Counted from the first letter of the stretch, positions 1-64,000 are shown. The stretch is 64,000 nt of DNA from a virus (IMGVR_UViG_3300028571_000011); one strand, 5' to 3'. Notes: generated by a model not told the origin, from the sequence alone. Numbers and translations: made by a program.

Positions 1-1
1 C

Positions 2-241
2 GGCGTCAGCCGGTTCCAAGAGAGTCTGGCCAGCAAATCAGACCTTGTTGTCGTCCATGGTCTAGATACGCGAGATAACATCTACCAAATGCTAGGATAC
101 GTAGAGGCAATGTCGCAGGTTGCCCCTCACGCTCTGTTCGTGTATGAGTGCGTCCCCGCCCCTGACCTCGACGCAGACACCATTGTGTCTGCCGCGAAGA
201 GGAGTGGTTTCTCATTCATTTGGGGTGTAGCACGTGGTTAA
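2..241 (+). CDS. 3' end of an upstream gene, possibly a helicase-loader/AAA-like protein (partial)
   Basis: Frame 2 is open from the window edge to TAA at 239-241, overlapping the dnaB GTG; it contains DLVVVHGL, resembling a degenerate Walker B. Function inferred from position only. Confidence 0.35.
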   Translation, partial: GVSRFQESLASKSDLVVVHGLDTRDNIYQMLGYVEAMSQVAPHALFVYECVPAPDLDADTIVSAAKRSGFSFIWGVARG

Positions 242-3200
242 ACGGCTCAAAGACATCGGTTTCATTGAAGACGAGGACGAGGACGAGAAGCCACGGAAGA
301 AGCGACGCCACAAAGCTGACGACGACACTGACGACGATGACGACCTTCCATCAAGGGAAAAGGCTGAGTCTCCATTCAGTGGCGAGATTGTAGCTCCAGA
401 ATACGAGGAGAGCAGGCTTCACTCTGGGCAGCTGGAGTTCCTGTCTATCGTTCGTGTGCTGTCAGACCCTGACCTTCAAGGCAGACTCTGGCCGCGATTC
501 AATGAAGACCAATTCGCCTCAGCGATTGCCAGAAGCATCTTTACTCGTGTGAAGACGCTCCAGAACCTTGGCAAGGAGTTCCCATCAATCAGCACGCTTG
601 CGATTGATCCGGCGCTTCCAAAGCCATCACAGGCCGCACTGTCGGTCTTCATTTCATCGGCAGAGAATGGGCGTCTACAATCGGATGTCGACATCGGCAA
701 TGGTGTCAGAGTACCGGTGTCGTCGTCGGCAGACTTTGAAGGTCACGTCTACGATATCCTAGAGGCATACAGGATAACGCGGCAGTCGATGGAGAAGATC
801 GTCTCTGTCACCAACAAGCTATCGGATGAGGGTGGTTTTGACCCGCTAAATGCTCCCGCTTGGTTCGAGCGGGTGGCCGTCGAGATTCTTGCTCTTCGAG
901 GCAAGGAGGCGATTGCTGACGCCCTTGTCCACTACGGTATCAATACCACCAGAGACGAAGACATCAAACGTGAGTCGGAGATCGACAAGATCTTCGCCAC
1001 GGAACGTCTCAGGTTCAAGACTGGATTCAAGGCTTTCGATGACAAAGCAGGTGGTTTCCAGCCCGGTGAAGTAGTCCTGATGGGCGCCAACTCGGGTGGT
1101 GGTAAGTGCCAGCCGGGTTGGGTCACTACATTGTCAAGCGCTGGTGTACTCTCTTTCGATGAGCTTGCATCAGACTTCACGGCACAAACAGGGTACACTA
1201 ATGTCGTAAGTACCATTCATGGTGAAAACGGTAAAGAAGAAGCCACCCAGTTCTATGCAGAGGATGTAGCTGAAACTGTTGAGTTTATGACCAGTCTTGG
1301 TTTTCAGAACGAAGGTACTCTGAAGCACCGAGTACGGGTTGTGAACAACCAAGGCATTCAGTGGAGACATCACAGTGACATCACTGTCGGTGAGGCGGTT
1401 GTCTTGATGCACGGTCAAGACATGTGGGGTAGCACGACGGATGTACCCATGAATGACAACTTCCGCAAAGAAGGATTGCCCAGTGCGCTTACACCAGAAC
1501 TGGCTCGTGTGCTTGGTTATTTGGTGTCAGAAGGACGATTCAATAAGCCCGCATCGACGACTGGATTCAGTTTTACAAACACAGACCCAGACGTATGGGT
1601 CGACTGGAATGCATGCTCAAACGCTTGTGGCATGAAAGAGCAGCGTCCTGACGGGACGTCCATTCATTTGCCAACGCGACCTTCGTACATCTCTTACTTC
1701 GAAAAGCTCGGCTTCAACAAAGGTCTGTCAGGAGACAGGGCCATTCCAGTTGCAATCAGACGAGCCCCCAAAGAAGTAGTTGTCAACTTTTTGCGTGCCC
1801 TCTTTGAAGGGGACGGTTTTATTCAGAATGACAATAAGAAGCAGGTGCTATACGCGACCACATCACCGACGCTGGCCTTCCAGCTGAGGGTGGTTCTTGC
1901 GAACCTTGGCATTGTTACGAACACTGTTGTTCAAAAGAAGTCAGCGACGAACGGGATACCCGGCAACGCAAGTATCTCTCATACATTGATCATAGGGCAC
2001 CGCTTCGTTGACACCTTCGCGAAGGAGATCGGGTTCTTGTCTTCTCGCAAGAAGCTGGAGCTTGAAAACTGTTTGAAGAGGGGGACATCTGGATCGGTTG
2101 ACCGCAAAACGGAGCGCCTGTACGGCGTCAGCCTCACACTGACCAGCCTGTACAACCGGATTCGTGAGGGGTTGAGGTCACAGGGCATTCCACTGCAGAA
2201 AGCAGTTGGTGGTCAACGTGACCACAATGTGCTTCGTGGCTGTGTAAGGACGCAACGGTTCACCAAGAATAACGCCAGACTCCTCGTTCTTCAGGCTGAA
2301 GCGCTAGGTATATCTGGTAGAGATGTGGACTTCGCTCGATTCCTTGGCAGAGAAGACATTGTGATTGACGTTATCACCGACGTTCAACACAACCATAAAC
2401 CCATCAGGGTTTATGACTACGTCGTGCCGGGGACCAACAGCTTCTGCGCTAATGGGTTCATTCAGCACAACACGGCTATGGCCCTTTCTACCATGGTGAA
2501 CATGGCAAAGATGGGGACCAGCGTCGCTATGCTTCAGCTGGAGTTGACGAACAGTCAGGTCAACGAGCGACTGTCGGCAAACCTCGCCAACCTCGATGCT
2601 GACGCGATCCGAACGGGTAAGCTGACGGAGAAACAGAAGAGGCTCGTCAAAGACTCACATGACGAGTTCCATGAGGACTTGAAAGCAGCTAGGTCGCGGT
2701 TCACTATCTTCGCGCCATCGTCAGCGACGATTCAGGAGTGCGAGTACATCTTCAAGTCATTCCCATACCGTGTATGGTTCATTGACTACATCAACCTGCT
2801 GAAGTGGGACAATGGCAAGCAGGGGGATACGCGCTCTGGTGAGGATTGGACTCGCCTTTCCGACATCGTCAAGGAGTTCAAACGCATCGCCAAGAAGTAT
2901 GGCATCTGCGTTGTTCTGCTCGTACAAATCAACGTTGAGAAAGAGTCTGGCGACATGTCAATCCGATACGCTAAAGCGATGTTGGAGCATGCAGATATTG
3001 TACAGGTTTGGAACCTCACTGCTGACGCGAAGAAAGATGGCATGGTATGGATCAGACATCTCAAAGCCAGACAATACGAAATGTTCGACTATGCCGTCCG
3101 GGTTGCTCTAGACAAGGGTAGGTTTGAGTCAATAGACATGACGCTTCTTCCAAAGCCAGAGGAGAAGAAGCTCGGCTCCAAGAAGAAGGTCCGAGACAAC

Positions 3201-3368
3201 GACGATGCGGACGCACCTTCTCCTTTCAAGAAGAAAGAGAAGCCATTGCCTGTGCCCGCAGAAGAAACGAAGATACCAGACAACTTCTCATCGGCAGAGA
3301 CCGTTGCTGCCTTCAACAACAAACCACGGCTCGTTGTCGTGGATAACTACGCGGAGATGGACGAATGA
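234..3368 (+). CDS. dnaB: Replicative DnaB-like helicase, intein-interrupted
   Basis: After removing the intein: Walker A GANSGGGK|T, Walker B WFIDYINLL, VLLVQIN, AMLEHADIV and HLKARQ (arginine-finger region). Acidic low-complexity N- and C-termini. Confidence 0.95.
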   Translation: MVKRLKDIGFIEDEDEDEKPRKKRRHKADDDTDDDDDLPSREKAESPFSGEIVAPEYEESRLHSGQLEFLSIVRVLSDPDLQGRLWPRFNEDQFASAIARSIFTRVKTLQNLGKEFPSISTLAIDPALPKPSQAALSVFISSAENGRLQSDVDIGNGVRVPVSSSADFEGHVYDILEAYRITRQSMEKIVSVTNKLSDEGGFDPLNAPAWFERVAVEILALRGKEAIADALVHYGINTTRDEDIKRESEIDKIFATERLRFKTGFKAFDDKAGGFQPGEVVLMGANSGGGKCQPGWVTTLSSAGVLSFDELASDFTAQTGYTNVVSTIHGENGKEEATQFYAEDVAETVEFMTSLGFQNEGTLKHRVRVVNNQGIQWRHHSDITVGEAVVLMHGQDMWGSTTDVPMNDNFRKEGLPSALTPELARVLGYLVSEGRFNKPASTTGFSFTNTDPDVWVDWNACSNACGMKEQRPDGTSIHLPTRPSYISYFEKLGFNKGLSGDRAIPVAIRRAPKEVVVNFLRALFEGDGFIQNDNKKQVLYATTSPTLAFQLRVVLANLGIVTNTVVQKKSATNGIPGNASISHTLIIGHRFVDTFAKEIGFLSSRKKLELENCLKRGTSGSVDRKTERLYGVSLTLTSLYNRIREGLRSQGIPLQKAVGGQRDHNVLRGCVRTQRFTKNNARLLVLQAEALGISGRDVDFARFLGREDIVIDVITDVQHNHKPIRVYDYVVPGTNSFCANGFIQHNTAMALSTMVNMAKMGTSVAMLQLELTNSQVNERLSANLANLDADAIRTGKLTEKQKRLVKDSHDEFHEDLKAARSRFTIFAPSSATIQECEYIFKSFPYRVWFIDYINLLKWDNGKQGDTRSGEDWTRLSDIVKEFKRIAKKYGICVVLLVQINVEKESGDMSIRYAKAMLEHADIVQVWNLTADAKKDGMVWIRHLKARQYEMFDYAVRVALDKGRFESIDMTLLPKPEEKKLGSKKKVRDNDDADAPSPFKKKEKPLPVPAEETKIPDNFSSAETVAAFNNKPRLVVVDNYAEMDE
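1107..2471 (+). mobile_element. Intein (455 aa) with LAGLIDADG homing endonuclease, inserted in the DnaB Walker A motif
   Basis: Starts at Cys directly after GGGK (CQPGW), ends SFCANGFIQHN followed by Thr +1; internal blocks LGYLVSEG and FLRALFEGDG. Confidence 0.93.
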
Positions 3369-3832
3369 ACCTTGTCACTGTGAAGATCAAGATGGAAGAC
3401 AGACGGATGATGCCAATCAAGGCCCACGCATCAGACGCCTGCTTTGACCTGACGTCGTCTGAAGAAGTCACTGTCTTTCCGGGCAAGGCCGAGGTCATCA
3501 ACCTTGGCTTCAGTTTGGAAATCCCTGTGGGCTGGGAGGCCCAGATTCGACCACGCTCGGGTCTGTCGTCGAAGCTGAAGTGGGCTGCATTCGGAACGAT
3601 TGACGCTGACTACCGTGGTCCTGTGAAGACCACCATCGCCAACTTCTCTGACACGCCATTCCACATCAACATTGGGGACAGGATTGCCCAGATGGCTTTC
3701 TCCCCAGTACCGCAGGTATCACTCATGGAAGTCGATTCCTTGAGTCCGTCGCCACGTGGCGCTGGTGGCTTCGGCTCCACTGGTGTACAAGCTCTGGCTC
3801 CGGGCAACCTCAACAGCGGGACCGACGCATGA
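3365..3832 (+). CDS. dut: Trimeric dUTPase
   Basis: Motifs ACFDL, IRPRSGL, GTIDADYRG, GDRIAQM and RGAGGFGSTG. Confidence 0.97.
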   Translation: MNLVTVKIKMEDRRMMPIKAHASDACFDLTSSEEVTVFPGKAEVINLGFSLEIPVGWEAQIRPRSGLSSKLKWAAFGTIDADYRGPVKTTIANFSDTPFHINIGDRIAQMAFSPVPQVSLMEVDSLSPSPRGAGGFGSTGVQALAPGNLNSGTDA

Positions 3833-6759
3833 CGAAAACTCCCAAGAAGCTCCCCATCTACATTGAAACTGAAGTGGAGGACGCTTCTCGGGACGCCTGC
3901 TCAGGCTGTAAGCTTGAGCAGTTTGGTGGTGCTTGCCGCCATCAGCCAATGAAGATCTACACCAAGGAGGGATCGAAGTTCTCAACAGATGAGATCGACC
4001 TCCTCATTGTCGGAGACACTCCCAGCTTTCTCGACAACAAGGCGAAGCAGTACATGGGAGACGAAGGGGGTCGCTCCTTCCTCCGTAAGGTCAAGAGTCT
4101 TGGCTTCGATAACTTCGCCGTGATTCCAGCTGTGCGCTGTTACACAGGTGGCGACGTTGACCATTTCACATTGACGAAGAAGTACAAAGGCGCCTTTGGT
4201 TTCAAGAAAGAGAAGCCACTGGACCGGGCCAACGAAGCAGTTGCGAATTGCAAGGAGTACACACAAACGGCTGTTCGAGAGTACAACCCCAAGCTAACGC
4301 TTGCCATGGGTCCGTTGGCGCTCAAGGCTTTGGACATGACGGGTGGTGTGCCTTCCAACAGGCATACACCTCTCCACAGGAAGCGAGGCATGGGTAAGCG
4401 GACCCAGCGGGAAGGCGTCGTTGTAACTCACGACAGGTTCGGCGTGGCTATGAACGACTGGGCCTACCGGGAGATGGTCAAGGACATCAACAAGCTCCGC
4501 ACGCTCCGTGACACAGGCTTCGCTGACGTCTACGGCGACGAGTCGACTATCGTCGTCAACGTTCTGGATTCTGTCGAAGCAGTCCGGGCATTCGTCGACA
4601 AGTTGTTGTCGACCAAGTACGAAGACCAAGAAGTCGTATGCTTCGACTTTGAGACCGAAAACCTAGACGTCTCGAAGGAAACGAACCGCATCCTCAACGT
4701 TGGATTCACGCTCTCAACAGAGCCTGACATTTCCTACGTCGTCCCGCTATCGCACCCGGAGACCCCATTCTCCAGCGATGATTTGGACATCGTGTACAAG
4801 CTGCTGAGGAAGCTGTTCCGCTCAAAGGGAGCAAGCTTCTACGCTTGGCTTGGCCACAACATCCCGTTCGAAATCTCGATGATCAAGCTGTTCTTCGGCG
4901 TCTGGCTGGGCGAAGAAGGCGGCGTCAAGACGCTTGATACCATGACGCTACTCTTTGCTCTGGAAGAGGACCGTAGAAGCAAGGGTATCAACAAGCCGTA
5001 CTCACTGGAGAGTGCTGCCCAAGAGTTCCTCGACTTCCGTTGGTACAAGGAGTCGAAGATCAAACTGGCCCGTAATAGGCTGATCGATGAACCCCTCGAT
5101 CGAGTCAACCACTATGTGGGTGTTGACTCTTCGGTCACGGCTAGGTTCTTCAATCGTCTCATCGAGCAGGCCATCGCGGAGGGTTCCGCAAAGGACATCC
5201 TTCGTCTTTGCGTCAAGCTGTATGGCCCAGCCAACCACTACATCGTAGACCTGAAGCTGACGGGGCTGTACCTAGACCTGCCGCTCCTTCAGATGCTGCG
5301 TGCGCCAGACTCTGTTGTCTCTCAGAGAATCAAGCAGATTGAGGCTGAGTTCGCCGAGGCACCAGAAGTTGCTGAGGCGATGGCACTGCTTGAGACGAAG
5401 TCCGGTGCGAAGCACGGCTTGAAGGCTCTCTTCAAGAGCAAGACAGCGCAGAGATTCAACCCACATTCGGACGAGCATCGGAAGATGCTATTCCATAACG
5501 TATTGGGTCTAGACGGTGCTGACGTCTCCGTCGACAAAGTATTCCAAGACAGGCACAAAAACGTTCCACTGGTGAAGCTATTCGCCGAGTGGTCGTCAAT
5601 GGACAAGCTGGAAAGCTCGTACCTCCAGCCTCTCGCTGAAGCACTGCAGCACGCGAACTCTCGTGATGGTCGTGTGCGGGCTACATTCAATCTCATCAAC
5701 ACCAAGACAGGAAGACTGAGTGCGAATGACCCGCCAGTACAAACGGTTCCACGCTCCGATTCTGAGGTGAAGAAGCAGATCAAAGCCATCTTCAGCAGCC
5801 CACCCGGCAAGCTGTTGGTGCAGCTGGACTTCTCGCAGGCCGAGGTTCGCTGGCTCGCCATCATGTCTGGCGACAAGGCTCTTGCTGAGAAGTACCGCAG
5901 AGCAGACGAGATTGCCGAAGCTCTCCTGTTGGACCCGAAGAATGAACAACTGAAGCGGGCTAAGAAGATCGACGGCGACCTTCATATGTCGACAGCAATC
6001 ATGATGTACAAACTCGATTCTGAGCTTGTGATTACTGACGAGAAAGCTGCCAAGAAGTTCCGCCAACGCGCCAAGTCCGTTTGCTTCGGCCTCATCTATG
6101 GGAAGAACTACAAGTCGCTGGCTAAGGACTTGGGTATCTCCGAAGACGAAGCTCTCGAAGCAGTTGAGTTGTGGTTGGGTCAATTCCCTCAGGCCGCTCA
6201 ATGGCTTGAGGATACCGAGAAGTTCGCAGCTGAGCACGGTTATGTTCGCTCGCCGTTCGGTCGTTGGCGCCGTCTGCCAGAGGTCTTCTCCTCTGACATG
6301 TCGATCGTCAATCGTGCCCTGCGTCAGAGCCGCAACACGCCAGTGCAGTCAGCAGCAAGCGACACCTGCATCTATGCAGCTTGTAAGCTGCGTGATGCTT
6401 TGCGCTTCTCGGATGACCCCGGTCTGCGTCAGGTCAAACTGGTCAACACGGTCCATGACTCATTGATTGCTGAGGTGCCTGCCGACAAGGACGTCATCCG
6501 CGCATACGCGAAGCTGGCCCGGTCCATCTTCATGGACCCGAACCTGCTCAAGAAAGACTTCGGTATCGATATCACTGTCCCTCTGACAGTTGACTTCGAC
6601 GTCGGCGTCAACTGGGGCAACATGTCCGAGTACGACTTCACTGAGGATTCTCTGGATGCTGCTTTCTACAACGCTGAGTTGTTGAGGCTGCAGCCACCGG
6701 GGGTGTTGCTCGAACACCTTGAGAAGAAGGGCTTGCTCTACAAGAAGAAGGCAGCCTAA
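3829..6759 (+). CDS. polA: Family-A DNA polymerase with N-terminal family-4 UDG-like domain and 3'-5' exonuclease
   Basis: Exonuclease CFDFETE / GHNIPFE / YVGVD; polymerase TGRLS, LDFSQAEVR (A), RAKSVCFGLIYG (B), VHDS (C); N-terminus CSGC...IVGDTP...VRC...NC...PKLTLAMG. Confidence 0.94.
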   Translation: MTKTPKKLPIYIETEVEDASRDACSGCKLEQFGGACRHQPMKIYTKEGSKFSTDEIDLLIVGDTPSFLDNKAKQYMGDEGGRSFLRKVKSLGFDNFAVIPAVRCYTGGDVDHFTLTKKYKGAFGFKKEKPLDRANEAVANCKEYTQTAVREYNPKLTLAMGPLALKALDMTGGVPSNRHTPLHRKRGMGKRTQREGVVVTHDRFGVAMNDWAYREMVKDINKLRTLRDTGFADVYGDESTIVVNVLDSVEAVRAFVDKLLSTKYEDQEVVCFDFETENLDVSKETNRILNVGFTLSTEPDISYVVPLSHPETPFSSDDLDIVYKLLRKLFRSKGASFYAWLGHNIPFEISMIKLFFGVWLGEEGGVKTLDTMTLLFALEEDRRSKGINKPYSLESAAQEFLDFRWYKESKIKLARNRLIDEPLDRVNHYVGVDSSVTARFFNRLIEQAIAEGSAKDILRLCVKLYGPANHYIVDLKLTGLYLDLPLLQMLRAPDSVVSQRIKQIEAEFAEAPEVAEAMALLETKSGAKHGLKALFKSKTAQRFNPHSDEHRKMLFHNVLGLDGADVSVDKVFQDRHKNVPLVKLFAEWSSMDKLESSYLQPLAEALQHANSRDGRVRATFNLINTKTGRLSANDPPVQTVPRSDSEVKKQIKAIFSSPPGKLLVQLDFSQAEVRWLAIMSGDKALAEKYRRADEIAEALLLDPKNEQLKRAKKIDGDLHMSTAIMMYKLDSELVITDEKAAKKFRQRAKSVCFGLIYGKNYKSLAKDLGISEDEALEAVELWLGQFPQAAQWLEDTEKFAAEHGYVRSPFGRWRRLPEVFSSDMSIVNRALRQSRNTPVQSAASDTCIYAACKLRDALRFSDDPGLRQVKLVNTVHDSLIAEVPADKDVIRAYAKLARSIFMDPNLLKKDFGIDITVPLTVDFDVGVNWGNMSEYDFTEDSLDAAFYNAELLRLQPPGVLLEHLEKKGLLYKKKAA

Positions 6760-6796
6760 GGTCTGAAACTGGTCAAGTACCAAATAGGAGAAGCAA

Positions 6797-7222
6797 ATGG
6801 GAATGTACGATAGTGGTAAGGGTTCGCAGATGGTTGTGACCGTCAAGCGTCAGGAACTTCTTGATATCGTCACGAAGAATCGTGACCTTCACGAGAAGGA
6901 AGCAGCCGACGCCAAGGTTGCGTATGGGTTGAAGCTTCGGCAGACCGTGCTGCTAGCCAAGCGCGCTCTCAACAAATACGCCATTGCCCTCAGGGATCCT
7001 GACAGCAAGGCTAAGTATCCTTCAGCGGAAGTCATGGCTCCCTATCAGCTGCAGAACCCAGTGAGCTATGTTGGGGAGTACGACCGTGCCATCGGGATGC
7101 TGAAGCTCCACAGCAAGGACGAGATGACCATCGACATGGCGACGTACCAGAAGTTCGTTGAGGACGATTGGGAATTCACCCGTGGCTTCAAGGCCATGTC
7201 GAGTTCATACTTGGGTGGATGA
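6797..7222 (+). CDS. Phage hypothetical protein (141 aa)
   Basis: AGGAG Shine-Dalgarno, operonic after polA, ends at a terminator. Confidence 0.8.
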   Translation: MGMYDSGKGSQMVVTVKRQELLDIVTKNRDLHEKEAADAKVAYGLKLRQTVLLAKRALNKYAIALRDPDSKAKYPSAEVMAPYQLQNPVSYVGEYDRAIGMLKLHSKDEMTIDMATYQKFVEDDWEFTRGFKAMSSSYLGG

Positions 7223-7224
7223 AC

Positions 7225-7260
7225 AAACAAAGAACCCGCCAACTGGCGGGTTCTTTGTTT
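7225..7260. terminator. Bidirectional intrinsic terminator
   Basis: Perfect 16-bp inverted repeat aaacaaagaacccgcc-aact-ggcgggttctttgttt between convergent genes, with A/T tails on both sides. Confidence 0.9.
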
Positions 7261-7913
7261 CACTTGTTCCGCTTGAGGAAGGCTGCCAGCTGGTCTTTGT
7301 CCAATCGGGACCGAGCAGCAATCTTGAAGGTACCCTTGCCACCACCGCTGTTGTTCTCTTTGAGAGCATCCTTGGCGTCTTCAGCGTACTCCCAGCCAGA
7401 GTCAATCTTGCCGGTTTCCTTGTTGACAAGGAACCACTTGTAGTCAGCACCGAACTCAGGCTTCTTCTTGGCCGAGGAAACGGCGGTTGGCTTGACGGAG
7501 GCAGAGACCTTGCTGGTGACTGCAGCAACCAGAGGACGGTGGTTGCCGGTCGTGGTCCAAAGGTCGTACGCCTTGCGGAAGTCGTCCTTCACCGAGGCAG
7601 CGACTGGCTGGCGAGGTGCAGCACGGCGGTCAGGAGCACCAGTGCGGGACTCGGCTGGCTTCTCCTGCTTGGAGGGAGCGTCGCCCTTGTCGTCTTTGTA
7701 GTAGGCTTCAAACGCCCACTTGCGGAAAGTCTTCATCGACTCCAAAGCTGCCTGATACGCGGTATCAGTGGGCTTTGCCTTGAAGGCTGCAATGGACTTC
7801 TCCATGGCTTGAGTTGCCTTCTGGAACTCCTCCTTCGCATCAACCGATGCGAGTAGTTGTGCAGCCGCTACACGCAGCGTTTTGATGACATGGGAGCGAG
7901 TAGTTTGGTCCAT
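7260..7913 (-). CDS. Hypothetical Lys/Ala-rich protein (217 aa), possibly virion-internal
   Basis: Long ORF with strong codon bias ending at the terminator; amphipathic N-terminal helix VIKTLRVAAAQLLA. Confidence 0.75.
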   Translation of the reverse strand: MDQTTRSHVIKTLRVAAAQLLASVDAKEEFQKATQAMEKSIAAFKAKPTDTAYQAALESMKTFRKWAFEAYYKDDKGDAPSKQEKPAESRTGAPDRRAAPRQPVAASVKDDFRKAYDLWTTTGNHRPLVAAVTSKVSASVKPTAVSSAKKKPEFGADYKWFLVNKETGKIDSGWEYAEDAKDALKENNSGGGKGTFKIAARSRLDKDQLAAFLKRNK

Positions 7914-7953
7914 GGAAGAGTATGCGAGTCACACTCTACGAGAGAGGTGATTC

Positions 7954-8310
7954 ATGGCTCTGCTCCAAGTTGAAGTCCAGATTGGGACTACCCTGCTCCC
8001 AAACACGCAGGAAAATCGTCGCAAGATTTTCGTGATGTCTGGTCGCACCACGCGTAATCCCGGTTACGGCAACATTCCGTACACCGTTCCGAAGATGGGT
8101 CAGTACCGCTTCAATCTGAACAACCCAGCTGTTCCCGGTGCAGTAACTGTGACTGCGTACTCACCAGTCCGTTTCTCATCTGAGGATTTGGTCGACCAGC
8201 CTGAGCTTGCCGGTCAGATCGCCTATATGATTGAGAAGGGATACGTGACTGTTGTTGTGGCTGGGGTTGGCGTTCCGCTGACTCGTGTTGACCTCAACGC
8301 CTTCGTCTGA
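7954..8310 (+). CDS. Hypothetical protein (118 aa), possibly structural
   Basis: GAGAGGTGA Shine-Dalgarno; beta-rich composition. Confidence 0.7.
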   Translation: MALLQVEVQIGTTLLPNTQENRRKIFVMSGRTTRNPGYGNIPYTVPKMGQYRFNLNNPAVPGAVTVTAYSPVRFSSEDLVDQPELAGQIAYMIEKGYVTVVVAGVGVPLTRVDLNAFV

Positions 8311-8312
8311 AA

Positions 8313-8606
8313 ATGACGCGAGACCGTAGTCACCATCTCAAGTCCACATACGCGCTCACCACTGAGGACTACGAGGCCATGGTCGAAGTTCAAGGTGGTG
8401 AATGCGCTATATGCGGACAAGAGGATTCACGTCGCAGAGCAGATGGTTCACCGTTCCCTCTATCGGTGGACCATGACCACGACAGTGGAAAACTTCGTGC
8501 TTTGCTCTGCACCAAATGCAATGTAGGTCTGGGTCACTTTAGAGATGACCCAGACCTACTGTTGCGAGCAGCCGAATACTTGAAGCTCTGGAAGAGAGCT
8601 ACTTGA
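8313..8606 (+). CDS. Endonuclease VII-family (His-Me finger) nuclease
   Basis: CAICG...LSVDHDHDSGKLRALLCTKCNVGLG signature. Confidence 0.88.
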   Translation: MTRDRSHHLKSTYALTTEDYEAMVEVQGGECAICGQEDSRRRADGSPFPLSVDHDHDSGKLRALLCTKCNVGLGHFRDDPDLLLRAAEYLKLWKRAT

Positions 8607-9312
8607 CGAGCGACTTCAGGTCGATGCTGATGTCGATTGGACGAACACTGACATCGACCGCAGGGGCAGCACCAACGACCGAGTTGGCCAACCGCTGGGC
8701 AGCAGTGAAGTTCAGGTCATCCGCACTCTTGGTTGAGCGGTACGACGTCATGTTGGCAGACACAGCCTTGAACATTTCACCAGCGTTGTGCTGCTGGTAG
8801 TTCATCGACTTCGTCTGTGCGACACCTACGGCACCACCGTTCTGAATGGCGTCGATGTTCGCACCAAGGAACAGGAACTGCCAATTGTAGACATCCGTCT
8901 GCGTCTTCACCATTTCCGCAATGCGGTCCTTGGTGTACTCTTCGCTTGAGTTTTCCTCACCGTCGGTGATGACAACGACGACGACAGACTCAGGACGCTC
9001 CGACTCGGGCAGTGACGACAGTTTGGCCCCGATGTCGTCGATGGTGCGACCAAGAGCGTCCAGCAACGCTGTGTAGCCACCGCACTCGTACGTATCATTC
9101 GTCAAGTCAGGCACAACCGCCAAGGGCATTCCATTGAAGGAAATCTTGTAGTCGCTGTTGAACTGAGCGAAAGTCATGCGAGCTTCATCGGTTCCTTTCT
9201 TCTGCTCACTCAGGAAGTTATTGAATCCGCCAATGGTATCGTTGGCAGTGCGTGCCATCGAACCTGAGCAGTCGAGGAGGACGCTGATGAGCGTCGTATT
9301 GGGTTTGGTCAT
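8599..9312 (-). CDS. von Willebrand factor A (vWA) domain protein
   Basis: MIDAS motif LLDCSGSM, YTALLDA, VVVITDGEENSS and FLFLGAN. Confidence 0.9.
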   Translation of the reverse strand: MTKPNTTLISVLLDCSGSMARTANDTIGGFNNFLSEQKKGTDEARMTFAQFNSDYKISFNGMPLAVVPDLTNDTYECGGYTALLDALGRTIDDIGAKLSSLPESERPESVVVVVITDGEENSSEEYTKDRIAEMVKTQTDVYNWQFLFLGANIDAIQNGGAVGVAQTKSMNYQQHNAGEMFKAVSANMTSYRSTKSADDLNFTAAQRLANSVVGAAPAVDVSVRPIDISIDLKSLVK

Positions 9313-9318
9313 GTTGAC

Positions 9319-9348
9319 CTTGTACTACGATCACTGCGATAGAATCAA
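9319..9348 (-). promoter_or_regulatory. Putative promoter for the vWA gene (leaderless)
   Basis: TTGATT-N18-TACAAG, then 6 nt to the ATG at 9312. Confidence 0.4.
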
Positions 9349-9364
9349 CAAGCAGGCTTGGCGG

Positions 9365-9394
9365 TTGACGCACCAGCTGGGGCGCTGTAGACCT
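9365..9394 (+). promoter_or_regulatory. Putative sigma70-type promoter (leaderless)
   Basis: TTGACG-N17-TAGACC-T, ATG 6 nt after the hexamer, no Shine-Dalgarno. Confidence 0.55.
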
Positions 9395-9399
9395 CGTGG

Positions 9400-10257
9400 A
9401 TGATCTACACTGTCCACATTGAGAACCCGAAGACCACACCGTCCGTGCATTGGGAATCGGTCAAGTGGCTGAAAACAGTAGAGAAGCTAGAGTTCAAGCC
9501 CGGTCTGAACATTCTCTTCGGCTCCAACGGTACAGGCAAGTCGACCGTTATTTCAGCCATTGCGATGGCTTTCCACTGCTACCAGACCAACTGGCCGGTT
9601 GTCACCAAGCAGAGCGTCAACGCCTTCTTGAAATCGAGTGGCCTCGTCGCCAATGGTCTCACCATCGACCACGACGGTGCTCCTGCCAAGTACCTTGGTC
9701 TCGGAGACATGGACAGCATCCCAGAGAACGCTGTCCGTGTTGACCTCTCCCTGTCGGCACATGGTGCCCACGCTGGTCGACCCGGTCATCTGGTTTCGGC
9801 TGGGCAGAAAACGGTCAGCCGTCTCATCCACTTCCTTCGCAACGACCCCAAGTCTGTTAGCTACAAGCTGAAGTCCAGTCAGGTGACCCCAGAGTTCAAG
9901 CCGGTCTGGACTGCAGCCGTCGAGGCGCTCAAGAACGGCGTAGCCCGCAAGGGAGTTGCCAAGCAGCAGGTCATCCTGCTGGACGAGGTTGACCTCAATC
10001 TTGACTTTGCACACCAAGCAGCGGTCTGGGCACAACTTCGAGAACTTGCCAACGAGGGCAACCACCAGATCATCGTGGCGTCACACTCAGTCTTTGCCGT
10101 CAACGTGCCGGGAGCCCACTACATCGAGACGTCACCCGGCTACCTCAAAGACAGCCGCCAAGCCCTCAAGCTCCTGATGAACGTCGAAGTAGACCAGCCC
10201 ATCAATGGTGTTGCCGTCAAGGCTCCGGTGAAGAAGAAAAGGCTCAGCATTTCATGA
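9400..10257 (+). CDS. ABC-type ATPase (short, no long coiled coil)
   Basis: Walker A GSNGTGKST, signature-like SAGQ, Walker B ILLDE, H-loop ASHS. Confidence 0.85.
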   Translation: MIYTVHIENPKTTPSVHWESVKWLKTVEKLEFKPGLNILFGSNGTGKSTVISAIAMAFHCYQTNWPVVTKQSVNAFLKSSGLVANGLTIDHDGAPAKYLGLGDMDSIPENAVRVDLSLSAHGAHAGRPGHLVSAGQKTVSRLIHFLRNDPKSVSYKLKSSQVTPEFKPVWTAAVEALKNGVARKGVAKQQVILLDEVDLNLDFAHQAAVWAQLRELANEGNHQIIVASHSVFAVNVPGAHYIETSPGYLKDSRQALKLLMNVEVDQPINGVAVKAPVKKKRLSIS

Positions 10258-11432
10258 CGACACGCATCCGATTCCTTCAGACAGGCGACATCCACGTCGG
10301 ACGGAACCGGCTGAGCCTCGGAGAGGCCGGTTCAAACGAACGGAGCAGCAGGCTTCTCGATACACTATATCGAGTTGCACGCGATAACAAGTGTAGCGGC
10401 GTACTCATCACTGGTGATATCTTTGATACAAAGAGTGTTACCAATGCAGAACGTGAGCTTGTAGCCGCCAAGCTCTCAATGTACGCGGGACGAGATGGGA
10501 TTGCGACCTACGTGATCGCTGGCAACCATGACCAAACGACTCGTGGCTCTGGGAACCTAGACTACCTCGCTGAGATCGCAAAGACCGGCGAGGTCGCGAA
10601 CCTCCACGTGTCGTTCGCTGTGCAGGACGTCGTATGGGAAAGCCCAGAGCCCGGACTGTCGATCATCGGTGCACCATGCGAGAAGTCAGAAGACCAGTTC
10701 TGGGTTGAAGAATACGTATCTAAGCTGCCGAAGGACCAGCAGTTTATCTTCATGGGCCATGGAACCATCAAGGGTTGCATGCGCAACGATGCAGGCTACC
10801 GGCCTGATGAAGCCAAGGACAAGAAGCTCAGCCTGACGAAGGCTGCTGAGTCAGCGCCCAACGTGATTTGGTGGGCCTATGGTGACATCCACAAGCGCCA
10901 GAAGCTGCCAACCCTACCAAAGGGATCGAACGGCTGGTACGCAGGCAGCCCGATTCAGATGGACTTCGGCGAGACGGCGGACCGTGGTGTCGTCATTGTT
11001 GCTTTTGACCTCGTGGACGGAGCTTGGGAGTACACCGGCCAGCGGTATGTCCGCATCGACACCCCCGAGAATGGCTTCGCCCCTTTCGTCACGATCATGA
11101 ACGAGGACCAGATTGACGCTACGCCAACCAATGCCCTCATGAAGATCGACAAGGCAGTGACACTCTCCACCGAGAGGATGCAGCAGGTCATTCGTACTTT
11201 CAAGGTTCTGGAGAACAGATCACTTCCCGAGTTACCAGATGATCTGGTGGCTGCCAAGGTCGACGGCGGTGGACTTCTGGAGGCCGTGGACCCGTTGCTG
11301 TCCTCGGCGGATGATGTGGAAGAGGATGTTCTCTCGGCTTTCTCAGCGTCAGATGACGTCGTCATGCTGGAAGCCAAGAGGTCAGTTCGAGCTGCGATTG
11401 ACCGGTTCAGGAATCGAACGTACCTGTCTTGA
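10254..11432 (+). CDS. SbcD/Mre11-like metallophosphoesterase nuclease
   Basis: GDIHVG, GDIFD, GNHD, MGHG and GDIHK motifs; ATGA-coupled to the ATPase. Confidence 0.88.
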   Translation: MTTRIRFLQTGDIHVGRNRLSLGEAGSNERSSRLLDTLYRVARDNKCSGVLITGDIFDTKSVTNAERELVAAKLSMYAGRDGIATYVIAGNHDQTTRGSGNLDYLAEIAKTGEVANLHVSFAVQDVVWESPEPGLSIIGAPCEKSEDQFWVEEYVSKLPKDQQFIFMGHGTIKGCMRNDAGYRPDEAKDKKLSLTKAAESAPNVIWWAYGDIHKRQKLPTLPKGSNGWYAGSPIQMDFGETADRGVVIVAFDLVDGAWEYTGQRYVRIDTPENGFAPFVTIMNEDQIDATPTNALMKIDKAVTLSTERMQQVIRTFKVLENRSLPELPDDLVAAKVDGGGLLEAVDPLLSSADDVEEDVLSAFSASDDVVMLEAKRSVRAAIDRFRNRTYLS

Positions 11433-11445
11433 AGTGAAGCAGTGC

Positions 11446-11475
11446 TTGACTTTCGGTAACGACTCTGGTAAGGAT
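11446..11475 (+). promoter_or_regulatory. Putative sigma70-type promoter (leaderless)
   Basis: TTGACT-N17-TAAGGA-T, ATG at 11481 6 nt after the hexamer. Confidence 0.55.
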
Positions 11476-11480
11476 CACGT

Positions 11481-11663
11481 ATGAGTAATAAACCGCTGGA
11501 GAAGTATGTCATCAACCGACTTGCCAAGGTCGCCGCTAACGACGTCGAAGACGGTGACGAAGTCGCGCTGCGACTTGCACTCAAGCGCCTCGATTTCCTT
11601 GAACGGAAGCTCGCAGCTGCGGATGTGCTGTCCGCTGCCGTGGCGGTTGGTGGCGAGGGTTGA
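11481..11663 (+). CDS. Mini-protein, paralogue 1 of an MSKPL...RLxFLERK..AAD family
   Basis: MSNKPLEK...LKRLDFLERKLAAAD; similar to the ORFs at 11879 and 12088. Confidence 0.75.
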   Translation: MSNKPLEKYVINRLAKVAANDVEDGDEVALRLALKRLDFLERKLAAADVLSAAVAVGGEG

Positions 11664-11667
11664 GCTT

Positions 11668-11871
11668 ATGCCTGAAATCACGTGCGATGGGTGCGCTAGC
11701 ACGTTTGATTACGGGAACTCAGAAACGTCAGCAGCCGCTGTTCGACGCGTGATGAAAACCAACCCGTATTTTGTGGGCTGGAAGATGAACAAGCATGGCG
11801 AATTCTGCCCCAAATGCGTCAGTCGCAACCGCCATTTGAAGCCATCATTCCTTGTTTCTCTGGAAGACTGA
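11668..11871 (+). CDS. Small Zn-finger protein (67 aa)
   Basis: CDGC and CPKC pairs; ATG at 11668 lies within the track ORF 11506..11871. Confidence 0.65.
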   Translation: MPEITCDGCASTFDYGNSETSAAAVRRVMKTNPYFVGWKMNKHGEFCPKCVSRNRHLKPSFLVSLED

Positions 11872-11878
11872 GGAGACT

Positions 11879-12091
11879 ATGAGCAAACCACTGACGGAAG
11901 AGCAGTTCAATCTGGTTGCCGGATGCGCATGGAACACCGACGTGGGCAACGCGATTAGTGCTACTCTTCGACGACTCCGCTACCTTGAACGCAAGGTGGT
12001 TGCGGCGGACAGGATTGCCAATGAGGTCCGCGAGGGCTACGGAGTTCGCGCTGGTCGATTCGCTGTTGACTACGACGAGGTGGCTGAATGA
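11879..12091 (+). CDS. Mini-protein, paralogue 2
   Basis: GAGGAG Shine-Dalgarno; MSKPLTEEQF...LRRLRYLERKVVAAD. Confidence 0.75.
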   Translation: MSKPLTEEQFNLVAGCAWNTDVGNAISATLRRLRYLERKVVAADRIANEVREGYGVRAGRFAVDYDEVAE

Positions 12092-12252
12092 GTAAACCAC
12101 TGACAGAGAATCAGTTGAGGACGCTGGCGATGACTGGTGACGGTCGTACCGATAGGCAGTACAAAGTGGCACAAGCCGCCCTCGCCCGTTTGGACTTCTT
12201 GGAAAGAAGGGCGGTAGCGGCTGACCAATTGGCAATGATGGTGCGCGAGTAG
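12088..12252 (+). CDS. Mini-protein, paralogue 3 (54 aa, absent from the ORF track)
   Basis: Hand translation MSKPLTENQLRTLAMTGDGRTDRQYKVAQAALARLDFLERRAVAADQLAMMVRE; ATGA overlap with paralogue 2. Confidence 0.75.
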   Translation: MSKPLTENQLRTLAMTGDGRTDRQYKVAQAALARLDFLERRAVAADQLAMMVRE

Positions 12253-12293
12253 GACATCGCTTCCTTCTTCGGCTGGAAGACGTAAAGCTAAGC

Positions 12294-12323
12294 TTGACAG
12301 CTTCAACATGATCTGATAGGAGT
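12294..12323 (+). promoter_or_regulatory. Putative sigma70-type promoter for rIIA/rIIB
   Basis: TTGACA-N17-TAGGAG-T, ATG 6 nt after the hexamer (AGGAG could also act as the Shine-Dalgarno). Confidence 0.5.
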
Positions 12324-12328
12324 TCATT

Positions 12329-14386
12329 ATGATTCCTGCACCAAACAAGAATAGCGAAGTCACTGTCGGGTCATTGATGACCTTCGACTACCACATTGGC
12401 ACGGGCAAGGGAAGCCAAGCCGCAATCATGGAGTTGCTGCGCAACAGCCTGTACACGAACAAAGAGCTTGCGATTCTTCGTGAGTTGACGTTCAACGGCA
12501 TCGACATCCACTGCATGTCTGGCAAGGCGGATGTCCCTGTCAACGTGACACTCCCGACCTACATGCAACCGACGCTGGTCATTCGTGACTACGGGACGGG
12601 GCTCAGCCCAGAGCAGATGGTCATGTACACGGGCTTCGGTGAGACGACAAAGCGAGAGACCGATGACGCCGTTGGCTTCATGGGCATCGGCTCGAAGTCC
12701 CCATTCTGCTACGTGGACTCCTTCCAGATCATCTCATACTGCGGCGGCTTCAAGCGCCTGTATGTGACGGCGATGGATGCCTCCAACTGCGGTAAGCTCC
12801 ACCTCCTGCATGAGGAACCCTCCGACGAGGTCGGGTTGGAGATCCGTGTCCCAGTCCAGACGAAGGACATCTCCAAGTTCGTTGCTGCTGCTCAAAGCTG
12901 CTTCCAGTACACCACGGTTCGTCCGGTCATCAATACCGAGATTCCTGCTCCGTCTTTCGATTGGCGCGGTGAGAGCGGCGGGCTCAAGTTCTACAAGGAT
13001 GGTTCCCCCGTGTGGGAAGTCGTGATGGGTGGGGTCCCGTACCGGTTGGACATCCAGAAGATGGCTGCTTCTGTCCCGAAGCACATGATGGTGAACGTCG
13101 GCGGCGTGTTGTTTGTGCGCAACGGCTCGTGCGATGTCGCAGCTTCTCGTGAGGAAGTTCGGTACACTGAGCGCACGATCGAAACCATCGTTGCTTCTTT
13201 CGATGACATGTTCGCTTGCTTCGGCAAGGAGGCTATCGAAGACGTCGTGCTGAGTGACAAGATCTCCTTCTGGGAGAAGCGTCGTCGGATTGCCCCCATG
13301 GTCAAGCTGATGCCGACGATCCAGATCATTCCAGAGGTGAAGGACCTCCTCAACGACAAGATCGCCGTCAGCAAGGACTGCCCGTTCAAGTTCCATTTCG
13401 TGGAAGTCAGCCGGGGTCATCAAGTGCTTCGGCCCACCGAAACGCCTCGTTTTGACGAAGAGACTCGTATCATCTTCCTCGAAAAGCATTCGACCTACCG
13501 TCCGTACCTCCGAGAGATGAACATCGTTGTCGCTTCGCCTTGCACGGAAGGCGCAGACCTTGATGCCTTCAATGCTTGGCTTGACAGCGTCAAGCTGAGT
13601 GGCGTCCCGGTGCTGGGCAAGCAGTACCTTACTGACCGCTCCATCGCCATTGGCGGGTCGACGTCGTCGAAGACTCGTCGCAACACGGGCAAGACGTTTG
13701 AATTCTCTGGTACGGGTTCCTTCTCGTCTCACGAGGAGAAGGCGTGGATTCCTCAGGACCTTCCTGAAGATGAATCCTTTCTGATCGTCCCCATCGACCG
13801 ATGGAAGTGGGCAGCTGGTCTTTTGTTCAAAAACAACGTCCAGCCTGTGCTGAAGAAGTACAAAGTGCACGACGACATTCCTGTCTTCGGTGTGAAGGTG
13901 AAGTACTATGCTGAGATGCTTGCCAAGCACAAGAATGCATTGACATACAACGACATGCGTCAGGCTGCCAAGGAAGCGTCTCTGGCCAACCCCAAAGATC
14001 TGGAGCGGTGCATTCGTATCGTCGCCACGAAAGGCATGTACCGATTCCGGTCAAACCACGTGGTGGAGAAGGGAACCCCAGCCGGTCATCCTTTGCGGAA
14101 GCTGATCGATACGAGTGCGAACGCCAAAGATGAGGACGTAGCGCTCGGGCAGTGCTTCCAAGAACTCGTGTTCAACGAAAACACCGAAAACACCGTCTAC
14201 GGTAACCACTCCGATGCTTCAATCCTCTTGCCACCCCGCTTGATCGTTGAACACGAAGCTGCGGTCGTCTACGAGCAGTACCCACTCCTCCAACTCATTA
14301 TGGGGAACGTGAACAGCAGTCTTGACTTGAAGCATGTGATCGAATATATGTCCATGGTTGACGAGAAGAAAGCAGGGATCCAATGA
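12329..14386 (+). CDS. rIIA: RIIA-like protein (GHKL/HSP90-type ATPase N-terminus)
   Basis: LRNSLYTNKELAILRELTFNGID, IRDYGTGLS, TKRETDDAVGFMGIGSKSPF; followed by an rIIB-like gene. Confidence 0.88.
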   Translation: MIPAPNKNSEVTVGSLMTFDYHIGTGKGSQAAIMELLRNSLYTNKELAILRELTFNGIDIHCMSGKADVPVNVTLPTYMQPTLVIRDYGTGLSPEQMVMYTGFGETTKRETDDAVGFMGIGSKSPFCYVDSFQIISYCGGFKRLYVTAMDASNCGKLHLLHEEPSDEVGLEIRVPVQTKDISKFVAAAQSCFQYTTVRPVINTEIPAPSFDWRGESGGLKFYKDGSPVWEVVMGGVPYRLDIQKMAASVPKHMMVNVGGVLFVRNGSCDVAASREEVRYTERTIETIVASFDDMFACFGKEAIEDVVLSDKISFWEKRRRIAPMVKLMPTIQIIPEVKDLLNDKIAVSKDCPFKFHFVEVSRGHQVLRPTETPRFDEETRIIFLEKHSTYRPYLREMNIVVASPCTEGADLDAFNAWLDSVKLSGVPVLGKQYLTDRSIAIGGSTSSKTRRNTGKTFEFSGTGSFSSHEEKAWIPQDLPEDESFLIVPIDRWKWAAGLLFKNNVQPVLKKYKVHDDIPVFGVKVKYYAEMLAKHKNALTYNDMRQAAKEASLANPKDLERCIRIVATKGMYRFRSNHVVEKGTPAGHPLRKLIDTSANAKDEDVALGQCFQELVFNENTENTVYGNHSDASILLPPRLIVEHEAAVVYEQYPLLQLIMGNVNSSLDLKHVIEYMSMVDEKKAGIQ

Positions 14387-15378
14387 CCTACGTGAGCACG
14401 GTTACGAACAACAACATCACCCTTGTCCTTGATGGGCAGACCACGTCGCTGACCAGTGACAGCGCTCTGTTCCTGCCTTTGGCTGCGGCTCTGCGACGGA
14501 AGGCCCCTGTCGACGAAGTTCGCAAGCTCACGTCGATCGACGGCATGGTGTCGGTATGGTCTGAAGGGAAGTTCTCCGTCGACGAGAGCGGTGCTGTCTG
14601 CAACAGCGATGGTCCAATCCCTCGTCCTCTCCACGATCGGGTCATGGAGTTGATCCGTTTGGGCAAGAGCCCGAAGCCCGTCTTCAACTTCTGGCAGCGC
14701 CTGTCGAAGAACCCCAGCTACCGCTCGGTGAAGCAGCTGTGGGGCTTCCTCCAGCACTGCGGTATCCCGCTGACCAACAGCGGGCACTTCTTGGCGTACA
14801 AATCAGTACGTTCCGACCTCCGCGACCACCACAGTGGGAAGTGGGAGAACAAGCCGGGTAAGACTCTCCGCATGGACCGGAGCAAGGTGAGCGACGACCC
14901 TGCAGAGCCTTGCCACGAGGGCTACCACGTCGGTGCTGAGAGCTACGCTCGTAGCTTCGGTAACGATGGATCTGTCATGCTCGTGTGCCGCGTAGACCCC
15001 GAAAACGTGGTGTGCGTGCCGAACGACTCTTCGATGCGGAAGATGCGGACGTGCGAGTATGACGTTTTGGGCTTCTACAATGGCACCTTGGATTCCACGC
15101 TGATCGAAGACGAAGACATGCCCGACAACACGGACATCACCATCCTCGTCGAGGACCTTGCTGGTGAGGAGGCGTCGCGGACGGTGGAGGTTCCCTCCAT
15201 GCCACGTGAGTTGTCGTCTCGCATCCTGTCGATGTCCATGGATGACCTTCGCCAGTTCGCTCGTCAGGACCTCAAGATCGTTGGCGTGAACAAGATGTCT
15301 GGCGGCAAGGTCGCGCTGCTCGAAGTCGTGCTCTCAAACCTTGCCATGCGGTCAGCGAAGACGGCAAAGAAGAAGTGA
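14383..15378 (+). CDS. rIIB: RIIB-like protein
   Basis: FWQRLSKNPSYRSVKQLWGFL, GHFLAYKSV, MDRSKVSDDPAEPCHEGYHVG and KMRTCEY. Confidence 0.88.
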   Translation: MTYVSTVTNNNITLVLDGQTTSLTSDSALFLPLAAALRRKAPVDEVRKLTSIDGMVSVWSEGKFSVDESGAVCNSDGPIPRPLHDRVMELIRLGKSPKPVFNFWQRLSKNPSYRSVKQLWGFLQHCGIPLTNSGHFLAYKSVRSDLRDHHSGKWENKPGKTLRMDRSKVSDDPAEPCHEGYHVGAESYARSFGNDGSVMLVCRVDPENVVCVPNDSSMRKMRTCEYDVLGFYNGTLDSTLIEDEDMPDNTDITILVEDLAGEEASRTVEVPSMPRELSSRILSMSMDDLRQFARQDLKIVGVNKMSGGKVALLEVVLSNLAMRSAKTAKKK

Positions 15379-15914
15379 GCGATGACATCAAAGAAGGAAT
15401 GACAGTGCGCCCAGCTGTCATTCCTTCTTCTCACACGGTGCGGGTGAAGGTCACTGAGGTCTATCGAGGCACCAGCCCTGATGACTACGGAGACATCGAG
15501 GAATGGGCCTCGCAGCGTCTACGGGAAATCAGGAACAAGTATACTGGTCTCATCTGCGACGATGAAACGCTTGAGCAAATCAAGCTTGAACTAGACCAGA
15601 TGTTAGAAACAGTTGCTGCATGCACTGGTGTCATGCCCACATGGACCTTGAAAGTGAACATGGTCGACATGAATGTCGACATTAGAAGTGATGTGGTTGA
15701 GGACCACGCTGCATTTCTTGATGTTCTAGATACAGGTTTCGACGCCTCAAAGATCCCAGTCAAGGATACAAATAATGAGCATCATCAAGAACTCAGCCAC
15801 GACGACTACCCACAAAATGACCAACGAGATGTTTCTAAAGCTCGTTGCTGTCGACCTTGGCGTCAGCCCAGAGGATGTCGTGATCAAGCCCATCATCTCC
15901 ATGCCGACGCATGA
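15375..15914 (+). CDS. Hypothetical protein
   Basis: GTGA-coupled to rIIB; the last ~45 codons overlap the next ORF and look off-frame. Confidence 0.55.
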   Translation: MSDDIKEGMTVRPAVIPSSHTVRVKVTEVYRGTSPDDYGDIEEWASQRLREIRNKYTGLICDDETLEQIKLELDQMLETVAACTGVMPTWTLKVNMVDMNVDIRSDVVEDHAAFLDVLDTGFDASKIPVKDTNNEHHQELSHDDYPQNDQRDVSKARCCRPWRQPRGCRDQAHHLHADA

Positions 15915-16029
15915 CGCCCTCGACCGACCAATCTCTGGGACGCCGACTGTTTCTGGGTACGACGTTACCGTCACCAAGCGGCAGGCAGGGCAGGCAGTTG
16001 GCAGCCATGGTTACGACCGCGACGACTGA
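15775..16029 (+). CDS. Hypothetical protein (84 aa)
   Basis: AAGGA Shine-Dalgarno; alternative start MTNEM. Confidence 0.55.
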   Translation: MSIIKNSATTTTHKMTNEMFLKLVAVDLGVSPEDVVIKPIISMPTHDALDRPISGTPTVSGYDVTVTKRQAGQAVGSHGYDRDD

Positions 16030-16104
16030 ACTGCCTTCTTGACTTCCTGTTGGGGATTTGTGAGTCTCGCAACGACCCTAACGTTTATCCTAAGCGAGTG
16101 CTGA

Positions 16105-16575
16105 ATGCTAACTGTTGTACAGTTTCTTGAGACGACTGACTCCCCATCTGGTTCATGGAAGAACAGGATCTACACACGGACCCTGCGGAAAATAGGCTTC
16201 ATCGACAACCGCATCTCAACCGACGGAGTCTCACCAAAGCCACGCGAGCACTGGTTGGTGAAGGTGGTCCGAGAGAATCAGCAAGCGGACGGCAAGGGCT
16301 GTTTGATTCTCAAACCGATCAGGAAGATTGAAGAGTCGGAGCAGACTCCTCTCCTGCACGGGGAGTACTCAATCGAGCACATCGACGATGTGGTGATACT
16401 TCACCCACCAGACCCAACGAAGTTCTGGGTGTTCTCGCCGAAGGCCAAGGGAAAGATCCTTGAGTCCGTCAATGCCAACGTGCTGGTCATCAGCCACGGC
16501 GGTACGCTGTGGCCTCGACGCAAGCCAGCCACACAGTTCCTTGACCAAGAAGCTCGCAAGCTGCTGGAGGACTAA
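16105..16575 (+). CDS. Hypothetical protein (156 aa)
   Basis: Protein-like ORF filling the gap between neighbours. Confidence 0.7.
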   Translation: MLTVVQFLETTDSPSGSWKNRIYTRTLRKIGFIDNRISTDGVSPKPREHWLVKVVRENQQADGKGCLILKPIRKIEESEQTPLLHGEYSIEHIDDVVILHPPDPTKFWVFSPKAKGKILESVNANVLVISHGGTLWPRRKPATQFLDQEARKLLED

Positions 16576-16645
16576 ATGGTTCAGTTCAAGAAGAGGAAGC
16601 TTGACAACCGTGATCGGATACAAGGCCCTAACTTCGGCGGCTAGC

Positions 16646-18124
16646 CTACTTCTTCTTGGCCTTGGCATCAGCCCACACTTTGGCGATGGGGCCATGCTCG
16701 TCGTCGAAGATGTGCGCCATCAGCAGCTTGCGGTTACCAACGTAGCCGTGAGCGTGGTGCCAAGCATCGCTGCCAGCGAGTGATGGAAGGTGCTCAACGA
16801 GAACACCGTACTGCTCACTGACCATCTGTGAATGGAAGTGACCTGTGAGCCACATCCAGTACTCAGAGTCAGCCCACATCTCCTTGGCTTCATAGGCCAT
16901 CAGGCCACGAAGGTCTGTATCCTTGAGACCGTCACCGTGGGTGAGGCCAAGCAGGGTCTTGCCGATGCGGAGGTAGTGGCGGTCCTCATCGACAGCATGA
17001 ACCTTCACACCCGGAGTGTTGCGGTACAGGGCCTCAAGCCACAGCACCAACATCATGGTGGAGTAGTAGTCATGGTTGCCACGGACAGCAACAATCTCGA
17101 TGTTTGGTGCGAAAGCTCGCCACATCTCGATGTGCTCGTAAGCAAGCTGCGAACCTTCAATGAAGATGCGGCGGTAGTTGCCGTCGTTGTCTTGAGGAGT
17201 TCCCTTGGTGGTCTTGTTCTGGTGGCTATCGATGTGGAACCAGTCGGCACCAACACCAAGGATGACGCGGTCAACTTCTCCGAGAAGGGAAGCTCGCTCC
17301 ATCACATCGCCAGTTGCGCGAAGCAGGCGCTCCTTGCACACGTCGCGGCTGTAGAAGTCCTCCTTCGCTGCCAAGCGCCAGCCGTCCTTGCCGTAGTGCA
17401 AGTCGGTGGCATGGCTGACCACAGTCAGGCCCCTGCCCTTTCGTGGGCTGAAGCAGACGTCTGGTGGTGGTGGTAGCGAAGCTTCATTGAACACGGAGCG
17501 AACGAACTCGCGCATGTTGGCAGCCTTGGTTGCCAACTCACGCTGCTCTTCGTGCATCTTGCGCTGAGCCTTGACGTAGACTCTTTGCTCGATGCCACGG
17601 ACCATATCAACGACGAGTTCATCTTCGTCAGTGGAGACCAGCTGCTCGTCTGTGAACGGGAGGTTGCTGTGCGTGATGCCGAGACAGGCGAGGATCTCGC
17701 GGACGGTTCGCTTGCTCCACTGGAACGTCCTTGCCAACTCCTGAAGGGAAGCGTTCTGACCTTCATGAGAGTAGGCAGACACCAGCTGCTCAATGCTCTG
17801 CTTCGGAACGGAGAAGATGCCCTTGGGGGACGACTTCAACGAGAAGTGGTAGTCGTTGCCGTCGAAGACGTACTTCTCAGTGGTGGATGCCCTCACAGGC
17901 AACGTGACAGCATCGTCAGCCCTCTTCGGTGCGGAAGCGGTCCTGCTATCCCACCAGCTGCTGATCTTGGCACTGTAGGCTTCCTGCTCGGTCTCAGGGA
18001 TGCCGTACAGGATTTGTCCCTTCTTCCGGTCTACTGGCCACGAGCCGCGTCTACTCCTATTCGACAGAGCGTCTTTGGACAAGCCGCTGAGTTCAGCAGC
18101 ACGAGCGAGTGTCGTCCAGATCAT
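16646..18124 (-). CDS. Calcineurin-like metallophosphoesterase with N-terminal HTH
   Basis: TDLHYG, GADWFHID, VRGNHD, GLTHGD and TGHFH; N-terminal LARAAELSGLSKDALSNR. Confidence 0.85.
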   Translation of the reverse strand: MIWTTLARAAELSGLSKDALSNRSRRGSWPVDRKKGQILYGIPETEQEAYSAKISSWWDSRTASAPKRADDAVTLPVRASTTEKYVFDGNDYHFSLKSSPKGIFSVPKQSIEQLVSAYSHEGQNASLQELARTFQWSKRTVREILACLGITHSNLPFTDEQLVSTDEDELVVDMVRGIEQRVYVKAQRKMHEEQRELATKAANMREFVRSVFNEASLPPPPDVCFSPRKGRGLTVVSHATDLHYGKDGWRLAAKEDFYSRDVCKERLLRATGDVMERASLLGEVDRVILGVGADWFHIDSHQNKTTKGTPQDNDGNYRRIFIEGSQLAYEHIEMWRAFAPNIEIVAVRGNHDYYSTMMLVLWLEALYRNTPGVKVHAVDEDRHYLRIGKTLLGLTHGDGLKDTDLRGLMAYEAKEMWADSEYWMWLTGHFHSQMVSEQYGVLVEHLPSLAGSDAWHHAHGYVGNRKLLMAHIFDDEHGPIAKVWADAKAKKK

Positions 18125-18143
18125 GACTCAGACTGCCTCTGCC

Positions 18144-18171
18144 TTGACACGGCAGGGTGATGACGTATCGT
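18144..18171 (+). promoter_or_regulatory. Putative promoter inside the inverted-repeat segment
   Basis: TTGACA-N16-TATCGT. Confidence 0.45.
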
Positions 18172-18200
18172 GGCCAGACCAACTTTTCAGGAGATCACAC

Positions 18201-18413
18201 GTGTTAACAGGCTTTGTTGTCGCTCGACGGAAGAGCATCTTTGGCATCCCAACGTCCACCTACCTGACCGAGATTTTTGATCCATCGCAGCCGATGGGCA
18301 AGATGCACGTGAAGAGGTGGACTTTGTTCCGTCGTGAAGCAACGAAGTTCCCCAACTTCTGCATTGCGGAAGCGAGCCGGGTCGCTCGTACCGACTACGT
18401 CGAAGCAGTCTGA
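18201..18413 (+). CDS. Small hypothetical protein inside the inverted-repeat segment (70 aa)
   Basis: AGGAG Shine-Dalgarno before a GTG; its TGA lies in the right repeat arm. Confidence 0.55.
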   Translation: MLTGFVVARRKSIFGIPTSTYLTEIFDPSQPMGKMHVKRWTLFRREATKFPNFCIAEASRVARTDYVEAV

Positions 18414-18416
18414 GTC

Positions 18417-18611
18417 ATGATCAAGTTGACTGTGACTGACCCCGTGGTGTCGGTTTCCTTCGAGACCGTAAAAGCTCCTTGCGTGTCCTGCCGCCATCTG
18501 ACAGAAGTAGACGGCAAGTCGTCATGCTCTGTGCAGCACACCAGCATCTCCAAAGAGGTACTGGCTACGTGTGCTGCAGAGCAGATGTACGGAGAAGGAA
18601 TCTTGGAATGA
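18417..18611 (+). CDS. Small Cys-containing hypothetical protein
   Basis: CVSC motif; ATGA-coupled to the next gene. Confidence 0.6.
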   Translation: MIKLTVTDPVVSVSFETVKAPCVSCRHLTEVDGKSSCSVQHTSISKEVLATCAAEQMYGEGILE

Positions 18612-18907
18612 CTCACGACCCAGATGACACCGGATTGCCTTTTGCTTCACCCGAGATTGCGAACCGCAAAGCATACCGAGTGACAGTTCGCAAGATACGA
18701 ACTGGTGGTGACAGTTTCAAAGCAACTGGCTCTAAACTTAGGGGCAAGAAGCACTACTTCGAATGTACTGATGAAGTAGGTACGACTGGAGAGGTCATCG
18801 TCATCACTGATGACCCCACTTCCATCTACGACAAACTTGGTGTTGGAACCGTCGTATCCATCGTTGAGCTTGGGCCAGCACTACTACTCCCAGAAGGAAT
18901 CCTGTGA
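18608..18907 (+). CDS. Hypothetical protein (99 aa)
   Basis: ATGA/GTGA coupling on both sides. Confidence 0.65.
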   Translation: MTHDPDDTGLPFASPEIANRKAYRVTVRKIRTGGDSFKATGSKLRGKKHYFECTDEVGTTGEVIVITDDPTSIYDKLGVGTVVSIVELGPALLLPEGIL

Positions 18908-19281
18908 GTTGTTGTAGGCGCCGTGTTCCAACTCCTTCTTCTTCAGCGACGTTCTGCTCCACGCTCGGTATGGCTACACCAGCGACATTGGTTTTTGCGT
19001 CTAATGGTGCGCAGCTACGATTGAAGTTGAGCACTGGAACTCTGGTTGAGGCCAAGTCGGCGTTGGCGCAGCACGGGTGTGTTGAGACCAGCCTTGGTGC
19101 CCGGTTGGTATCTCAGACCTACTCCCTCATTGGGAAAGTGACACAACAGCAGCTAACGGCCCTAACGGGCAAGTCGATGCCTCTCCTCACGATTCGGCAG
19201 CGCCTCCTTGACCTAGTAGAGAAATGCGGATCCTGCGGCGGCAGGGGATGCTCAACGTGCAACCAAATGGGATTCACATGA
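18904..19281 (+). CDS. Hypothetical protein with C-terminal DnaJ-like Zn finger
   Basis: CGSCGGRGCSTCNQMG. Confidence 0.6.
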   Translation: MSCCRRRVPTPSSSATFCSTLGMATPATLVFASNGAQLRLKLSTGTLVEAKSALAQHGCVETSLGARLVSQTYSLIGKVTQQQLTALTGKSMPLLTIRQRLLDLVEKCGSCGGRGCSTCNQMGFT

Positions 19282-19868
19282 CTTGGATTCAGACCAACAG
19301 TATCGCGCAGTTCTTCCCACTCGATCCACGAGTTCAGGACGTCAACGTCAAGGACATCATCCACTCATTGAGTCATCTGTGTCGCTACAACGGTCACAGC
19401 AACAAGATGTACACCGTCGGCCACCACTCGATCATGGTCGCCAAGATCGTCCAGAAGCTTGGTGGTACGCTTGAAGAAGTCAAGTGGGGCTTGGCTCACG
19501 ACTTCGGCGAAGCCTACTGTGGTGACCTGCCTTCTCCCATCAAGAATCACCCCACCATGGTTGCGTTCCGCGACATGGAAAACAAGATCGTCGCTGCCAT
19601 CGCTGAGAAGATTGGACTCGTCGGTCCAGAACCCGCATTGGTCAAGAAGGTCGACCGCTGCATGATCACCTTCGAGGCAGCCTCCGAGTACGTCTTCAGT
19701 GGTCTCCACGAAGCTTGGCCCTTCGGTCCTGCACCAGAAGACATCAAGCAGGCCATGGCTGACATCGGCGGTTTCAATGCCACCGCTTGCATGGAGCCTC
19801 AGGAAGTGCGTGCCACCATGACGAGTATGTTCAACGAACTCTTCCCAGAAATGGCGGTGACCCTGTGA
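19278..19868 (+). CDS. HD-domain 5'-deoxynucleotidase (YfbR-like)
   Basis: IIHSLSHLCRYNGH, YTVGHHS and AHDFGEAYCGDLPSPIK. Confidence 0.88.
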   Translation: MTWIQTNSIAQFFPLDPRVQDVNVKDIIHSLSHLCRYNGHSNKMYTVGHHSIMVAKIVQKLGGTLEEVKWGLAHDFGEAYCGDLPSPIKNHPTMVAFRDMENKIVAAIAEKIGLVGPEPALVKKVDRCMITFEAASEYVFSGLHEAWPFGPAPEDIKQAMADIGGFNATACMEPQEVRATMTSMFNELFPEMAVTL

Positions 19869-20521
19869 GTGTCGAATCCAACTTCGGGGTGTATAGCCAG
19901 AAGCCTATCATCATTGGTCTGGGCCATCGAGCCCGTGCAGGCAAAGACGCACTCGCCGAGCATCTGGTGAAGAACCACGGCTTCAAGCAGTACGCTCTCG
20001 CTGACCTTCTGAAGCAGTCCGTGAACATCGTGATGGGTTGGAATGACCGTCACTCGTACGGAGACCTCAAGGAGCAGGTCGACCCAAGCTGGGGAACCAG
20101 TCCACGCTGGATGTACCAGAACATCGGCACTGGTGGCTGGCGCACCATCTTCCGCGAGGACGTGTGGGCTCAGGCTCTTCGCCTCAAGCTCGAACGTGAC
20201 TGCATCGGTGTCACCGACTTCCGGGCTGTGATCACGGATGTTCGCTTCCGTGCTGGCGAAGTGGAGATGGTGAAGCAGCTGGGAGGATCGCTGTGGAAGA
20301 TTGATAGGCCCTCACTCGCCCCGCTGAAGCTCCCACCCAAGAGCTTCGTCCACAAGACATTCAACTACCTGCGGGGCAAGGACGACTACTCCCACGTGTC
20401 GGAGACCGACCTTCACGGTTGGAATGGTTGGGACGAAGTAATTGTGAATGACGGCTCTCTCGAAGTCCTGTATGCCAAGGGCGAAGACGCCCTTGCTCGT
20501 ATCATGAAAGCGAACTCATAA
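19865..20521 (+). CDS. Deoxynucleoside monophosphate kinase
   Basis: P-loop GLGHRARAGKD, SPRWMYQNIGT, VITDVRF, IDRP and HVSE. Confidence 0.88.
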   Translation: MSVESNFGVYSQKPIIIGLGHRARAGKDALAEHLVKNHGFKQYALADLLKQSVNIVMGWNDRHSYGDLKEQVDPSWGTSPRWMYQNIGTGGWRTIFREDVWAQALRLKLERDCIGVTDFRAVITDVRFRAGEVEMVKQLGGSLWKIDRPSLAPLKLPPKSFVHKTFNYLRGKDDYSHVSETDLHGWNGWDEVIVNDGSLEVLYAKGEDALARIMKANS

Positions 20522-20892
20522 TGGTCGAACCAGTCCGAAGCCTTTACAAAACCATCATCAAACCGACTGAGAAGCCCTCTCCAGTCGACATGACAAAGGT
20601 CGCCACTGACCTAGTCATGCAGGCTCAGAAGTGCATCCTGAGTCCCTCTGCGATGGTTGGCGTCTTGTCCTGTGCTCTGGAGCTATACGCTCAGAACCTT
20701 GAGGAAAGCGGCTTTGACCCAGAAGTGGTGAAGCAAAGCCGCATGCTTGGAGCCGACATGGCAACCATGATTCACAAGTCCGGTGTGGTGAAGAGCAACG
20801 CCGCCAAGGACAAAGCAGCAGCATCAGCAATTGTCACGTCTAGCAACAACAGTCCTTTGTTGGGTGCTGACGGCAACCCCATGGTTCGTTGA
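20521..20892 (+). CDS. Hypothetical protein (123 aa)
   Basis: TAATG overlap; operonic position. Confidence 0.7.
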   Translation: MVEPVRSLYKTIIKPTEKPSPVDMTKVATDLVMQAQKCILSPSAMVGVLSCALELYAQNLEESGFDPEVVKQSRMLGADMATMIHKSGVVKSNAAKDKAAASAIVTSSNNSPLLGADGNPMVR

Positions 20893-20899
20893 GGAGAAA

Positions 20900-21133
20900 A
20901 TGTCGAAAGAAGATCAAGTCGAGCTTGCAGGTGTCGTGTCAGCAATCCCCGGTGGTGGTTTGGCACGAGTGACTGTGACCGGTGAGAATGGACTGAACTT
21001 TGACGTCATTGCTGTTTTGTCTGGCAAGATGAAGCAGTTCAAGATTCGAGTCGTGGTTGGTGACAAGGTGAAAGTAGCCGTGTCACCCTACGACCACAGC
21101 AAGGGACGAATCACATATCGTGAGCGTTCCTGA
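20900..21133 (+). CDS. infA: Translation initiation factor IF-1
   Basis: MSKEDQVELAGVV...LSGKMKQFKIRVVVGDKVKVAVSPYDHSKGRITYR; GAGGAG Shine-Dalgarno. Confidence 0.93.
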   Translation: MSKEDQVELAGVVSAIPGGGLARVTVTGENGLNFDVIAVLSGKMKQFKIRVVVGDKVKVAVSPYDHSKGRITYRERS

Positions 21134-21146
21134 ACTGTGAGAGAGC

Positions 21147-23465
21147 ATGGACGACCCGAGTAACACTGGGTCGGCACTCTCTCCCATGCGGCTGTATCCA
21201 CTGCCATCTTTGTACGACCAGAGTGTTGCCCTCGTAAAGGCTGGCACTCCGGTCGATACTTCTTCTTTCTACCTGAAGAAGTCGATTACGGTACCGTGGT
21301 CCGTACTGCCAACCACATTCATCTTCGAGACGAGCAGACCAGAGCTACCGCACACGTTCACTGTGAATGATGCAGAGTCATTCACAGTCGTACCCGGCTC
21401 AGAGATTGTCTCCCTGCAGTTCGTCCTAGCCAAAGGGACAAACCGCATTGACGTAACATCGCCATCGTATGTCATGCGTGGTGCATGGGGCATCACAACA
21501 CCGTACAGCCGATTCGATACTGTCTCTTTTGATGGGGGGCTGTGGCTTGCTATCGGGTCATCGCTTGGAAGTTCCCCTGTAGAAGGCCCAGACTGGACGC
21601 AGGACGCAGAGACGCTCGGTAGCTATGAAGCTGACAGCTACCTGATTGCAGCCACAGCAGTGGAGACTTGGTTTCGTTCGCTTGGACGAGAGTACTATCT
21701 CACAACCGGACGCAGACTACAGGAGATCGACGAGCAATTCCTCTCCCCTTGGACGACAAGATTCTCGGCGCATCTTCTACCGTTCACAGACCTCTTCCTA
21801 CCATCGCAGATGCCGAGGCTGCATCAGACGAGAATGGCCATCATCGCATCGATGGGCCAGCGGCTTGGCTATGGTGACGGCGTTCTCCGAGTTGCCAGTG
21901 CTCTGTCGTACAGTACTCCTTGGGTGACTCAGTCCAAGCTGTCCGAGTTCTCGGTACCCGGACTGCAATACGACTACCCCGGCGTGACGTCGCACCCAAC
22001 AACAGGTGAAGACCACGGTCGCTTGTTGGACCTATGGTACCCGAATCTATGTTTGGCCAGCAAGCAGGCTCTCATTCAACTGACCCAAACCTTGGGCAGC
22101 ACCGATACTCCCAAGCCCAAGCCGCTGAGCCTAGTCGACTTCGACGACTACCAAATTCTGCTGCGAAGCTCTGGTGGAGACATCGAGGTACACAGAGCAG
22201 ACCCGCTGTCTCCTGAATGTGCAGCTATCGAGTACAACACGTCGTGCGACTCCGAGGTCAGGACATACGCTGTTCTCGACCAGCGTGTCGATGCGATGAT
22301 GAACACCCCGCAGATGCCGTTCGATGAAGTAGTTGAGAATCCACTCAACTTCGGCTTCTGGGATGAAGGCTCAACACTCGACATGAGCGATGGGTCTGGT
22401 TCACCCGGTCTTGGTAGTGGTGACGAGACATTCGACACCGTGGACCCAGACGACCCGTTCGGCACTGGATTCCTAGGCGTATCGCTGAGTGGTCGGCTTG
22501 ACGGTCCTGCCTGTTTGGACAGCAGAGTCCAACGAGGAGAGCGTCTGGTGAAGCACGTCGTTCCTATTACAGGAACGGCAACACCTGAGCCGTCCGAGAT
22601 GACGACTGGAACGAGACTGGTTGTCGACACAGTCAGTGTCGGAGCGCCGACTGCTCTGATCGGAACAGCACGAGTTTGGGCCACAACGAAGAAGCTATTC
22701 CTCTTCCAAGGGGACTACATCCGAGTTGAAAACCCTGACGCGGACATGCGTGTATTGAAGTGCTGGCCACGTTTTGACGTGAACTCCATCATCTCCAAGT
22801 CTGGTGCTGGCGTAGCCTCGACATCCGCTGGGCAGATTGTCGTCACCTTCGGAACACCGTTCTTCGAGTTCCGTCATCAGGGCATGGGCATTCAGGTCAC
22901 AAGTGGCATCACCATCGAGTACGCCAGCATCGCGTTTGTCTCGTCAGACGGCCTCACAGCGACTTTAGCTGGCAACACGGCTATCCCGATGGGCGCAGTC
23001 ACGGTGGACGTCTACTTCCCGCACAGGGATAGGCTCGTGACATATGGCGCACCATTCGCTGGTGACCGAGTCATGGACATTACCTTCACCACCAACCTCG
23101 CCAAGAACCTCGCTGACCAAGAGGTACTTGACCAACGAGATGGTGTTCTGGTGGTTGGTAGCTTCCTCGCTGGTGTCACCACCATTGATGTCGCATCAGA
23201 CATCACTCCCATCCCCGGAGACAAGCTCTTCCTGACATCAGGCAGCTTCATCGAGATCGACTCAGCACTCGACACTGGTCTGAAGCACCACACAACCAAG
23301 CTCACCATTTGGCAGCTGAATCTCATGGCAGCCACAGCGGGTGCTCTCTCGAATGACCAACCACTGTACTCAATATCCACCAACCCGTGTTGGGAGTACG
23401 GCGACCCCATCACCAATCTGACGCTGATCTCAATCACTCCAACGGTTTATCTAGCACTCTCCTGA
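21147..23465 (+). CDS. Baseplate/tail structural protein with a CBM5/12-like module
   Basis: First gene of the structural block; WGITTPYSRFDTVSFDGGLWLA...P..GPDW resembles a chitin-binding type-3 module. Confidence 0.6.
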   Translation: MDDPSNTGSALSPMRLYPLPSLYDQSVALVKAGTPVDTSSFYLKKSITVPWSVLPTTFIFETSRPELPHTFTVNDAESFTVVPGSEIVSLQFVLAKGTNRIDVTSPSYVMRGAWGITTPYSRFDTVSFDGGLWLAIGSSLGSSPVEGPDWTQDAETLGSYEADSYLIAATAVETWFRSLGREYYLTTGRRLQEIDEQFLSPWTTRFSAHLLPFTDLFLPSQMPRLHQTRMAIIASMGQRLGYGDGVLRVASALSYSTPWVTQSKLSEFSVPGLQYDYPGVTSHPTTGEDHGRLLDLWYPNLCLASKQALIQLTQTLGSTDTPKPKPLSLVDFDDYQILLRSSGGDIEVHRADPLSPECAAIEYNTSCDSEVRTYAVLDQRVDAMMNTPQMPFDEVVENPLNFGFWDEGSTLDMSDGSGSPGLGSGDETFDTVDPDDPFGTGFLGVSLSGRLDGPACLDSRVQRGERLVKHVVPITGTATPEPSEMTTGTRLVVDTVSVGAPTALIGTARVWATTKKLFLFQGDYIRVENPDADMRVLKCWPRFDVNSIISKSGAGVASTSAGQIVVTFGTPFFEFRHQGMGIQVTSGITIEYASIAFVSSDGLTATLAGNTAIPMGAVTVDVYFPHRDRLVTYGAPFAGDRVMDITFTTNLAKNLADQEVLDQRDGVLVVGSFLAGVTTIDVASDITPIPGDKLFLTSGSFIEIDSALDTGLKHHTTKLTIWQLNLMAATAGALSNDQPLYSISTNPCWEYGDPITNLTLISITPTVYLALS

Positions 23466-23472
23466 GGTAACA

Positions 23473-23904
23473 ATGAGCTTCGAAACCAAAGCACTCATCA
23501 CTGATAACGCCAGACAGCGCATCGCTGAGGGCTGGGCTACCGGCAAGTCATTCGCGATTGTCGGCTTCTCTCTCGGCAATGAGGGTCATGATACTCTTGA
23601 CCCTCGCACAGCATTGGCACCCGACCCGTCGTTGATGGATTGCCCCGGTGTTGTGTTCGGCCCCAAAGCCATCGCTTCATTCAGTTATGCGAATGACACA
23701 TGCCCTGTGTTTGAGTGCAGGCTTGAGTTTGGCGAAGCAGTTGTGGAGTATTCCTCGCTCTGCTTGATTGCTCAGATCCTCTACAGCCCAGTGCCGGGTG
23801 ACCCAGAAGTCGACACGACCTTCCTGTTCGCTGTCGTCAACTTCCCATTGAGGTCCAAGACTGACCTTGAGGAGTTGGTCATCAATGTCGGTGTCAGCCG
23901 CTGA
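23473..23904 (+). CDS. Tail collar/fibre-attachment-like protein
   Basis: LITDNARQRIA...FAIVGFSLGNEG resembles tail-fibre N-terminal attachment domains; paralogue at 32245. Confidence 0.6.
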   Translation: MSFETKALITDNARQRIAEGWATGKSFAIVGFSLGNEGHDTLDPRTALAPDPSLMDCPGVVFGPKAIASFSYANDTCPVFECRLEFGEAVVEYSSLCLIAQILYSPVPGDPEVDTTFLFAVVNFPLRSKTDLEELVINVGVSR

Positions 23905-23975
23905 AAAGGAAGACCGGGCATAACTAATGGCAAGGGGAGTCACTCTTCGGAGTTACTTCCCCGAAGGTCCCTACC

Positions 23976-26528
23976 ATGACACTGTCGATGTCCCTCCTGT
24001 GGAAAGCCCCGGATTCGAGTGCCCTCGTCAACGGGCGACTGAAGGACGTGGCCGCAAAGGGTTTCGTACAGGGTGGTGACGTCACTCGTGTCATTGGTAG
24101 CCTAGAAGTCGACGTGTCGACGTTCGTCTGTGTGACGAATGATGGTGCAGTTGTCAGGTCAAACGCTGTAGAGAGGCTCGTGGTTGCTGACTTGATTGTC
24201 AGCTATGTCGTGCTCAGAGCGCGCTATGTCACGCTGGCTGCACCAATCCTGACGTTGCAGGTTCTGGACTCCGCTTCATATCTGGCTGACCCAGAGATTG
24301 ACTGGCTTCATGTTCTGGCTACAATTGACCTTACTGTTGGTGGACCTCATTCCGACGTCCCTGCTGCCTCTATTCTATATGAGCTTCGTGACGAAGTTGA
24401 CCAGCAGGGTCGGTCGTCTTGGAGGCCGTCAGTAGCGAACTTCGGCGCATTGCCAGTTCCACCAAATGACCACAACCGCGATGGCGACGTCCGTCTCGTG
24501 CGAGATACCCGCAGTTTGTACGTCTGGGAGGAAGCAACGTCCACTTGGGACCTCTTTGATGAAGTCCCTCTGACGACGCACCGTCTGCTTGAACACAGCA
24601 ACGGCCTTGTTTCTGGCGCCCTGCTGACGTCAATGGCACCGTCAGTGTTCGGCACCAGTGACGTCGTGACTGGTGCTGTACCTGCTGGACCACCCAACAG
24701 CGGCTACACGGTCGCTGGCAAGTACGTGACGGCACCTGCAGCCCCAGTGACCACGTCGGTACTGGCACTGATCAACCGTGGTTTGCTCCAGTCATACGCT
24801 GACGAGTTCGGTGCCATCGCTGTGTCGTATCGAGCACAAATGGTGACCGCACCAACGCTGCTCAATGTGCGCATCGTGGACATCGATGACAACCACGAAG
24901 TGGTTGCTGGTATGGCGCTCACTGGAACGTCGAGCCCAGACACCTTGTCTTGGAATGGTGGTTCGCCCGTTGCGGTTGCAACTGGTGGTCGTTACCGCCT
25001 GTACAGGCCAAACGGCTCTGAGTGGATTGAAGTTGATGTTGCTGGTGCTGTGGGTGCTGCATCTGAGACCTACAACGTGCTCGCTTCCTTCAAGACCGAC
25101 AGCAACTTCCTGATTGCCCACTACTTCTGGAACGGAAGCAACCAACTCATTTTGGGTACGGACCGTCGTGTTTTGGGTACGCTCGGTGCCCCTGAGATTT
25201 CATCTGACCTTCGCCGTGATGAACTTCATCCTCCACTGAACGACCTACGTGGAAACATGGTATTCAGCGGTGGAACCGTCACGGTACTGGCCGGACTGCA
25301 GGTTCGTGTTTCTGGTCCGCTCATTGCCTACATCCAAGGCAAGCGTTTCGTTGTCCCTGTCGTCAACGGAGCGGAGCGCGGCTTCACCGGTATCACGCTT
25401 CCTGACAACACGACGTCGAAGCTCTACGTCAACAAAGACGGCACGTTCATCATCGGTACGCTGCCAGCGTTCGAGAACTACGCGACGATTGCTGAAGTGG
25501 TCACTGCTGCAGGCGCCGTCAGTGTTATCACTGACGAGCGTGACCCTCAGGTCATCGTGGGCAACGCGACCCGTGTGGCACGAGTCCGCTGGACTGGTAC
25601 TGACGCTCTTGAATGGGATCCCGCCAACTCTCGCCTGACGGCTAAGACTGGAGGTTTCGTCACTGGAACGAAGTTCCGCGTTGGCACAGCTGAACTTGAC
25701 GCATTGACTGTGTCTGGTACATCCGCCTTCGGCGGCGCTGCTGCGTTCGCAGCAACCGTTGCGGTCACCGGTGCAGCGACGTTTGCATCCACACTTGGGG
25801 TGACAGGTGTCGCGTCATTTGCTGCTGCCGTCGGTATCACTGGAGCAGCGACGTTTGCATCCACTGTTGCAGTCACCGGTCTTCTGACGGTGAACGGTGG
25901 AATAACAAGGTCAACTTCTGGTCTACTAGACATCGGCAATAGTGCGACCGTCACAGGTATCAACATTGGTACAACGTTAGCGCCAGCTAACGTTACCATC
26001 GGACAGTCGAATAGGCTCGTTACTGCTATTGGGCGCTTCTTCGCCCCAGCCGGAATCCACGCTCAGAAGCAGACAAACTCCGCAGCTATGCCTGTGGCAG
26101 ACGCCACGATAAGACGCAGTTTCATCAGTGGTTCCATTCCAACAATGGCTGGAGATGTTGTTGTTACTGTGGACACGCTGGACACTGCGGGTGTGACCGC
26201 ATTCGGTTCTATGTGCTGGTCGTTCGTGTGCACCTTCGTACATACAACAAGCAACATCACCATGGCTGTCACTGGTCACGTCATACGCAATCTGGAGAGT
26301 TCACCCGCAGCCACGTCGTATGTGGTTGGTACAAGAACGATCATCAGCAGCGCTGGGGTCATCACAACGACTCCCTCAATCGATGAGCCTACATTCCGTA
26401 TAGAAACAAATGTCGAGATTGCTCCGTCCTACTTCGAGTCGTATTTGCAGATCAGCTGCGTCAGTGGATCCGTATGGAAGGGCTGCAATTTCTACGGCGA
26501 AGTAACCTTGATGGCGCAGACGGCCTGA
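23976..26528 (+). CDS. Tail fibre protein 1 (850 aa)
   Basis: N-terminal part shared with the next gene; 12-aa xxFxxxVxVTG shaft repeats near 25700-25880. Confidence 0.75.
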   Translation: MTLSMSLLWKAPDSSALVNGRLKDVAAKGFVQGGDVTRVIGSLEVDVSTFVCVTNDGAVVRSNAVERLVVADLIVSYVVLRARYVTLAAPILTLQVLDSASYLADPEIDWLHVLATIDLTVGGPHSDVPAASILYELRDEVDQQGRSSWRPSVANFGALPVPPNDHNRDGDVRLVRDTRSLYVWEEATSTWDLFDEVPLTTHRLLEHSNGLVSGALLTSMAPSVFGTSDVVTGAVPAGPPNSGYTVAGKYVTAPAAPVTTSVLALINRGLLQSYADEFGAIAVSYRAQMVTAPTLLNVRIVDIDDNHEVVAGMALTGTSSPDTLSWNGGSPVAVATGGRYRLYRPNGSEWIEVDVAGAVGAASETYNVLASFKTDSNFLIAHYFWNGSNQLILGTDRRVLGTLGAPEISSDLRRDELHPPLNDLRGNMVFSGGTVTVLAGLQVRVSGPLIAYIQGKRFVVPVVNGAERGFTGITLPDNTTSKLYVNKDGTFIIGTLPAFENYATIAEVVTAAGAVSVITDERDPQVIVGNATRVARVRWTGTDALEWDPANSRLTAKTGGFVTGTKFRVGTAELDALTVSGTSAFGGAAAFAATVAVTGAATFASTLGVTGVASFAAAVGITGAATFASTVAVTGLLTVNGGITRSTSGLLDIGNSATVTGINIGTTLAPANVTIGQSNRLVTAIGRFFAPAGIHAQKQTNSAAMPVADATIRRSFISGSIPTMAGDVVVTVDTLDTAGVTAFGSMCWSFVCTFVHTTSNITMAVTGHVIRNLESSPAATSYVVGTRTIISSAGVITTTPSIDEPTFRIETNVEIAPSYFESYLQISCVSGSVWKGCNFYGEVTLMAQTA

Positions 26529-26559
26529 TAACGCCTTCGACAAATTCACAGGATAACAA

Positions 26560-29500
26560 ATGGCACTCAAGTTTGGTCTTAGATACAAGAATGCTGACTC
26601 GACGATGGACCTCAACCTTCGGTTGAGGGACGTTGCCGAGAAGGGCATCGTATCTGGTGGCGTTGTCGCTCCGGGTGCTGGTGTTCGTGAAATCACGATC
26701 ACCCCATTCGTCTGCATCACAGCCGACGGTGGTGTTGTTCGTTCCGACGCCACGCACTCGATTACACCGCTTGTTGATGGCCAGAAGACGTACATCGTCC
26801 TCAGGGCGAAGTACAACGTGATGTCTTCGACGACAATGTCGATTCAAGCACTCAGTGCCGCTGCCTATGCTGGTGACCCAGACATTGCTTGGCTGCACGT
26901 CATCGCAACTGTGGACCTCACAGTTGGTGGGCCGTACGCTCTCATCCCTGCTGCGAACGTGTCCTACGTGGAGCGCCACGCTGTGGATCCCCAGCACCGT
27001 GACCAGTACCGCCCCCACGTGGCTACGGCAGCTACCCTTGCGACCGCCGCCTACCTGCCCCCACTGGCCGATAACCGGTCAGGTGACCTTGTCTATGCCA
27101 TGGACACTGGCTCGTTCTACGAATGGACTGGATCGGCTTGGGTCGTTGCGGATGATGGTGCCATCACTCACCGCGACACAGAGCACAGCAATGGTGTTGT
27201 TGGTGACTCTGCAGCCAACACGCTGGGCACTGGTGCTGCTGGTACCGACATCACCATCAACGCGGTTGCTGGTGGCAGTGGTTACACAGTCAATGGTCGC
27301 TACCTCACCAGCGTCACACCGACGACGCTTGCAGCTTCGACAGCTGGTATCACCCGTGGCTTGATTCAGGTAGCAGTTGACCAGACCGGAACAGCGACGG
27401 CAAGCTACCGTGCGGCCCTGCTTGGCGTTCTGAACCTGTCGCAAGTCCAGATCGTGGACATCAGCGATGGCCACCCGCTGGGCAACTTCGTTCTTCAGAC
27501 TACGCTATCGACAAGCGTGTCGTGGGACGGCGGTCAGCCATTCGAGTACACGATTGGTGAGAGAACTCGAATCTTTGGCGCTGACAACAAGTCGTACATC
27601 GACGTCATTGTCACTGGTGTTCCAGCCAACTCCACAGACACCTATACTGTGTCTGCCTCAGCGAATACGGACACAAGCCTCCTGCTTTGCTACGCGTTCT
27701 GGGCTGGCGCTGTTACGCTCGTGTATGGCAAGAACAAGGTTCCATTTGGGACCACTGGCGACGCAAACATCTCGACTGCCTTCAAAGAGTCAGTCATTGA
27801 TGCTCGCGATTTCGACCTTCATGGAAACGGCGTAGTCTCTGGTGGACTCAGCTTCGCAATAGCGGGTCCTGCTGTTCAGTTCACAGGACCCCCTCTGGTG
27901 GTCTACATCTCTGGCAAGCGGTACGCTGTGCCAGTTGAGTTTGGTGGAAGCAAGGGATTCACAGGCATACCGCTTCCAGCAAACGGAACGAGATACTTCT
28001 ACGTCGATAGTGCTGGCGTATTCCAAATGAATGCCAGCCTCCCAGCGGACCCTTTTGTACTGATTGCAGAGGCAACAACTGTCGCCAGTGTCATCACTAG
28101 CCTTATCGACCGTAGAAACAGCATCATCACTCTCGTCAAGGACTATGTCACAGACTACGAGCGCGATGTCGTACTGAGGTACGCATCCGCCACTCGAAGA
28201 CTTGAACTGAATGGCCAGTCTAATCTCATTATGTCAGCAGATGGACTTGAAGCCAAGAGCGGCCACATCATGTCCGATGGTGGCTCTTCGCTTCACTTCG
28301 AAGATGATGTCACGATCGTTACTGGCACCAACTTGACCGCAACATTCGGTTCAGCTGTTGTCTCTGGTACTGGTTCCCTTTTCTTGTCCGAATGTCCTGC
28401 AGGTACAAGACTTCGTTTCGGTTCTGCCCCTGATGGTAATGTCTTTGACGACAATGTGTACACGGTCCAGTCCGTCGCTAGCGACACGTCAATGACGCTG
28501 ACTGGCACGTATGCTGGTGCGACGTCCACGGACAAGATCATCCAGAGGCCACAATTCCTCGGCAACGCCGTTGACAACAACCTGTCCATTGCTCAACCGC
28601 TGAGCACCACACCATCTGTCATCTCATCAATCCGTGATGGCCAGCGGGCTCACCGTGCTGGTCTCGGTTGCTTGGGTATCAACGCCTGCCCAGTCACGTT
28701 TGATGCTGGTCTCAACACGGTCACAATCGGAACCGGTGAGTTCTTCGACTTCTACGGTCGTCGCATCGTTGTCTCCGCTCCTGTGGTCTTCACGACAGGT
28801 GAAATTACCCCGCTGGCCAACGGGGCTTACGATGTCTACTGGGATTCTGACCTCAATGGTGTTGGAGGGTTCGACCTTGGCGGTGTGCGTTTCGGCTCAA
28901 CTGGTGTCCACGGCATCGTGAGATGGCGTCGCTCGCTCGCCTTCGCTGTTGTGAACAAGGCAGGCGGGCTGCTCACTGCTGTCTCGCAGTGCCAACTGTA
29001 CGCGACTGGGTCACTGTGCCAGAGCGAATTCTCCATTGGTTCCGATGCGGGTACCGTCGCAACCTATGGTCGTAACGGAAACTTTGCTACGCTGAAGAAG
29101 GCTCTGGTCTTCAGGTCTTGCTACGGTGGTGGTTTCAGTAGCGATATTTACACAGCACCTCGTCAGTTCGCTGTGTATGACCAAGCTGCTGAGGTCAATG
29201 ACCTCATTGACTTCACTTCCTTCGAATTCAACAACAGCGTTGCTGCGGCTCACCTCGACGGGCTTCACATCTACGGCGCCGTGACTGCAACAACCGTTTC
29301 GAGGTCCGCCCTTCGTTGGGGCGCTGTTGGTGTCATCTCTACAGTCCCAATGTTGAACTTTGCTGACCAAATCAGCAGCATCCGATTCTCAGACCTTCGC
29401 TTCGAGTACCTTGGTGACGAGGGTGCGGACAACGACAACTGCTGGTTGAAGAACCCCGGCGCCAACATGGTCGTCGACAACGTTAGCTTCTCTGCAGTTC

Positions 29501-31026
29501 ACCCGCTCTACTGCCTTGCGAACTACACAGTGACAGCGTCACTTGGTGGTGAGAAGTCCAACAGCCACGTTCCGCCGACGAGCTTCAGGGATTGCACGTT
29601 TGGAAACATCGCTACTGGAACGGAGATGTTTGCACTCACGACCGCCAGCATGAAGGGCCGCATCTCGTTCCATAACTGCACAGTGGCTGCGAATACCTCA
29701 GGCGACATTGCTGAGGTATCTCGTCTGGTCAACATCGCTGACGCAGGGTCAGATGTCGACGTTTCATACACTGGCGGGCTGCTGGGAATGTTCAACTCAA
29801 GCCTCATTGAGAGCGCTGCAACGTTAGGACACTACAGCGTCACTGGTGCAGTCATCAACGCCACAGGAGGCGCTGCACTTGGACCAACGGTCGGGCGCAT
29901 GTTCATTACGGATTGCGTCATCGGTGCGTCAGCCTACACAGGAGGTACTGCACAGATGAAGGGTTGTCGTGCCACTGCTTCTGCGGTTGTGACCGGCGAC
30001 TCTGGAACGGTCTTCTCTGACTGCGACTTCTCGACAGCTGGTTCCTTCGGTGGAAGCTTCCTGCGTATGACCGACTGCCAGCTGGACCTCCTAGAAGGAC
30101 AGGCTGCAACTCCTCTCACCGGTCACGCGTCAATGACGAATGTGACGATCAAGAAGAACAACGGCAACGGTAACTCGAATACGGCGCTCCTTGTTCAGGC
30201 ATTGAACAGCAGTATCCGCAACGTGTCAGTCACATACACAGGTACCAGCACGAACACTGACGCCGTCATCGATGTTTCAGGTGTGGACCGCAGCAGAAGC
30301 GCGACAATCGAAGATGTCACTGTGACGATGGTCGGTCGAAAGAGTGCTATCGTCGATGCCCTCAACGTCAAGCACATAACGGTTGAGAACTGCGTCTATA
30401 ACTACGGCACAGATGTCAATGGCAGCTCGCCACTCATCTCCGTGGTGGGTGCTTTGTTTGCTTGTGTGAAGAACAACAAGGTCCTCCTCTCAGGCGACCC
30501 CACTGGTGGTGTCACGGCAAATCCATCGATTGTGGCGACCGACTGCATTCATACCGACATCAGTGGCAACAAAGTGTGGTGGCCAAACATCGCTGGAGCC
30601 ATCGGTACACTGGTGTCGATAACTGTGACGAACACCGCAGCTGGCCTTGGTCAGTGGTGCAATGTCGCTAACAATACTGTTGTTATGGAGGGCGCGAGCG
30701 GCATTGCATCCGCTGAGATGGATATCTTCGTTGGTGGTATCGCACTTGACCTGATGAAGTGTGTATCTGTCCATGACAACATCTTCGTGCTCGACAAACC
30801 AACGGCGACGACGAAGACTGTGACAATCACACTGGCACACGCCTCGACAGGTATGATCGCTGACAACACCCTGCGTGTGGTCAGTGGCGCCGCTGCCGAT
30901 GCGTCTTGCGTCATCCTTGCCACGGTTGCTACCGGAAATATCACCAACAACATCACAGGTGACATCAATAATAGCGCCGTGGATGCCGCCCTGACTGCGT
31001 TCAGCAACAACTTCAACAATACCTGA
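26560..31026 (+). CDS. Tail fibre/tailspike protein 2 with probable C-terminal right-handed beta-helix (1488 aa)
   Basis: Paralogous N-terminus; repeated short beta motifs with N/D ladders (VENC, VKNN, ISGN, VANN, VHDN, IADN, ITNN). Confidence 0.78.
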   Translation: MALKFGLRYKNADSTMDLNLRLRDVAEKGIVSGGVVAPGAGVREITITPFVCITADGGVVRSDATHSITPLVDGQKTYIVLRAKYNVMSSTTMSIQALSAAAYAGDPDIAWLHVIATVDLTVGGPYALIPAANVSYVERHAVDPQHRDQYRPHVATAATLATAAYLPPLADNRSGDLVYAMDTGSFYEWTGSAWVVADDGAITHRDTEHSNGVVGDSAANTLGTGAAGTDITINAVAGGSGYTVNGRYLTSVTPTTLAASTAGITRGLIQVAVDQTGTATASYRAALLGVLNLSQVQIVDISDGHPLGNFVLQTTLSTSVSWDGGQPFEYTIGERTRIFGADNKSYIDVIVTGVPANSTDTYTVSASANTDTSLLLCYAFWAGAVTLVYGKNKVPFGTTGDANISTAFKESVIDARDFDLHGNGVVSGGLSFAIAGPAVQFTGPPLVVYISGKRYAVPVEFGGSKGFTGIPLPANGTRYFYVDSAGVFQMNASLPADPFVLIAEATTVASVITSLIDRRNSIITLVKDYVTDYERDVVLRYASATRRLELNGQSNLIMSADGLEAKSGHIMSDGGSSLHFEDDVTIVTGTNLTATFGSAVVSGTGSLFLSECPAGTRLRFGSAPDGNVFDDNVYTVQSVASDTSMTLTGTYAGATSTDKIIQRPQFLGNAVDNNLSIAQPLSTTPSVISSIRDGQRAHRAGLGCLGINACPVTFDAGLNTVTIGTGEFFDFYGRRIVVSAPVVFTTGEITPLANGAYDVYWDSDLNGVGGFDLGGVRFGSTGVHGIVRWRRSLAFAVVNKAGGLLTAVSQCQLYATGSLCQSEFSIGSDAGTVATYGRNGNFATLKKALVFRSCYGGGFSSDIYTAPRQFAVYDQAAEVNDLIDFTSFEFNNSVAAAHLDGLHIYGAVTATTVSRSALRWGAVGVISTVPMLNFADQISSIRFSDLRFEYLGDEGADNDNCWLKNPGANMVVDNVSFSAVHPLYCLANYTVTASLGGEKSNSHVPPTSFRDCTFGNIATGTEMFALTTASMKGRISFHNCTVAANTSGDIAEVSRLVNIADAGSDVDVSYTGGLLGMFNSSLIESAATLGHYSVTGAVINATGGAALGPTVGRMFITDCVIGASAYTGGTAQMKGCRATASAVVTGDSGTVFSDCDFSTAGSFGGSFLRMTDCQLDLLEGQAATPLTGHASMTNVTIKKNNGNGNSNTALLVQALNSSIRNVSVTYTGTSTNTDAVIDVSGVDRSRSATIEDVTVTMVGRKSAIVDALNVKHITVENCVYNYGTDVNGSSPLISVVGALFACVKNNKVLLSGDPTGGVTANPSIVATDCIHTDISGNKVWWPNIAGAIGTLVSITVTNTAAGLGQWCNVANNTVVMEGASGIASAEMDIFVGGIALDLMKCVSVHDNIFVLDKPTATTKTVTITLAHASTGMIADNTLRVVSGAAADASCVILATVATGNITNNITGDINNSAVDAALTAFSNNFNNT

Positions 31027-31034
31027 GGTACACG

Positions 31035-31481
31035 ATGGCACTTGATTTTAATGGAAGACTACCGACCCGTGAGGATGCAGCAGCCAGAGTAGCTGAGTTG
31101 ACTGGGGAACGGGTGCAACGCCGCACCGTGTCTGATGCTGATGAGGTCCTGCGAAAGGTCAGCAGCATCAACGCAACGACGGCTAACTTGGCCAAGTCTG
31201 GCTTCACTTTCAATGGGGTGGAGCTTTCATCGTCACTTGAGTCTCAGGTCAGGTGGCTTGGTGCCTACAACAACAGAGCGTCTCTGACGTACCCATTCAC
31301 GATCATGTCGCTGGACGACAAGTCGACAGTTGACGTCCAATCGTCAGCTGACATTGAGGCACTGTACTTAGCTCTCTTCAATCATGTTCAGAGTGCAATC
31401 ACCTCTGGGGTTGACTTGAAGAAGCAGGTTATCAACGCCAGTTCCGTGGCGGACATGAAGAACATTGTGGACAACCGGTAA
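31035..31481 (+). CDS. DUF4376-like tail fibre assembly protein
   Basis: GFTFNG...SSLESQ...HVQSAITSGVDLKKQVINASSVADMKNI pattern; directly after the fibre gene. Confidence 0.65.
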   Translation: MALDFNGRLPTREDAAARVAELTGERVQRRTVSDADEVLRKVSSINATTANLAKSGFTFNGVELSSSLESQVRWLGAYNNRASLTYPFTIMSLDDKSTVDVQSSADIEALYLALFNHVQSAITSGVDLKKQVINASSVADMKNIVDNR

Positions 31482-31484
31482 AGG

Positions 31485-31838
31485 ATGAAGACTATGCCTT
31501 GGTGGAAGAAAGCCCTTATTGGAATCGGTGTGTTCGTGGTTGGTGTTCTAGCTGCCCTCGCTGCCGTGTTCGGTCGTGAGCAGCTGACACGTGGCGATGT
31601 GGCCAAACTCCAGAAGAAGGACGAGGCAGCCAAGGAGCGTGAGCTTGCTGCCATCGATAGGGAGCGGAAGCTCAAGACCGATGTCATCAACTTCCAGTTT
31701 GACGATAAAGCTGACGAGATCAAGATCACCCATGGTAAGATGGTTGACTCTGTCAAGAAGGATGCGAAGGATGAAGCCCCTAGTGATGCTGCTGGTATTG
31801 CCGCTGCTCTTCTCAGTGAGAGCAAGCGCGGAGTGTGA
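31485..31838 (+). CDS. Membrane protein with N-terminal TM helix (i-spanin-like)
   Basis: KKALIGIGVFVVGVLAALAAVFG followed by a charged helical region. Confidence 0.55.
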   Translation: MKTMPWWKKALIGIGVFVVGVLAALAAVFGREQLTRGDVAKLQKKDEAAKERELAAIDRERKLKTDVINFQFDDKADEIKITHGKMVDSVKKDAKDEAPSDAAGIAAALLSESKRGV

Positions 31839-32244
31839 TGGGGACAAGTGCTCTGTAGCTCTGAAGACTGGGGAGGTAGCTCCATTCGAAGGAGTCCTGC
31901 TAAGCAAGCCCCTTGCTTTTGAGACACTGGTCAAAGTCAGGGAGGCTCCTCTTCTTCTTGAACTTGAGAAGAAGCAGTGTACTGATCTGCTGAAGAATGA
32001 GGAACAGCGTTGTCTGTCGGTGGTGGTGGTTGAACAGAACCGCTACAGTTCCGCCAACGAAGCTTGGAACAGACTCCTCAAGGAAGAGCAGCAGCGAGCT
32101 AAGGATGCTGCAGTGAAAGCAGACCATGCAGAAGGTGAGAAGCTTCTGTGGGGCATTGGAGGCGTAGCAGCAGGTGCTGTGGCTGCTTTAGCTACTCTCT
32201 ACGTCGTGTCCATTGTTCAGGTGGACACGACACCCGGTCGTTGA
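31762..32244 (+). CDS. Exported protein with signal peptide and C-terminal TM helix (spanin-like)
   Basis: MRRMKPLVMLLVLPLLFSVRASA-EC, a coiled coil, then LLWGIGGVAAGAVAALATLYVVSIV; overlaps the previous gene by 77 nt. Confidence 0.55.
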   Translation: MRRMKPLVMLLVLPLLFSVRASAECDGDKCSVALKTGEVAPFEGVLLSKPLAFETLVKVREAPLLLELEKKQCTDLLKNEEQRCLSVVVVEQNRYSSANEAWNRLLKEEQQRAKDAAVKADHAEGEKLLWGIGGVAAGAVAALATLYVVSIVQVDTTPGR

Positions 32245-32697
32245 TCAAAGAGGCATTGAGTAGTCAACTGGCCACTTGATGGCGAACCTTGTGCTTGGTG
32301 TAATCACTTTTCTCCCAAAGTGGGACACAGCAATGAGGAACTCGTGGCCAATGCTCAAACCTGTTGTCCCTGCGTCGGTGACTTTGGCGTAGATCCCAGC
32401 CTCACCAAGACCAACACCTTGATATTCAAGGCCGTCCAGACTGGTGTAGATGCTCTCACGACCACGGGGGCTGACTATCGTTTCCACTACCGTGGACGAC
32501 AGGGGCAGGGGCTTGCGGAATGTCTCTGCCACCAAGGCCGTCAAAGCAGTATTGATCGGGTCTGCAAGAGCAGGTGTTACGACGTTATACCCTGAAGAAC
32601 CATAAGCAATGCTGACGATATCAAACTTGAGGTCGTCAGTGAGTATATCGTCAATCCTCAACCGGCCTACGTCGGTCAGTGCCATCAGAGTCGTCAT
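32245..32697 (-). CDS. Tail collar/fibre-attachment-like protein, paralogue of 23473..23904
   Basis: ALTDVGRLRI...FDIVSIAYGSSG...GLGEAGIYA...FLIAVSHF aligns by eye with the 23473 product. Confidence 0.6.
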   Translation of the reverse strand: MTTLMALTDVGRLRIDDILTDDLKFDIVSIAYGSSGYNVVTPALADPINTALTALVAETFRKPLPLSSTVVETIVSPRGRESIYTSLDGLEYQGVGLGEAGIYAKVTDAGTTGLSIGHEFLIAVSHFGRKVITPSTRFAIKWPVDYSMPL

Positions 32698-32700
32698 AGC

Positions 32701-32910
32701 TCACCCTTTGCCAAGGTCGGACAAGACTGCGCCAACAGCGCAGTTGGCACACAGGTACACGGGGTCCTCTGTTGTGAAGGCTGCTTCCATAGGAAGCACA
32801 ACCCCGCAGCCTTCACACTTTACTGGGCAGTCAATCACTGCTTGGTCTGGACCCAAGCAGCAATCTACAGAGCCACAGCTGCCATCGGGGTGGTCTTCGG
32901 TATGATTCAT
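32701..32910 (-). CDS. Small Cys-rich (Zn-binding) protein
   Basis: CEGC and CANC pairs; GTGA-type overlap. Confidence 0.55.
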   Translation of the reverse strand: MNHTEDHPDGSCGSVDCCLGPDQAVIDCPVKCEGCGVVLPMEAAFTTEDPVYLCANCAVGAVLSDLGKG

Positions 32911-33386
32911 GTGAGCAACCTGCCAGCAGGTGTCACACGCACTGCTTCTTTGCCGTCAGTGAGGGTGGTGTACAGTTCGATGAGCCCGTCAGCGATCAGC
33001 CCATCAGCAATGGACTGGCGAGCTTCGGTATCGCGTGGAAGACCAGACGACTTCCAGTGGCGGACGAAGAAGCGGAAGTTGATGTACCCGTCGGCGAATC
33101 GCTCTTCAGCCCGCAGGAGTTCCTCGATGAAGAGCTTCTGTGGCGAGCCACCCGGATGTACCAGTGTCTGCGGCACCTTCTTCTCGATGACCATCATGCC
33201 ATACTCGTCACCCTCTAGCGGGTGGAAGACACGAATGGTGATCTCCGATAGACGTACGAGAAGGTCAACGTTTGGAGATACTTCATAGTATTCGTCCCCA
33301 TCATCGTTGACACCTATTGTTGTGAGTAGCTGAATGCTCTTAGTCATGACACACGGTACACCCTTGCCGACCGATAGGTCAACCAC
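32907..33386 (-). CDS. Hypothetical protein (alternative start 33347)
   Basis: Follows the sigma gene; C-terminus resembles a winged helix. Confidence 0.6.
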   Translation of the reverse strand: MVDLSVGKGVPCVMTKSIQLLTTIGVNDDGDEYYEVSPNVDLLVRLSEITIRVFHPLEGDEYGMMVIEKKVPQTLVHPGGSPQKLFIEELLRAEERFADGYINFRFFVRHWKSSGLPRDTEARQSIADGLIADGLIELYTTLTDGKEAVRVTPAGRLLT

Positions 33387-34073
33387 TTAATCACTAGCCA
33401 ATACCATCAAACGCTTCTTCAAAGAACTCATTATTCTTTCTTCGTAAAGACGAACACTCTCTCTGGAGTGACCAACCATGAGACCAACTTCCTTCAGTGA
33501 GACGGGCTCCTCAGCAAGGAGTCTGTGTATGATGATTGCTTTGACGAGTTCAGCATCCCTGAGTCCGACAGTGACACTTTCACGCTTGTAGTCATTCCAG
33601 AAGGAGGACAGCACGCGTTCAAGCATCTCTTTGTTAGATGTTCTCTCAGCCGTTTCATCAGGCATCTCGATACCATCGTCAGCAACTAGGTCTTCAACAC
33701 AACGGCCTCCTTCACCGTCGTCAGCTGTGATGGGCTCGTGCAGCCGCACCATACGACCTCGGCCACCCGGTGATGTACCAGCCTTGTTCTCCTTACCACG
33801 GCGACGACCTACCACTGCTCTGATCCAGTAGATCGCGTAGGCGACAAGGGAGTCTGACTTCTCAGGGTTGAAACCCATGATGGCTCGGATGAGGCCGAAC
33901 ACGGCTTCATTCACCATATCATCATAGTCACTGGTTGAGTTGTGAAAGAACTTTTTGAGGGTGTAGTGGATGACCTGCATGTGGTCCACAACGAGTTTGT
34001 TTCTGGCTGCGATGTCACCGGACTGCGCCTTCCGGCACAATTCCATAACCTCGTTGCTCTTCTCGTCTGCCAT
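33387..34073 (-). CDS. Phage sigma-70 family RNA polymerase sigma factor
   Basis: Region 1.2/2 ARNKLVVDHMQVI, DDMVNEAVFGLIRAIMGFNP, LVAYAIYWIR; region 4 SLKEVGLMVGHSRESVRLYE. The ORF is open to 34163; start MADEK chosen. Confidence 0.9.
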   Translation of the reverse strand: MADEKSNEVMELCRKAQSGDIAARNKLVVDHMQVIHYTLKKFFHNSTSDYDDMVNEAVFGLIRAIMGFNPEKSDSLVAYAIYWIRAVVGRRRGKENKAGTSPGGRGRMVRLHEPITADDGEGGRCVEDLVADDGIEMPDETAERTSNKEMLERVLSSFWNDYKRESVTVGLRDAELVKAIIIHRLLAEEPVSLKEVGLMVGHSRESVRLYEERIMSSLKKRLMVLASD

Positions 34074-34107
34074 AGGGACCTTCGGGTGAACAGGCCGGTA
34101 CCCAAGA

Positions 34108-34170
34108 GTCATCTGCCGAACGATGTGTTTTGTCAAACCTTTGTTGCTGGGTGGTCGAAGCACCTTGACG
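34108..34170. promoter_or_regulatory. Divergent promoter region sigma / sliding clamp
   Basis: Minus strand TTGACA (34136-34131)-N17-GATGAC-T; plus strand TTGACG (34165-34170)-N17-CATAGT. Confidence 0.4.
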
Positions 34171-34220
34171 CGTCATGCTTCACAAGACATAGTCCAGCAC
34201 CCCAACGAGGTTCAAAGCAC

Positions 34221-35579
34221 ATGAAGTTTGAAGTAAAGAAGAAATTGCTCAGTGATGCCGTCAATGTGGTCAAGACCATGACTGACGCCCTAGCGGCGAC
34301 CGGTGCTGTGGCTGACTCGGTCCACGTCATCGCCGAGGGCAAGACACTCAAGCTCCGGTCGGTGGCTGGTCACCAGATCGTTGAGCGCACAATCCGAGAA
34401 GACATTGCTCTCACGGAGGAAGGCTCGGCACCAATCAACCCCCTGAGCCTCCAGTCGGCGCTCAAGGTCGGTGGTGACAAGTTCACGGCTGCTATCGATG
34501 GAGACTACCTGTCCTTCATCTGCGGTCGATCGAAGGGACGCATCGAGGTCATGACTGTGTCTGCCCAGAGCGACAACAGTCTGGATACGGCACCCAAGGC
34601 TCTGATCAATGTGCCGGGATTCAAGAGCATGCTTCGGGCGATGTCCCTGAAGACCAGTGGTTCTTCGAATGACCGCGCTCTGCATGTTGATGCCAAGAAG
34701 CGCACCGTTCGTGGTGAGGCCACAGACTCATACCGTGGTGTCACCGTCACTGCGCCCATCGGTGGTGACGAGAAGATTGCCAAGGGCGGTTCCTTCAGCA
34801 TCCCAGCGAAGACCCTCGACACCTTGGCCAACCTCATCGATGACTCTGCCTTGATTGGCTTCGACGAGAACTTCTTCTCGGTCAGGGCTCCGGGTCTGTT
34901 CATCTGTATGCCTCAGGCATCAACGCCACCCATCGACATCGCTGGTGACATGGGTGGAATGATTGCCGATGCTCAGGTGCGCGGTACCTTCGTCGTCTCC
35001 CTGAAGGAGGTCATCGAGTCGATCACCGACGCGCTCTCTTTGTCGTCTGACAAGGACGGGTCGAACTTCACAGTCATCCTGTCGCCTGAAGGCGGTCAGA
35101 TGACTGGTGGGACGGAGAACAACTCCGTGATCGTGGACTTCAAGATCGAGTCCACTGATGCAACGAGCCGCCTGAAGGTCCAGACGTCACCCACCCTGCT
35201 GCTTGAAGCTCTCAAGTCGTACCGTGTGGTCGATCAGGTGTCCATCGCTGTCTACGACGGCTTGTTCACGATTGACCTCCCAGAAGCGACTGGGATGCTT
35301 CACCGTCAGCAGTTCATCCTGCCTGTGTCCTCTGTGGTCGAAGAGGCGCTCAACCAGCGCCGCGTCGCCCCAGCAAAGGTTGAAGCCAAGGAAGAGGAAG
35401 AGGCGAAGCCTGCCAAGAAGGCCAAGGCTGTGAAACCAGTGGCACCTCCTCCTGACGAAGAGGACGACGAACCCGCCCCACCGAAGAAGGTGACCCGTAC
35501 TCCCCTTCCCGTCGAAGAGCCGATTGAAGCAGTCGACGACGAAGATGAAGACGAAGAGACCTTCGACGACGACGAGTGA
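34221..35579 (+). CDS. dnaN: DNA sliding clamp (beta-clamp-like) with a long Pro/Lys/acidic tail
   Basis: MKFEVKKKLLSDAVNVV start, ~370-aa three-domain pattern, EATDSYR (ATDxxR-like), FSIPAKTL, SPTLLLEALK; GAGG Shine-Dalgarno. Confidence 0.78.
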   Translation: MKFEVKKKLLSDAVNVVKTMTDALAATGAVADSVHVIAEGKTLKLRSVAGHQIVERTIREDIALTEEGSAPINPLSLQSALKVGGDKFTAAIDGDYLSFICGRSKGRIEVMTVSAQSDNSLDTAPKALINVPGFKSMLRAMSLKTSGSSNDRALHVDAKKRTVRGEATDSYRGVTVTAPIGGDEKIAKGGSFSIPAKTLDTLANLIDDSALIGFDENFFSVRAPGLFICMPQASTPPIDIAGDMGGMIADAQVRGTFVVSLKEVIESITDALSLSSDKDGSNFTVILSPEGGQMTGGTENNSVIVDFKIESTDATSRLKVQTSPTLLLEALKSYRVVDQVSIAVYDGLFTIDLPEATGMLHRQQFILPVSSVVEEALNQRRVAPAKVEAKEEEEAKPAKKAKAVKPVAPPPDEEDDEPAPPKKVTRTPLPVEEPIEAVDDEDEDEETFDDDE

Positions 35580-35594
35580 TTGACACTACACAAA

Positions 35595-35628
35595 TACAGA
35601 CGATTAGCTTCGAAGCTAATCGTCTGTA
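35595..35628. repeat. Perfect 34-bp palindrome
   Basis: tacagacgattagcttc|gaagctaatcgtctgta, between the clamp stop and the ATG at 35635. Confidence 0.9.
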
Positions 35629-35634
35629 ATTGCT

Positions 35635-36141
35635 ATGAAGGATTTGATGACACTGCCCAACCGATATCTCACGCCTCAGCTATGGGCCAGCTTCACTGCT
35701 GACATCATCCACAGTTCGAGCGCTGACGGAACGCATTCAACGCTGGAGCCAGAAACCGTCTACTCGCCAGTGGTGAATGTCCCGCTGTTCGTCGCCTACC
35801 GCACATCTGACCGCGAGAAGCGTTTGGAGTCTGACCTTCAGACGAAGGTCGTCACTGAGGGCGACTGGGGCGTGCTGCACGAGGTAACAGGCGGTGGCAG
35901 CCATGTGGGCTTCGTCCTAGAGGTGAAGCCCGGACACTTCGCTGGTGCTGTCAGTCTACCGGACTCTGTGCACTTCCTGCACCGTCAGTCTATCGTTGAC
36001 GCCCCAGCCAAGAGCGTCCACAATCACCGGATGCTGAAGGTCATGTCCTTCGACAAAGACCTGTACGTCGTGACCAAGACGCGCTGGTTCAGGAATCGAA
36101 ACAACCCCAAGTTCCTCGGCTTCAGTAAGGACGAGCGATGA
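35635..36141 (+). CDS. Hypothetical protein (168 aa)
   Basis: Protein-like ORF, ATGA-coupled downstream. Confidence 0.65.
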   Translation: MKDLMTLPNRYLTPQLWASFTADIIHSSSADGTHSTLEPETVYSPVVNVPLFVAYRTSDREKRLESDLQTKVVTEGDWGVLHEVTGGGSHVGFVLEVKPGHFAGAVSLPDSVHFLHRQSIVDAPAKSVHNHRMLKVMSFDKDLYVVTKTRWFRNRNNPKFLGFSKDER

Positions 36142-36776
36142 GCATCTACGAGGTCGATCAGGTGGAGCGCGATAGACTCACCCTGTCCGATAAGACAAAC
36201 ATTGTGGCCACCCTCAGGGAGAGCCCACTCCTTCACCAGCTTATCAAGAGCTTCAGAACCAGCAAGCGCTACGCAATCGATGAAGGCGCAATCACGGATG
36301 AGATTCAAGAGATCTTGTCTGTCACAGCTGTGAAAGCCTTCCGGCTGGAAGGTGTGCAGGGTCTGAAGGACGCTGTCGGCTACCGGTTCGGGCTCAATGG
36401 TGGTAGAGACCGCTTGGTTAGAATCAACCGGGAACTACGCGGTGTACTCACGTTGACACAACGCATCTGGCGGACTGGGCTGACATTCATCCGTTCTCAG
36501 CCAGAGACGGTCGGTGTGACGGTGAAGGCCCTTGAGGATATTGCTGCCATCACCCTCATTGAGATTCACGATACCATCTGCGTTTGTGACCGTCTGATGT
36601 CGGATACCAAGGAAGCCTTGACCAACATGGACGATAGAACCAAGCTTCTGGACTCGTGGTTTTCCCTTCATAAGCAGTACACATTTCTCACTCTCAGCAA
36701 AGGACCGAAAGACGATGGCGACCAAGAAAGCAATCTCGGTAGGCGCTCCAGACAAGCGCAAGCTGAAGACCGATAA
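36138..36776 (+). CDS. Hypothetical helical protein (212 aa)
   Basis: ATGA-coupled; operonic position. Confidence 0.7.
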   Translation: MSIYEVDQVERDRLTLSDKTNIVATLRESPLLHQLIKSFRTSKRYAIDEGAITDEIQEILSVTAVKAFRLEGVQGLKDAVGYRFGLNGGRDRLVRINRELRGVLTLTQRIWRTGLTFIRSQPETVGVTVKALEDIAAITLIEIHDTICVCDRLMSDTKEALTNMDDRTKLLDSWFSLHKQYTFLTLSKGPKDDGDQESNLGRRSRQAQAEDR

Positions 36777-37119
36777 CCCCTACTACACAAGGGCTGCCAC
36801 TATCATCAACAGCGGTCTCCTTCGGACGAAGGCCATCGTTGATGCCACCACGGACAAGTGGCGTCCTCAGATCGACGTCAATAACATCGACGAAGACGAG
36901 GTCGTCATCGATGATGATTCATTGGGGGAGATCACGGCTCTGGCTGAGATTCTCGTTGATTCGTATCTCATCCGCGAGTTCTGCATCCAAATCTATGATG
37001 TCCCAGAAGCCGTTGTTGACCAGATTGTGCAACAGCGGCTTTTGATGCAACTTGGACCAAAGCAGCAACTGACTGAACGCAGCCGTGGTCACGTCGCGGT
37101 CGGTAAGAAGAAGACTTGA
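36715..37119 (+). CDS. Hypothetical protein (134 aa)
   Basis: Codon-biased ORF before the tail hub gene. Confidence 0.6.
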   Translation: MATKKAISVGAPDKRKLKTDNPYYTRAATIINSGLLRTKAIVDATTDKWRPQIDVNNIDEDEVVIDDDSLGEITALAEILVDSYLIREFCIQIYDVPEAVVDQIVQQRLLMQLGPKQQLTERSRGHVAVGKKKT

Positions 37120-37172
37120 AGAGGCTGACCCTCTCATAAACAGAGCCGTAGCTCGGAACCTGAGAACAGGAG

Positions 37173-40100
37173 ATGACGTCATTCATCTCCTGTTCAGGAG
37201 CTACAGTGGCTGTCAATATCAACTCACAAGTCAACAAAGAGTTCCTCAAGTCTTTCCTGATGGAAAGACTCGGTTCTGGCTCTGACGTGTCAACTGATGC
37301 CGTGCGTGCTGCACTGACCACCTACAACACGCTGGCCAGCGCAAACCCTGACCTTGGGGCAAAGCTCACAGAGATTGAAATCAGTAGGATTGGCGGCAGC
37401 ATTGTAGGAAAGATGACGCAGGGTCAGAAGCTGCTGGCTGCTGTGGACGGAACGTTCGGCACTACAACGGCTATTGGGTCACCCCTCGACCTGCAGCGCA
37501 AGTCTGACCTCACCTTCGAGAAGCAGCTTCGTGCGCAGATCGACAAGTTCGATACCAGAACCTCTGACGACTACAAATTCATCCCTCTCCAAGAAGAGGA
37601 CTTCGTCAACTACGAGGAGACCTTCAGCGCACAGGACAACGAGTTCAAGTCCAAGAACCCAACTCCTGCACAGGTCCGCAGAGATCGTGGTATGCTGGTC
37701 TATGCTGAGTCTGGTGGTGAGGACATCGCCGCCAAGTACAAAGGGGTTGCCTACTGCGACAAACTGAATCCAGACACCATCCCAGTCAGCCCACTGGAGC
37801 AAGTGGGCCTGACGCATGAGAATCTCGTCAGGTTCGATGAGGACCCCAACAAGGTGGAGAACGACTTCCCCGTCTTCTCCATTGGTGCCGCTGTTTGGAT
37901 CCAAGGCGTAGACGTCAGTCCGTATCTCAAGAGCCAAGTCTCCGTCGAGAAGAACAGCGTTCAGGGCCACAACACTCTGACGATCGTACTCGATAACAGC
38001 CAAGATAAGTTCGTTTGGACAGAGCGAAATCTGGCGAAGCTGTATGGCGGCAGGGATTACTACTACGACGACTTCGGTCGTCGAGTTCAGATTGACCGAC
38101 CATTCAATGACCATGAACACGCCAAGGAAGAAGTGTTTGCCATCAAGGCAGACCCAGCTGTCAACCCACCGGTCAAGACAGCCCGCAACACGGTGGTGTT
38201 TCCTCGCTTCGACTTGAACCCGAACGGGTGCTGCTTCGCACGCATGGACCCAATTCGATTCTGGTCCTTGTACCCATTCCGTCCACAGGGACAGAATGAT
38301 CCAGATGTCCGTGAGCTTTGGGTTCCAGAGTTCACGGGCTTCATCAGCAGTGTGACTGTGGAGGATGACGAACTGACTGGTTCGAGTACCATCACCATCG
38401 AGTGCGTGGACTCACGTCAGGCCATCCTTCAGCGGATGCGCATCTCGGCAGAGCCCAACTTGGGTCTGGGCAATGCCCTAGACTTCATGGGCTTCCCACC
38501 TGAGGGTGTCTTCAACCGAGCAGGCGAGCGACGTGGTGGTAGTGAGTCCACTGTGGCACGACAAGCCAGAGACCAATTCGCAGCAGCCAACGGCAGGTAC
38601 TTCAACCTCGCCACTACCCAGTTCTATGACGACGTCTCGAACAGCGAGTTCGGTCAGTTGTTTCCCAACAAGAACTTTGAGGAGTCCATCAAGGAGCTAC
38701 TGGTCTTCAAGCCAGACCGTATCCGTACTGGGCAGGCATCGCGTGGTGCACGTGACATTCAGTACGGTGGAACGTTCTCATTCCCATCGTCTGCTGGTCG
38801 ACCTGCTGTCAGCAGCTACCTGTCTGACTACCACGCCTTCTGTTTGTTTGGTCCCAAGCGTCGCCCGTGGACCCTTGGAGAAGTGAAGGAAGTCGGCGAG
38901 GGAACCAGAACGTACAGCCCTGACGACCCGTACCGTTTTGGCGAGTACTACCCCGGCAAGTGCAGGTTGTGGTTCCTCCTTCCAGAAGAGGGAACTGGAC
39001 CTCGCAGCATGGCCGACCTTGGTAACCCCGGCGTCTCACCTCAGCATCAGGTCAACTACAACACTCGCTTGGAAGTGCTTCGCAACTTCGTTGAGTCACT
39101 CGATTACCAGATGTTCGTCTCTGGTACTGGTGACTACCACATCGAGTTCCCTATGGCTGACTTCCGGCCAGAGGATTTCGGCACCTTCCAGAACTCATTC
39201 AGGTTCAGGAAGATAACCGTCAACACAGGCTACTCTGACGAAGCAGAGGAGCCTGTGGGCGCCGTTGCGGTTCAGATCGGACTTGGTGTTGGTAAGGGAG
39301 TTGCTGACTCCCCTGTGGCAGCCAATCTCCTTAACACGGTCTACGCGTTCAGCCCTTACATCACGGCACGGTATGGCGTGATTGTGGACAACCCCATCTC
39401 GATTCCCTTCCTGAGAAGGAGTGAGAACGACATTCCCATTGCTCAGCAACGGGCTGTCATTCAGTTGCAGAAGGCGAACGCTCGCGTTCACTCCATGCAG
39501 ATGACTACTGCGTTCAGGCCGTTCCTATTGCCGAACCGACCCATTCATCATCTGCGCAGAAGCAGGATGGGGACGTCGGTCACTGTCAGCAACACGTTCG
39601 CGATTGGTCTGCAGACCAAAGCAACGACTACCATTTCTCTTGAACACATCCGCAAGTGGACTGGTTGGTACCGAACAGAGGCAGACAAAGAACTCGTCGA
39701 GCAGCAGACAAAGGAATGGTCAGACCGTGGCTCTGACCCATCGTCTGGTGTGACTGCTATGTCAGCTTCGAATCCTGACGTTGACCACATTGGTTCTCAA
39801 GTGTATCAGACCATCATGTCTGGTGAGTCACTTGCTGTTGGTGCTCGCTATGGTTGGGGTAGGAAGGCAGTTCTTGCACCAGACAGTGGTGTCTATGTGC
39901 TGGACCTGCGAAGCTTCGTTGATGCACCTGTGAACTTTGTCCCTCCTCCGTTGGAGGAAACCAATCCACAGACTGTCTCCTCTCCGCAAGTCTCAGTTCC
40001 CAACACAGCACCCAACAACACAGCTGTGTTTCAGTCACCATTGACTGTTCAGCTGCGTGTTTCGTCACCATTTGGGTTACGTACTCACCCAGTGACTGGG

Positions 40101-40475
40101 GAGAAGAATAGCATGCACGCTGGCGTGGATTATAGGGCTGAGGTGGGATCAGCAGTGCTGGCGGTTGCCGATGGTGTCATCTCGAAGATCAAGTTCAGAA
40201 CTGGTGGTGGACTCATCATCGACTTCCGCCCTGACAACAAGGACTACCCGCTGGTGCAATACATGCATCTGTCAGAGGCTGATGGTAGAACCCCCGACGA
40301 CGTGAAGTCGAAGAACAACAATATCGTTTTGGGTAATAGTCGTAGGTTCAAAGCTGGTGACATCATCGGTAAGGTAGGAATTACAGGACAGTCCTCCGGA
40401 CCTCATCTCCACATTTCAGTCTATAAACCCGGCAGCAATAATGTGACTGACCCCGTACCACTGATCAAGGAATGA
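37173..40475 (+). CDS. Baseplate hub-like protein with C-terminal M23 peptidase (virion lysin)
   Basis: SPFGLRTHPVTG, HAGVDY (HxxxD), YMHLS and GQSSGPHLH (HxH); precedes the spike gene. Confidence 0.85.
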   Translation: MTSFISCSGATVAVNINSQVNKEFLKSFLMERLGSGSDVSTDAVRAALTTYNTLASANPDLGAKLTEIEISRIGGSIVGKMTQGQKLLAAVDGTFGTTTAIGSPLDLQRKSDLTFEKQLRAQIDKFDTRTSDDYKFIPLQEEDFVNYEETFSAQDNEFKSKNPTPAQVRRDRGMLVYAESGGEDIAAKYKGVAYCDKLNPDTIPVSPLEQVGLTHENLVRFDEDPNKVENDFPVFSIGAAVWIQGVDVSPYLKSQVSVEKNSVQGHNTLTIVLDNSQDKFVWTERNLAKLYGGRDYYYDDFGRRVQIDRPFNDHEHAKEEVFAIKADPAVNPPVKTARNTVVFPRFDLNPNGCCFARMDPIRFWSLYPFRPQGQNDPDVRELWVPEFTGFISSVTVEDDELTGSSTITIECVDSRQAILQRMRISAEPNLGLGNALDFMGFPPEGVFNRAGERRGGSESTVARQARDQFAAANGRYFNLATTQFYDDVSNSEFGQLFPNKNFEESIKELLVFKPDRIRTGQASRGARDIQYGGTFSFPSSAGRPAVSSYLSDYHAFCLFGPKRRPWTLGEVKEVGEGTRTYSPDDPYRFGEYYPGKCRLWFLLPEEGTGPRSMADLGNPGVSPQHQVNYNTRLEVLRNFVESLDYQMFVSGTGDYHIEFPMADFRPEDFGTFQNSFRFRKITVNTGYSDEAEEPVGAVAVQIGLGVGKGVADSPVAANLLNTVYAFSPYITARYGVIVDNPISIPFLRRSENDIPIAQQRAVIQLQKANARVHSMQMTTAFRPFLLPNRPIHHLRRSRMGTSVTVSNTFAIGLQTKATTTISLEHIRKWTGWYRTEADKELVEQQTKEWSDRGSDPSSGVTAMSASNPDVDHIGSQVYQTIMSGESLAVGARYGWGRKAVLAPDSGVYVLDLRSFVDAPVNFVPPPLEETNPQTVSSPQVSVPNTAPNNTAVFQSPLTVQLRVSSPFGLRTHPVTGEKNSMHAGVDYRAEVGSAVLAVADGVISKIKFRTGGGLIIDFRPDNKDYPLVQYMHLSEADGRTPDDVKSKNNNIVLGNSRRFKAGDIIGKVGITGQSSGPHLHISVYKPGSNNVTDPVPLIKE

Positions 40476-40478
40476 CGA

Positions 40479-41963
40479 ATGCCACTACCTAAAGGTCATG
40501 GTGCGAGTGTTCACGCGCGCACGGCTAGAAACGCCAAGAAGAAGGAGGACTACCCCTACCGTGGGGCGTTCATGGGTAAGGTGACGTCACCTGCTCCCAA
40601 TGAAGAAGTCACCTTTGAGACGAGCATGGGACGTAGGACTTCGTCTTACGCGTACCCGTTTGTCTCGACGAATGCATGGATAAGAGGACAGCCTGAATCC
40701 GGAACGACGATGATTGCGATCATCGGTTCCGATACACAGGAGCTTCAGCCCATCGGGTACTTCGACCCAGCAAAGTCGAATGCAGCAACACGCTATCAAG
40801 CTGTTGTTGACGCCCTTAGATCGAATCTAGCAACGCCGATTCCAACGCTTCTAGCATACAGATCCATCACACCGGGTGATGTCGACTTCGGCAGCAACTT
40901 TGCCCAGATGCACATGGGTCTGAAGGATGTCTTCCAAGCTAGAGGTGGTCTTTCCCACTTCACAATGACGTCGAAGAAGACGACGCTTGAGACCTCCCAG
41001 TTCGAGGTTCATGGCCCAGACCATGTCCTCGGTCGGAACCTGAGCGACGAAACTCGATTCGGTGTTGTACGGCGCGTAACGGCCACGAAGGGAACAGCTA
41101 CAACACCAGCACTGATCAGGAGCTTGAGACCGTCCTCGCTGGATGCCACCAAGATGGCGTTCGCCAAAGAGCACACGGTTGTGCTTGGCAGCGACTCCAT
41201 CACCATGTCAGGGAAGTTGATTGACCATCGTCAAGGCAATGTTGTCGACGACAATGGAAGTCTGGCCCGAAGCGTATCGACTCAGCAGGAGCTACGCGCA
41301 AGGCTCCAGTGGTTTTCCAACCTGTCAGCTACCAAGGTTGAAATCGACGACAGCGGCAACTGGTCAGTTTCGACATCTCTGGATGGTGTTGACGGTGGTC
41401 GAATCGATGTCCCAACTGGGAATCTGAGTGTGACAATTGGTCAGGTCGCGTCACTGCGATCGATTGGCGACTTCAAGATTGACTCCACCCTTGGTCGATT
41501 CACGGCGACTGGCAACTTGGGTTTCCGCATCTTCACACCAGCGGATGGCGACATAACAGCCAGTGTTGCCCTAGCTCTTAGCTCGGGTGGTCGTGTCAGC
41601 ATCAACACCCCAATGTATCAGGGGGTTCGCATTGGTGGTGGTGTTGCTCCGCAGCACCCTGCTCTTGTGGCCAACCCAGCGTACATCGGCACGCTGAACG
41701 CAATGCTATCCGCACAGGCCACGCTGACCCAAGCCATTGGTACGTACGGAGGCACAGGTTCAGCTGCTTGGGGTGCGGCTGGCCCGCTGTTGGCATTGCT
41801 TGACCCAAGTGCAACCGTGTCGCAACTTTGTCTAGCTGCCGCTGGCAGTGCTGGTGCTCTTGTAGCGGCGTCATCGGCCCTCTCGCTGGCCATTACAGCG
41901 CACGCTAAGACACTCGGTATGAATCCATCAGGCTTCCAATCTGTGAAGCTCGCCTCGGAGTGA
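40479..41963 (+). CDS. Central spike (gp5/GpV/VgrG-like) protein
   Basis: N-terminal OB-like AFMGKVTS...WIRGQPESGTTMIA, beta-helix-like middle (IEIDDSGNWSV...LSVTIG); located after the hub. Confidence 0.6.
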   Translation: MPLPKGHGASVHARTARNAKKKEDYPYRGAFMGKVTSPAPNEEVTFETSMGRRTSSYAYPFVSTNAWIRGQPESGTTMIAIIGSDTQELQPIGYFDPAKSNAATRYQAVVDALRSNLATPIPTLLAYRSITPGDVDFGSNFAQMHMGLKDVFQARGGLSHFTMTSKKTTLETSQFEVHGPDHVLGRNLSDETRFGVVRRVTATKGTATTPALIRSLRPSSLDATKMAFAKEHTVVLGSDSITMSGKLIDHRQGNVVDDNGSLARSVSTQQELRARLQWFSNLSATKVEIDDSGNWSVSTSLDGVDGGRIDVPTGNLSVTIGQVASLRSIGDFKIDSTLGRFTATGNLGFRIFTPADGDITASVALALSSGGRVSINTPMYQGVRIGGGVAPQHPALVANPAYIGTLNAMLSAQATLTQAIGTYGGTGSAAWGAAGPLLALLDPSATVSQLCLAAAGSAGALVAASSALSLAITAHAKTLGMNPSGFQSVKLASE

Positions 41964-41967
41964 TGAC

Positions 41968-44900
41968 ATGACAAACTTCTTCCTATGGCGCGGCTGCGAT
42001 ATCTCTGGAACAGGGACTCGCGAAGCCATCATGCGGAACCGTGACTTCGTCGATAGGGCCATCGCCATCATTGGTGCTGACGGTCAACAGGGTGAAGACA
42101 GCGGCATGCCTGAGGGCACCGATACCCCCGACATCGTTGGCACCACACCGTGCAGCACAATCACTGTGGCGAGTGCCCGTTGGTTGGACATCAGGAACAC
42201 TGGCGCCGGTCTTCTCTCACCCGGTACCTACAAGTACCAGCTTCTGCCAGTGGACACGTGCACTGGCAGAACGTGCACCCCTATTGGTCTACCTGACCTC
42301 GTCATCACTGCTCTTGGAGAGCAAGCGACACTGGCTGTCGAGCTTGGTGCTGATGCCACTGGTTGCGATAGCTACCTGCTCCAGAGAAACGGGGTTGTCG
42401 TTGGCCCAGTGACTCCAGTTGAGCAGTCCGTTGTGGATAATGCTCGCGTCATCGTCGCTGCGGAGTTGAATGGAACGTACACAGGTCTGGACAACGCAGC
42501 GACGGTACCAAAGTTCACTAGGGTTCCCGGCAGCGCCACACTTGAAGTCGGCGACATGGTCCAGTTGAACTGGCCGACGGAGGACGACCCCACGCTGGTT
42601 GCTGTGACAGACACTGCTGCCGACACGATCTTCTACGCTCCAAGAATCCCCGCTCGCACTGACCCCGCCGAGGACAAGTGGTTCGATATGACCACACGGG
42701 CAATGCCGTACTACGTATCACCAGTAGATACACCACCACTAGCTTTTGGTATTATTCCTATCCCACCACCATTCTATGTGAATGTGTTGTCACTGGGTGC
42801 TTTTGGCGGTGGGCTGCAGTTGTTCGACATTGTGACCTATGGCACTGGAACGGCACTTGTCATTGCGGCGGACATTGCCATAGGTCTCCAGAAAATTGGA
42901 CTGATGCCATTTGGTATCGCAGTGCCAATGCCAGCTGGCATCATGTATCTAATTCATAGGAGTCTTCCGACTTTTCAGCCGGGTCTCAACGAAGGTTTGG
43001 GTTTCTTCACACTGCCCACCAGTGAAACATTCACCGTTGGTGCTGATGGTGTTGGTGCGCCTTACGACACCAAGCTTGCGATTGGGGAGACGGTCATTAT
43101 CACTTCCGGTCTGCTAGTCGGTGGTGCCAAGATTAAGAACTTTGAAGGATTTGACGGGGGTGCCAATACAATAGTAGTTAGGTTGGAGCCTGATGGCTCG
43201 GCCCCATCATTGCTGCCAGCGTCTACTTTCGGCATGTACTTCGTACTGCCTCCAGCCATCAGTGACTTCCTCGACAACACGCCACCAGCTACGTCTGGAA
43301 GCTTCCTGCGCATCAGTCGTCAGACAGAAGAAGTCGCACTGACGAACTCGATCATCTCCATCGAGACGGGCAAGAACACAACACGCTCTGGCAGGCTCAC
43401 CGCACAAGGCTCGACAGCACTCCTGAGCTTGAAGAACGTGATGGCCGCTGGTGGCTACGCTGGTGGTTTCGATGCCTTCAGGCGTAAGGTCGTCGGTCCT
43501 TGTGGCAAGTCGACAACGTCGTACGCCTCGTTGATCTTCAATCAGACGCTTGGTGCCTTCGCACTTCCATCCGCCAACTCATCCAGATTCTATGCGGTCA
43601 ACGAGACAGCCAAGCTTGGTGCTGGGCCTCTTGTCGACTTGAACTATGTTCGAGAACGCAAGTTGCTCTTCGGCAACTATGCCAACTACGCGAGCACTGT
43701 TGCTGCATCAAGGTCTGATGGCGTATCGGTTGCTCGCTTCAAGGAAGTGATTACCACCAATCCTGCTGACGCTTGCCCTCCCGGCGCACTGCCAACCTCG
43801 GCTACAACGTTTGTGTTCAATGGATTCGCGTCGGCACAAAACCCTCTCCGGTCCAACGAGAAGGCTCGCGTGCTGTGGGACGTGAATGGTCGGTTCACCA
43901 CACAGTCACGGCAAAAGCTGACCGCTAGAGGTCTGACGGATGATGAAGCATCAGCAGCCCTTAACCTGCTTGCGGCTGGTCGTGTGCTCTCCGTTCTGGA
44001 GGTCACAGCTGAAGACATCGACCTTGATGACCCGCTGATCGACAACATCATTGACGACGACAGAGTCAAGGTCATCGACCTTGGTCCCGTTCTTCCGGGC
44101 CAGATTTCTGACGCCATCAGGCGACGTGGTGTCGGTGCCATCGTTCGTCGTCCAGTCTGCACAGACCCGGACCAGAAGGTGATTGTGAATGACCACGAGA
44201 CCGTGGCACTCAACATCCTCAGCCTGAGTCTGAATTACCAAGCCTCGTTCAACCTGTGCGATGTTGATGCTGCTCTCAACAGCATCACAGACCCCAAGGT
44301 GCGTGCTGCCATTGCGGCTGTGCTGGCGACGGTGACCGCCGCCTTCGATCAGCTGGCTTCGTTTGGGAACGGCCTGAAGTCCTTTCTCAACAATCCAGAG
44401 TACCTCGCCGCCAAGGAGTTTATTGCTGGTGCTGTGAGCGCCATTGCAGCGGACCCGACGCTGGGTTGTCTCTTTGGTGCAGCTGTAGCTCAGGCTGGTG
44501 GTATTGGCCTTCCTTCGTTCCCAAACCTCAATGCCAACTTCAATCTCATTGCTGATCCAATGACTGTCAGATTCAACCTGCTGTCGACGGCACTGAATGG
44601 CATCAGGGCTCTGGTGTGCACGCTGCTGAATGAGTTGCTGAAGTTGATACCGGGAGACGTGAGAACAGCAGCCCTGACGGTCCTCAACTGCTTGCCACCA
44701 CTCCCAGACCTGCAGGGTCTGCCGTTCTTCAACGTGGAGCTAGAGTTCGTCTTGACGTGTTACCTCACGAACCTGACGTTGTACTCTGACGTCCTGAACG
44801 AGGTCATCAGCGAAGTGATGGAGTTCCTCAACTTCTTGGCTCTGGGAGACGGCTTCTTCAAGAGCATGGGCGCCGCGAACCAGTCATGCTCGTCAGACGA

Positions 44901-45012
44901 GAACTTCGCGGCTATCTTCGAAACTGCTCGAAGCGCTCTTGGCATCACAGAGATTACGTCTAGTGTCTCCAACACTGCGAACAGTGTCGCAACATTCTTC
45001 GGTGGAACATGA
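41968..45012 (+). CDS. Large structural protein of unknown function (1014 aa)
   Basis: Long ORF in the baseplate block; beta-rich N-half, amphipathic helical C-terminus. Confidence 0.75.
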   Translation: MTNFFLWRGCDISGTGTREAIMRNRDFVDRAIAIIGADGQQGEDSGMPEGTDTPDIVGTTPCSTITVASARWLDIRNTGAGLLSPGTYKYQLLPVDTCTGRTCTPIGLPDLVITALGEQATLAVELGADATGCDSYLLQRNGVVVGPVTPVEQSVVDNARVIVAAELNGTYTGLDNAATVPKFTRVPGSATLEVGDMVQLNWPTEDDPTLVAVTDTAADTIFYAPRIPARTDPAEDKWFDMTTRAMPYYVSPVDTPPLAFGIIPIPPPFYVNVLSLGAFGGGLQLFDIVTYGTGTALVIAADIAIGLQKIGLMPFGIAVPMPAGIMYLIHRSLPTFQPGLNEGLGFFTLPTSETFTVGADGVGAPYDTKLAIGETVIITSGLLVGGAKIKNFEGFDGGANTIVVRLEPDGSAPSLLPASTFGMYFVLPPAISDFLDNTPPATSGSFLRISRQTEEVALTNSIISIETGKNTTRSGRLTAQGSTALLSLKNVMAAGGYAGGFDAFRRKVVGPCGKSTTSYASLIFNQTLGAFALPSANSSRFYAVNETAKLGAGPLVDLNYVRERKLLFGNYANYASTVAASRSDGVSVARFKEVITTNPADACPPGALPTSATTFVFNGFASAQNPLRSNEKARVLWDVNGRFTTQSRQKLTARGLTDDEASAALNLLAAGRVLSVLEVTAEDIDLDDPLIDNIIDDDRVKVIDLGPVLPGQISDAIRRRGVGAIVRRPVCTDPDQKVIVNDHETVALNILSLSLNYQASFNLCDVDAALNSITDPKVRAAIAAVLATVTAAFDQLASFGNGLKSFLNNPEYLAAKEFIAGAVSAIAADPTLGCLFGAAVAQAGGIGLPSFPNLNANFNLIADPMTVRFNLLSTALNGIRALVCTLLNELLKLIPGDVRTAALTVLNCLPPLPDLQGLPFFNVELEFVLTCYLTNLTLYSDVLNEVISEVMEFLNFLALGDGFFKSMGAANQSCSSDENFAAIFETARSALGITEITSSVSNTANSVATFFGGT

Positions 45013-45665
45013 CAACAACTCCCTTCATCGATTCCCTCAGCGTTCAGAACCGTGAGCGGGTGAACCAGAAGACGAGAGGCGATAAGCGCCCCTCGTTCTA
45101 CTCCTCTGAGATTGATAGGCTCAACAAGCTGAATCAGGCACAGAGAACAGTTGAAGAGTTCCAGTCGCCTGACGTTCAGATAACGCTGGACTTCGAAGCT
45201 GTTCTGATACTTCTCGGGTCCAGCGAGAAGACAGGTGTCATCAAATTCATCACGGATGCATTCGCTGCTGACGAGCCGAATGACGAAGTCGAATTGATGT
45301 TCAACGTGGCCTTCCGGCGCAAGTCGACTTACGACCAGACGAATACGGATACCTTTGCTCCAGCCCTGCTATTCAACAAGGCAAGGGCTGGCATCTTGGC
45401 GTCCATCGAGAGCAAGAGAGCAGCTGTGGTTCGCGACAAGGATGACGAAACACCACCGTACGACAACGTCGATGACGTCATTCCTGAGCTATCACACTTC
45501 TTCTCCTCGGTATCCACGGAGTACTTGGCCATCACCAAGCCTGAGATCCTTGAAGTGCACAATCGTGTGACCGACCAGCAGGTGCTGAACTACTACACTG
45601 ATGAAGCTGCTTCCAGAAAGAAGGAACTCTTGTCATGGCGCAGCATTTTCCAGACGTACCTGTGA
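45009..45665 (+). CDS. Hypothetical protein in the baseplate block
   Basis: ATGA-coupled. Confidence 0.7.
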   Translation: MTTTPFIDSLSVQNRERVNQKTRGDKRPSFYSSEIDRLNKLNQAQRTVEEFQSPDVQITLDFEAVLILLGSSEKTGVIKFITDAFAADEPNDEVELMFNVAFRRKSTYDQTNTDTFAPALLFNKARAGILASIESKRAAVVRDKDDETPPYDNVDDVIPELSHFFSSVSTEYLAITKPEILEVHNRVTDQQVLNYYTDEAASRKKELLSWRSIFQTYL

Positions 45666-45674
45666 GGTTCATCG

Positions 45675-46127
45675 ATGTCATACACTGTACGATTCAATGA
45701 TGGGGACATCGAGTTCGGCTCCGGTGGAGACCAGATAATGGTCACTGGTGCCGAGAAGGCAGCACAAGACCTGCTTGACGAGGTCCTGCTGCCCTACGAT
45801 GCCGCTACCGACAGTGGAAACGAGATGTTCGAAGCTGACGGTAGCTTCTCAGCTGTTGCTTCGTCTCCGTCAGTGGGCACAAGCTACATCAACACGTGCC
45901 TGCGCTCAGCTGCAGCAAGGCTCATGCGGAAGCAAGCTGCCTCGTCTGGGACAGACGCAGACGAGGTCATCAGGAAGGTGAACAATGTTGTTGTTCGCCC
46001 CATCGCTGGGGACGCGACGTCTTACGCGTTCCTGCTTGCTGTGGAGTCCAACAGCAGGAAAATCGCTCTGGCCCGTGCCATCAGTATGAAGCACACGGGA
46101 ACCCTGCGGGTTGACTCACTCGGCTAG
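45675..46127 (+). CDS. gp25/GpW-like baseplate wedge (sheath initiator)
   Basis: DGDIEFG...VTGAEKAAQDLL pattern, size, and position before baseplate J. Confidence 0.6.
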   Translation: MSYTVRFNDGDIEFGSGGDQIMVTGAEKAAQDLLDEVLLPYDAATDSGNEMFEADGSFSAVASSPSVGTSYINTCLRSAAARLMRKQAASSGTDADEVIRKVNNVVVRPIAGDATSYAFLLAVESNSRKIALARAISMKHTGTLRVDSLG

Positions 46128-46315
46128 CACAATGCTTTCACCGCTTCAGCTTCTGTCAACCCTGTCAAGATTGACGTCTTACTCTTCAAGCGAACACTGT
46201 AACGACCGGAGCCCACAGCACACGCAACGCCCTTGTCGGACTCGACAAAGGACAACTTGGAACCGGTCTTGTCAGCCACGACGAAAGTATAGATCTCACA
46301 CTTTTCTGCAGTCAT
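46124..46315 (-). CDS. Small antisense-oriented insert gene (63 aa)
   Basis: Own promoter 6 nt upstream of the ATG at 46315; convergent with the gp25-like gene. Confidence 0.6.
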   Translation of the reverse strand: MTAEKCEIYTFVVADKTGSKLSFVESDKGVACAVGSGRYSVRLKSKTSILTGLTEAEAVKALC

Positions 46316-46321
46316 ACCGGG

Positions 46322-46349
46322 ATAATACGCCCTCAACACTCTGGGTCAA
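46322..46349 (-). promoter_or_regulatory. Putative promoter (leaderless)
   Basis: TTGACC-N16-TATTAT-N6-ATG. Confidence 0.55.
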
Positions 46350-46370
46350 CTCTTTTTGAGGTAAGCTATT

Positions 46371-47798
46371 ATGCCACGTACACGAAGCGAAATCATCAAG
46401 TCAATCAAGACCGACATCGAGGCAGCAAGCCCTCAAGTCAGGGTCGACGCTGATAAGGGGCCATTCTTCCACCTATCTGCCACGGGTGTGGCAGGAGTGT
46501 TGTCTGACTCATCGTCACAGATCGAGAGGCTTGCGCAGCTGTCCACGCTCATGTTCCCAGCCGTGGCGACAGACCAAGAGGCACAGGCTATGGCCCGTGC
46601 CTTCGGCCTCTCCACAGCGGCTGCAGGCTTCTCTGGTGGTATCGCCTACGCCTTCACTTCGAGCCGACCATCTGGCTCTGACTTGATGACGGTCTCTGAA
46701 GGCACCTCGTTCTCAACAGGAACTCGCGGTGTTGTGTTCGAAGCTGTGGAGACCAGAAGTCTTACTGCGGGGAACGCCGACGCCTACTACAACCCTGCCA
46801 CCCGGCGCTACGAGTTGCCAGTTCGCGTCAGGGCAACATCGGCTGGTACACTGGGCAACATCGCAGCCAGAACCATCACCAGCGTACAGCTGTCCGGGTT
46901 CGATGGTGCGACCAACCTTGCTGCTTTCCGTGGTGGTACTGAGGCTCAGTCGGTTGCGACGCTGTACCGTCGCATCCAACAGCGTCTAGTCGGGCTTGAC
47001 AACTTCTCGCGGGGTGGTCTGGTCTCACGAGTCCAGAAATACGACGTTGACCGCGTGCAGTCGGTCGCTCTCACGTACTCAAACGAGTACCCCAACCTGT
47101 TCTACCGTCTGCCTGACAGGCAAGCCATTGACGTGTGGGTCTTGGGTACGCCGATTGAGGAAATCGCCACTGAGACATTCACAGCTTCGGCTGGGCAAAC
47201 GACATTCACCCTTAGCGTAGGCCCAGTGTTGTTCCTGTCGTCTGTTCTGGTGAATGGCTCCTCTGTTGCTGCCTCCTTGACCATGGACGAGGGTGCTTCC
47301 CTTGGAAGGTCATCGCAGGAGTCTTCACAGGTCACCACAGCTGCACTTGTTGCTGGGGACGTAGTGGACATCACCTACGGCTACGATGACCTCATTAAGG
47401 GGATTCAGAAAGACATTGATGGTTTGCTGAACTCCTCAACTGGGTCGTTGTTCGCCACGGATGTCTTGGTTCGCTACCCCAAGACAATCCCAGTGGTGGT
47501 TCGCGTTTCTGGTACGGTGCTTGGATCATTCGACCGAACAACTGTCGAGCAGGAAGTATTGATTGCAGTGGGTGACTACTTGGCCAATGGCCTTGAAGGC
47601 TCTCCACAGCAGGGTGGTGTCAGGAATCTCAAGGAGTGCCGCGATGCCATCAAGTCCACAGTGCCCGGTATCAGTCTGCTAGAGATACCTGAGTTCTGCC
47701 GCAAGAGTGTGGGTGGTATCGTAGAGGTCATCGACATTCCACGGAACGCGCAGCTGGTCGTTAGCAACAGCGCAGACTTGGTAGTCTCGTTCACATGA
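46371..47798 (+). CDS. Baseplate J-like protein
   Basis: VRVRATSAGTLGN, DGATNLAAFRGGTEAQSVATLYRRI motif. Confidence 0.85.
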   Translation: MPRTRSEIIKSIKTDIEAASPQVRVDADKGPFFHLSATGVAGVLSDSSSQIERLAQLSTLMFPAVATDQEAQAMARAFGLSTAAAGFSGGIAYAFTSSRPSGSDLMTVSEGTSFSTGTRGVVFEAVETRSLTAGNADAYYNPATRRYELPVRVRATSAGTLGNIAARTITSVQLSGFDGATNLAAFRGGTEAQSVATLYRRIQQRLVGLDNFSRGGLVSRVQKYDVDRVQSVALTYSNEYPNLFYRLPDRQAIDVWVLGTPIEEIATETFTASAGQTTFTLSVGPVLFLSSVLVNGSSVAASLTMDEGASLGRSSQESSQVTTAALVAGDVVDITYGYDDLIKGIQKDIDGLLNSSTGSLFATDVLVRYPKTIPVVVRVSGTVLGSFDRTTVEQEVLIAVGDYLANGLEGSPQQGGVRNLKECRDAIKSTVPGISLLEIPEFCRKSVGGIVEVIDIPRNAQLVVSNSADLVVSFT

Positions 47799-47811
47799 CA
47801 CCCTTTACTGT

Positions 47812-47970
47812 ATGACGCACGACCAGAAGCCTCAGCTTCCTCCAGTACGTATCATCCGTGAGGGTGGTGCCTTCTTTGGCCTTGAGCTATTGGTTGTTTG
47901 CATCCTCATCGTAGCGGCATGGCTCATCTGGGTTCTCTTCGCTGTGATTACAAATCAGGAGTTGGCATGA
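47812..47970 (+). CDS. Small single-pass membrane protein (52 aa, absent from the ORF track)
   Basis: MTHDQKPQLPPVRIIREGGAFFGLELLVVCILIVAAWLIWVLFAVITNQELA; ATGA-coupled to the next gene. Confidence 0.55.
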   Translation: MTHDQKPQLPPVRIIREGGAFFGLELLVVCILIVAAWLIWVLFAVITNQELA

Positions 47971-48629
47971 CAGACGTTGACATCACCAGCAAGCCAGAGT
48001 CGTACTACGACAAGCTGGAGAAGTTCTTCCAGAAGCGCGGCTTGACGAAGGGTGTCGAGTACATCCAGATGACCAAGAAGCACCTGAAGCAGATTCGTGA
48101 AGGTGGCAAGCTCTCGGCGTCCGCGAAGGCGGAACTGTCCAAGCTGATGTCTGCCATCGCCAATGAGATCGAGCAGGACAGCAAGAAGATGCTGCTTCGT
48201 GAGAAGATCATCTACAGCAGCTACGAGATGCCAGAGAAGGATTTCTGGGCTCTGATCGATGGGCTCGGTTGGGATGGCACAAACACCAGCTGGAATGAGT
48301 TGAAGAAGACTATCGAGAGCAAAATCACTTCAGAAGAAGTTGAGAATCTGCGCGATACCTTCGACCGTTTGAGCGCTGAACTCTACGATGTCATCGACAC
48401 GTGGCTCAAGAAGGAGCAGGACAAGGCTTACGAGGAGGGCCGCAAGCCAGCGCGTATTGACCTCGGTGATGACCGCTTCGATGACTTCCTTGCGTACATC
48501 ATTGGTCTTGGCAGTGCGAAGTACAACGAAGTGAAGAAGAATCCAAAAATGGCTCCCAAACTCGCGCTTGGGGACATCCCAGAATCCTTCGTGTATGCGA
48601 TTCCTTGGAGCAGCAACTCACTCGCCTGA
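47967..48629 (+). CDS. DUF4240-like domain protein
   Basis: MPEKDFWALID...DDRFDDFLAYIIGLG..KYNEVKKNP pattern. Confidence 0.6.
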   Translation: MTDVDITSKPESYYDKLEKFFQKRGLTKGVEYIQMTKKHLKQIREGGKLSASAKAELSKLMSAIANEIEQDSKKMLLREKIIYSSYEMPEKDFWALIDGLGWDGTNTSWNELKKTIESKITSEEVENLRDTFDRLSAELYDVIDTWLKKEQDKAYEEGRKPARIDLGDDRFDDFLAYIIGLGSAKYNEVKKNPKMAPKLALGDIPESFVYAIPWSSNSLA

Positions 48630-48666
48630 ATGAAAAGAGCCGCTCAATGAGCGGCTCTTTTCATTC
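48628..48666. terminator. Bidirectional intrinsic terminator
   Basis: 18-bp stem gaatgaaaagagccgctc-aat-gagcggctcttttcattc at the convergence of the late and early blocks. Confidence 0.9.
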
Positions 48667-49008
48667 GTTTACTCCAAGCCAGTTTGTCAGTCTGCCAGTC
48701 TTGCTTTCGACCCAGTCGCCAAGCCTTTTGCGTTTGGGTTCCAACTCGTCCCACAGAACCATTGGAACCCAAACGGGTGAGGTCATGATGGCCAGAGCGA
48801 TCCAGAAAGGCAGCACGATTCCGGGGGAGTTCTCACCACGAGTGGACCCACACAGTTCTCCTTCGTAGTCAAACTGGTCATGTCGCACGCTGCTGCTGGG
48901 TTTCCACTTCGCCTTGAAGTAGTCTTCTCCAGACATATCAACGAACAACCACCTGTGGGCAGCACGAGCGAGGATGTAGACCCGACGTAGAACAAGACGC
49001 ATACTCAA
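48661..49008 (-). CDS. Hypothetical membrane protein (115 aa)
   Basis: TM-like IVLPFWIALAIMTSPVWVPMVLW. Confidence 0.6.
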   Translation of the reverse strand: MSMRLVLRRVYILARAAHRWLFVDMSGEDYFKAKWKPSSSVRHDQFDYEGELCGSTRGENSPGIVLPFWIALAIMTSPVWVPMVLWDELEPKRKRLGDWVESKTGRLTNWLGVNE

Positions 49009-50078
49009 TCTCCCGCTCTCACAAGAGCGCAGTTTTCCAGAATCTCTTCAGGGATATCAACCGAGTTGTCCCGTGTCATGACGAAATGCTTCTGTGCGTC
49101 ATCACGCAGACGAATGGTGATACTTCCATCTGGCCAGACAACTCCAATGAAGGTGGACGTGTTCATGGGCACTTGCGACGCTGGGATCTTCTTGTGAACA
49201 AGCTTCTTGCCCAGAGTCTTCGTCTTCAGCTTGCCCTTCAGCGGCGCTGGCATTGTCCTAATCTGGGCTGGAGGTTTCGGCTTTGAGTATTCGTCTTTTG
49301 ACGCGCAAATCCTCACGTAGTCCCTATGGAACTCCATAACAGGAGCTACCCGAGTAGCTGTTTTGCTGAGTTCAGAAACCACCTCAATGTGGTGCTGCTG
49401 GAAGTCAGGAAGTAGCAGTTCATCCGTAGACCTGAGGAATCGGATTTCCCAGTCCTTGAAGCGGTAGCTCACGTCACCGTACAGGACAGAGATGGCATTG
49501 CCCGACATGGTCCTGCCGTCAATCAGGGGCACATCATCGAAAAAAACATGACATATATTCGATGAGAAGAACAGATGTGGCGTCACCCTCCCTGTGTCCG
49601 GGTCTGTATGCCAACCGACAACTGGCCGAGAGTTCCTGCTCTTCGTCACGAAGTGAACACTACCGTCATCAGCGCGAATGACGCTGCGGAATTCGTTCAC
49701 CCTTCGGAAGCCATGAGTGACTGGGAGGACGATCTGAATAGCGGTGTGCATGCAGTTTGTGGCCTCGCAGCCACCGTCTTCTGTCGTCAGGCAGTCGGCG
49801 TCAGGCGGGCGCTTGGGTGTATTTGACGGCTGGCACTCCTTCACGAGGTCGATGTTGTCTCCGTAGCAAGCCTTGACGAACGTCTCTTCGTCAATACGAT
49901 GGCTCACCCGATTCGCCGCTCTCCTTCTTGAGAGATGAAGGTTACCTTCGCTGTCCATGACGGGACGCGCCACGAAATCAGCAGTGCTTGCCGAGTGAGC
50001 GATGCAGACGAAGCCTTCTTTGTCGACGATGTACCGCAGGGGGCGGTACTGGTAGAAGCTATCAGTGTACGATGACAT
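49005..50078 (-). CDS. Hypothetical protein (357 aa)
   Basis: Long ORF in the minus-strand block; GTGA-type coupling. Confidence 0.7.
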   Translation of the reverse strand: MSSYTDSFYQYRPLRYIVDKEGFVCIAHSASTADFVARPVMDSEGNLHLSRRRAANRVSHRIDEETFVKACYGDNIDLVKECQPSNTPKRPPDADCLTTEDGGCEATNCMHTAIQIVLPVTHGFRRVNEFRSVIRADDGSVHFVTKSRNSRPVVGWHTDPDTGRVTPHLFFSSNICHVFFDDVPLIDGRTMSGNAISVLYGDVSYRFKDWEIRFLRSTDELLLPDFQQHHIEVVSELSKTATRVAPVMEFHRDYVRICASKDEYSKPKPPAQIRTMPAPLKGKLKTKTLGKKLVHKKIPASQVPMNTSTFIGVVWPDGSITIRLRDDAQKHFVMTRDNSVDIPEEILENCALVRAGD

Positions 50079-50081
50079 CAG

Positions 50082-50312
50082 TCAATCCTTGCTCTCGTAG
50101 GATACGGAGCTACCCAGCAGTGCAGAGACGACAGGCCCAAGGCGCGGGAAGGCTGTCTTGACTTCGACCCAAGACTTGGGGTCCGCTTCGTCCTCTTGAA
50201 CCCAGCCGCGACGGAGGAGTTCTGACCGAAGGAAGTTGGCATCGGCATTACCACCACACTTGACGATGGTGGTGGACATGGCGTCTTTGAAGACGTCGAA
50301 TGGGATGATCAC
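50082..50312 (-). CDS. Hypothetical protein (76 aa)
   Basis: Coupled small ORF. Confidence 0.6.
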   Translation of the reverse strand: MIIPFDVFKDAMSTTIVKCGGNADANFLRSELLRRGWVQEDEADPKSWVEVKTAFPRLGPVVSALLGSSVSYESKD

Positions 50313-50506
50313 TTCTGCTCCGGTGTGAGGGACTCCAGCACAGCAATCAGACGGCTACCGCCGTCTACGTCAACAGCTGCGAGGTGGACCATGCAGCGCT
50401 TGCTCAACCAGATGAGTGCCACTGCCCCATGGATGTTGCTCGATACTTCAACGCGGTCACCTACAGAGGGTAGGTGAGAGTTCACTGTCGCTACTGTCGA
50501 TGTCAT
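50309..50506 (-). CDS. Hypothetical protein (65 aa)
   Basis: AAAGGA Shine-Dalgarno before MTSTV. Confidence 0.5.
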   Translation of the reverse strand: MTSTVATVNSHLPSVGDRVEVSSNIHGAVALIWLSKRCMVHLAAVDVDGGSRLIAVLESLTPEQK

Positions 50507-50645
50507 GAATCCTTTCGAACTCTGAGGAGCCGCAAATAGAGCATGATGAAGACTTGAATTCAAGTCCGTCAAACGAGACATGCACCGTTGGACCCAGTGC
50601 GTCATGGTTGTGACCTTCGCCCTTAACCAGCTTGAGACTGGCCAT

Positions 50646-50849
50646 CTACTCTTCTTCTCCGTCTGGTCCGTCGTCACCGGTGCCGTCGTCGTAGTCGTCA
50701 GCAAACTCAGGTGAGTCGAGACCAAGAGCAACTCCAATTTGTCGAGGTGAGGCATTAGGGTGATGCTTGTAAAGCACCTCCTCGAAGTGACGTGGTATGG
50801 TCTCTTTGAAGAAGACCTCAAGTCGAGTACGTGGCCACGGTTTGGGCAT
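50646..50849 (-). CDS. Small acidic-tailed protein (67 aa)
   Basis: GGAGGA Shine-Dalgarno; C-terminus DDYDDGTGDDGPDGEEE. Confidence 0.65.
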   Translation of the reverse strand: MPKPWPRTRLEVFFKETIPRHFEEVLYKHHPNASPRQIGVALGLDSPEFADDYDDGTGDDGPDGEEE

Positions 50850-50893
50850 ACTATCCTCCTCACCTCACAAGGTGAAGTGAGGTGATCTGTACA

Positions 50894-50922
50894 TCGATAC
50901 CACGATACGCCCACTAAGTCAA
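50894..50922 (-). promoter_or_regulatory. Putative sigma70-type promoter
   Basis: TTGACT-N17-TATCGA-T, followed by a 9-bp-stem hairpin (50860-50885) abutting the Shine-Dalgarno. Confidence 0.55.
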
Positions 50923-51270
50923 CATCAGCCCACAACCACGTACGTCAACGTAGCACCAGACCTCCTACTTAGATTCTGTCGTCTTGGTTTGTGTCACGCG
51001 CTCGGCTATCAGCAACTGATGTCTAGTTGTAGCCCGAACCGAGTTCCACAGCTTGGCGGCATCTGGCCGTGGGTCGGTGGCTAAGAAGGCGCCAACTTGC
51101 GCCAACTTGCGCCGCAAGTTGGCAGATCGAATGCTGAAGGAGCGAGTATCAGCCGCCAGTGGGTGTTGAGGCCAGACGTTCCCATAAGGGTGTCGGTGAA
51201 TTACACAGTCGCCTCGACGGAGCCAAGCGCCCACGCAGCGGTAATCCGGTCACCACCGCCAGTGATATGC

Positions 51271-51783
51271 TTACCCATTTCTGTTCCTTTTGTTCGATTG
51301 AAGTTTGCGCAAGGACAACGGGCATGTGCAGTTGTCTTTGTTGGAGCAGGTGCACTCGCCTGCATTCAGAGCCTGAAACTGCGCAAGGAGGTTACGCATC
51401 ACAGTGTAGTCTGTGCCCATTGACGACTGCATCTGTGGTGCAGCCGCCTCCAGTTCCGCGATGCGGGCACGGAGAGACTTGATCTCGTCACTGGGTCCAA
51501 GGATGACCTGCAGGTCCATCGCAACATTGGCCATGGCAGTACTGATGAAGTCGAAAAGACTCATGGTCGTATTGCCCTCCATGTCAGTTGGGATGTTATT
51601 ATCACCATCGTCCCACAGCGTCATATCCAGCCATCGGATGTACGACGCAAAGCCACTCTGCTCGAAACGAAGAGTGTACAGTGGCCAATCATTGGCTCGA
51701 CCCACAGCTTCCATGGCATCGAAGGTGCGGTCGTTGATCATTTCAACTACTTGCAGTGGGCTGAGTTCTTCAATCGTCGTCAT
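51271..51783 (-). CDS. Hypothetical protein with coiled coil and C-terminal Cys cluster
   Basis: DEIKSLRARIAELEA; CTCSNKDNCTC. Confidence 0.65.
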   Translation of the reverse strand: MTTIEELSPLQVVEMINDRTFDAMEAVGRANDWPLYTLRFEQSGFASYIRWLDMTLWDDGDNNIPTDMEGNTTMSLFDFISTAMANVAMDLQVILGPSDEIKSLRARIAELEAAAPQMQSSMGTDYTVMRNLLAQFQALNAGECTCSNKDNCTCPLSLRKLQSNKRNRNG

Positions 51784-52156
51784 ATACTGGCTCCATTTTC
51801 TTTTCACAGACCGCACAGTCACCTGTTGAAGTCTTGGTTGGTGATTCCGCGTAGCACTCCGTGCATCGCCAGAAAGAAATCTTTGCCCCCGGTTGGTGAA
51901 ACAGGGTGTGCAAGCTGGTCAGCACGATGTCGGCTGTGCCTGCCCTGTGGCGAAGATGCGTGTGTTTCGCTTGCCCGATCAGAGTTCCAGCGATATCGCA
52001 GTCGCCGTCGATGGCAACTTCGTTACCCTCGAAGCCCTCGATTGGCTCACTGGATACGATCATGCCCACAATTGGGTACCGATACACTGTACCGGCAGGA
52101 CCCTCCATAGGAGGGCGAGGCCAAATGACTCCACGGAAGTGCTGCGTCATTCGCAA
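51770..52156 (-). CDS. Hypothetical protein with Zn ribbon
   Basis: CTEC...CAVC. Confidence 0.6.
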   Translation of the reverse strand: MRMTQHFRGVIWPRPPMEGPAGTVYRYPIVGMIVSSEPIEGFEGNEVAIDGDCDIAGTLIGQAKHTHLRHRAGTADIVLTSLHTLFHQPGAKISFWRCTECYAESPTKTSTGDCAVCEKKMEPVYDDD

Positions 52157-52710
52157 TCTACTTCCTTGGTGATGATGAGGTCATTGATCTCAGCCTCATC
52201 GTCGAGGTGACCAGTCTCAACAGCCTTGAGAAGGAAGCAGCGGCTGCAGCGTGCACTCGCACGATCGTTGCCGTACCTCCAGTCGTCATTGAGGTCATCA
52301 TCGCTGCACGACAAGTTGCCAACGGTGTCACACCAGTTTTTGTGCTCTGGAGCAAAGAAGTTGATGGCCACCATCCGCTCGGGAGCAGACAGCTTCATGA
52401 AGTTGTCTGCTCGCTTCGCCCGGATCCTGTTCTTCTCGTCAAGCAAGGCAGCTTGCTTGTTAGCAGCTTCAGCCTTGAGCTTCTCAATCTGTTTGTTCAG
52501 ATCGAGAATCTCGGCGTCCAGCTTCTTGACGAGAAGTTGACCACTCGCATCGAGAGCACTGGGCTTCTCCTCGAACGGTTTGTTCTTGGCTTGGAGTGCG
52601 ACCATCTCAGTACGCCCTTTGAGATGAGGAGCAGACTTCAGTTCTCCCTCGCAAAGAGCGCACAAGTGTGAATCGGCAGCTGGCACGAAGAGGTGCGGTG
52701 TAATCTTCAC
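52147..52710 (-). CDS. Hypothetical coiled-coil/Cys protein (187 aa)
   Basis: GTGA-coupled; CALC and CSRC. Confidence 0.65.
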   Translation of the reverse strand: MKITPHLFVPAADSHLCALCEGELKSAPHLKGRTEMVALQAKNKPFEEKPSALDASGQLLVKKLDAEILDLNKQIEKLKAEAANKQAALLDEKNRIRAKRADNFMKLSAPERMVAINFFAPEHKNWCDTVGNLSCSDDDLNDDWRYGNDRASARCSRCFLLKAVETGHLDDEAEINDLIITKEVDCE

Positions 52711-53132
52711 CCGTTACTCCTTTTACACATATGGCAGAGGAATTCTTCTCGGCGCTCTGCGTTTTCGTGCATCATCTTCACCTCTGCTTCCAGTTCCGCG
52801 ATGCGAGCCCGGAGAGTTGTGATCTCATCTTTCGCGGCTTTGTTGACAAAGCCGGTACCCTTGCAGCAACCGCACTCGACACGACTCGATTTCTTCCCGC
52901 ACGCCGCTGCGAAGCTCTTGCCGCTCGTTTCGAAGTTGCACTTGTAGCAGCGCAGGCAATCGTCAGGGTGGTTACCATCACAGTCGATGGAGTTGCCGTC
53001 ACAGTCAACGGCGTATGACTCGTCGACGATGAGTCCCTCCGGAGGTGGAGCCCCGCACTTGGGGCACTTCCACTCTTCAATGGAGGGTTGATACTTCGTG
53101 TGCTTTGTGACACAGGCAGAGTTGGTCGTCAT
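52707..53132 (-). CDS. Cys-rich multi-Zn-finger protein (141 aa)
   Basis: CPKC, CYKC, CGCC and CHMC; DEITTLRARIAELEA. Confidence 0.65.
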   Translation of the reverse strand: MTTNSACVTKHTKYQPSIEEWKCPKCGAPPPEGLIVDESYAVDCDGNSIDCDGNHPDDCLRCYKCNFETSGKSFAAACGKKSSRVECGCCKGTGFVNKAAKDEITTLRARIAELEAEVKMMHENAERREEFLCHMCKRSNG

Positions 53133-53349
53133 ATTGACTTCCGTATTCAGAAGAGGTGGCCCCTGTTTGCAGGTAGTTCATGCTTCACCATCTCTTACGC
53201 CGCAGGGGCCAACCAGCGTCGCTAAGACACATCCGTTCTCTTTCCCTCACCACCGGTCCGAATGCGGCAACCTATGGGTCATGGGGCTGAGTAGGGTCGG
53301 CGGTTCACATGGCATCCTCCACTGGAAGTTCAACTCTCGTTGCCTGCCC

Positions 53350-53378
53350 ACCTTACCGTGACCAACAGATCAAGTCAA
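53350..53378 (-). promoter_or_regulatory. Putative sigma70-type promoter with ~210-nt leader
   Basis: TTGACT-N17-TAAGGT; next convincing start codon at 53132. Confidence 0.55.
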
Positions 53379-53623
53379 GCACTGATTGACGCTAACCACC
53401 GACCTGTCATCACAGACAGGTGAGGGCGACGTGCCATTACAGCCACGTCGTGCGGCCACAGGATGACAGCCCTTTGGTGGTCTGGGATCATGTGTTCCAC
53501 ACCAACCATTCGATCGATCTCTCTCGTGAGAGAGGTTGCCTCGTCATAGCTGTCAGGTGCAAGCTGCGCCAAATCACAAGCAAGACCAAGCGCGAACTGA
53601 TGGTTGGTGTAATGGTTCTTCAT
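53375..53623 (-). CDS. Hypothetical protein (82 aa)
   Basis: ATGA-coupled. Confidence 0.55.
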   Translation of the reverse strand: MKNHYTNHQFALGLACDLAQLAPDSYDEATSLTREIDRMVGVEHMIPDHQRAVILWPHDVAVMARRPHLSVMTGRWLASISA

Positions 53624-54051
53624 GGCAGCAGTGGGGAAGGGACCGAGTTGGTCATTCGATCAGTTTCCCTGTCCATCGAATCGGCTATCGATTGACCTCG
53701 AACCAGTGGGAGTAGACTGACTGCACCAACTGCCTTGCCCACGGCTTCCTTTGTGAGCAAGTCGTACACCTCAACAGCGATGTCGAACTGCATACGCATC
53801 ATGTTGACAGCGAACCACCACTTGGTTCCGGGGTGGTCAGCAGTGAGGTCAGCTACCAGATCGTCGATGACACTCTTCGGAATGTCCTCAATCCTGAACG
53901 CACCAGTCCGGACTGGTGCGCTAACCACCGCAGGTGGAGCAGCGGGAGGCTCTGGCTTCGGCGCTGGTGGAACTGGTTCCACGTCGTCTCGGACGATGAA
54001 CGTCCGAGACATTGCAGCAGCTGACGTCACGAGTTCGTGCTTCACAGTCAC
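53620..54051 (-). CDS. Hypothetical protein with Pro/Ala linker
   Basis: GTGA overlap with the Nudix stop. Confidence 0.6.
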   Translation of the reverse strand: MTVKHELVTSAAAMSRTFIVRDDVEPVPPAPKPEPPAAPPAVVSAPVRTGAFRIEDIPKSVIDDLVADLTADHPGTKWWFAVNMMRMQFDIAVEVYDLLTKEAVGKAVGAVSLLPLVRGQSIADSMDRETDRMTNSVPSPLLP

Positions 54052-54638
54052 CAACCGGCCAAGAAGTCTGGGAGGAAACCTTCCAGCGGCTTGAAGAGTG
54101 GAACTGGCAAGCAGTGGATGTCGTACCAATTCCATTCACCGTCAAGCTTGTCAGGCTCCATGGCTTTCGGTACCCCTGACCAATCAGGGGTATCCACAGA
54201 CAGCACCACGGTCACGCTGTGGACGTCGTTGTCTGGAAACACCGTGCTCATGGCGTGCTCCACTTTGACGCGGCTGATGATAATGCCTGCCTCTTCAAGA
54301 GCCTCTCGGGCAGCTGTATCAAGGAATGATTCACCATGGCGCATCCAGCCACCGATGAAGCTGAACGTGCCAGCCCCATGGGAGCCTTTACGCTTGCCCA
54401 TCAGGACGTTGCCATCCTTGTCATACACAATGAGGGCAACGCCTGTTGGTACACGACGCTCCTCAGCTTTTACTTGCTGATGCTGACCAAGAGTGACGTG
54501 CTTGGTGCAAGGGGCTATCACCCTACCTGCCAGCCACGTGCAATCTCTGCAGCAGTGAAACGCGTTTGAACACACGCTCAGACGATCGTTTGCGTAAACA
54601 TCTCCGCAGGTTGTGCAGTGTTCTCCGAAACGCGTCAT
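54048..54638 (-). CDS. Nudix hydrolase (MutT/NUDT15-like) with N-terminal Cys-rich region
   Basis: GVALIV...LMGKRKGSHGAGTFSFIGGWMRHGESFLDTAAREALEEAG Nudix box; AMEPDK motif. Confidence 0.88.
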   Translation of the reverse strand: MTRFGEHCTTCGDVYANDRLSVCSNAFHCCRDCTWLAGRVIAPCTKHVTLGQHQQVKAEERRVPTGVALIVYDKDGNVLMGKRKGSHGAGTFSFIGGWMRHGESFLDTAAREALEEAGIIISRVKVEHAMSTVFPDNDVHSVTVVLSVDTPDWSGVPKAMEPDKLDGEWNWYDIHCLPVPLFKPLEGFLPDFLAGW

Positions 54639-55531
54639 TGGGGCCTCGGAGGTGACTTGTTGCCTCGGCGCAACGTCCGAATCGTAGCTGCAAGGTCCGA
54701 GGTTGGGAGACCCTTGTCGGCAAGGATCTGACGAATCTCGGCAAGCTCGTGCTCCGCGTTCGAGGTCACCTTGGTTGGCACAGTCGGCCACATGGTTGCG
54801 ATCGTGTCCTCGACAAACTTGGTGACCAGTTTGGCGATTGCGGCACCTGCATCGTTGGCACTGGTAACATTCTGCTGCTTGTCGACGTCTTCGAAGTACT
54901 TCTTCGCTTCCTCCACAGGAAGGGTTCCAACGTTGATGACAGGCTTCTCCTTCGGAAGGTGTACCTTCACGGTGTTCGTGACATCGGCCCAGAAGTCATC
55001 CGCTGGAGGTTGTTCTGAGAACATGATCTTCGTCAGGTCAGGAGTAGTGTCGATGGAAAAGAAGAAGACTGGGATCAAGCGATCGTTCTGGAATGGCTTG
55101 ACGCGAGTCACAATACCGAATGCAGCCAACCACATCAGGCTGGACATGCCATCGCCGAACGACATGGCCATGCTGTTGCGCCGCTCCATGTTGGTGGCGT
55201 TGACGAAGGAAGCCAAGCTACCAGCTTGGGGTACCATCGTTGGGTGTGCCCGAAGAGACGCACGGTACGCCTGCCAAGCTGACAAGGTCATCTGGTCAGG
55301 TTGAGGGCAGCCACGGTTGAGTTGGTCCTTGAGTTTGCCAAGGAAGGCTCCGTCACGGGAGTTCCACTCTGGCTCGAAGAAGCGCAGCAAGGAGTCCTGC
55401 TTCGCTTTCGATAGGTTCCCGAAGACGCTGCCTTTGACGTAACCACGCATCTTGCGGTAGTACGACGAGTCATCCTTCCCGTTCGGGAAAGGCTTGTAGG
55501 CTTTCTTCTTGATGTCCTGAAACTTCGTCAT
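54635..55531 (-). CDS. Hypothetical protein (~298 aa)
   Basis: Strong codon bias; purine-rich ribosome site before MTKFQ. Confidence 0.72.
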   Translation of the reverse strand: MTKFQDIKKKAYKPFPNGKDDSSYYRKMRGYVKGSVFGNLSKAKQDSLLRFFEPEWNSRDGAFLGKLKDQLNRGCPQPDQMTLSAWQAYRASLRAHPTMVPQAGSLASFVNATNMERRNSMAMSFGDGMSSLMWLAAFGIVTRVKPFQNDRLIPVFFFSIDTTPDLTKIMFSEQPPADDFWADVTNTVKVHLPKEKPVINVGTLPVEEAKKYFEDVDKQQNVTSANDAGAAIAKLVTKFVEDTIATMWPTVPTKVTSNAEHELAEIRQILADKGLPTSDLAATIRTLRRGNKSPPRPQ

Positions 55532-55603
55532 TACTTCTTCTTTCGTTGTCTGGCGTGTGATGTGTTTTGACCACAACTCGACGTTGTGGTCAATGGGCTG
55601 GTG

Positions 55604-56122
55604 TCAGTCGTATTCGTTCTGGAAGTAGATCAACGTTTCCTTGCCATCCCAACGACGGGACTGGTCTTCCAGCTTCTCACCCGGAGCGGTGAAGGAGCAG
55701 CGTCCATGCTTCCTGCAGAAATCCACCAACTCCTCGACGGTGTTGAAACAAAGACGCAGAGCCACGTACCGGGCGCAAGCGTGAAATTGGGGATGTACTC
55801 CATTGCGTCCGGGGTGATTGAGTAGAACGTCAATGTCCCATTGGGGGAAACGCGGTCTCCGACGTCCTGAGTACCCGTTGTCATTCACGGTCTTGTAGAT
55901 GTCACCGTGCCTTTCACCAACCACACCATTGATGTCAAAGCCGTGCTCGACAAGGGCAACGCCTTCAAACACCTCAGTGACCTTAGAAAGGTGGTCCTTT
56001 TCATCCATGAGCTTATCCAAGCTCAGCTGGCGATCCTTGAGGTCGGCCTTCATCTTCGCAATCTCTTTCTTGATTGCGGGGAGTCGACTGAGGTTCTTGA
56101 CGATCCAAGCATTCGTGATCAT
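55604..56122 (-). CDS. Hypothetical protein
   Basis: GAGGGG Shine-Dalgarno; ATGA overlap. Confidence 0.65.
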   Translation of the reverse strand: MITNAWIVKNLSRLPAIKKEIAKMKADLKDRQLSLDKLMDEKDHLSKVTEVFEGVALVEHGFDINGVVGERHGDIYKTVNDNGYSGRRRPRFPQWDIDVLLNHPGRNGVHPQFHACARYVALRLCFNTVEELVDFCRKHGRCSFTAPGEKLEDQSRRWDGKETLIYFQNEYD

Positions 56123-56376
56123 GTGCCCCTCCGAAGGACAGAAACTGTGGCATCTTTCCAATGGGACTTCTTGACGAAGTCTGGACCACCCATCGATACG
56201 ATGGCCTTCTTGAGTTCGTTCTCTGTGACGGCGACGGTGTACACCTCGCCCTCGTACTGGAGGAGTTGGACACCTTCGTTGTCCTGAGGACGCTGGTAGT
56301 GCTCGACTTCCTTCAGGTCAGCGCCGAGGTACTCGGCCAACCACCGCCGCTTGCTCCAAGCCCTTTTCGTTTTCAT
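56119..56376 (-). CDS. Hypothetical protein (85 aa)
   Basis: ATGA-coupled on both sides. Confidence 0.65.
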   Translation of the reverse strand: MKTKRAWSKRRWLAEYLGADLKEVEHYQRPQDNEGVQLLQYEGEVYTVAVTENELKKAIVSMGGPDFVKKSHWKDATVSVLRRGT

Positions 56377-56786
56377 CCATTCTCCAATGGCAGCAGATCG
56401 TGCATCAGCTGGCGGTCGTAGCGCCGGGTGGCATCACCCATGAGCCTGAGCGCCTCTTGGAGCTTGGTATCCAAGTCGCAGGCTGTCTCGCAGAAGCGCT
56501 GTCTGGGCATATAAGCCAGTAGTAGTAGACTTTCCTGTAAGGACCCTTCCAAGATCTTGCGCATCAGCCCGATGTCTTGCGAGTCGACGGCGACGCTACC
56601 ACTGCATTCGTGGGGAGTGTCGAATGAGTTTCGAATGGCATTGACAATGCCCGATGTGTCCGCAGCTTTGCACTTGTGGTCGTAGTGGCCTTTCGCACAG
56701 GTGGAAAGGACACTCAGATCTTCCTGAGTGAAGATCAAGTAGGCTTTGACGATAACGTAGCCGGGGTCCTGCTTGTCGATGTGCAT
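56373..56786 (-). CDS. Hypothetical protein (137 aa)
   Basis: Preceded by a promoter 7 nt upstream. Confidence 0.65.
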   Translation of the reverse strand: MHIDKQDPGYVIVKAYLIFTQEDLSVLSTCAKGHYDHKCKAADTSGIVNAIRNSFDTPHECSGSVAVDSQDIGLMRKILEGSLQESLLLLAYMPRQRFCETACDLDTKLQEALRLMGDATRRYDRQLMHDLLPLENG

Positions 56787-56793
56787 GCGTGAT

Positions 56794-56822
56794 CTTGTAC
56801 CAGATCACTTCGAAGAAGCCAA
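56794..56822 (-). promoter_or_regulatory. Putative promoter (leaderless) overlapped by a hairpin
   Basis: TTGGCT-N17-TACAAG-N7-ATG; gtgatct-N6-agatcac inverted repeat spans the -10. Confidence 0.5.
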
Positions 56823-56829
56823 GCTCTGC

Positions 56830-57123
56830 TTATAGCAGAGGCATCTCTTTGATTGAGATGAAGTCGTGGCCAGCCCCATTACCAGACCGCCAGTAGTCGG
56901 GCTTCAGTTGCTTCATGACGTCAACTACGTAGTCGTGGAGCATGGATGGATCACGGTCTTCCATCGGAGTTTGGTTCCAACTCTCCTTGTGCCCCTGCTC
57001 CTTCTCGTCGAATTCAGCTATCGCGATCTTGACACGTTCACGGGCAGCATCAATGGAAGAGGCTACGCCAATGACGTAGCCTCCTTCATAGATGCAGCCT
57101 TCTTGTATAACGAAGACGTTCAC
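56830..57123 (-). CDS. Hypothetical protein
   Basis: GAAGGA Shine-Dalgarno before a GTG; GTGA overlap. Confidence 0.6.
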   Translation of the reverse strand: MNVFVIQEGCIYEGGYVIGVASSIDAARERVKIAIAEFDEKEQGHKESWNQTPMEDRDPSMLHDYVVDVMKQLKPDYWRSGNGAGHDFISIKEMPLL

Positions 57124-57482
57124 TCCTTCGTTCCTTCCAAGACTGGTTCCCCAGCCTGCAACCGATTCCACTCGTCATCCGTCAGCGCGCGGTAGCAACC
57201 ACTGAAGCTTGACTCTGTCTCATCACCGCTCTTCCGGTGGATGAGCTTCCCAATGAAGATACTCAGACCATCTGGAGCGTCGTCAAGGCCCATCTCGTCC
57301 AGCTGTTTCGTTCCCCATTCATCGATCATGAGCCAAGAGTGAGCACCTGTGTGCTCTAGCACACTCCCGCCGTATGGGCCATTGGCAATCAGGATCTGAC
57401 TTGGGGTATCCCAGTCAGGCTCCAAACTCCCGTGCTCGTCTTCCATAGGTACGATGGTGGTCATGTCGCTGAGTTTGGTCAT
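57120..57482 (-). CDS. Hypothetical acidic protein (120 aa)
   Basis: Operonic small ORF. Confidence 0.65.
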   Translation of the reverse strand: MTKLSDMTTIVPMEDEHGSLEPDWDTPSQILIANGPYGGSVLEHTGAHSWLMIDEWGTKQLDEMGLDDAPDGLSIFIGKLIHRKSGDETESSFSGCYRALTDDEWNRLQAGEPVLEGTKE

Positions 57483-58078
57483 ACCCTACCTTTGATCAAA
57501 GGGGATACCTGCTCATGAAGGTACGGAGAGTCTCTCGGTCGAAGGTGAGTCTCTCGGTCGAAGGTGACAGCCTTGATCTGGTCATGCAGCTTGGTGACGC
57601 CAGCAATCGTAGGTTCACCGTCAGACAAGTTGCCGAGCTTGACACGGATGCGGATGAGGTCATCACCCATGTTGAAGCGCGTCCGCATCACGTTATTCAC
57701 GTAAGCAGGAAGATCCTCCGTCTTCACGTCTGTAGCCTTGAGCGCAGCCATGACCTTGTTGAGTACGTCACACTTCTGTTGGTAGAGTTGCTGACCATAC
57801 GCGATGTCTTCCAAGCGCTGGTCTTCAACCTCAGCTTCAATCTTGGTCTTCTCTGCTTCCTTCGTGAGGTAACTGTCGACTCGCTTCTTCAGCGCTTCGA
57901 GTTGGGACACCAATTCCTTGTTCTGGTCACGGACCAACTTGAGTTGGTTGAACGACGTTCGGAGTGCTGCTCTGGCAACCATCACCAGAGACTCTGCTGG
58001 GATGCCGTCGACCTGCTCACCGAAGTAGTCGCGCAGCGACTTGATGGCTGCGGCATTGCTCTCTGCTTCGCTGTTCAT
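57479..58078 (-). CDS. Coiled-coil hypothetical protein; C-terminus altered by a 19-bp duplication
   Basis: ATGA-coupled; tandem repeat at 57528-57565. Confidence 0.65.
   Translation of the reverse strand: MNSEAESNAAAIKSLRDYFGEQVDGIPAESLVMVARAALRTSFNQLKLVRDQNKELVSQLEALKKRVDSYLTKEAEKTKIEAEVEDQRLEDIAYGQQLYQQKCDVLNKVMAALKATDVKTEDLPAYVNNVMRTRFNMGDDLIRIRVKLGNLSDGEPTIAGVTKLHDQIKAVTFDRETHLRPRDSPYLHEQVSPLIKGRV
57528..57565. repeat. Perfect 19-bp tandem duplication
   Basis: gagtctctcggtcgaaggt x2. Confidence 0.9.
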
Positions 58079-58917
58079 ACCATCACCACCTTGATGTTCT
58101 TCAGATGGCCCAGCAAGGCCATCAGGCTTTGCCGCACGATCAGGTCGTACGGTTCCATGGCCATGATGTTGTTGTACTGGTACACCTTGTTGCCCTTCTT
58201 GTCGGTACCCGCCGTCACCGCAAACGACGAGGTGGGATTGAGGGAGCTATCCTCCATCAACCTCAGAAGGAATTGAGCCGTGGTGACTTCTTCGGGCAGT
58301 GGCTGTGCGTCAGCTGCGGCAGCCTCGGCTTCTGCAAGGTCCTTGCGGAGTTCGGTGAACAAGCCAGTCATGCTGGGCAGGGCATCTCTCAGTGTGTGTT
58401 CGTTCTTCATTCCTGCGGTGACCAAGATTGCGTTGATGCAACCAAGAGCTTCTTTCGTGAGAATCTCTTCCTCTGAAGCCTTGGCAATGGCTTCCTCGTT
58501 GAGATGTCCGTATCTCGCACGGAGTTCGGTGACTGTGAGGATCAAACTCTTCTTCGAAGAGAACAGGGTAGCGACAGCGTTCGTCAGGAGACGGGTCAGG
58601 TCACGGAAGTCCTTGACGTCATCAGACGTCAAGCTCATTGCTGAGACGACTTGGTTGTCGACGCCGAGAGTGCTCAGCTGCCGGACCATCACCTTGCAGT
58701 CCTCAAGCTCCTGAGCGACCTGCAGGCCGATGCGTGCGAATTCATTGCTGGTGTCTTCCTCCTTGTCCTCTGACAAGTCGGCGACCTGAAAAATCTCTTC
58801 CCTCAGCTGCCCAAGGGCCAGACCGACATCCCGCAAGCGGTTCTCCAGAGATGACTGGATCGGAAGCGGGTCAACGGTGATTGGGGGCTTCGAGACAGGT
58901 TGCTTCTTCTTGGTCAT
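58075..58917 (-). CDS. Helical hypothetical protein (280 aa)
   Basis: AAAGGA Shine-Dalgarno. Confidence 0.72.
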   Translation of the reverse strand: MTKKKQPVSKPPITVDPLPIQSSLENRLRDVGLALGQLREEIFQVADLSEDKEEDTSNEFARIGLQVAQELEDCKVMVRQLSTLGVDNQVVSAMSLTSDDVKDFRDLTRLLTNAVATLFSSKKSLILTVTELRARYGHLNEEAIAKASEEEILTKEALGCINAILVTAGMKNEHTLRDALPSMTGLFTELRKDLAEAEAAAADAQPLPEEVTTAQFLLRLMEDSSLNPTSSFAVTAGTDKKGNKVYQYNNIMAMEPYDLIVRQSLMALLGHLKNIKVVMV

Positions 58918-58928
58918 ACTGTGTTCCT

Positions 58929-59198
58929 TTATCCTGAGATCGCTTTTTGGACGGCTTTGAGAATATCACCGACGGTGACGAAGTCACTCATCGAGTAGGT
59001 GTCTTCGAAGATGGAGTTGGCTTCTGGGAAGCGTTCACACACTTCGGTTTCAATAGACATGACGACTTCGTTGAAGTCAAGGGAGTCCAGATGCATACCA
59101 CCAGTGAACAGCTTGTCCGTCAGAAGGATGTTCTCCCGCATCTTGCCACACTGGTTTGCAATGATCTGGAGAACGACTCGCGTGAAAGCTTCATCCAT
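58929..59198 (-). CDS. acpP: Acyl carrier protein homologue
   Basis: RVVLQIIANQCG...LDSLDFNEVVMSIE...FVTVGDIL; DSL phosphopantetheine-attachment serine retained. The ORF is open to 59261. Confidence 0.85.
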   Translation of the reverse strand: MDEAFTRVVLQIIANQCGKMRENILLTDKLFTGGMHLDSLDFNEVVMSIETEVCERFPEANSIFEDTYSMSDFVTVGDILKAVQKAISG

Positions 59199-59597
59199 CA
59201 CGGGCTGGGCTGAGACTTTGACACCTCCGATACGGAGAAGGGAGTCGATCCGACCCTTCAACGTCGGGTCGTAAGGCCCTGCACCATCGCGGTTCTGAAC
59301 GGTACGAAGCTCCTCCTGAGCCTCTCACGGGCTGGGCTGAGAGCCATCTGCAGCTGTCCGGGGACTGCTTCAGGGTACGTGTTCGTCACATCCTCGAAGG
59401 CGTTGGTCGGTGCTGCATGAGGTTGGAGAACATTGAAGTTGGTCTCAACCTTCCGAAGCACTTTCCGCCTGACAGCAGGGCACTCAGCCAGACCAGTGAT
59501 CATTCGGACAGCGTCCTTGTCGCCGAACTGCGTCAGTGAACTCGACGGTGACACGCGTGGTGAAGAAGTTTTCTGGTTTCTCGGTCATTTCAACTTC

Positions 59598-59825
59598 CTA
59601 TTCGTTTGTGGAGTCTGGTCGGAGTCGCTGAACCATGTTGAACAGAGCATCCCGAGTTTTGTCGCATTCATCGTTTGCGACTTCCAACTCAGTCCTCAAC
59701 TTTGAGATTTGGTCTTGAAGACTGCGGCAACGGTTTGAATGCTGCTCGTACAAGATCGAGAGATCTTGCAGTTCCTCTTCGGCCCTGAGGATCTTCTTTT
59801 TGAGGATTTCTTGTTTTGTAGCCAT
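59598..59825 (-). CDS. Small coiled-coil protein
   Basis: Heptad pattern; operonic position. Confidence 0.6.
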   Translation of the reverse strand: MATKQEILKKKILRAEEELQDLSILYEQHSNRCRSLQDQISKLRTELEVANDECDKTRDALFNMVQRLRPDSTNE

Positions 59826-59826
59826 G

Positions 59827-60099
59827 TTACATTGCCCAATCTGGGCAACCATCTGACCGGCTGCGTTCGTCGTTGCGTCGTTCGATTGCTGCTTCTTCGT
59901 CCGTCACATCACCATCGAAGTCACGGATGACGCTTCCATCAGCCATGAACAGGACAGTTTCGCACTGGCCACGACCGTGGTCCACGTGGTAGCGAGCAAT
60001 CTCTTTGTCGTCTGAACGACCGTTGAACTCCAGCACATGACCGAGCTTGCGGGCCTGCTGGATGTTCCTGATTGCGGCTGGAGAAGCTGGGGGAGTCAT
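59827..60099 (-). CDS. Hypothetical protein (90 aa)
   Basis: ATGA-coupled to a 59-aa ORF (60096..60275) below the track threshold. Confidence 0.6.
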   Translation of the reverse strand: MTPPASPAAIRNIQQARKLGHVLEFNGRSDDKEIARYHVDHGRGQCETVLFMADGSVIRDFDGDVTDEEAAIERRNDERSRSDGCPDWAM

Positions 60100-60271
60100 G
60101 GCTGCTCTTTCATCGTTCGATGTTTGGGCCGGGAGAGTGCAACGTCAATCCGCCGAAGCAGAGCCTTGCCTTCTCGTGCCCTCTTGGGCTCAAGAAGGTT
60201 GATCGTCGGTGATGTTGCTTCACGTCTCACGTACGCTCGCGCTTCAGTCAGCACTTCACGCACTTCACGGT

Positions 60272-60769
60272 TCATGACTTCGCCTTCCCCAAAGCAGTCC
60301 CAAGGATGTCCATCCGGTCACCAATGAAGGGCCGCTCTGGCTCATTCCACGCATCGATGACGTCTTGTGCCGCATCGGTGACTTCAGCGAGGTTGGTGGT
60401 GACACCCAGTATGATCACCGTGTCATCAGCAATGATTCTGGCACGCTCTTTCGCCAGTGCCTCCGCTGCATCGGCCCGTTCGTTCGCTGCGTCACGCTCA
60501 GCAGTGAGAGCAGCAAACTGGCGTCGCCAGCCGTTGGTGGCATCTCGGAGTTCATTCCTTGCCACGTCGCGCTCGTTTTCGATTGCCTCGACAACCACCT
60601 TGTAGTCTCTGATGGTACCATCAGAGATGATGCGCTGATTTTTCAGGCACATCTCAGCGTGCCTGAAGCGTGTTTCGCCCTCACTGGCTCGTACTTTCGC
60701 CTCCTTCAACTGCGCTTTGAGCGTATCGATGAAGGCCATGACTGCGAACGGGTCCAACTCGGTAGGCAT
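60272..60769 (-). CDS. Coiled-coil hypothetical protein
   Basis: AAGGAG Shine-Dalgarno before MPTELD. Confidence 0.65.
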   Translation of the reverse strand: MPTELDPFAVMAFIDTLKAQLKEAKVRASEGETRFRHAEMCLKNQRIISDGTIRDYKVVVEAIENERDVARNELRDATNGWRRQFAALTAERDAANERADAAEALAKERARIIADDTVIILGVTTNLAEVTDAAQDVIDAWNEPERPFIGDRMDILGTALGKAKS

Positions 60770-60933
60770 GTGATATCTCCTTAGACGAGGATTTCGCGGT
60801 AGCGGATGCCATAGTGGCCGATATTCCAGCACGCGTTGGTGATGGCGTAGTGCCGGTCCATGGCTCGCTTCACGTCAAGGACGTCGACACCGGGAGCACT
60901 GAACTTGTGGGCTTGGTGGTAGCGCTTCATGTC

Positions 60934-61167
60934 TTACTCTTCCATTTCACAGGCAGCGCGACCTGCGTCGTAGGCAGCCCTGCCGTGTGCAACAAGGTCA
61001 GCTGCTGATCCACCACCGTGGTTACCCATCATGATGAAGAACGCCTCCCGTGCAACAATCGCCTTGGCGACGTCTTCACCGAAGCACTTCTTCCACTGCT
61101 TTCCGTATGAATCCTCCACACGCTCTTTGATCAACTTCCCGATCGACTTGTAGTGGTTAGTGCTCAT
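60934..61167 (-). CDS. Hypothetical protein (77 aa)
   Basis: Start MSTNHY 7 nt after a promoter hexamer. Confidence 0.65.
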   Translation of the reverse strand: MSTNHYKSIGKLIKERVEDSYGKQWKKCFGEDVAKAIVAREAFFIMMGNHGGGSAADLVAHGRAAYDAGRAACEMEE

Positions 61168-61174
61168 ACGCAAA

Positions 61175-61203
61175 CACTTATCACAGATCACTGGAGCAGT
61201 CAA
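61175..61203 (-). promoter_or_regulatory. Putative promoter (leaderless); -35 lies in a 16-bp inverted repeat
   Basis: TTGACT-N17-TAAGTG-T; inverted repeat 61188-61203 / 61211-61226. Confidence 0.55.
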
Positions 61204-61230
61204 GTTATGATTGACTGCTCCAGTGACAAT

Positions 61231-62172
61231 TCAGTCGTTGCGGAGACCAAGAGCCATCAATTCCTTGGTGGACAGCTGGAGTCCACGGCGAGCGCAGTAG
61301 GACTGGGGGTTGGCCACGCCGTAGAACTTCGCAGCCTTGGCGAGGGTGGTGTTGCCGATGCTGCCGAGCCACATGTCGACAGGACCGTTGCTCCTGACCT
61401 TCTCCAAGACCATCTCGTACTTCCCATCACCGAGGTACTTGCGGACCTCACGGATGACGGTGGTGACCTCGCCCCACTTGCGGTCGAGCGCTTTCATGTC
61501 ACCGGCGTACCAGACGCCGTTGCGCTTCATGTAGGGCATGCCACCGAGGACGCGGACTTCGTCCACCAAGTTGGTGGGGACGTCGAGACCCTTGCGGTAG
61601 TTGTACCCTTTCTCCATCCAAGAGCCCATGCTCTGGGTGTTCTCGCGCCAGCCTTCGGGACGTTCAGCGTTGGGCTTGCGCACGGACTTGGGTGCCGAGC
61701 AGAGAATCCCAGTGACGGGATTCACGTACAGGTCACCCCACTTCCCCGAACGGTAGCTGGTCAGAGGGACGTAGCCACGGACACCGCTGTAGCGGCTGGT
61801 GTTGGGCACCGTGGGGGTCTTGCCATCCATGACGACGTCGAAGCGCACCATGCCCTGACGCAGGTGCTGGATGAGGTGGTACTGGGTGGCCGAGTTCAGG
61901 TTGAGATTCTCACGGATCTCGGAGTAGACCTTGTCCCAGCTGCGACCGACAGCCTTACGGAGGAAGCCGAGGAGGGGAGTGAAGTACTCACTCAACTCCT
62001 TGCCGCCACTGTAGTGGCTGTTGTAGCTGCCACGACCCATGGTCTGCTTCGAGGGAAGCGTCTCAGCGTCGGTGGCCTTCATCTTGGCACGGGCAGCACG
62101 GCGAGACTGAGCACCATCCCTCGAACCACGGCGAGGGCGCTCACAGAGCAACGTAGCGATATCGTTCCGCAT
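61231..62172 (-). CDS. Basic hypothetical protein (313 aa, MRxD...ERPR type)
   Basis: Very strong codon bias; MRNDIATLLCERPRRG...TPLLGFLRKAVGRSWDKVYSEI. I recall similar bacterial hypotheticals but cannot name the family. Confidence 0.8.
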   Translation of the reverse strand: MRNDIATLLCERPRRGSRDGAQSRRAARAKMKATDAETLPSKQTMGRGSYNSHYSGGKELSEYFTPLLGFLRKAVGRSWDKVYSEIRENLNLNSATQYHLIQHLRQGMVRFDVVMDGKTPTVPNTSRYSGVRGYVPLTSYRSGKWGDLYVNPVTGILCSAPKSVRKPNAERPEGWRENTQSMGSWMEKGYNYRKGLDVPTNLVDEVRVLGGMPYMKRNGVWYAGDMKALDRKWGEVTTVIREVRKYLGDGKYEMVLEKVRSNGPVDMWLGSIGNTTLAKAAKFYGVANPQSYCARRGLQLSTKELMALGLRND

Positions 62173-62361
62173 TGGATTCTTTCAACCCAGTGCGCCGGTA
62201 GCAACACCACTTGGTCCGTATGACCAAGCAACATCACGACCTATCAAGGCGCATGAGTAACTATTTCTTCGAAAGAAGAAATGTAAAACCTATGCATGCG
62301 GCTGGGGTCTTGATGAACATGGCGAACCTCGGTTGAAAGATCTACTGCTCTGGCGTGCTCT

Positions 62362-62447
62362 CTTATAGGGTGCTCGTTTGTCGCTGTCAACTGGTGATCT
62401 TGTGGGTCAATCTGATCTTGACTTCCAATGTGCACTGTGTTAGGAGT
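62362..62447. promoter_or_regulatory. Divergent promoter pair at the strand switch
   Basis: Minus strand TTGACA (62390-62385)-N17-TATAAG; plus strand TTGACT (62418-62423)-N17-TAGGAG-T. Confidence 0.6.
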
Positions 62448-62481
62448 CAAGCGGACCACAGACGCCACTAGGAGTTTGACG

Positions 62482-63024
62482 ATGTTGAAGCTTGATATGC
62501 CGCTCTTCGATGTTCGCACCTTGGAACCCGGAGATGAGGTGGCGGTGCGGAAGCTGAATACCGTCCACGCTGCGATCTTCCTCACCGACGGCTGGAAGGG
62601 GAAGCTCGTCGACAAGTACGGCCACCTCTCCTACTCCCAGAAGAGTGGCATTGCTCTGGCTGCCCTTGACCTGCTGAGCGGCCAGTGGATCCCCATGGTC
62701 TGTCGGGCCTCGTCGGTCATTGGTCTCAGCAAAGACTACGAAGCAGCTGAAGAAGCTGCAGCTGCCAAACTTCGAGCCGACATCAAGGCCCAACACGAGC
62801 AGGATGACGTCTGGAACAAACGCCGTCTCACCCTCGTGGCAGAGATGGCTGGCTTCTTCGACAGCTACTGCCGTAAGGTTGAATTCCTCGACGACAAGAA
62901 AGGGAAGTTCACGCACGACAAGGCAGGACTCACAGCAAACCGTGTCGAAATGAGCGTCGCCGACTTCTCATTTCTCATGTCCTTGGCTCGCAAGTCCATG
63001 CCTCCAAGTTCATCGTCTGACTGA
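62482..63024 (+). CDS. Hypothetical protein (180 aa)
   Basis: TAGGAG Shine-Dalgarno before MLKLD. Confidence 0.7.
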   Translation: MLKLDMPLFDVRTLEPGDEVAVRKLNTVHAAIFLTDGWKGKLVDKYGHLSYSQKSGIALAALDLLSGQWIPMVCRASSVIGLSKDYEAAEEAAAAKLRADIKAQHEQDDVWNKRRLTLVAEMAGFFDSYCRKVEFLDDKKGKFTHDKAGLTANRVEMSVADFSFLMSLARKSMPPSSSSD

Positions 63025-63230
63025 CTGGGCTCACAGTTACTACACCGAACACCCAAGCTCCTAGCTCCTCAACCTCCCCCTAGGTCTACAGGGCAACTTC
63101 ACAACCCCAGTCACCCTGTGTCTTTCCACCCAACCAAGAGTTCCTCTAGCCTTGAGTTGTCATACCCTCCAACCTGATCAACTCCGATACATCTCCCACC
63201 CAGATCTGATCTCGAAAGTGAGTAACCCCT

Positions 63231-63872
63231 ATGTCTGATGTACCTGATCCCACCTCCGAGTCCTACGACCTCCCCCTGACAGATCAGCAAGCCTTCGACA
63301 TCGCAGCTGTGCATCTCCTGAAGCAAGGAGAGCGCTCCTACTGTGCTGACATCGCAGCGGCGAATGAGTGCATGTACCGTCTCCCCACTGAGGACGGCCG
63401 AGTTCTCAAGTGCTCAGTAGGTGCACTGCTGCGGGACCGTGAATACTTCAAAGAGATGGAAGGGTCTGCAGTTTCGCTCTTGATTGGCTCAAATCAGCAT
63501 GACGGCAATCCCACTTGGCCAGCTGCCAAAGCGCGTCTTCACCATGTGAAACCTTCGTTGCTTCAGCGTCTTCAGATCGCACATGATGGTCACGAAGTTG
63601 CCGAGTGGCGTGATCAGCTAGCCCTCATCGCTGAAGATGAGGGTCTCAGCGTTGCTGTACTGGTGACGTCAGAAGCAGCAGTCAGTGCATCAGCACAAGC
63701 AGAAGCTCTACATGCGAAGTGGTGCGACGCAGTTGGCATGGTCAACAATCTCATTGTGAAGCTGGCTGATACCAGAGTTGAGTTGGCAGCCGCCCGAGTT
63801 GAAGCAGCAAAGATCTACCATGATTGGTGTAACCACGGTAAGGTCGAAACCACCACAAAGGACAAGTCATGA
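63231..63872 (+). CDS. Phage hypothetical protein (213 aa)
   Basis: QQAFDIAAVHLLKQG...CMYR...LKCSVGALL...LLQRLQIAHD pattern that I recognise as typical of phage hypotheticals. Confidence 0.7.
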   Translation: MSDVPDPTSESYDLPLTDQQAFDIAAVHLLKQGERSYCADIAAANECMYRLPTEDGRVLKCSVGALLRDREYFKEMEGSAVSLLIGSNQHDGNPTWPAAKARLHHVKPSLLQRLQIAHDGHEVAEWRDQLALIAEDEGLSVAVLVTSEAAVSASAQAEALHAKWCDAVGMVNNLIVKLADTRVELAAARVEAAKIYHDWCNHGKVETTTKDKS

Positions 63873-64000
63873 TCAGTAGCCGCTTCGTAAACCGCGACAC
63901 CATCAAGTTCTTCACCTGTGAAAAGTCTGGAGAGGAAGTGAACTTGGTTGCCACCATCGACATCGTGTGGCCCAAGCGGAAGACCTTAAAAGTCAAGGTC
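63869..64000 (+). CDS. Hypothetical protein, 5' part (runs off the window)
   Basis: ATGA overlap; open to the window end. Confidence 0.5.
   Translation, partial: MISSRFVNRDTIKFFTCEKSGEEVNLVATIDIVWPKRKTLKVKV

What the first reader, a model, noticed from the sequence alone, without database searches (positions are those of the whole stretch)
9319..62447. Recurring promoter class lacking the -7 T, often driving leaderless mRNAs
Seen: nine TTG(A/G)Cn-N17-TA sites at operon starts: 9365+ TAGACC-T, 11446+ TAAGGA-T, 12294+ TAGGAG-T, 50922- TATCGA-T, 53378- TAAGGT-G, 56822- TACAAG-A, 61203- TAAGTG-T, 62390- TATAAG-A, 62418+ TAGGAG-T. Eight of nine lack the normally near-invariant -7 T, and six carry T one base later (TA-N4-T). 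Seven genes (9312, 9400, 11481, 12329, 46315, 56786, 61167) have ATG only 6-7 nt after a -10 hexamer, at the expected +1. Several also have TGATC 3-5 nt upstream of the TA. Known: promoters lacking -7 T are typical of CarD-dependent systems such as many Alphaproteobacteria. Inference: either a host clue, or the phage sigma (33387..34073) reads a shifted -10, and the phage relies heavily on leaderless translation. Caveats: sites were picked by eye, and TAAGGA/TAGGAG can double as a Shine-Dalgarno.
Basis: partly seen in the sequence, partly recalled or inferred. Interest (0 to 1): 0.7.

Follow-up and report, generated by a model that had tools for sequence, protein, structure and literature searches.

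The report
Phage early promoters firing at start codons
An uncultured large phage starts its early and middle operons with one kind of bacterial-type promoter that lacks a normally conserved base and often sits so that the RNA should begin at the start codon; this is a known kind of signal and may hint at the host.

Summary
All nine sites are real, and the two-block signal is far beyond chance. TA lies exactly 17 nt after 9 of 31 intergenic TTGAC words against 5 of 227 coding ones (p 2e-6). I count 14 such promoters in the window and 22 with the next 27 kb. -12T and -11A are invariant. -7 is T in only 5 of 22 (G in 10). TGn occurs in 9, all of them promoters without -7T. In 10 of 22, an ATG that opens a gene lies 5-7 nt after the -10.

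A relative at about 90% identity keeps both hexamers (1 change in 84 positions) while the spacers drift (14 in 119). The sites precede early and middle genes (recombination nuclease, rIIA, rIIB, arrays of small ORFs), not structural operons. They are therefore most likely read by the host's primary sigma, not the phage sigma.

A 54% GC Bdellovibrionota-labelled MAG, linked to the phage only weakly, uses the same grammar. Its tRNA promoters are TTGACx-N17-TAnnnn with -7T in 4 of 18, it has many leaderless-geometry genes, and it encodes CdnL. E. coli shows no such peak.

No RNA data could be obtained, so start sites are inferred. This scan already reported the same cassette on the adjoining DNA of this genome (e1-1841002).

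The parts
9365..9402 (+). Promoter TTGACG-N17-TAGACC, 6 nt, then ATG 9400 of the AAA_23/SbcC-like and Metallophos nuclease operon. Leaderless geometry, no SD.
   Evidence: The relative L014 keeps both hexamers and the 6-nt gap, with 2 spacer changes. Gene start called independently.
9310..9348 (-). Divergent promoter TTGATT-N18-TACAAG, 6 nt, then ATG 9312 (VWA-like protein). Leaderless geometry.
   Evidence: In relative L014 the -35 is TTGACT, TACAAG is kept, there are 5 spacer changes and the GATC is lost.
11446..11483 (+). Promoter TTGACT-N17(TGn)-TAAGGA, 6 nt, then ATG 11481 (60-aa protein). The -10 doubles as an SD-like word for read-through RNA.
   Evidence: Hexamers conserved in L014, with changes in the spacer and discriminator.
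12294..12331 (+). Promoter TTGACA-N17(TGn, GATC)-TAGGAG, 6 nt, then ATG 12329 of rIIA.
   Evidence: L014 is identical except for GATC to GACC in the spacer.
14322..14350 (+). Promoter TTGACT-N17(GATC)-TATATG inside the 3' end of rIIA, 32 nt before rIIB (14383). Leadered.
   Evidence: Hexamers conserved in L014.
18144..18171 (+). Promoter TTGACA-N16-TATCGT (has -7T), with a 29-nt leader and AGGAG SD before GTG 18201.
   Evidence: Identical in L014.
33345..33382 (-). Promoter TTGACC-N18-TACCGT (has -7T), 5 nt, then ATG 33347. It drives the three small genes downstream of the sigma gene.
46313..46349 (-). Promoter TTGACC-N16-TATTAT (canonical -10), 6 nt, then ATG 46315 (63-aa ORF inside the structural module).
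   Evidence: The relatives L019, L020 and L021 keep the hexamers and spacing, with 2 spacer changes and 1 discriminator change.
50894..50922 (-). Promoter TTGACT-N17(TGn)-TATCGA, with a leader of about 40 nt to ATG 50849 (GAGGAGG SD). A hairpin lies upstream.
   Evidence: The relative L019 has TTGACT-N17-TACAGA here, reached through an indel, so a TA hexamer at 17 nt is kept while the sequence turned over.
53350..53378 (-). Promoter TTGACT-N17-TAAGGT (has -7T), preceded by mirror GTCAA-N7. A leader of about 210 nt runs to ATG 53132.
56784..56822 (-). Promoter TTGGCT-N17(TGn, GATC)-TACAAG, 7 nt, then ATG 56786. A 7-bp hairpin lies directly upstream, giving a terminator-promoter composite.
61165..61225 (-). 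Promoter TTGACT-N17(TGn, GATC)-TAAGTG, 7 nt, then ATG 61167. The -35 is the 3' arm of a perfect palindrome with 15-bp arms (61189-61225).
   Evidence: The public call starts this gene at the TTG of the -35. The ORF from ATG 61167 scores as coding.
62362..62390 (-). Promoter TTGACA-N17-TATAAG, with a leader of about 190 nt to ATG 62172 of a 313-aa minus-strand gene.
   Evidence: The minus-strand ORF has the better codon score (0.25 against 0.06) and is the one called in another assembly.
62418..62446 (+). Divergent promoter TTGACT-N17(TGn)-TAGGAG with mirror GTCAA-N7 upstream, and a leader of about 35 nt to ATG 62482.
33387..34073 (-). Phage sigma factor gene (region 2 clear, region 4 weak). 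It is not preceded by a promoter of this class with a TA hexamer.

Best explanation
These are the phage's early and middle promoters, read by the host RNA polymerase with its primary (sigma-70-type) sigma factor.

Recognition rests on a near-consensus -35 (TTGACt), a 17-bp spacer, often TGn, and the invariant -12T/-11A. The -7 position is free: G in 10, T in 5, A in 4 and C in 3 of 22. The phage therefore follows a host promoter grammar in which -7T is dispensable. This is known from Alphaproteobacteria, where CarD/CdnL compensates, and I saw it here in a Bdellovibrionota-labelled MAG. The consensus -35 and TGn probably make the phage promoters strong without -7T.

Transcription should start 6-7 nt after the hexamer. 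In 10 of 22 promoters that base is the A of the ATG of the first gene, so the first cistron would be translated from a leaderless mRNA. Genes further down the operons use ordinary Shine-Dalgarno sites.

Where such a promoter lies inside an operon (11446, 12294), the SD-like -10 (TAAGGA, TAGGAG) could also serve read-through transcripts.

Shown: motif, spacing, placement, conservation and the match to the MAG. Inferred: which sigma reads them, the start sites, leaderless translation and the host.
For: - **Two-block motif with sharp 17-nt spacing, confined to non-coding DNA and correctly oriented:**
- **Composition of 22 sites:** -12T and -11A in 22 of 22, -7T in 5 of 22, TGn in 9 of 22 and only in promoters without -7T (Fisher 0.054).
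- **Start-codon geometry:** ORF-opening ATGs peak at 5-7 nt after the hexamer (9 there against 0.13 per distance background, Poisson 4e-10). Seven of the ten starts were called independently. All ten are ATG, and 6 of 10 lack an SD core against 29 of 104 other genes.
- **Conservation:** in a relative at about 90% identity the hexamers show 1 change in 84 positions, against 14 in 119 for spacers. The hexamers-versus-rest comparison gives Fisher 0.01. At 50922 the sequence turned over but TA at 17 nt was kept.
- **Gene class:** the sites precede the nuclease, rIIA, rIIB and small-ORF arrays. None heads a structural operon.
- **A standard sigma-70 scan that demands -7T sees no enrichment:** 7 found against 6.8 expected.
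- **Candidate host lineage, MAG G002:** its tRNA promoters are TTGACx-N17-TAnnnn with -7T in 4 of 18. ATG at 6-8 nt after TTG-N16-18-TA occurs 83 times against 25 expected, with no excess in E. coli (13 against 18). It has a stand-alone CdnL-size gene.
- **Literature:** PMC7703639, PMC8407463, PMC2988021.
Against: - There is no transcript evidence.
- Two of the ten 'leaderless' sites have perfect SD words as their -10, and two more hold weak ones.
- Several sites are paralogous cassettes. They share AAGCAGTGC upstream, GTGATCTG in the spacer and cgtATG at the start, so the counts are not independent. Family descent could inflate the -7G, -6T and GATC signals.
- The phage sigma has a weak region 4, so it cannot be excluded by sequence.
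- The host link is weak. The IF1 similarity is 48-57%, and the Atlas look-up gave other phyla. The bin that holds a related phage contig is 45-49% GC against 60% for that contig. No spacer-like match was found.
- The MAG prefers C or T at -7 and lacks TGn and -6T enrichment, unlike the phage.
Confidence: 0.62

Rival explanations
1. The promoters are real and host-read, but the genes are not translated from leaderless RNA. Start sites would lie elsewhere, or the proteins would be made mainly from read-through transcripts that use the SD-like -10 words or upstream starts.
For: TAAGGA and TAGGAG sit at ideal SD distance, and 4 of 10 sites hold an SD core. The public gene caller chose upstream GTG or TTG starts for two genes. 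No RNA data.
Against: Six of ten have no SD in a genome where 72% of genes do. The 5-7 nt peak is very sharp. The alternative GTG and TTG starts lie inside the promoter hexamers. Two of the sites (9365 and 9348) are divergent operon starts with no upstream transcript to read through.
Confidence: 0.15
2. The deviant -10, the T at -6 and the GATC reflect descent from one mobile promoter cassette (PeSL-like) that spread by recombination. They would then not reflect a host promoter grammar.
For: Shared flanks (AAGCAGTGC, GTGATCTG, cgtATG) in 11446, 56822, 61203, 70750 and 12294. Hairpins sit directly upstream at 50922, 53378, 56822 and 61203. Gene content differs between conserved cassettes in relatives. 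The earlier scan note counts about 17 copies next door.
Against: The -10 hexamers are diverse (16 different words in 22 sites). Sites without the shared flanks (9365, 62390, 67410, 77727, 79467) also lack -7T. An unrelated bacterial MAG shows the same relaxed -7.
Confidence: 0.1
3. The phage sigma (33387-34073), not the host primary sigma, reads this class. It might use a -10 with the T displaced by one base (TA-N4-T).
For: T at -6 in 12 of 22 sites (binomial 0.002 uncorrected), and T at -7 or -6 in 16 of 22. The sigma has region 2 and a weak region 4.
Against: The class heads the earliest-looking gene arrays and is missing from structural operons. The -35, the 17-bp spacer, TGn and -12T/-11A are the primary-sigma signature (PMC2988021). 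Small phage sigmas beside a clamp gene usually serve late genes (established knowledge of T4 gp55/gp45). The -6T signal is partly due to paralogous cassettes.
Confidence: 0.08
4. Chance matches plus Shine-Dalgarno words picked by eye. There is no promoter class.
For: The sites were first picked by eye, and the whole-window enrichment of the bare pattern is only about twofold.
Against: Placement, spacing, orientation, start-codon geometry and conservation are each significant in unsupervised tests.
Confidence: 0.03

Closest known systems
Sigma-70 promoters lacking -7T in Alphaproteobacteria, activated by CarD/CdnL (Henry et al. 2020, PMC7703639; Myers et al. 2021, PMC8407463)
   Same: Conserved TTG in the -35, a 17-bp spacer, conserved -12T/-11A, about 6 bp to the start, and -7T in a minority of promoters. 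In one tested promoter an extended -10 can stand in for -7T.
   Different: These are phage promoters with a near-perfect -35 and TGn in 41%, against about 15% in R. sphaeroides. G rather than an even mix is commonest at -7. The host is unknown and may not be an alphaproteobacterium. CarD dependence is untested.
T4 early promoters (UP/-35/TGn/-10, read by unmodified host holoenzyme; Hinton 2010, PMC2988021)
   Same: Many copies of a very strong host-type promoter in front of early gene arrays. -35 plus TGn are used together. rIIA and rIIB have their own promoters.
   Different: No A/T-rich UP region (52% A+T at -60 to -38). The -10 is not TATAAT-like and lacks -7T. T4 early mRNAs are leadered.
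PeSL promoter-early stem-loop cassettes of T4-type phages (PMC2839356, PMC4122927)
   Same: Composite hairpin-plus-early-promoter units lie between small variable genes. Relatives differ by gene indels between conserved cassettes.
   Different: Only 4-5 of 22 sites have a significant upstream hairpin. In three, the hairpin arm is a mirror copy of the -35 itself. A role in recombination was not tested.
Leaderless phage and bacterial mRNAs (lambda cI from PRM, from my own knowledge; leaderless-rich taxa such as Actinobacteria, Deinococcus and Caulobacter, from my own knowledge)
   Same: The -10 ends 6-7 nt before an AUG that is both +1 and the start codon. AUG is used throughout.
   Different: Here it is the usual design for first cistrons of lytic early and middle operons of a large phage. 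Actinobacteria are an unlikely host, because their promoters keep -7T and lack the TTG -35 (PMC8407463).

Membership tests
Primary-sigma (sigma-70-type) -35/-10 promoters | -35 hexamer close to TTGACA | tested here: met
   20 of 22 sites have TTGACn. The other two are TTGGCT and TTGATT, and the latter is TTGACT in the relative.
Primary-sigma (sigma-70-type) -35/-10 promoters | Spacer of 17 +/- 1 bp to a hexamer starting with TA (-12T, -11A) | tested here: met
   Spacer is 17 in 14 sites, 16 in 3 and 18 in 5. There is a sharp TA peak at 17 in intergenic sites only.
Primary-sigma (sigma-70-type) -35/-10 promoters | T at -7 (present in 90-99% of promoters outside Alphaproteobacteria, PMC7703639) | tested here: not met
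   5 of 22 sites (4 of 14 in the window). The probability of so few if the true rate were 0.9 is 2e-13.
Primary-sigma (sigma-70-type) -35/-10 promoters | Transcription start 6-7 nt downstream of the hexamer | not testable with these tools
-7T-poor, CarD/CdnL-assisted promoter grammar (alphaproteobacterial type) | -7T in under half of promoters, with a conserved TTG -35 and 17-bp spacer | tested here: met
   23% -7T. Compare 30-43% in PMC7703639.
-7T-poor, CarD/CdnL-assisted promoter grammar (alphaproteobacterial type) | Host encodes CarD/CdnL and its own promoters show the same grammar | tested here: inconclusive
   The host is unknown. Five Bdellovibrionota-labelled MAGs with the phage-like IF1 each have a 152-184-aa CarD_TRCF_RID frame. 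In G002, -7T is 4 of 18 at tRNA promoters and about 47% at leaderless promoters. The link between phage and MAG is weak.
-7T-poor, CarD/CdnL-assisted promoter grammar (alphaproteobacterial type) | Activation by CarD/CdnL | not testable with these tools
   This needs in vitro transcription.
Leaderless mRNA | 5' end of the RNA at the A of the AUG | not testable with these tools
   Geometry only: ATG lies 5-7 nt after the -10 in 10 of 22 promoters.
Leaderless mRNA | AUG start codon and no Shine-Dalgarno dependence | tested here: inconclusive
   ATG in 10 of 10. An SD core is absent in 6 of 10, against 28% of other genes (Fisher 0.066). Two sites have strong SD words as their -10.
T4-type early promoters / PeSL cassettes | A/T-rich UP element upstream of the -35 | tested here: not met
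   Mean A+T is 52% at -60 to -38, near the intergenic background.
T4-type early promoters / PeSL cassettes | Stem-loop joined to an early promoter between variable small genes | tested here: inconclusive
   Significant hairpins (z of -2 or lower) at 50922, 53378, 56822, 61203 and 72231 only. Gene indels lie between cassettes in relatives.
Promoters of a phage-encoded sigma factor | Found before late or structural operons and absent from the earliest genes | tested here: not met
   The class heads early and middle genes. The structural blocks 21147-32244 and 35647-47798 have none at an operon start.

The most novel reading that the evidence does not exclude
The polymerase that reads these sites accepts a -10 element stretched by one base (TA-N4-T). 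A T at -6 would take the place of -7T in the non-template-strand pocket. This would be a mode of -10 recognition not described for primary sigma factors, used by the host sigma or by the phage sigma.
Probability: 0.06. Interest if true: 0.8.

Novelty: new member of a known kind. Interest (0 to 1): 0.42.

Why it matters
- **Annotation:** promoter finders that demand -7T miss every site but one. Gene callers also extend two first genes into their own promoters, so annotation of such phages is systematically off.
- **Host clue for uncultured phages:** the combination of a strong TTG -35, a relaxed -7 and leaderless first cistrons is a host-grammar fingerprint. It argues against hosts that resemble E. 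coli, Bacillus, Actinobacteria or Betaproteobacteria. It fits -7T-poor, CarD/CdnL-bearing, leaderless-rich lineages.
- **Side result:** a Bdellovibrionota-labelled lake MAG shows that grammar. This suggests that the 'alphaproteobacterial' promoter peculiarity is wider than the taxa with TSS data. It rests on one MAG and on sequence geometry only.

Tried and rejected
- **Close cultured relatives:** none by megablast. Protein matches to known phages are below 30% identity. The contig is not in viral contigs.
- **Wasted homologue search:** the early protein 56373-56786 has no relatives at all.
- **Register shift of the -10 by one base** (spacer 18, xANNNT): rejected, because it puts G, C or T at -11 in most sites.
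- **TGATC as an essential operator:** rejected as essential. Two of three homologous sites in the relative at about 90% identity have lost the GATC.
- **Late-promoter motif upstream of structural operons:** no shared word found.
- **TTGAC-anchored -7 statistics on whole genomes:** too noisy. The E. coli control gave only 7 sites. I replaced this with tRNA-anchored and ATG-anchored sets.
- **Host by ACP homologues:** no hit.
- **Host by CRISPR-like matches in five MAGs:** chance-level only.
- **Host by Atlas neighbours of IF1:** mixed phyla.
- **Host by bin membership of a related contig:** weakened by a 12-15 point GC gap.
- **Alphaproteobacterial host from the tmRNA:** the phage tmRNA is one-piece with an ANDN-type tag, which is not diagnostic.

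Full report
**What the DNA is.** The window is identical to positions 65508-129507 of a 162,949-bp metagenome contig (ENA ERZ27250436), and near-identical copies occur in other lake assemblies. It is a large uncultured phage. It encodes an intein-bearing primase-helicase, a family A polymerase, a gp46/47-like nuclease, rIIA and rIIB, a small sigma factor beside a clamp-like gene, tail and baseplate genes, and an IF1 homologue. Just downstream lie about 22 tRNA genes, a tmRNA and Ro60. It has no close cultured relative. I took gene calls from the public annotation of those contigs. I also extended the sequence 27 kb beyond the window end.

- All nine sites are at the stated places.
- The bare pattern is only about twofold enriched over shuffles (15 against 6.7). 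Its placement is not random, however.
- TA follows TTGAC at a 17-nt spacer in 9 of 31 intergenic occurrences against 5 of 227 coding ones (Fisher 2e-6), with no excess at neighbouring spacings other than 16-19.
- An unsupervised dyad scan ranks TTGAC-N18-TA as the top signal enriched in non-coding DNA, apart from tRNA-derived ones (p 1e-8).
- A classical sigma-70 scan that demands -7T finds nothing beyond chance (7 against 6.8) and recovers only the 46349 site.

**The full set.** Using the -35 and spacing alone, I find 14 promoters in the window and 22 with the downstream extension.
- Further sites with -7T: 18144+ (TATCGT), 33382- (TACCGT) and 46349- (TATTAT).
- Further sites without it: 9348- (TTGATT-N18-TACAAG) and 14322+ (TATATG, inside the end of rIIA, ahead of rIIB).
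- -12T and -11A are invariant.
- -7 is G in 10, T in 5, A in 4 and C in 3.
- The next base is T in 12 of 22 (binomial 0.002, uncorrected).
- TGn precedes the hexamer in 9, all of them promoters without -7T (Fisher 0.054).
- GATC begins 7-9 nt before the hexamer in 7 (p 1.5e-9).
- The -60 to -38 region is not A/T-rich (52%).
- Three sites carry a mirror GTCAA-N7 just before the -35. At 61203 this extends to a perfect palindrome with 15-bp arms.

Several sites share flanks (AAGCAGTGC before the -35, GTGATCTG in the spacer, cgtATG at the start). They are therefore paralogous cassettes and not independent samples. This weakens the -6T, -7G and GATC statistics.

**Start-codon geometry.** For every TTGACN-N16-18-TA in the 91 kb, I asked where an ATG that opens an ORF of at least 60 codons lies. 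Nine fall at 5-7 nt after the hexamer, none at 8-30 nt, and the background is 0.13 per distance (Poisson 4e-10).
- The ten genes start at 9400, 9312, 11481, 12329, 33347, 46315, 56786 and 61167, and beyond the window at 70785 and 79501.
- Seven of these starts are the ones the public gene calls chose.
- For 46315 and 61167 the caller picked a GTG or TTG that lies inside the promoter.
- 70785 was left uncalled in this assembly.
- All ten are ATG.
- Six of ten lack any SD core, against 28% of the other 104 genes (Fisher 0.066).
- TAAGGA (11446) and TAGGAG (12294) are perfect SD words at ideal distance. Both promoters lie inside operons, so these hexamers could serve as the -10 in DNA and as the SD in read-through RNA. 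That is an inference.

**Conservation.** A relative with 93% identical rIIA and 88% identical baseplate protein has seven alignable promoters. The two hexamers show 1 change in 84 positions, and that change improves TTGATT to TTGACT. The spacers show 14 in 119 and the discriminators 3 in 42. The hexamers-versus-rest comparison gives Fisher 0.01.
- The non-canonical hexamers TAGACC, TACAAG, TAAGGA, TAGGAG and TATATG are all kept, as is the distance to the ATG.
- Two of three GATC words are lost, so GATC is not essential.
- At 50922 an indel has replaced TACAGA by TATCGA while keeping a TA hexamer 17 nt from the -35.
- Gene content between cassettes differs among relatives. Four early-block sites have a hairpin directly upstream. 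Both features recall PeSL cassettes of T4-type phages (PMC2839356, PMC4122927).

**Who reads them.** The sites head the recombination-nuclease operon, rIIA, rIIB, the arrays of small ORFs on the minus strand (50-62 kb), the divergent block from 62.4 kb, the genes downstream of the sigma gene, and the tRNA region. No structural operon starts with one.
- A near-consensus -35, a 17-bp spacer, TGn and -12T/-11A are the contacts of primary sigma regions 4, 3 and 2 (PMC2988021).
- The phage sigma has a clear region 2 and only a weak region 4. It sits beside a clamp-like gene, the layout of late-gene systems such as T4 gp55/gp45 (established knowledge).
- I therefore assign the class to the host primary sigma. 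Reading by the phage sigma stays possible but unlikely.

**The missing -7T as a host clue.** Published TSS surveys find -7T in 90-99% of promoters outside Alphaproteobacteria and in 30-43% within them. Alphaproteobacteria keep the TTG -35, while Actinobacteria and Betaproteobacteria lose the TTG but keep -7T. CarD compensates for the missing base, and an extended -10 can do so too (PMC7703639, PMC8407463). By this measure the phage (23% -7T, strong TTG -35) fits the alphaproteobacterial type. It does not fit the E. coli, Bacillus, actinobacterial or betaproteobacterial types.

**A candidate lineage.**
Identity is 48-57%.
- A related phage contig (60% identical baseplate protein) is binned in a fifth such MAG. 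That bin link is weak, because the MAG is 45-49% GC and the phage contig 60%.
- An Atlas look-up of the IF1 gave mixed phyla.
- No CRISPR-like match was found.
- All five MAGs have a stand-alone CdnL-size gene.

In the 54% GC MAG (G002):
- tRNA genes are preceded by TTGACx-N17-TAnnnn, 11-24 nt upstream in most cases, with -7T in 4 of 18.
- ORF-opening ATGs lie 6-8 nt after TTG-N16-18-TA 83 times against 25 expected in 800 kb. 300 kb of E. coli gives 13 against 18.
- In that ATG-anchored set -7T is about 47%, and neither TGn nor -6T is enriched.

This lineage therefore shares the relaxed -7 and the leaderless habit. The frequent TGn, G at -7 and T at -6 are peculiar to the phage cassettes. The host remains unproven.

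**Standing.** Each component is known: a host-type phage early promoter, the -7T-poor grammar and leaderless first cistrons. The same cassette was already reported by this scan in the adjoining window of this genome (e1-1841002). Its first copy is my site at window-equivalent 70750, and I confirm its mirror-image -35 in three sites here.

New in this report:
- the demonstration that -7 is unconstrained across the class;
- the conservation test;
- the objective start-codon histogram;
- the match to a CdnL-bearing, leaderless-rich bacterial MAG.

All start sites, the reading sigma and the host are inferences that need RNA 5'-end data and biochemistry.

Noticed in passing
window 23961-23972 (+) and 34074-34085 (-): The exact 12-mer CCGAAGGTCCCT occurs twice. 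It lies 3 nt before the ATG of the 850-aa structural gene and abuts the ATG of the sigma gene. It may be a shared translational operator or RBS context. No further copies with 2 or fewer mismatches stand out above chance.
   Followed up: partly
window 39781-39818 (+): TTGACC-N17-TATCAG, 6 nt, then an in-frame ATG (39816) inside the 1089-aa tail protein, about 70 codons before its M23 peptidase domain. It could be an internal leaderless start giving a free peptidase domain, or chance (about 0.1 such hits expected).
   Followed up: partly
window 61207-62223: The public gene call on the plus strand (338 aa) is probably wrong. The minus-strand ORF 61231-62172 (313 aa) has a much better codon score and is the one called in another assembly of the same phage.
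   Followed up: yes
window 20900-21133 (+): The phage encodes an IF1 homologue of an unusual type (PGGG, SGKMKQFK) that it shares with IF1 of Bdellovibrionota-labelled MAGs. This is of possible interest for a phage that starts many mRNAs without a leader.
   Followed up: partly
window 61189-61225: A perfect palindrome with 15-bp arms and a 7-nt loop lies just after the stop of the 313-aa gene. Its 3' arm is the -35 of the next promoter. Shorter GTCAA-N7-TTGAC mirrors occur at 53378 and 62418.
   Followed up: partly
window 55567-55593: TTGACCACAAC-gtcga-GTTGTGGTCAA is an 11-bp-arm palindrome in the 72-nt gap before ATG 55531. It has no TA hexamer at promoter spacing and may be a terminator or operator.
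   Followed up: no
whole window: GATC is under-represented genome-wide (observed/expected 0.66), as are CTAG and AATT. Yet GATC sits at a fixed place in the spacer of 7 promoters.
   Followed up: partly
window 234-3368 (+): The primase-helicase carries an intein with a LAGLIDADG endonuclease domain (precomputed Pfam hits Intein_splicing, LAGLIDADG_3 and DnaB_C).
   Followed up: no
G002 (loci L032-L107): A 2.3-Mb, 54% GC lake MAG labelled Bacteriovorax stolpii appears rich in leaderless genes and has -7T in only about a quarter to a half of its recognisable promoters. I did not find TSS data for this phylum in the paper library.
   Followed up: partly
   Followed up: yes
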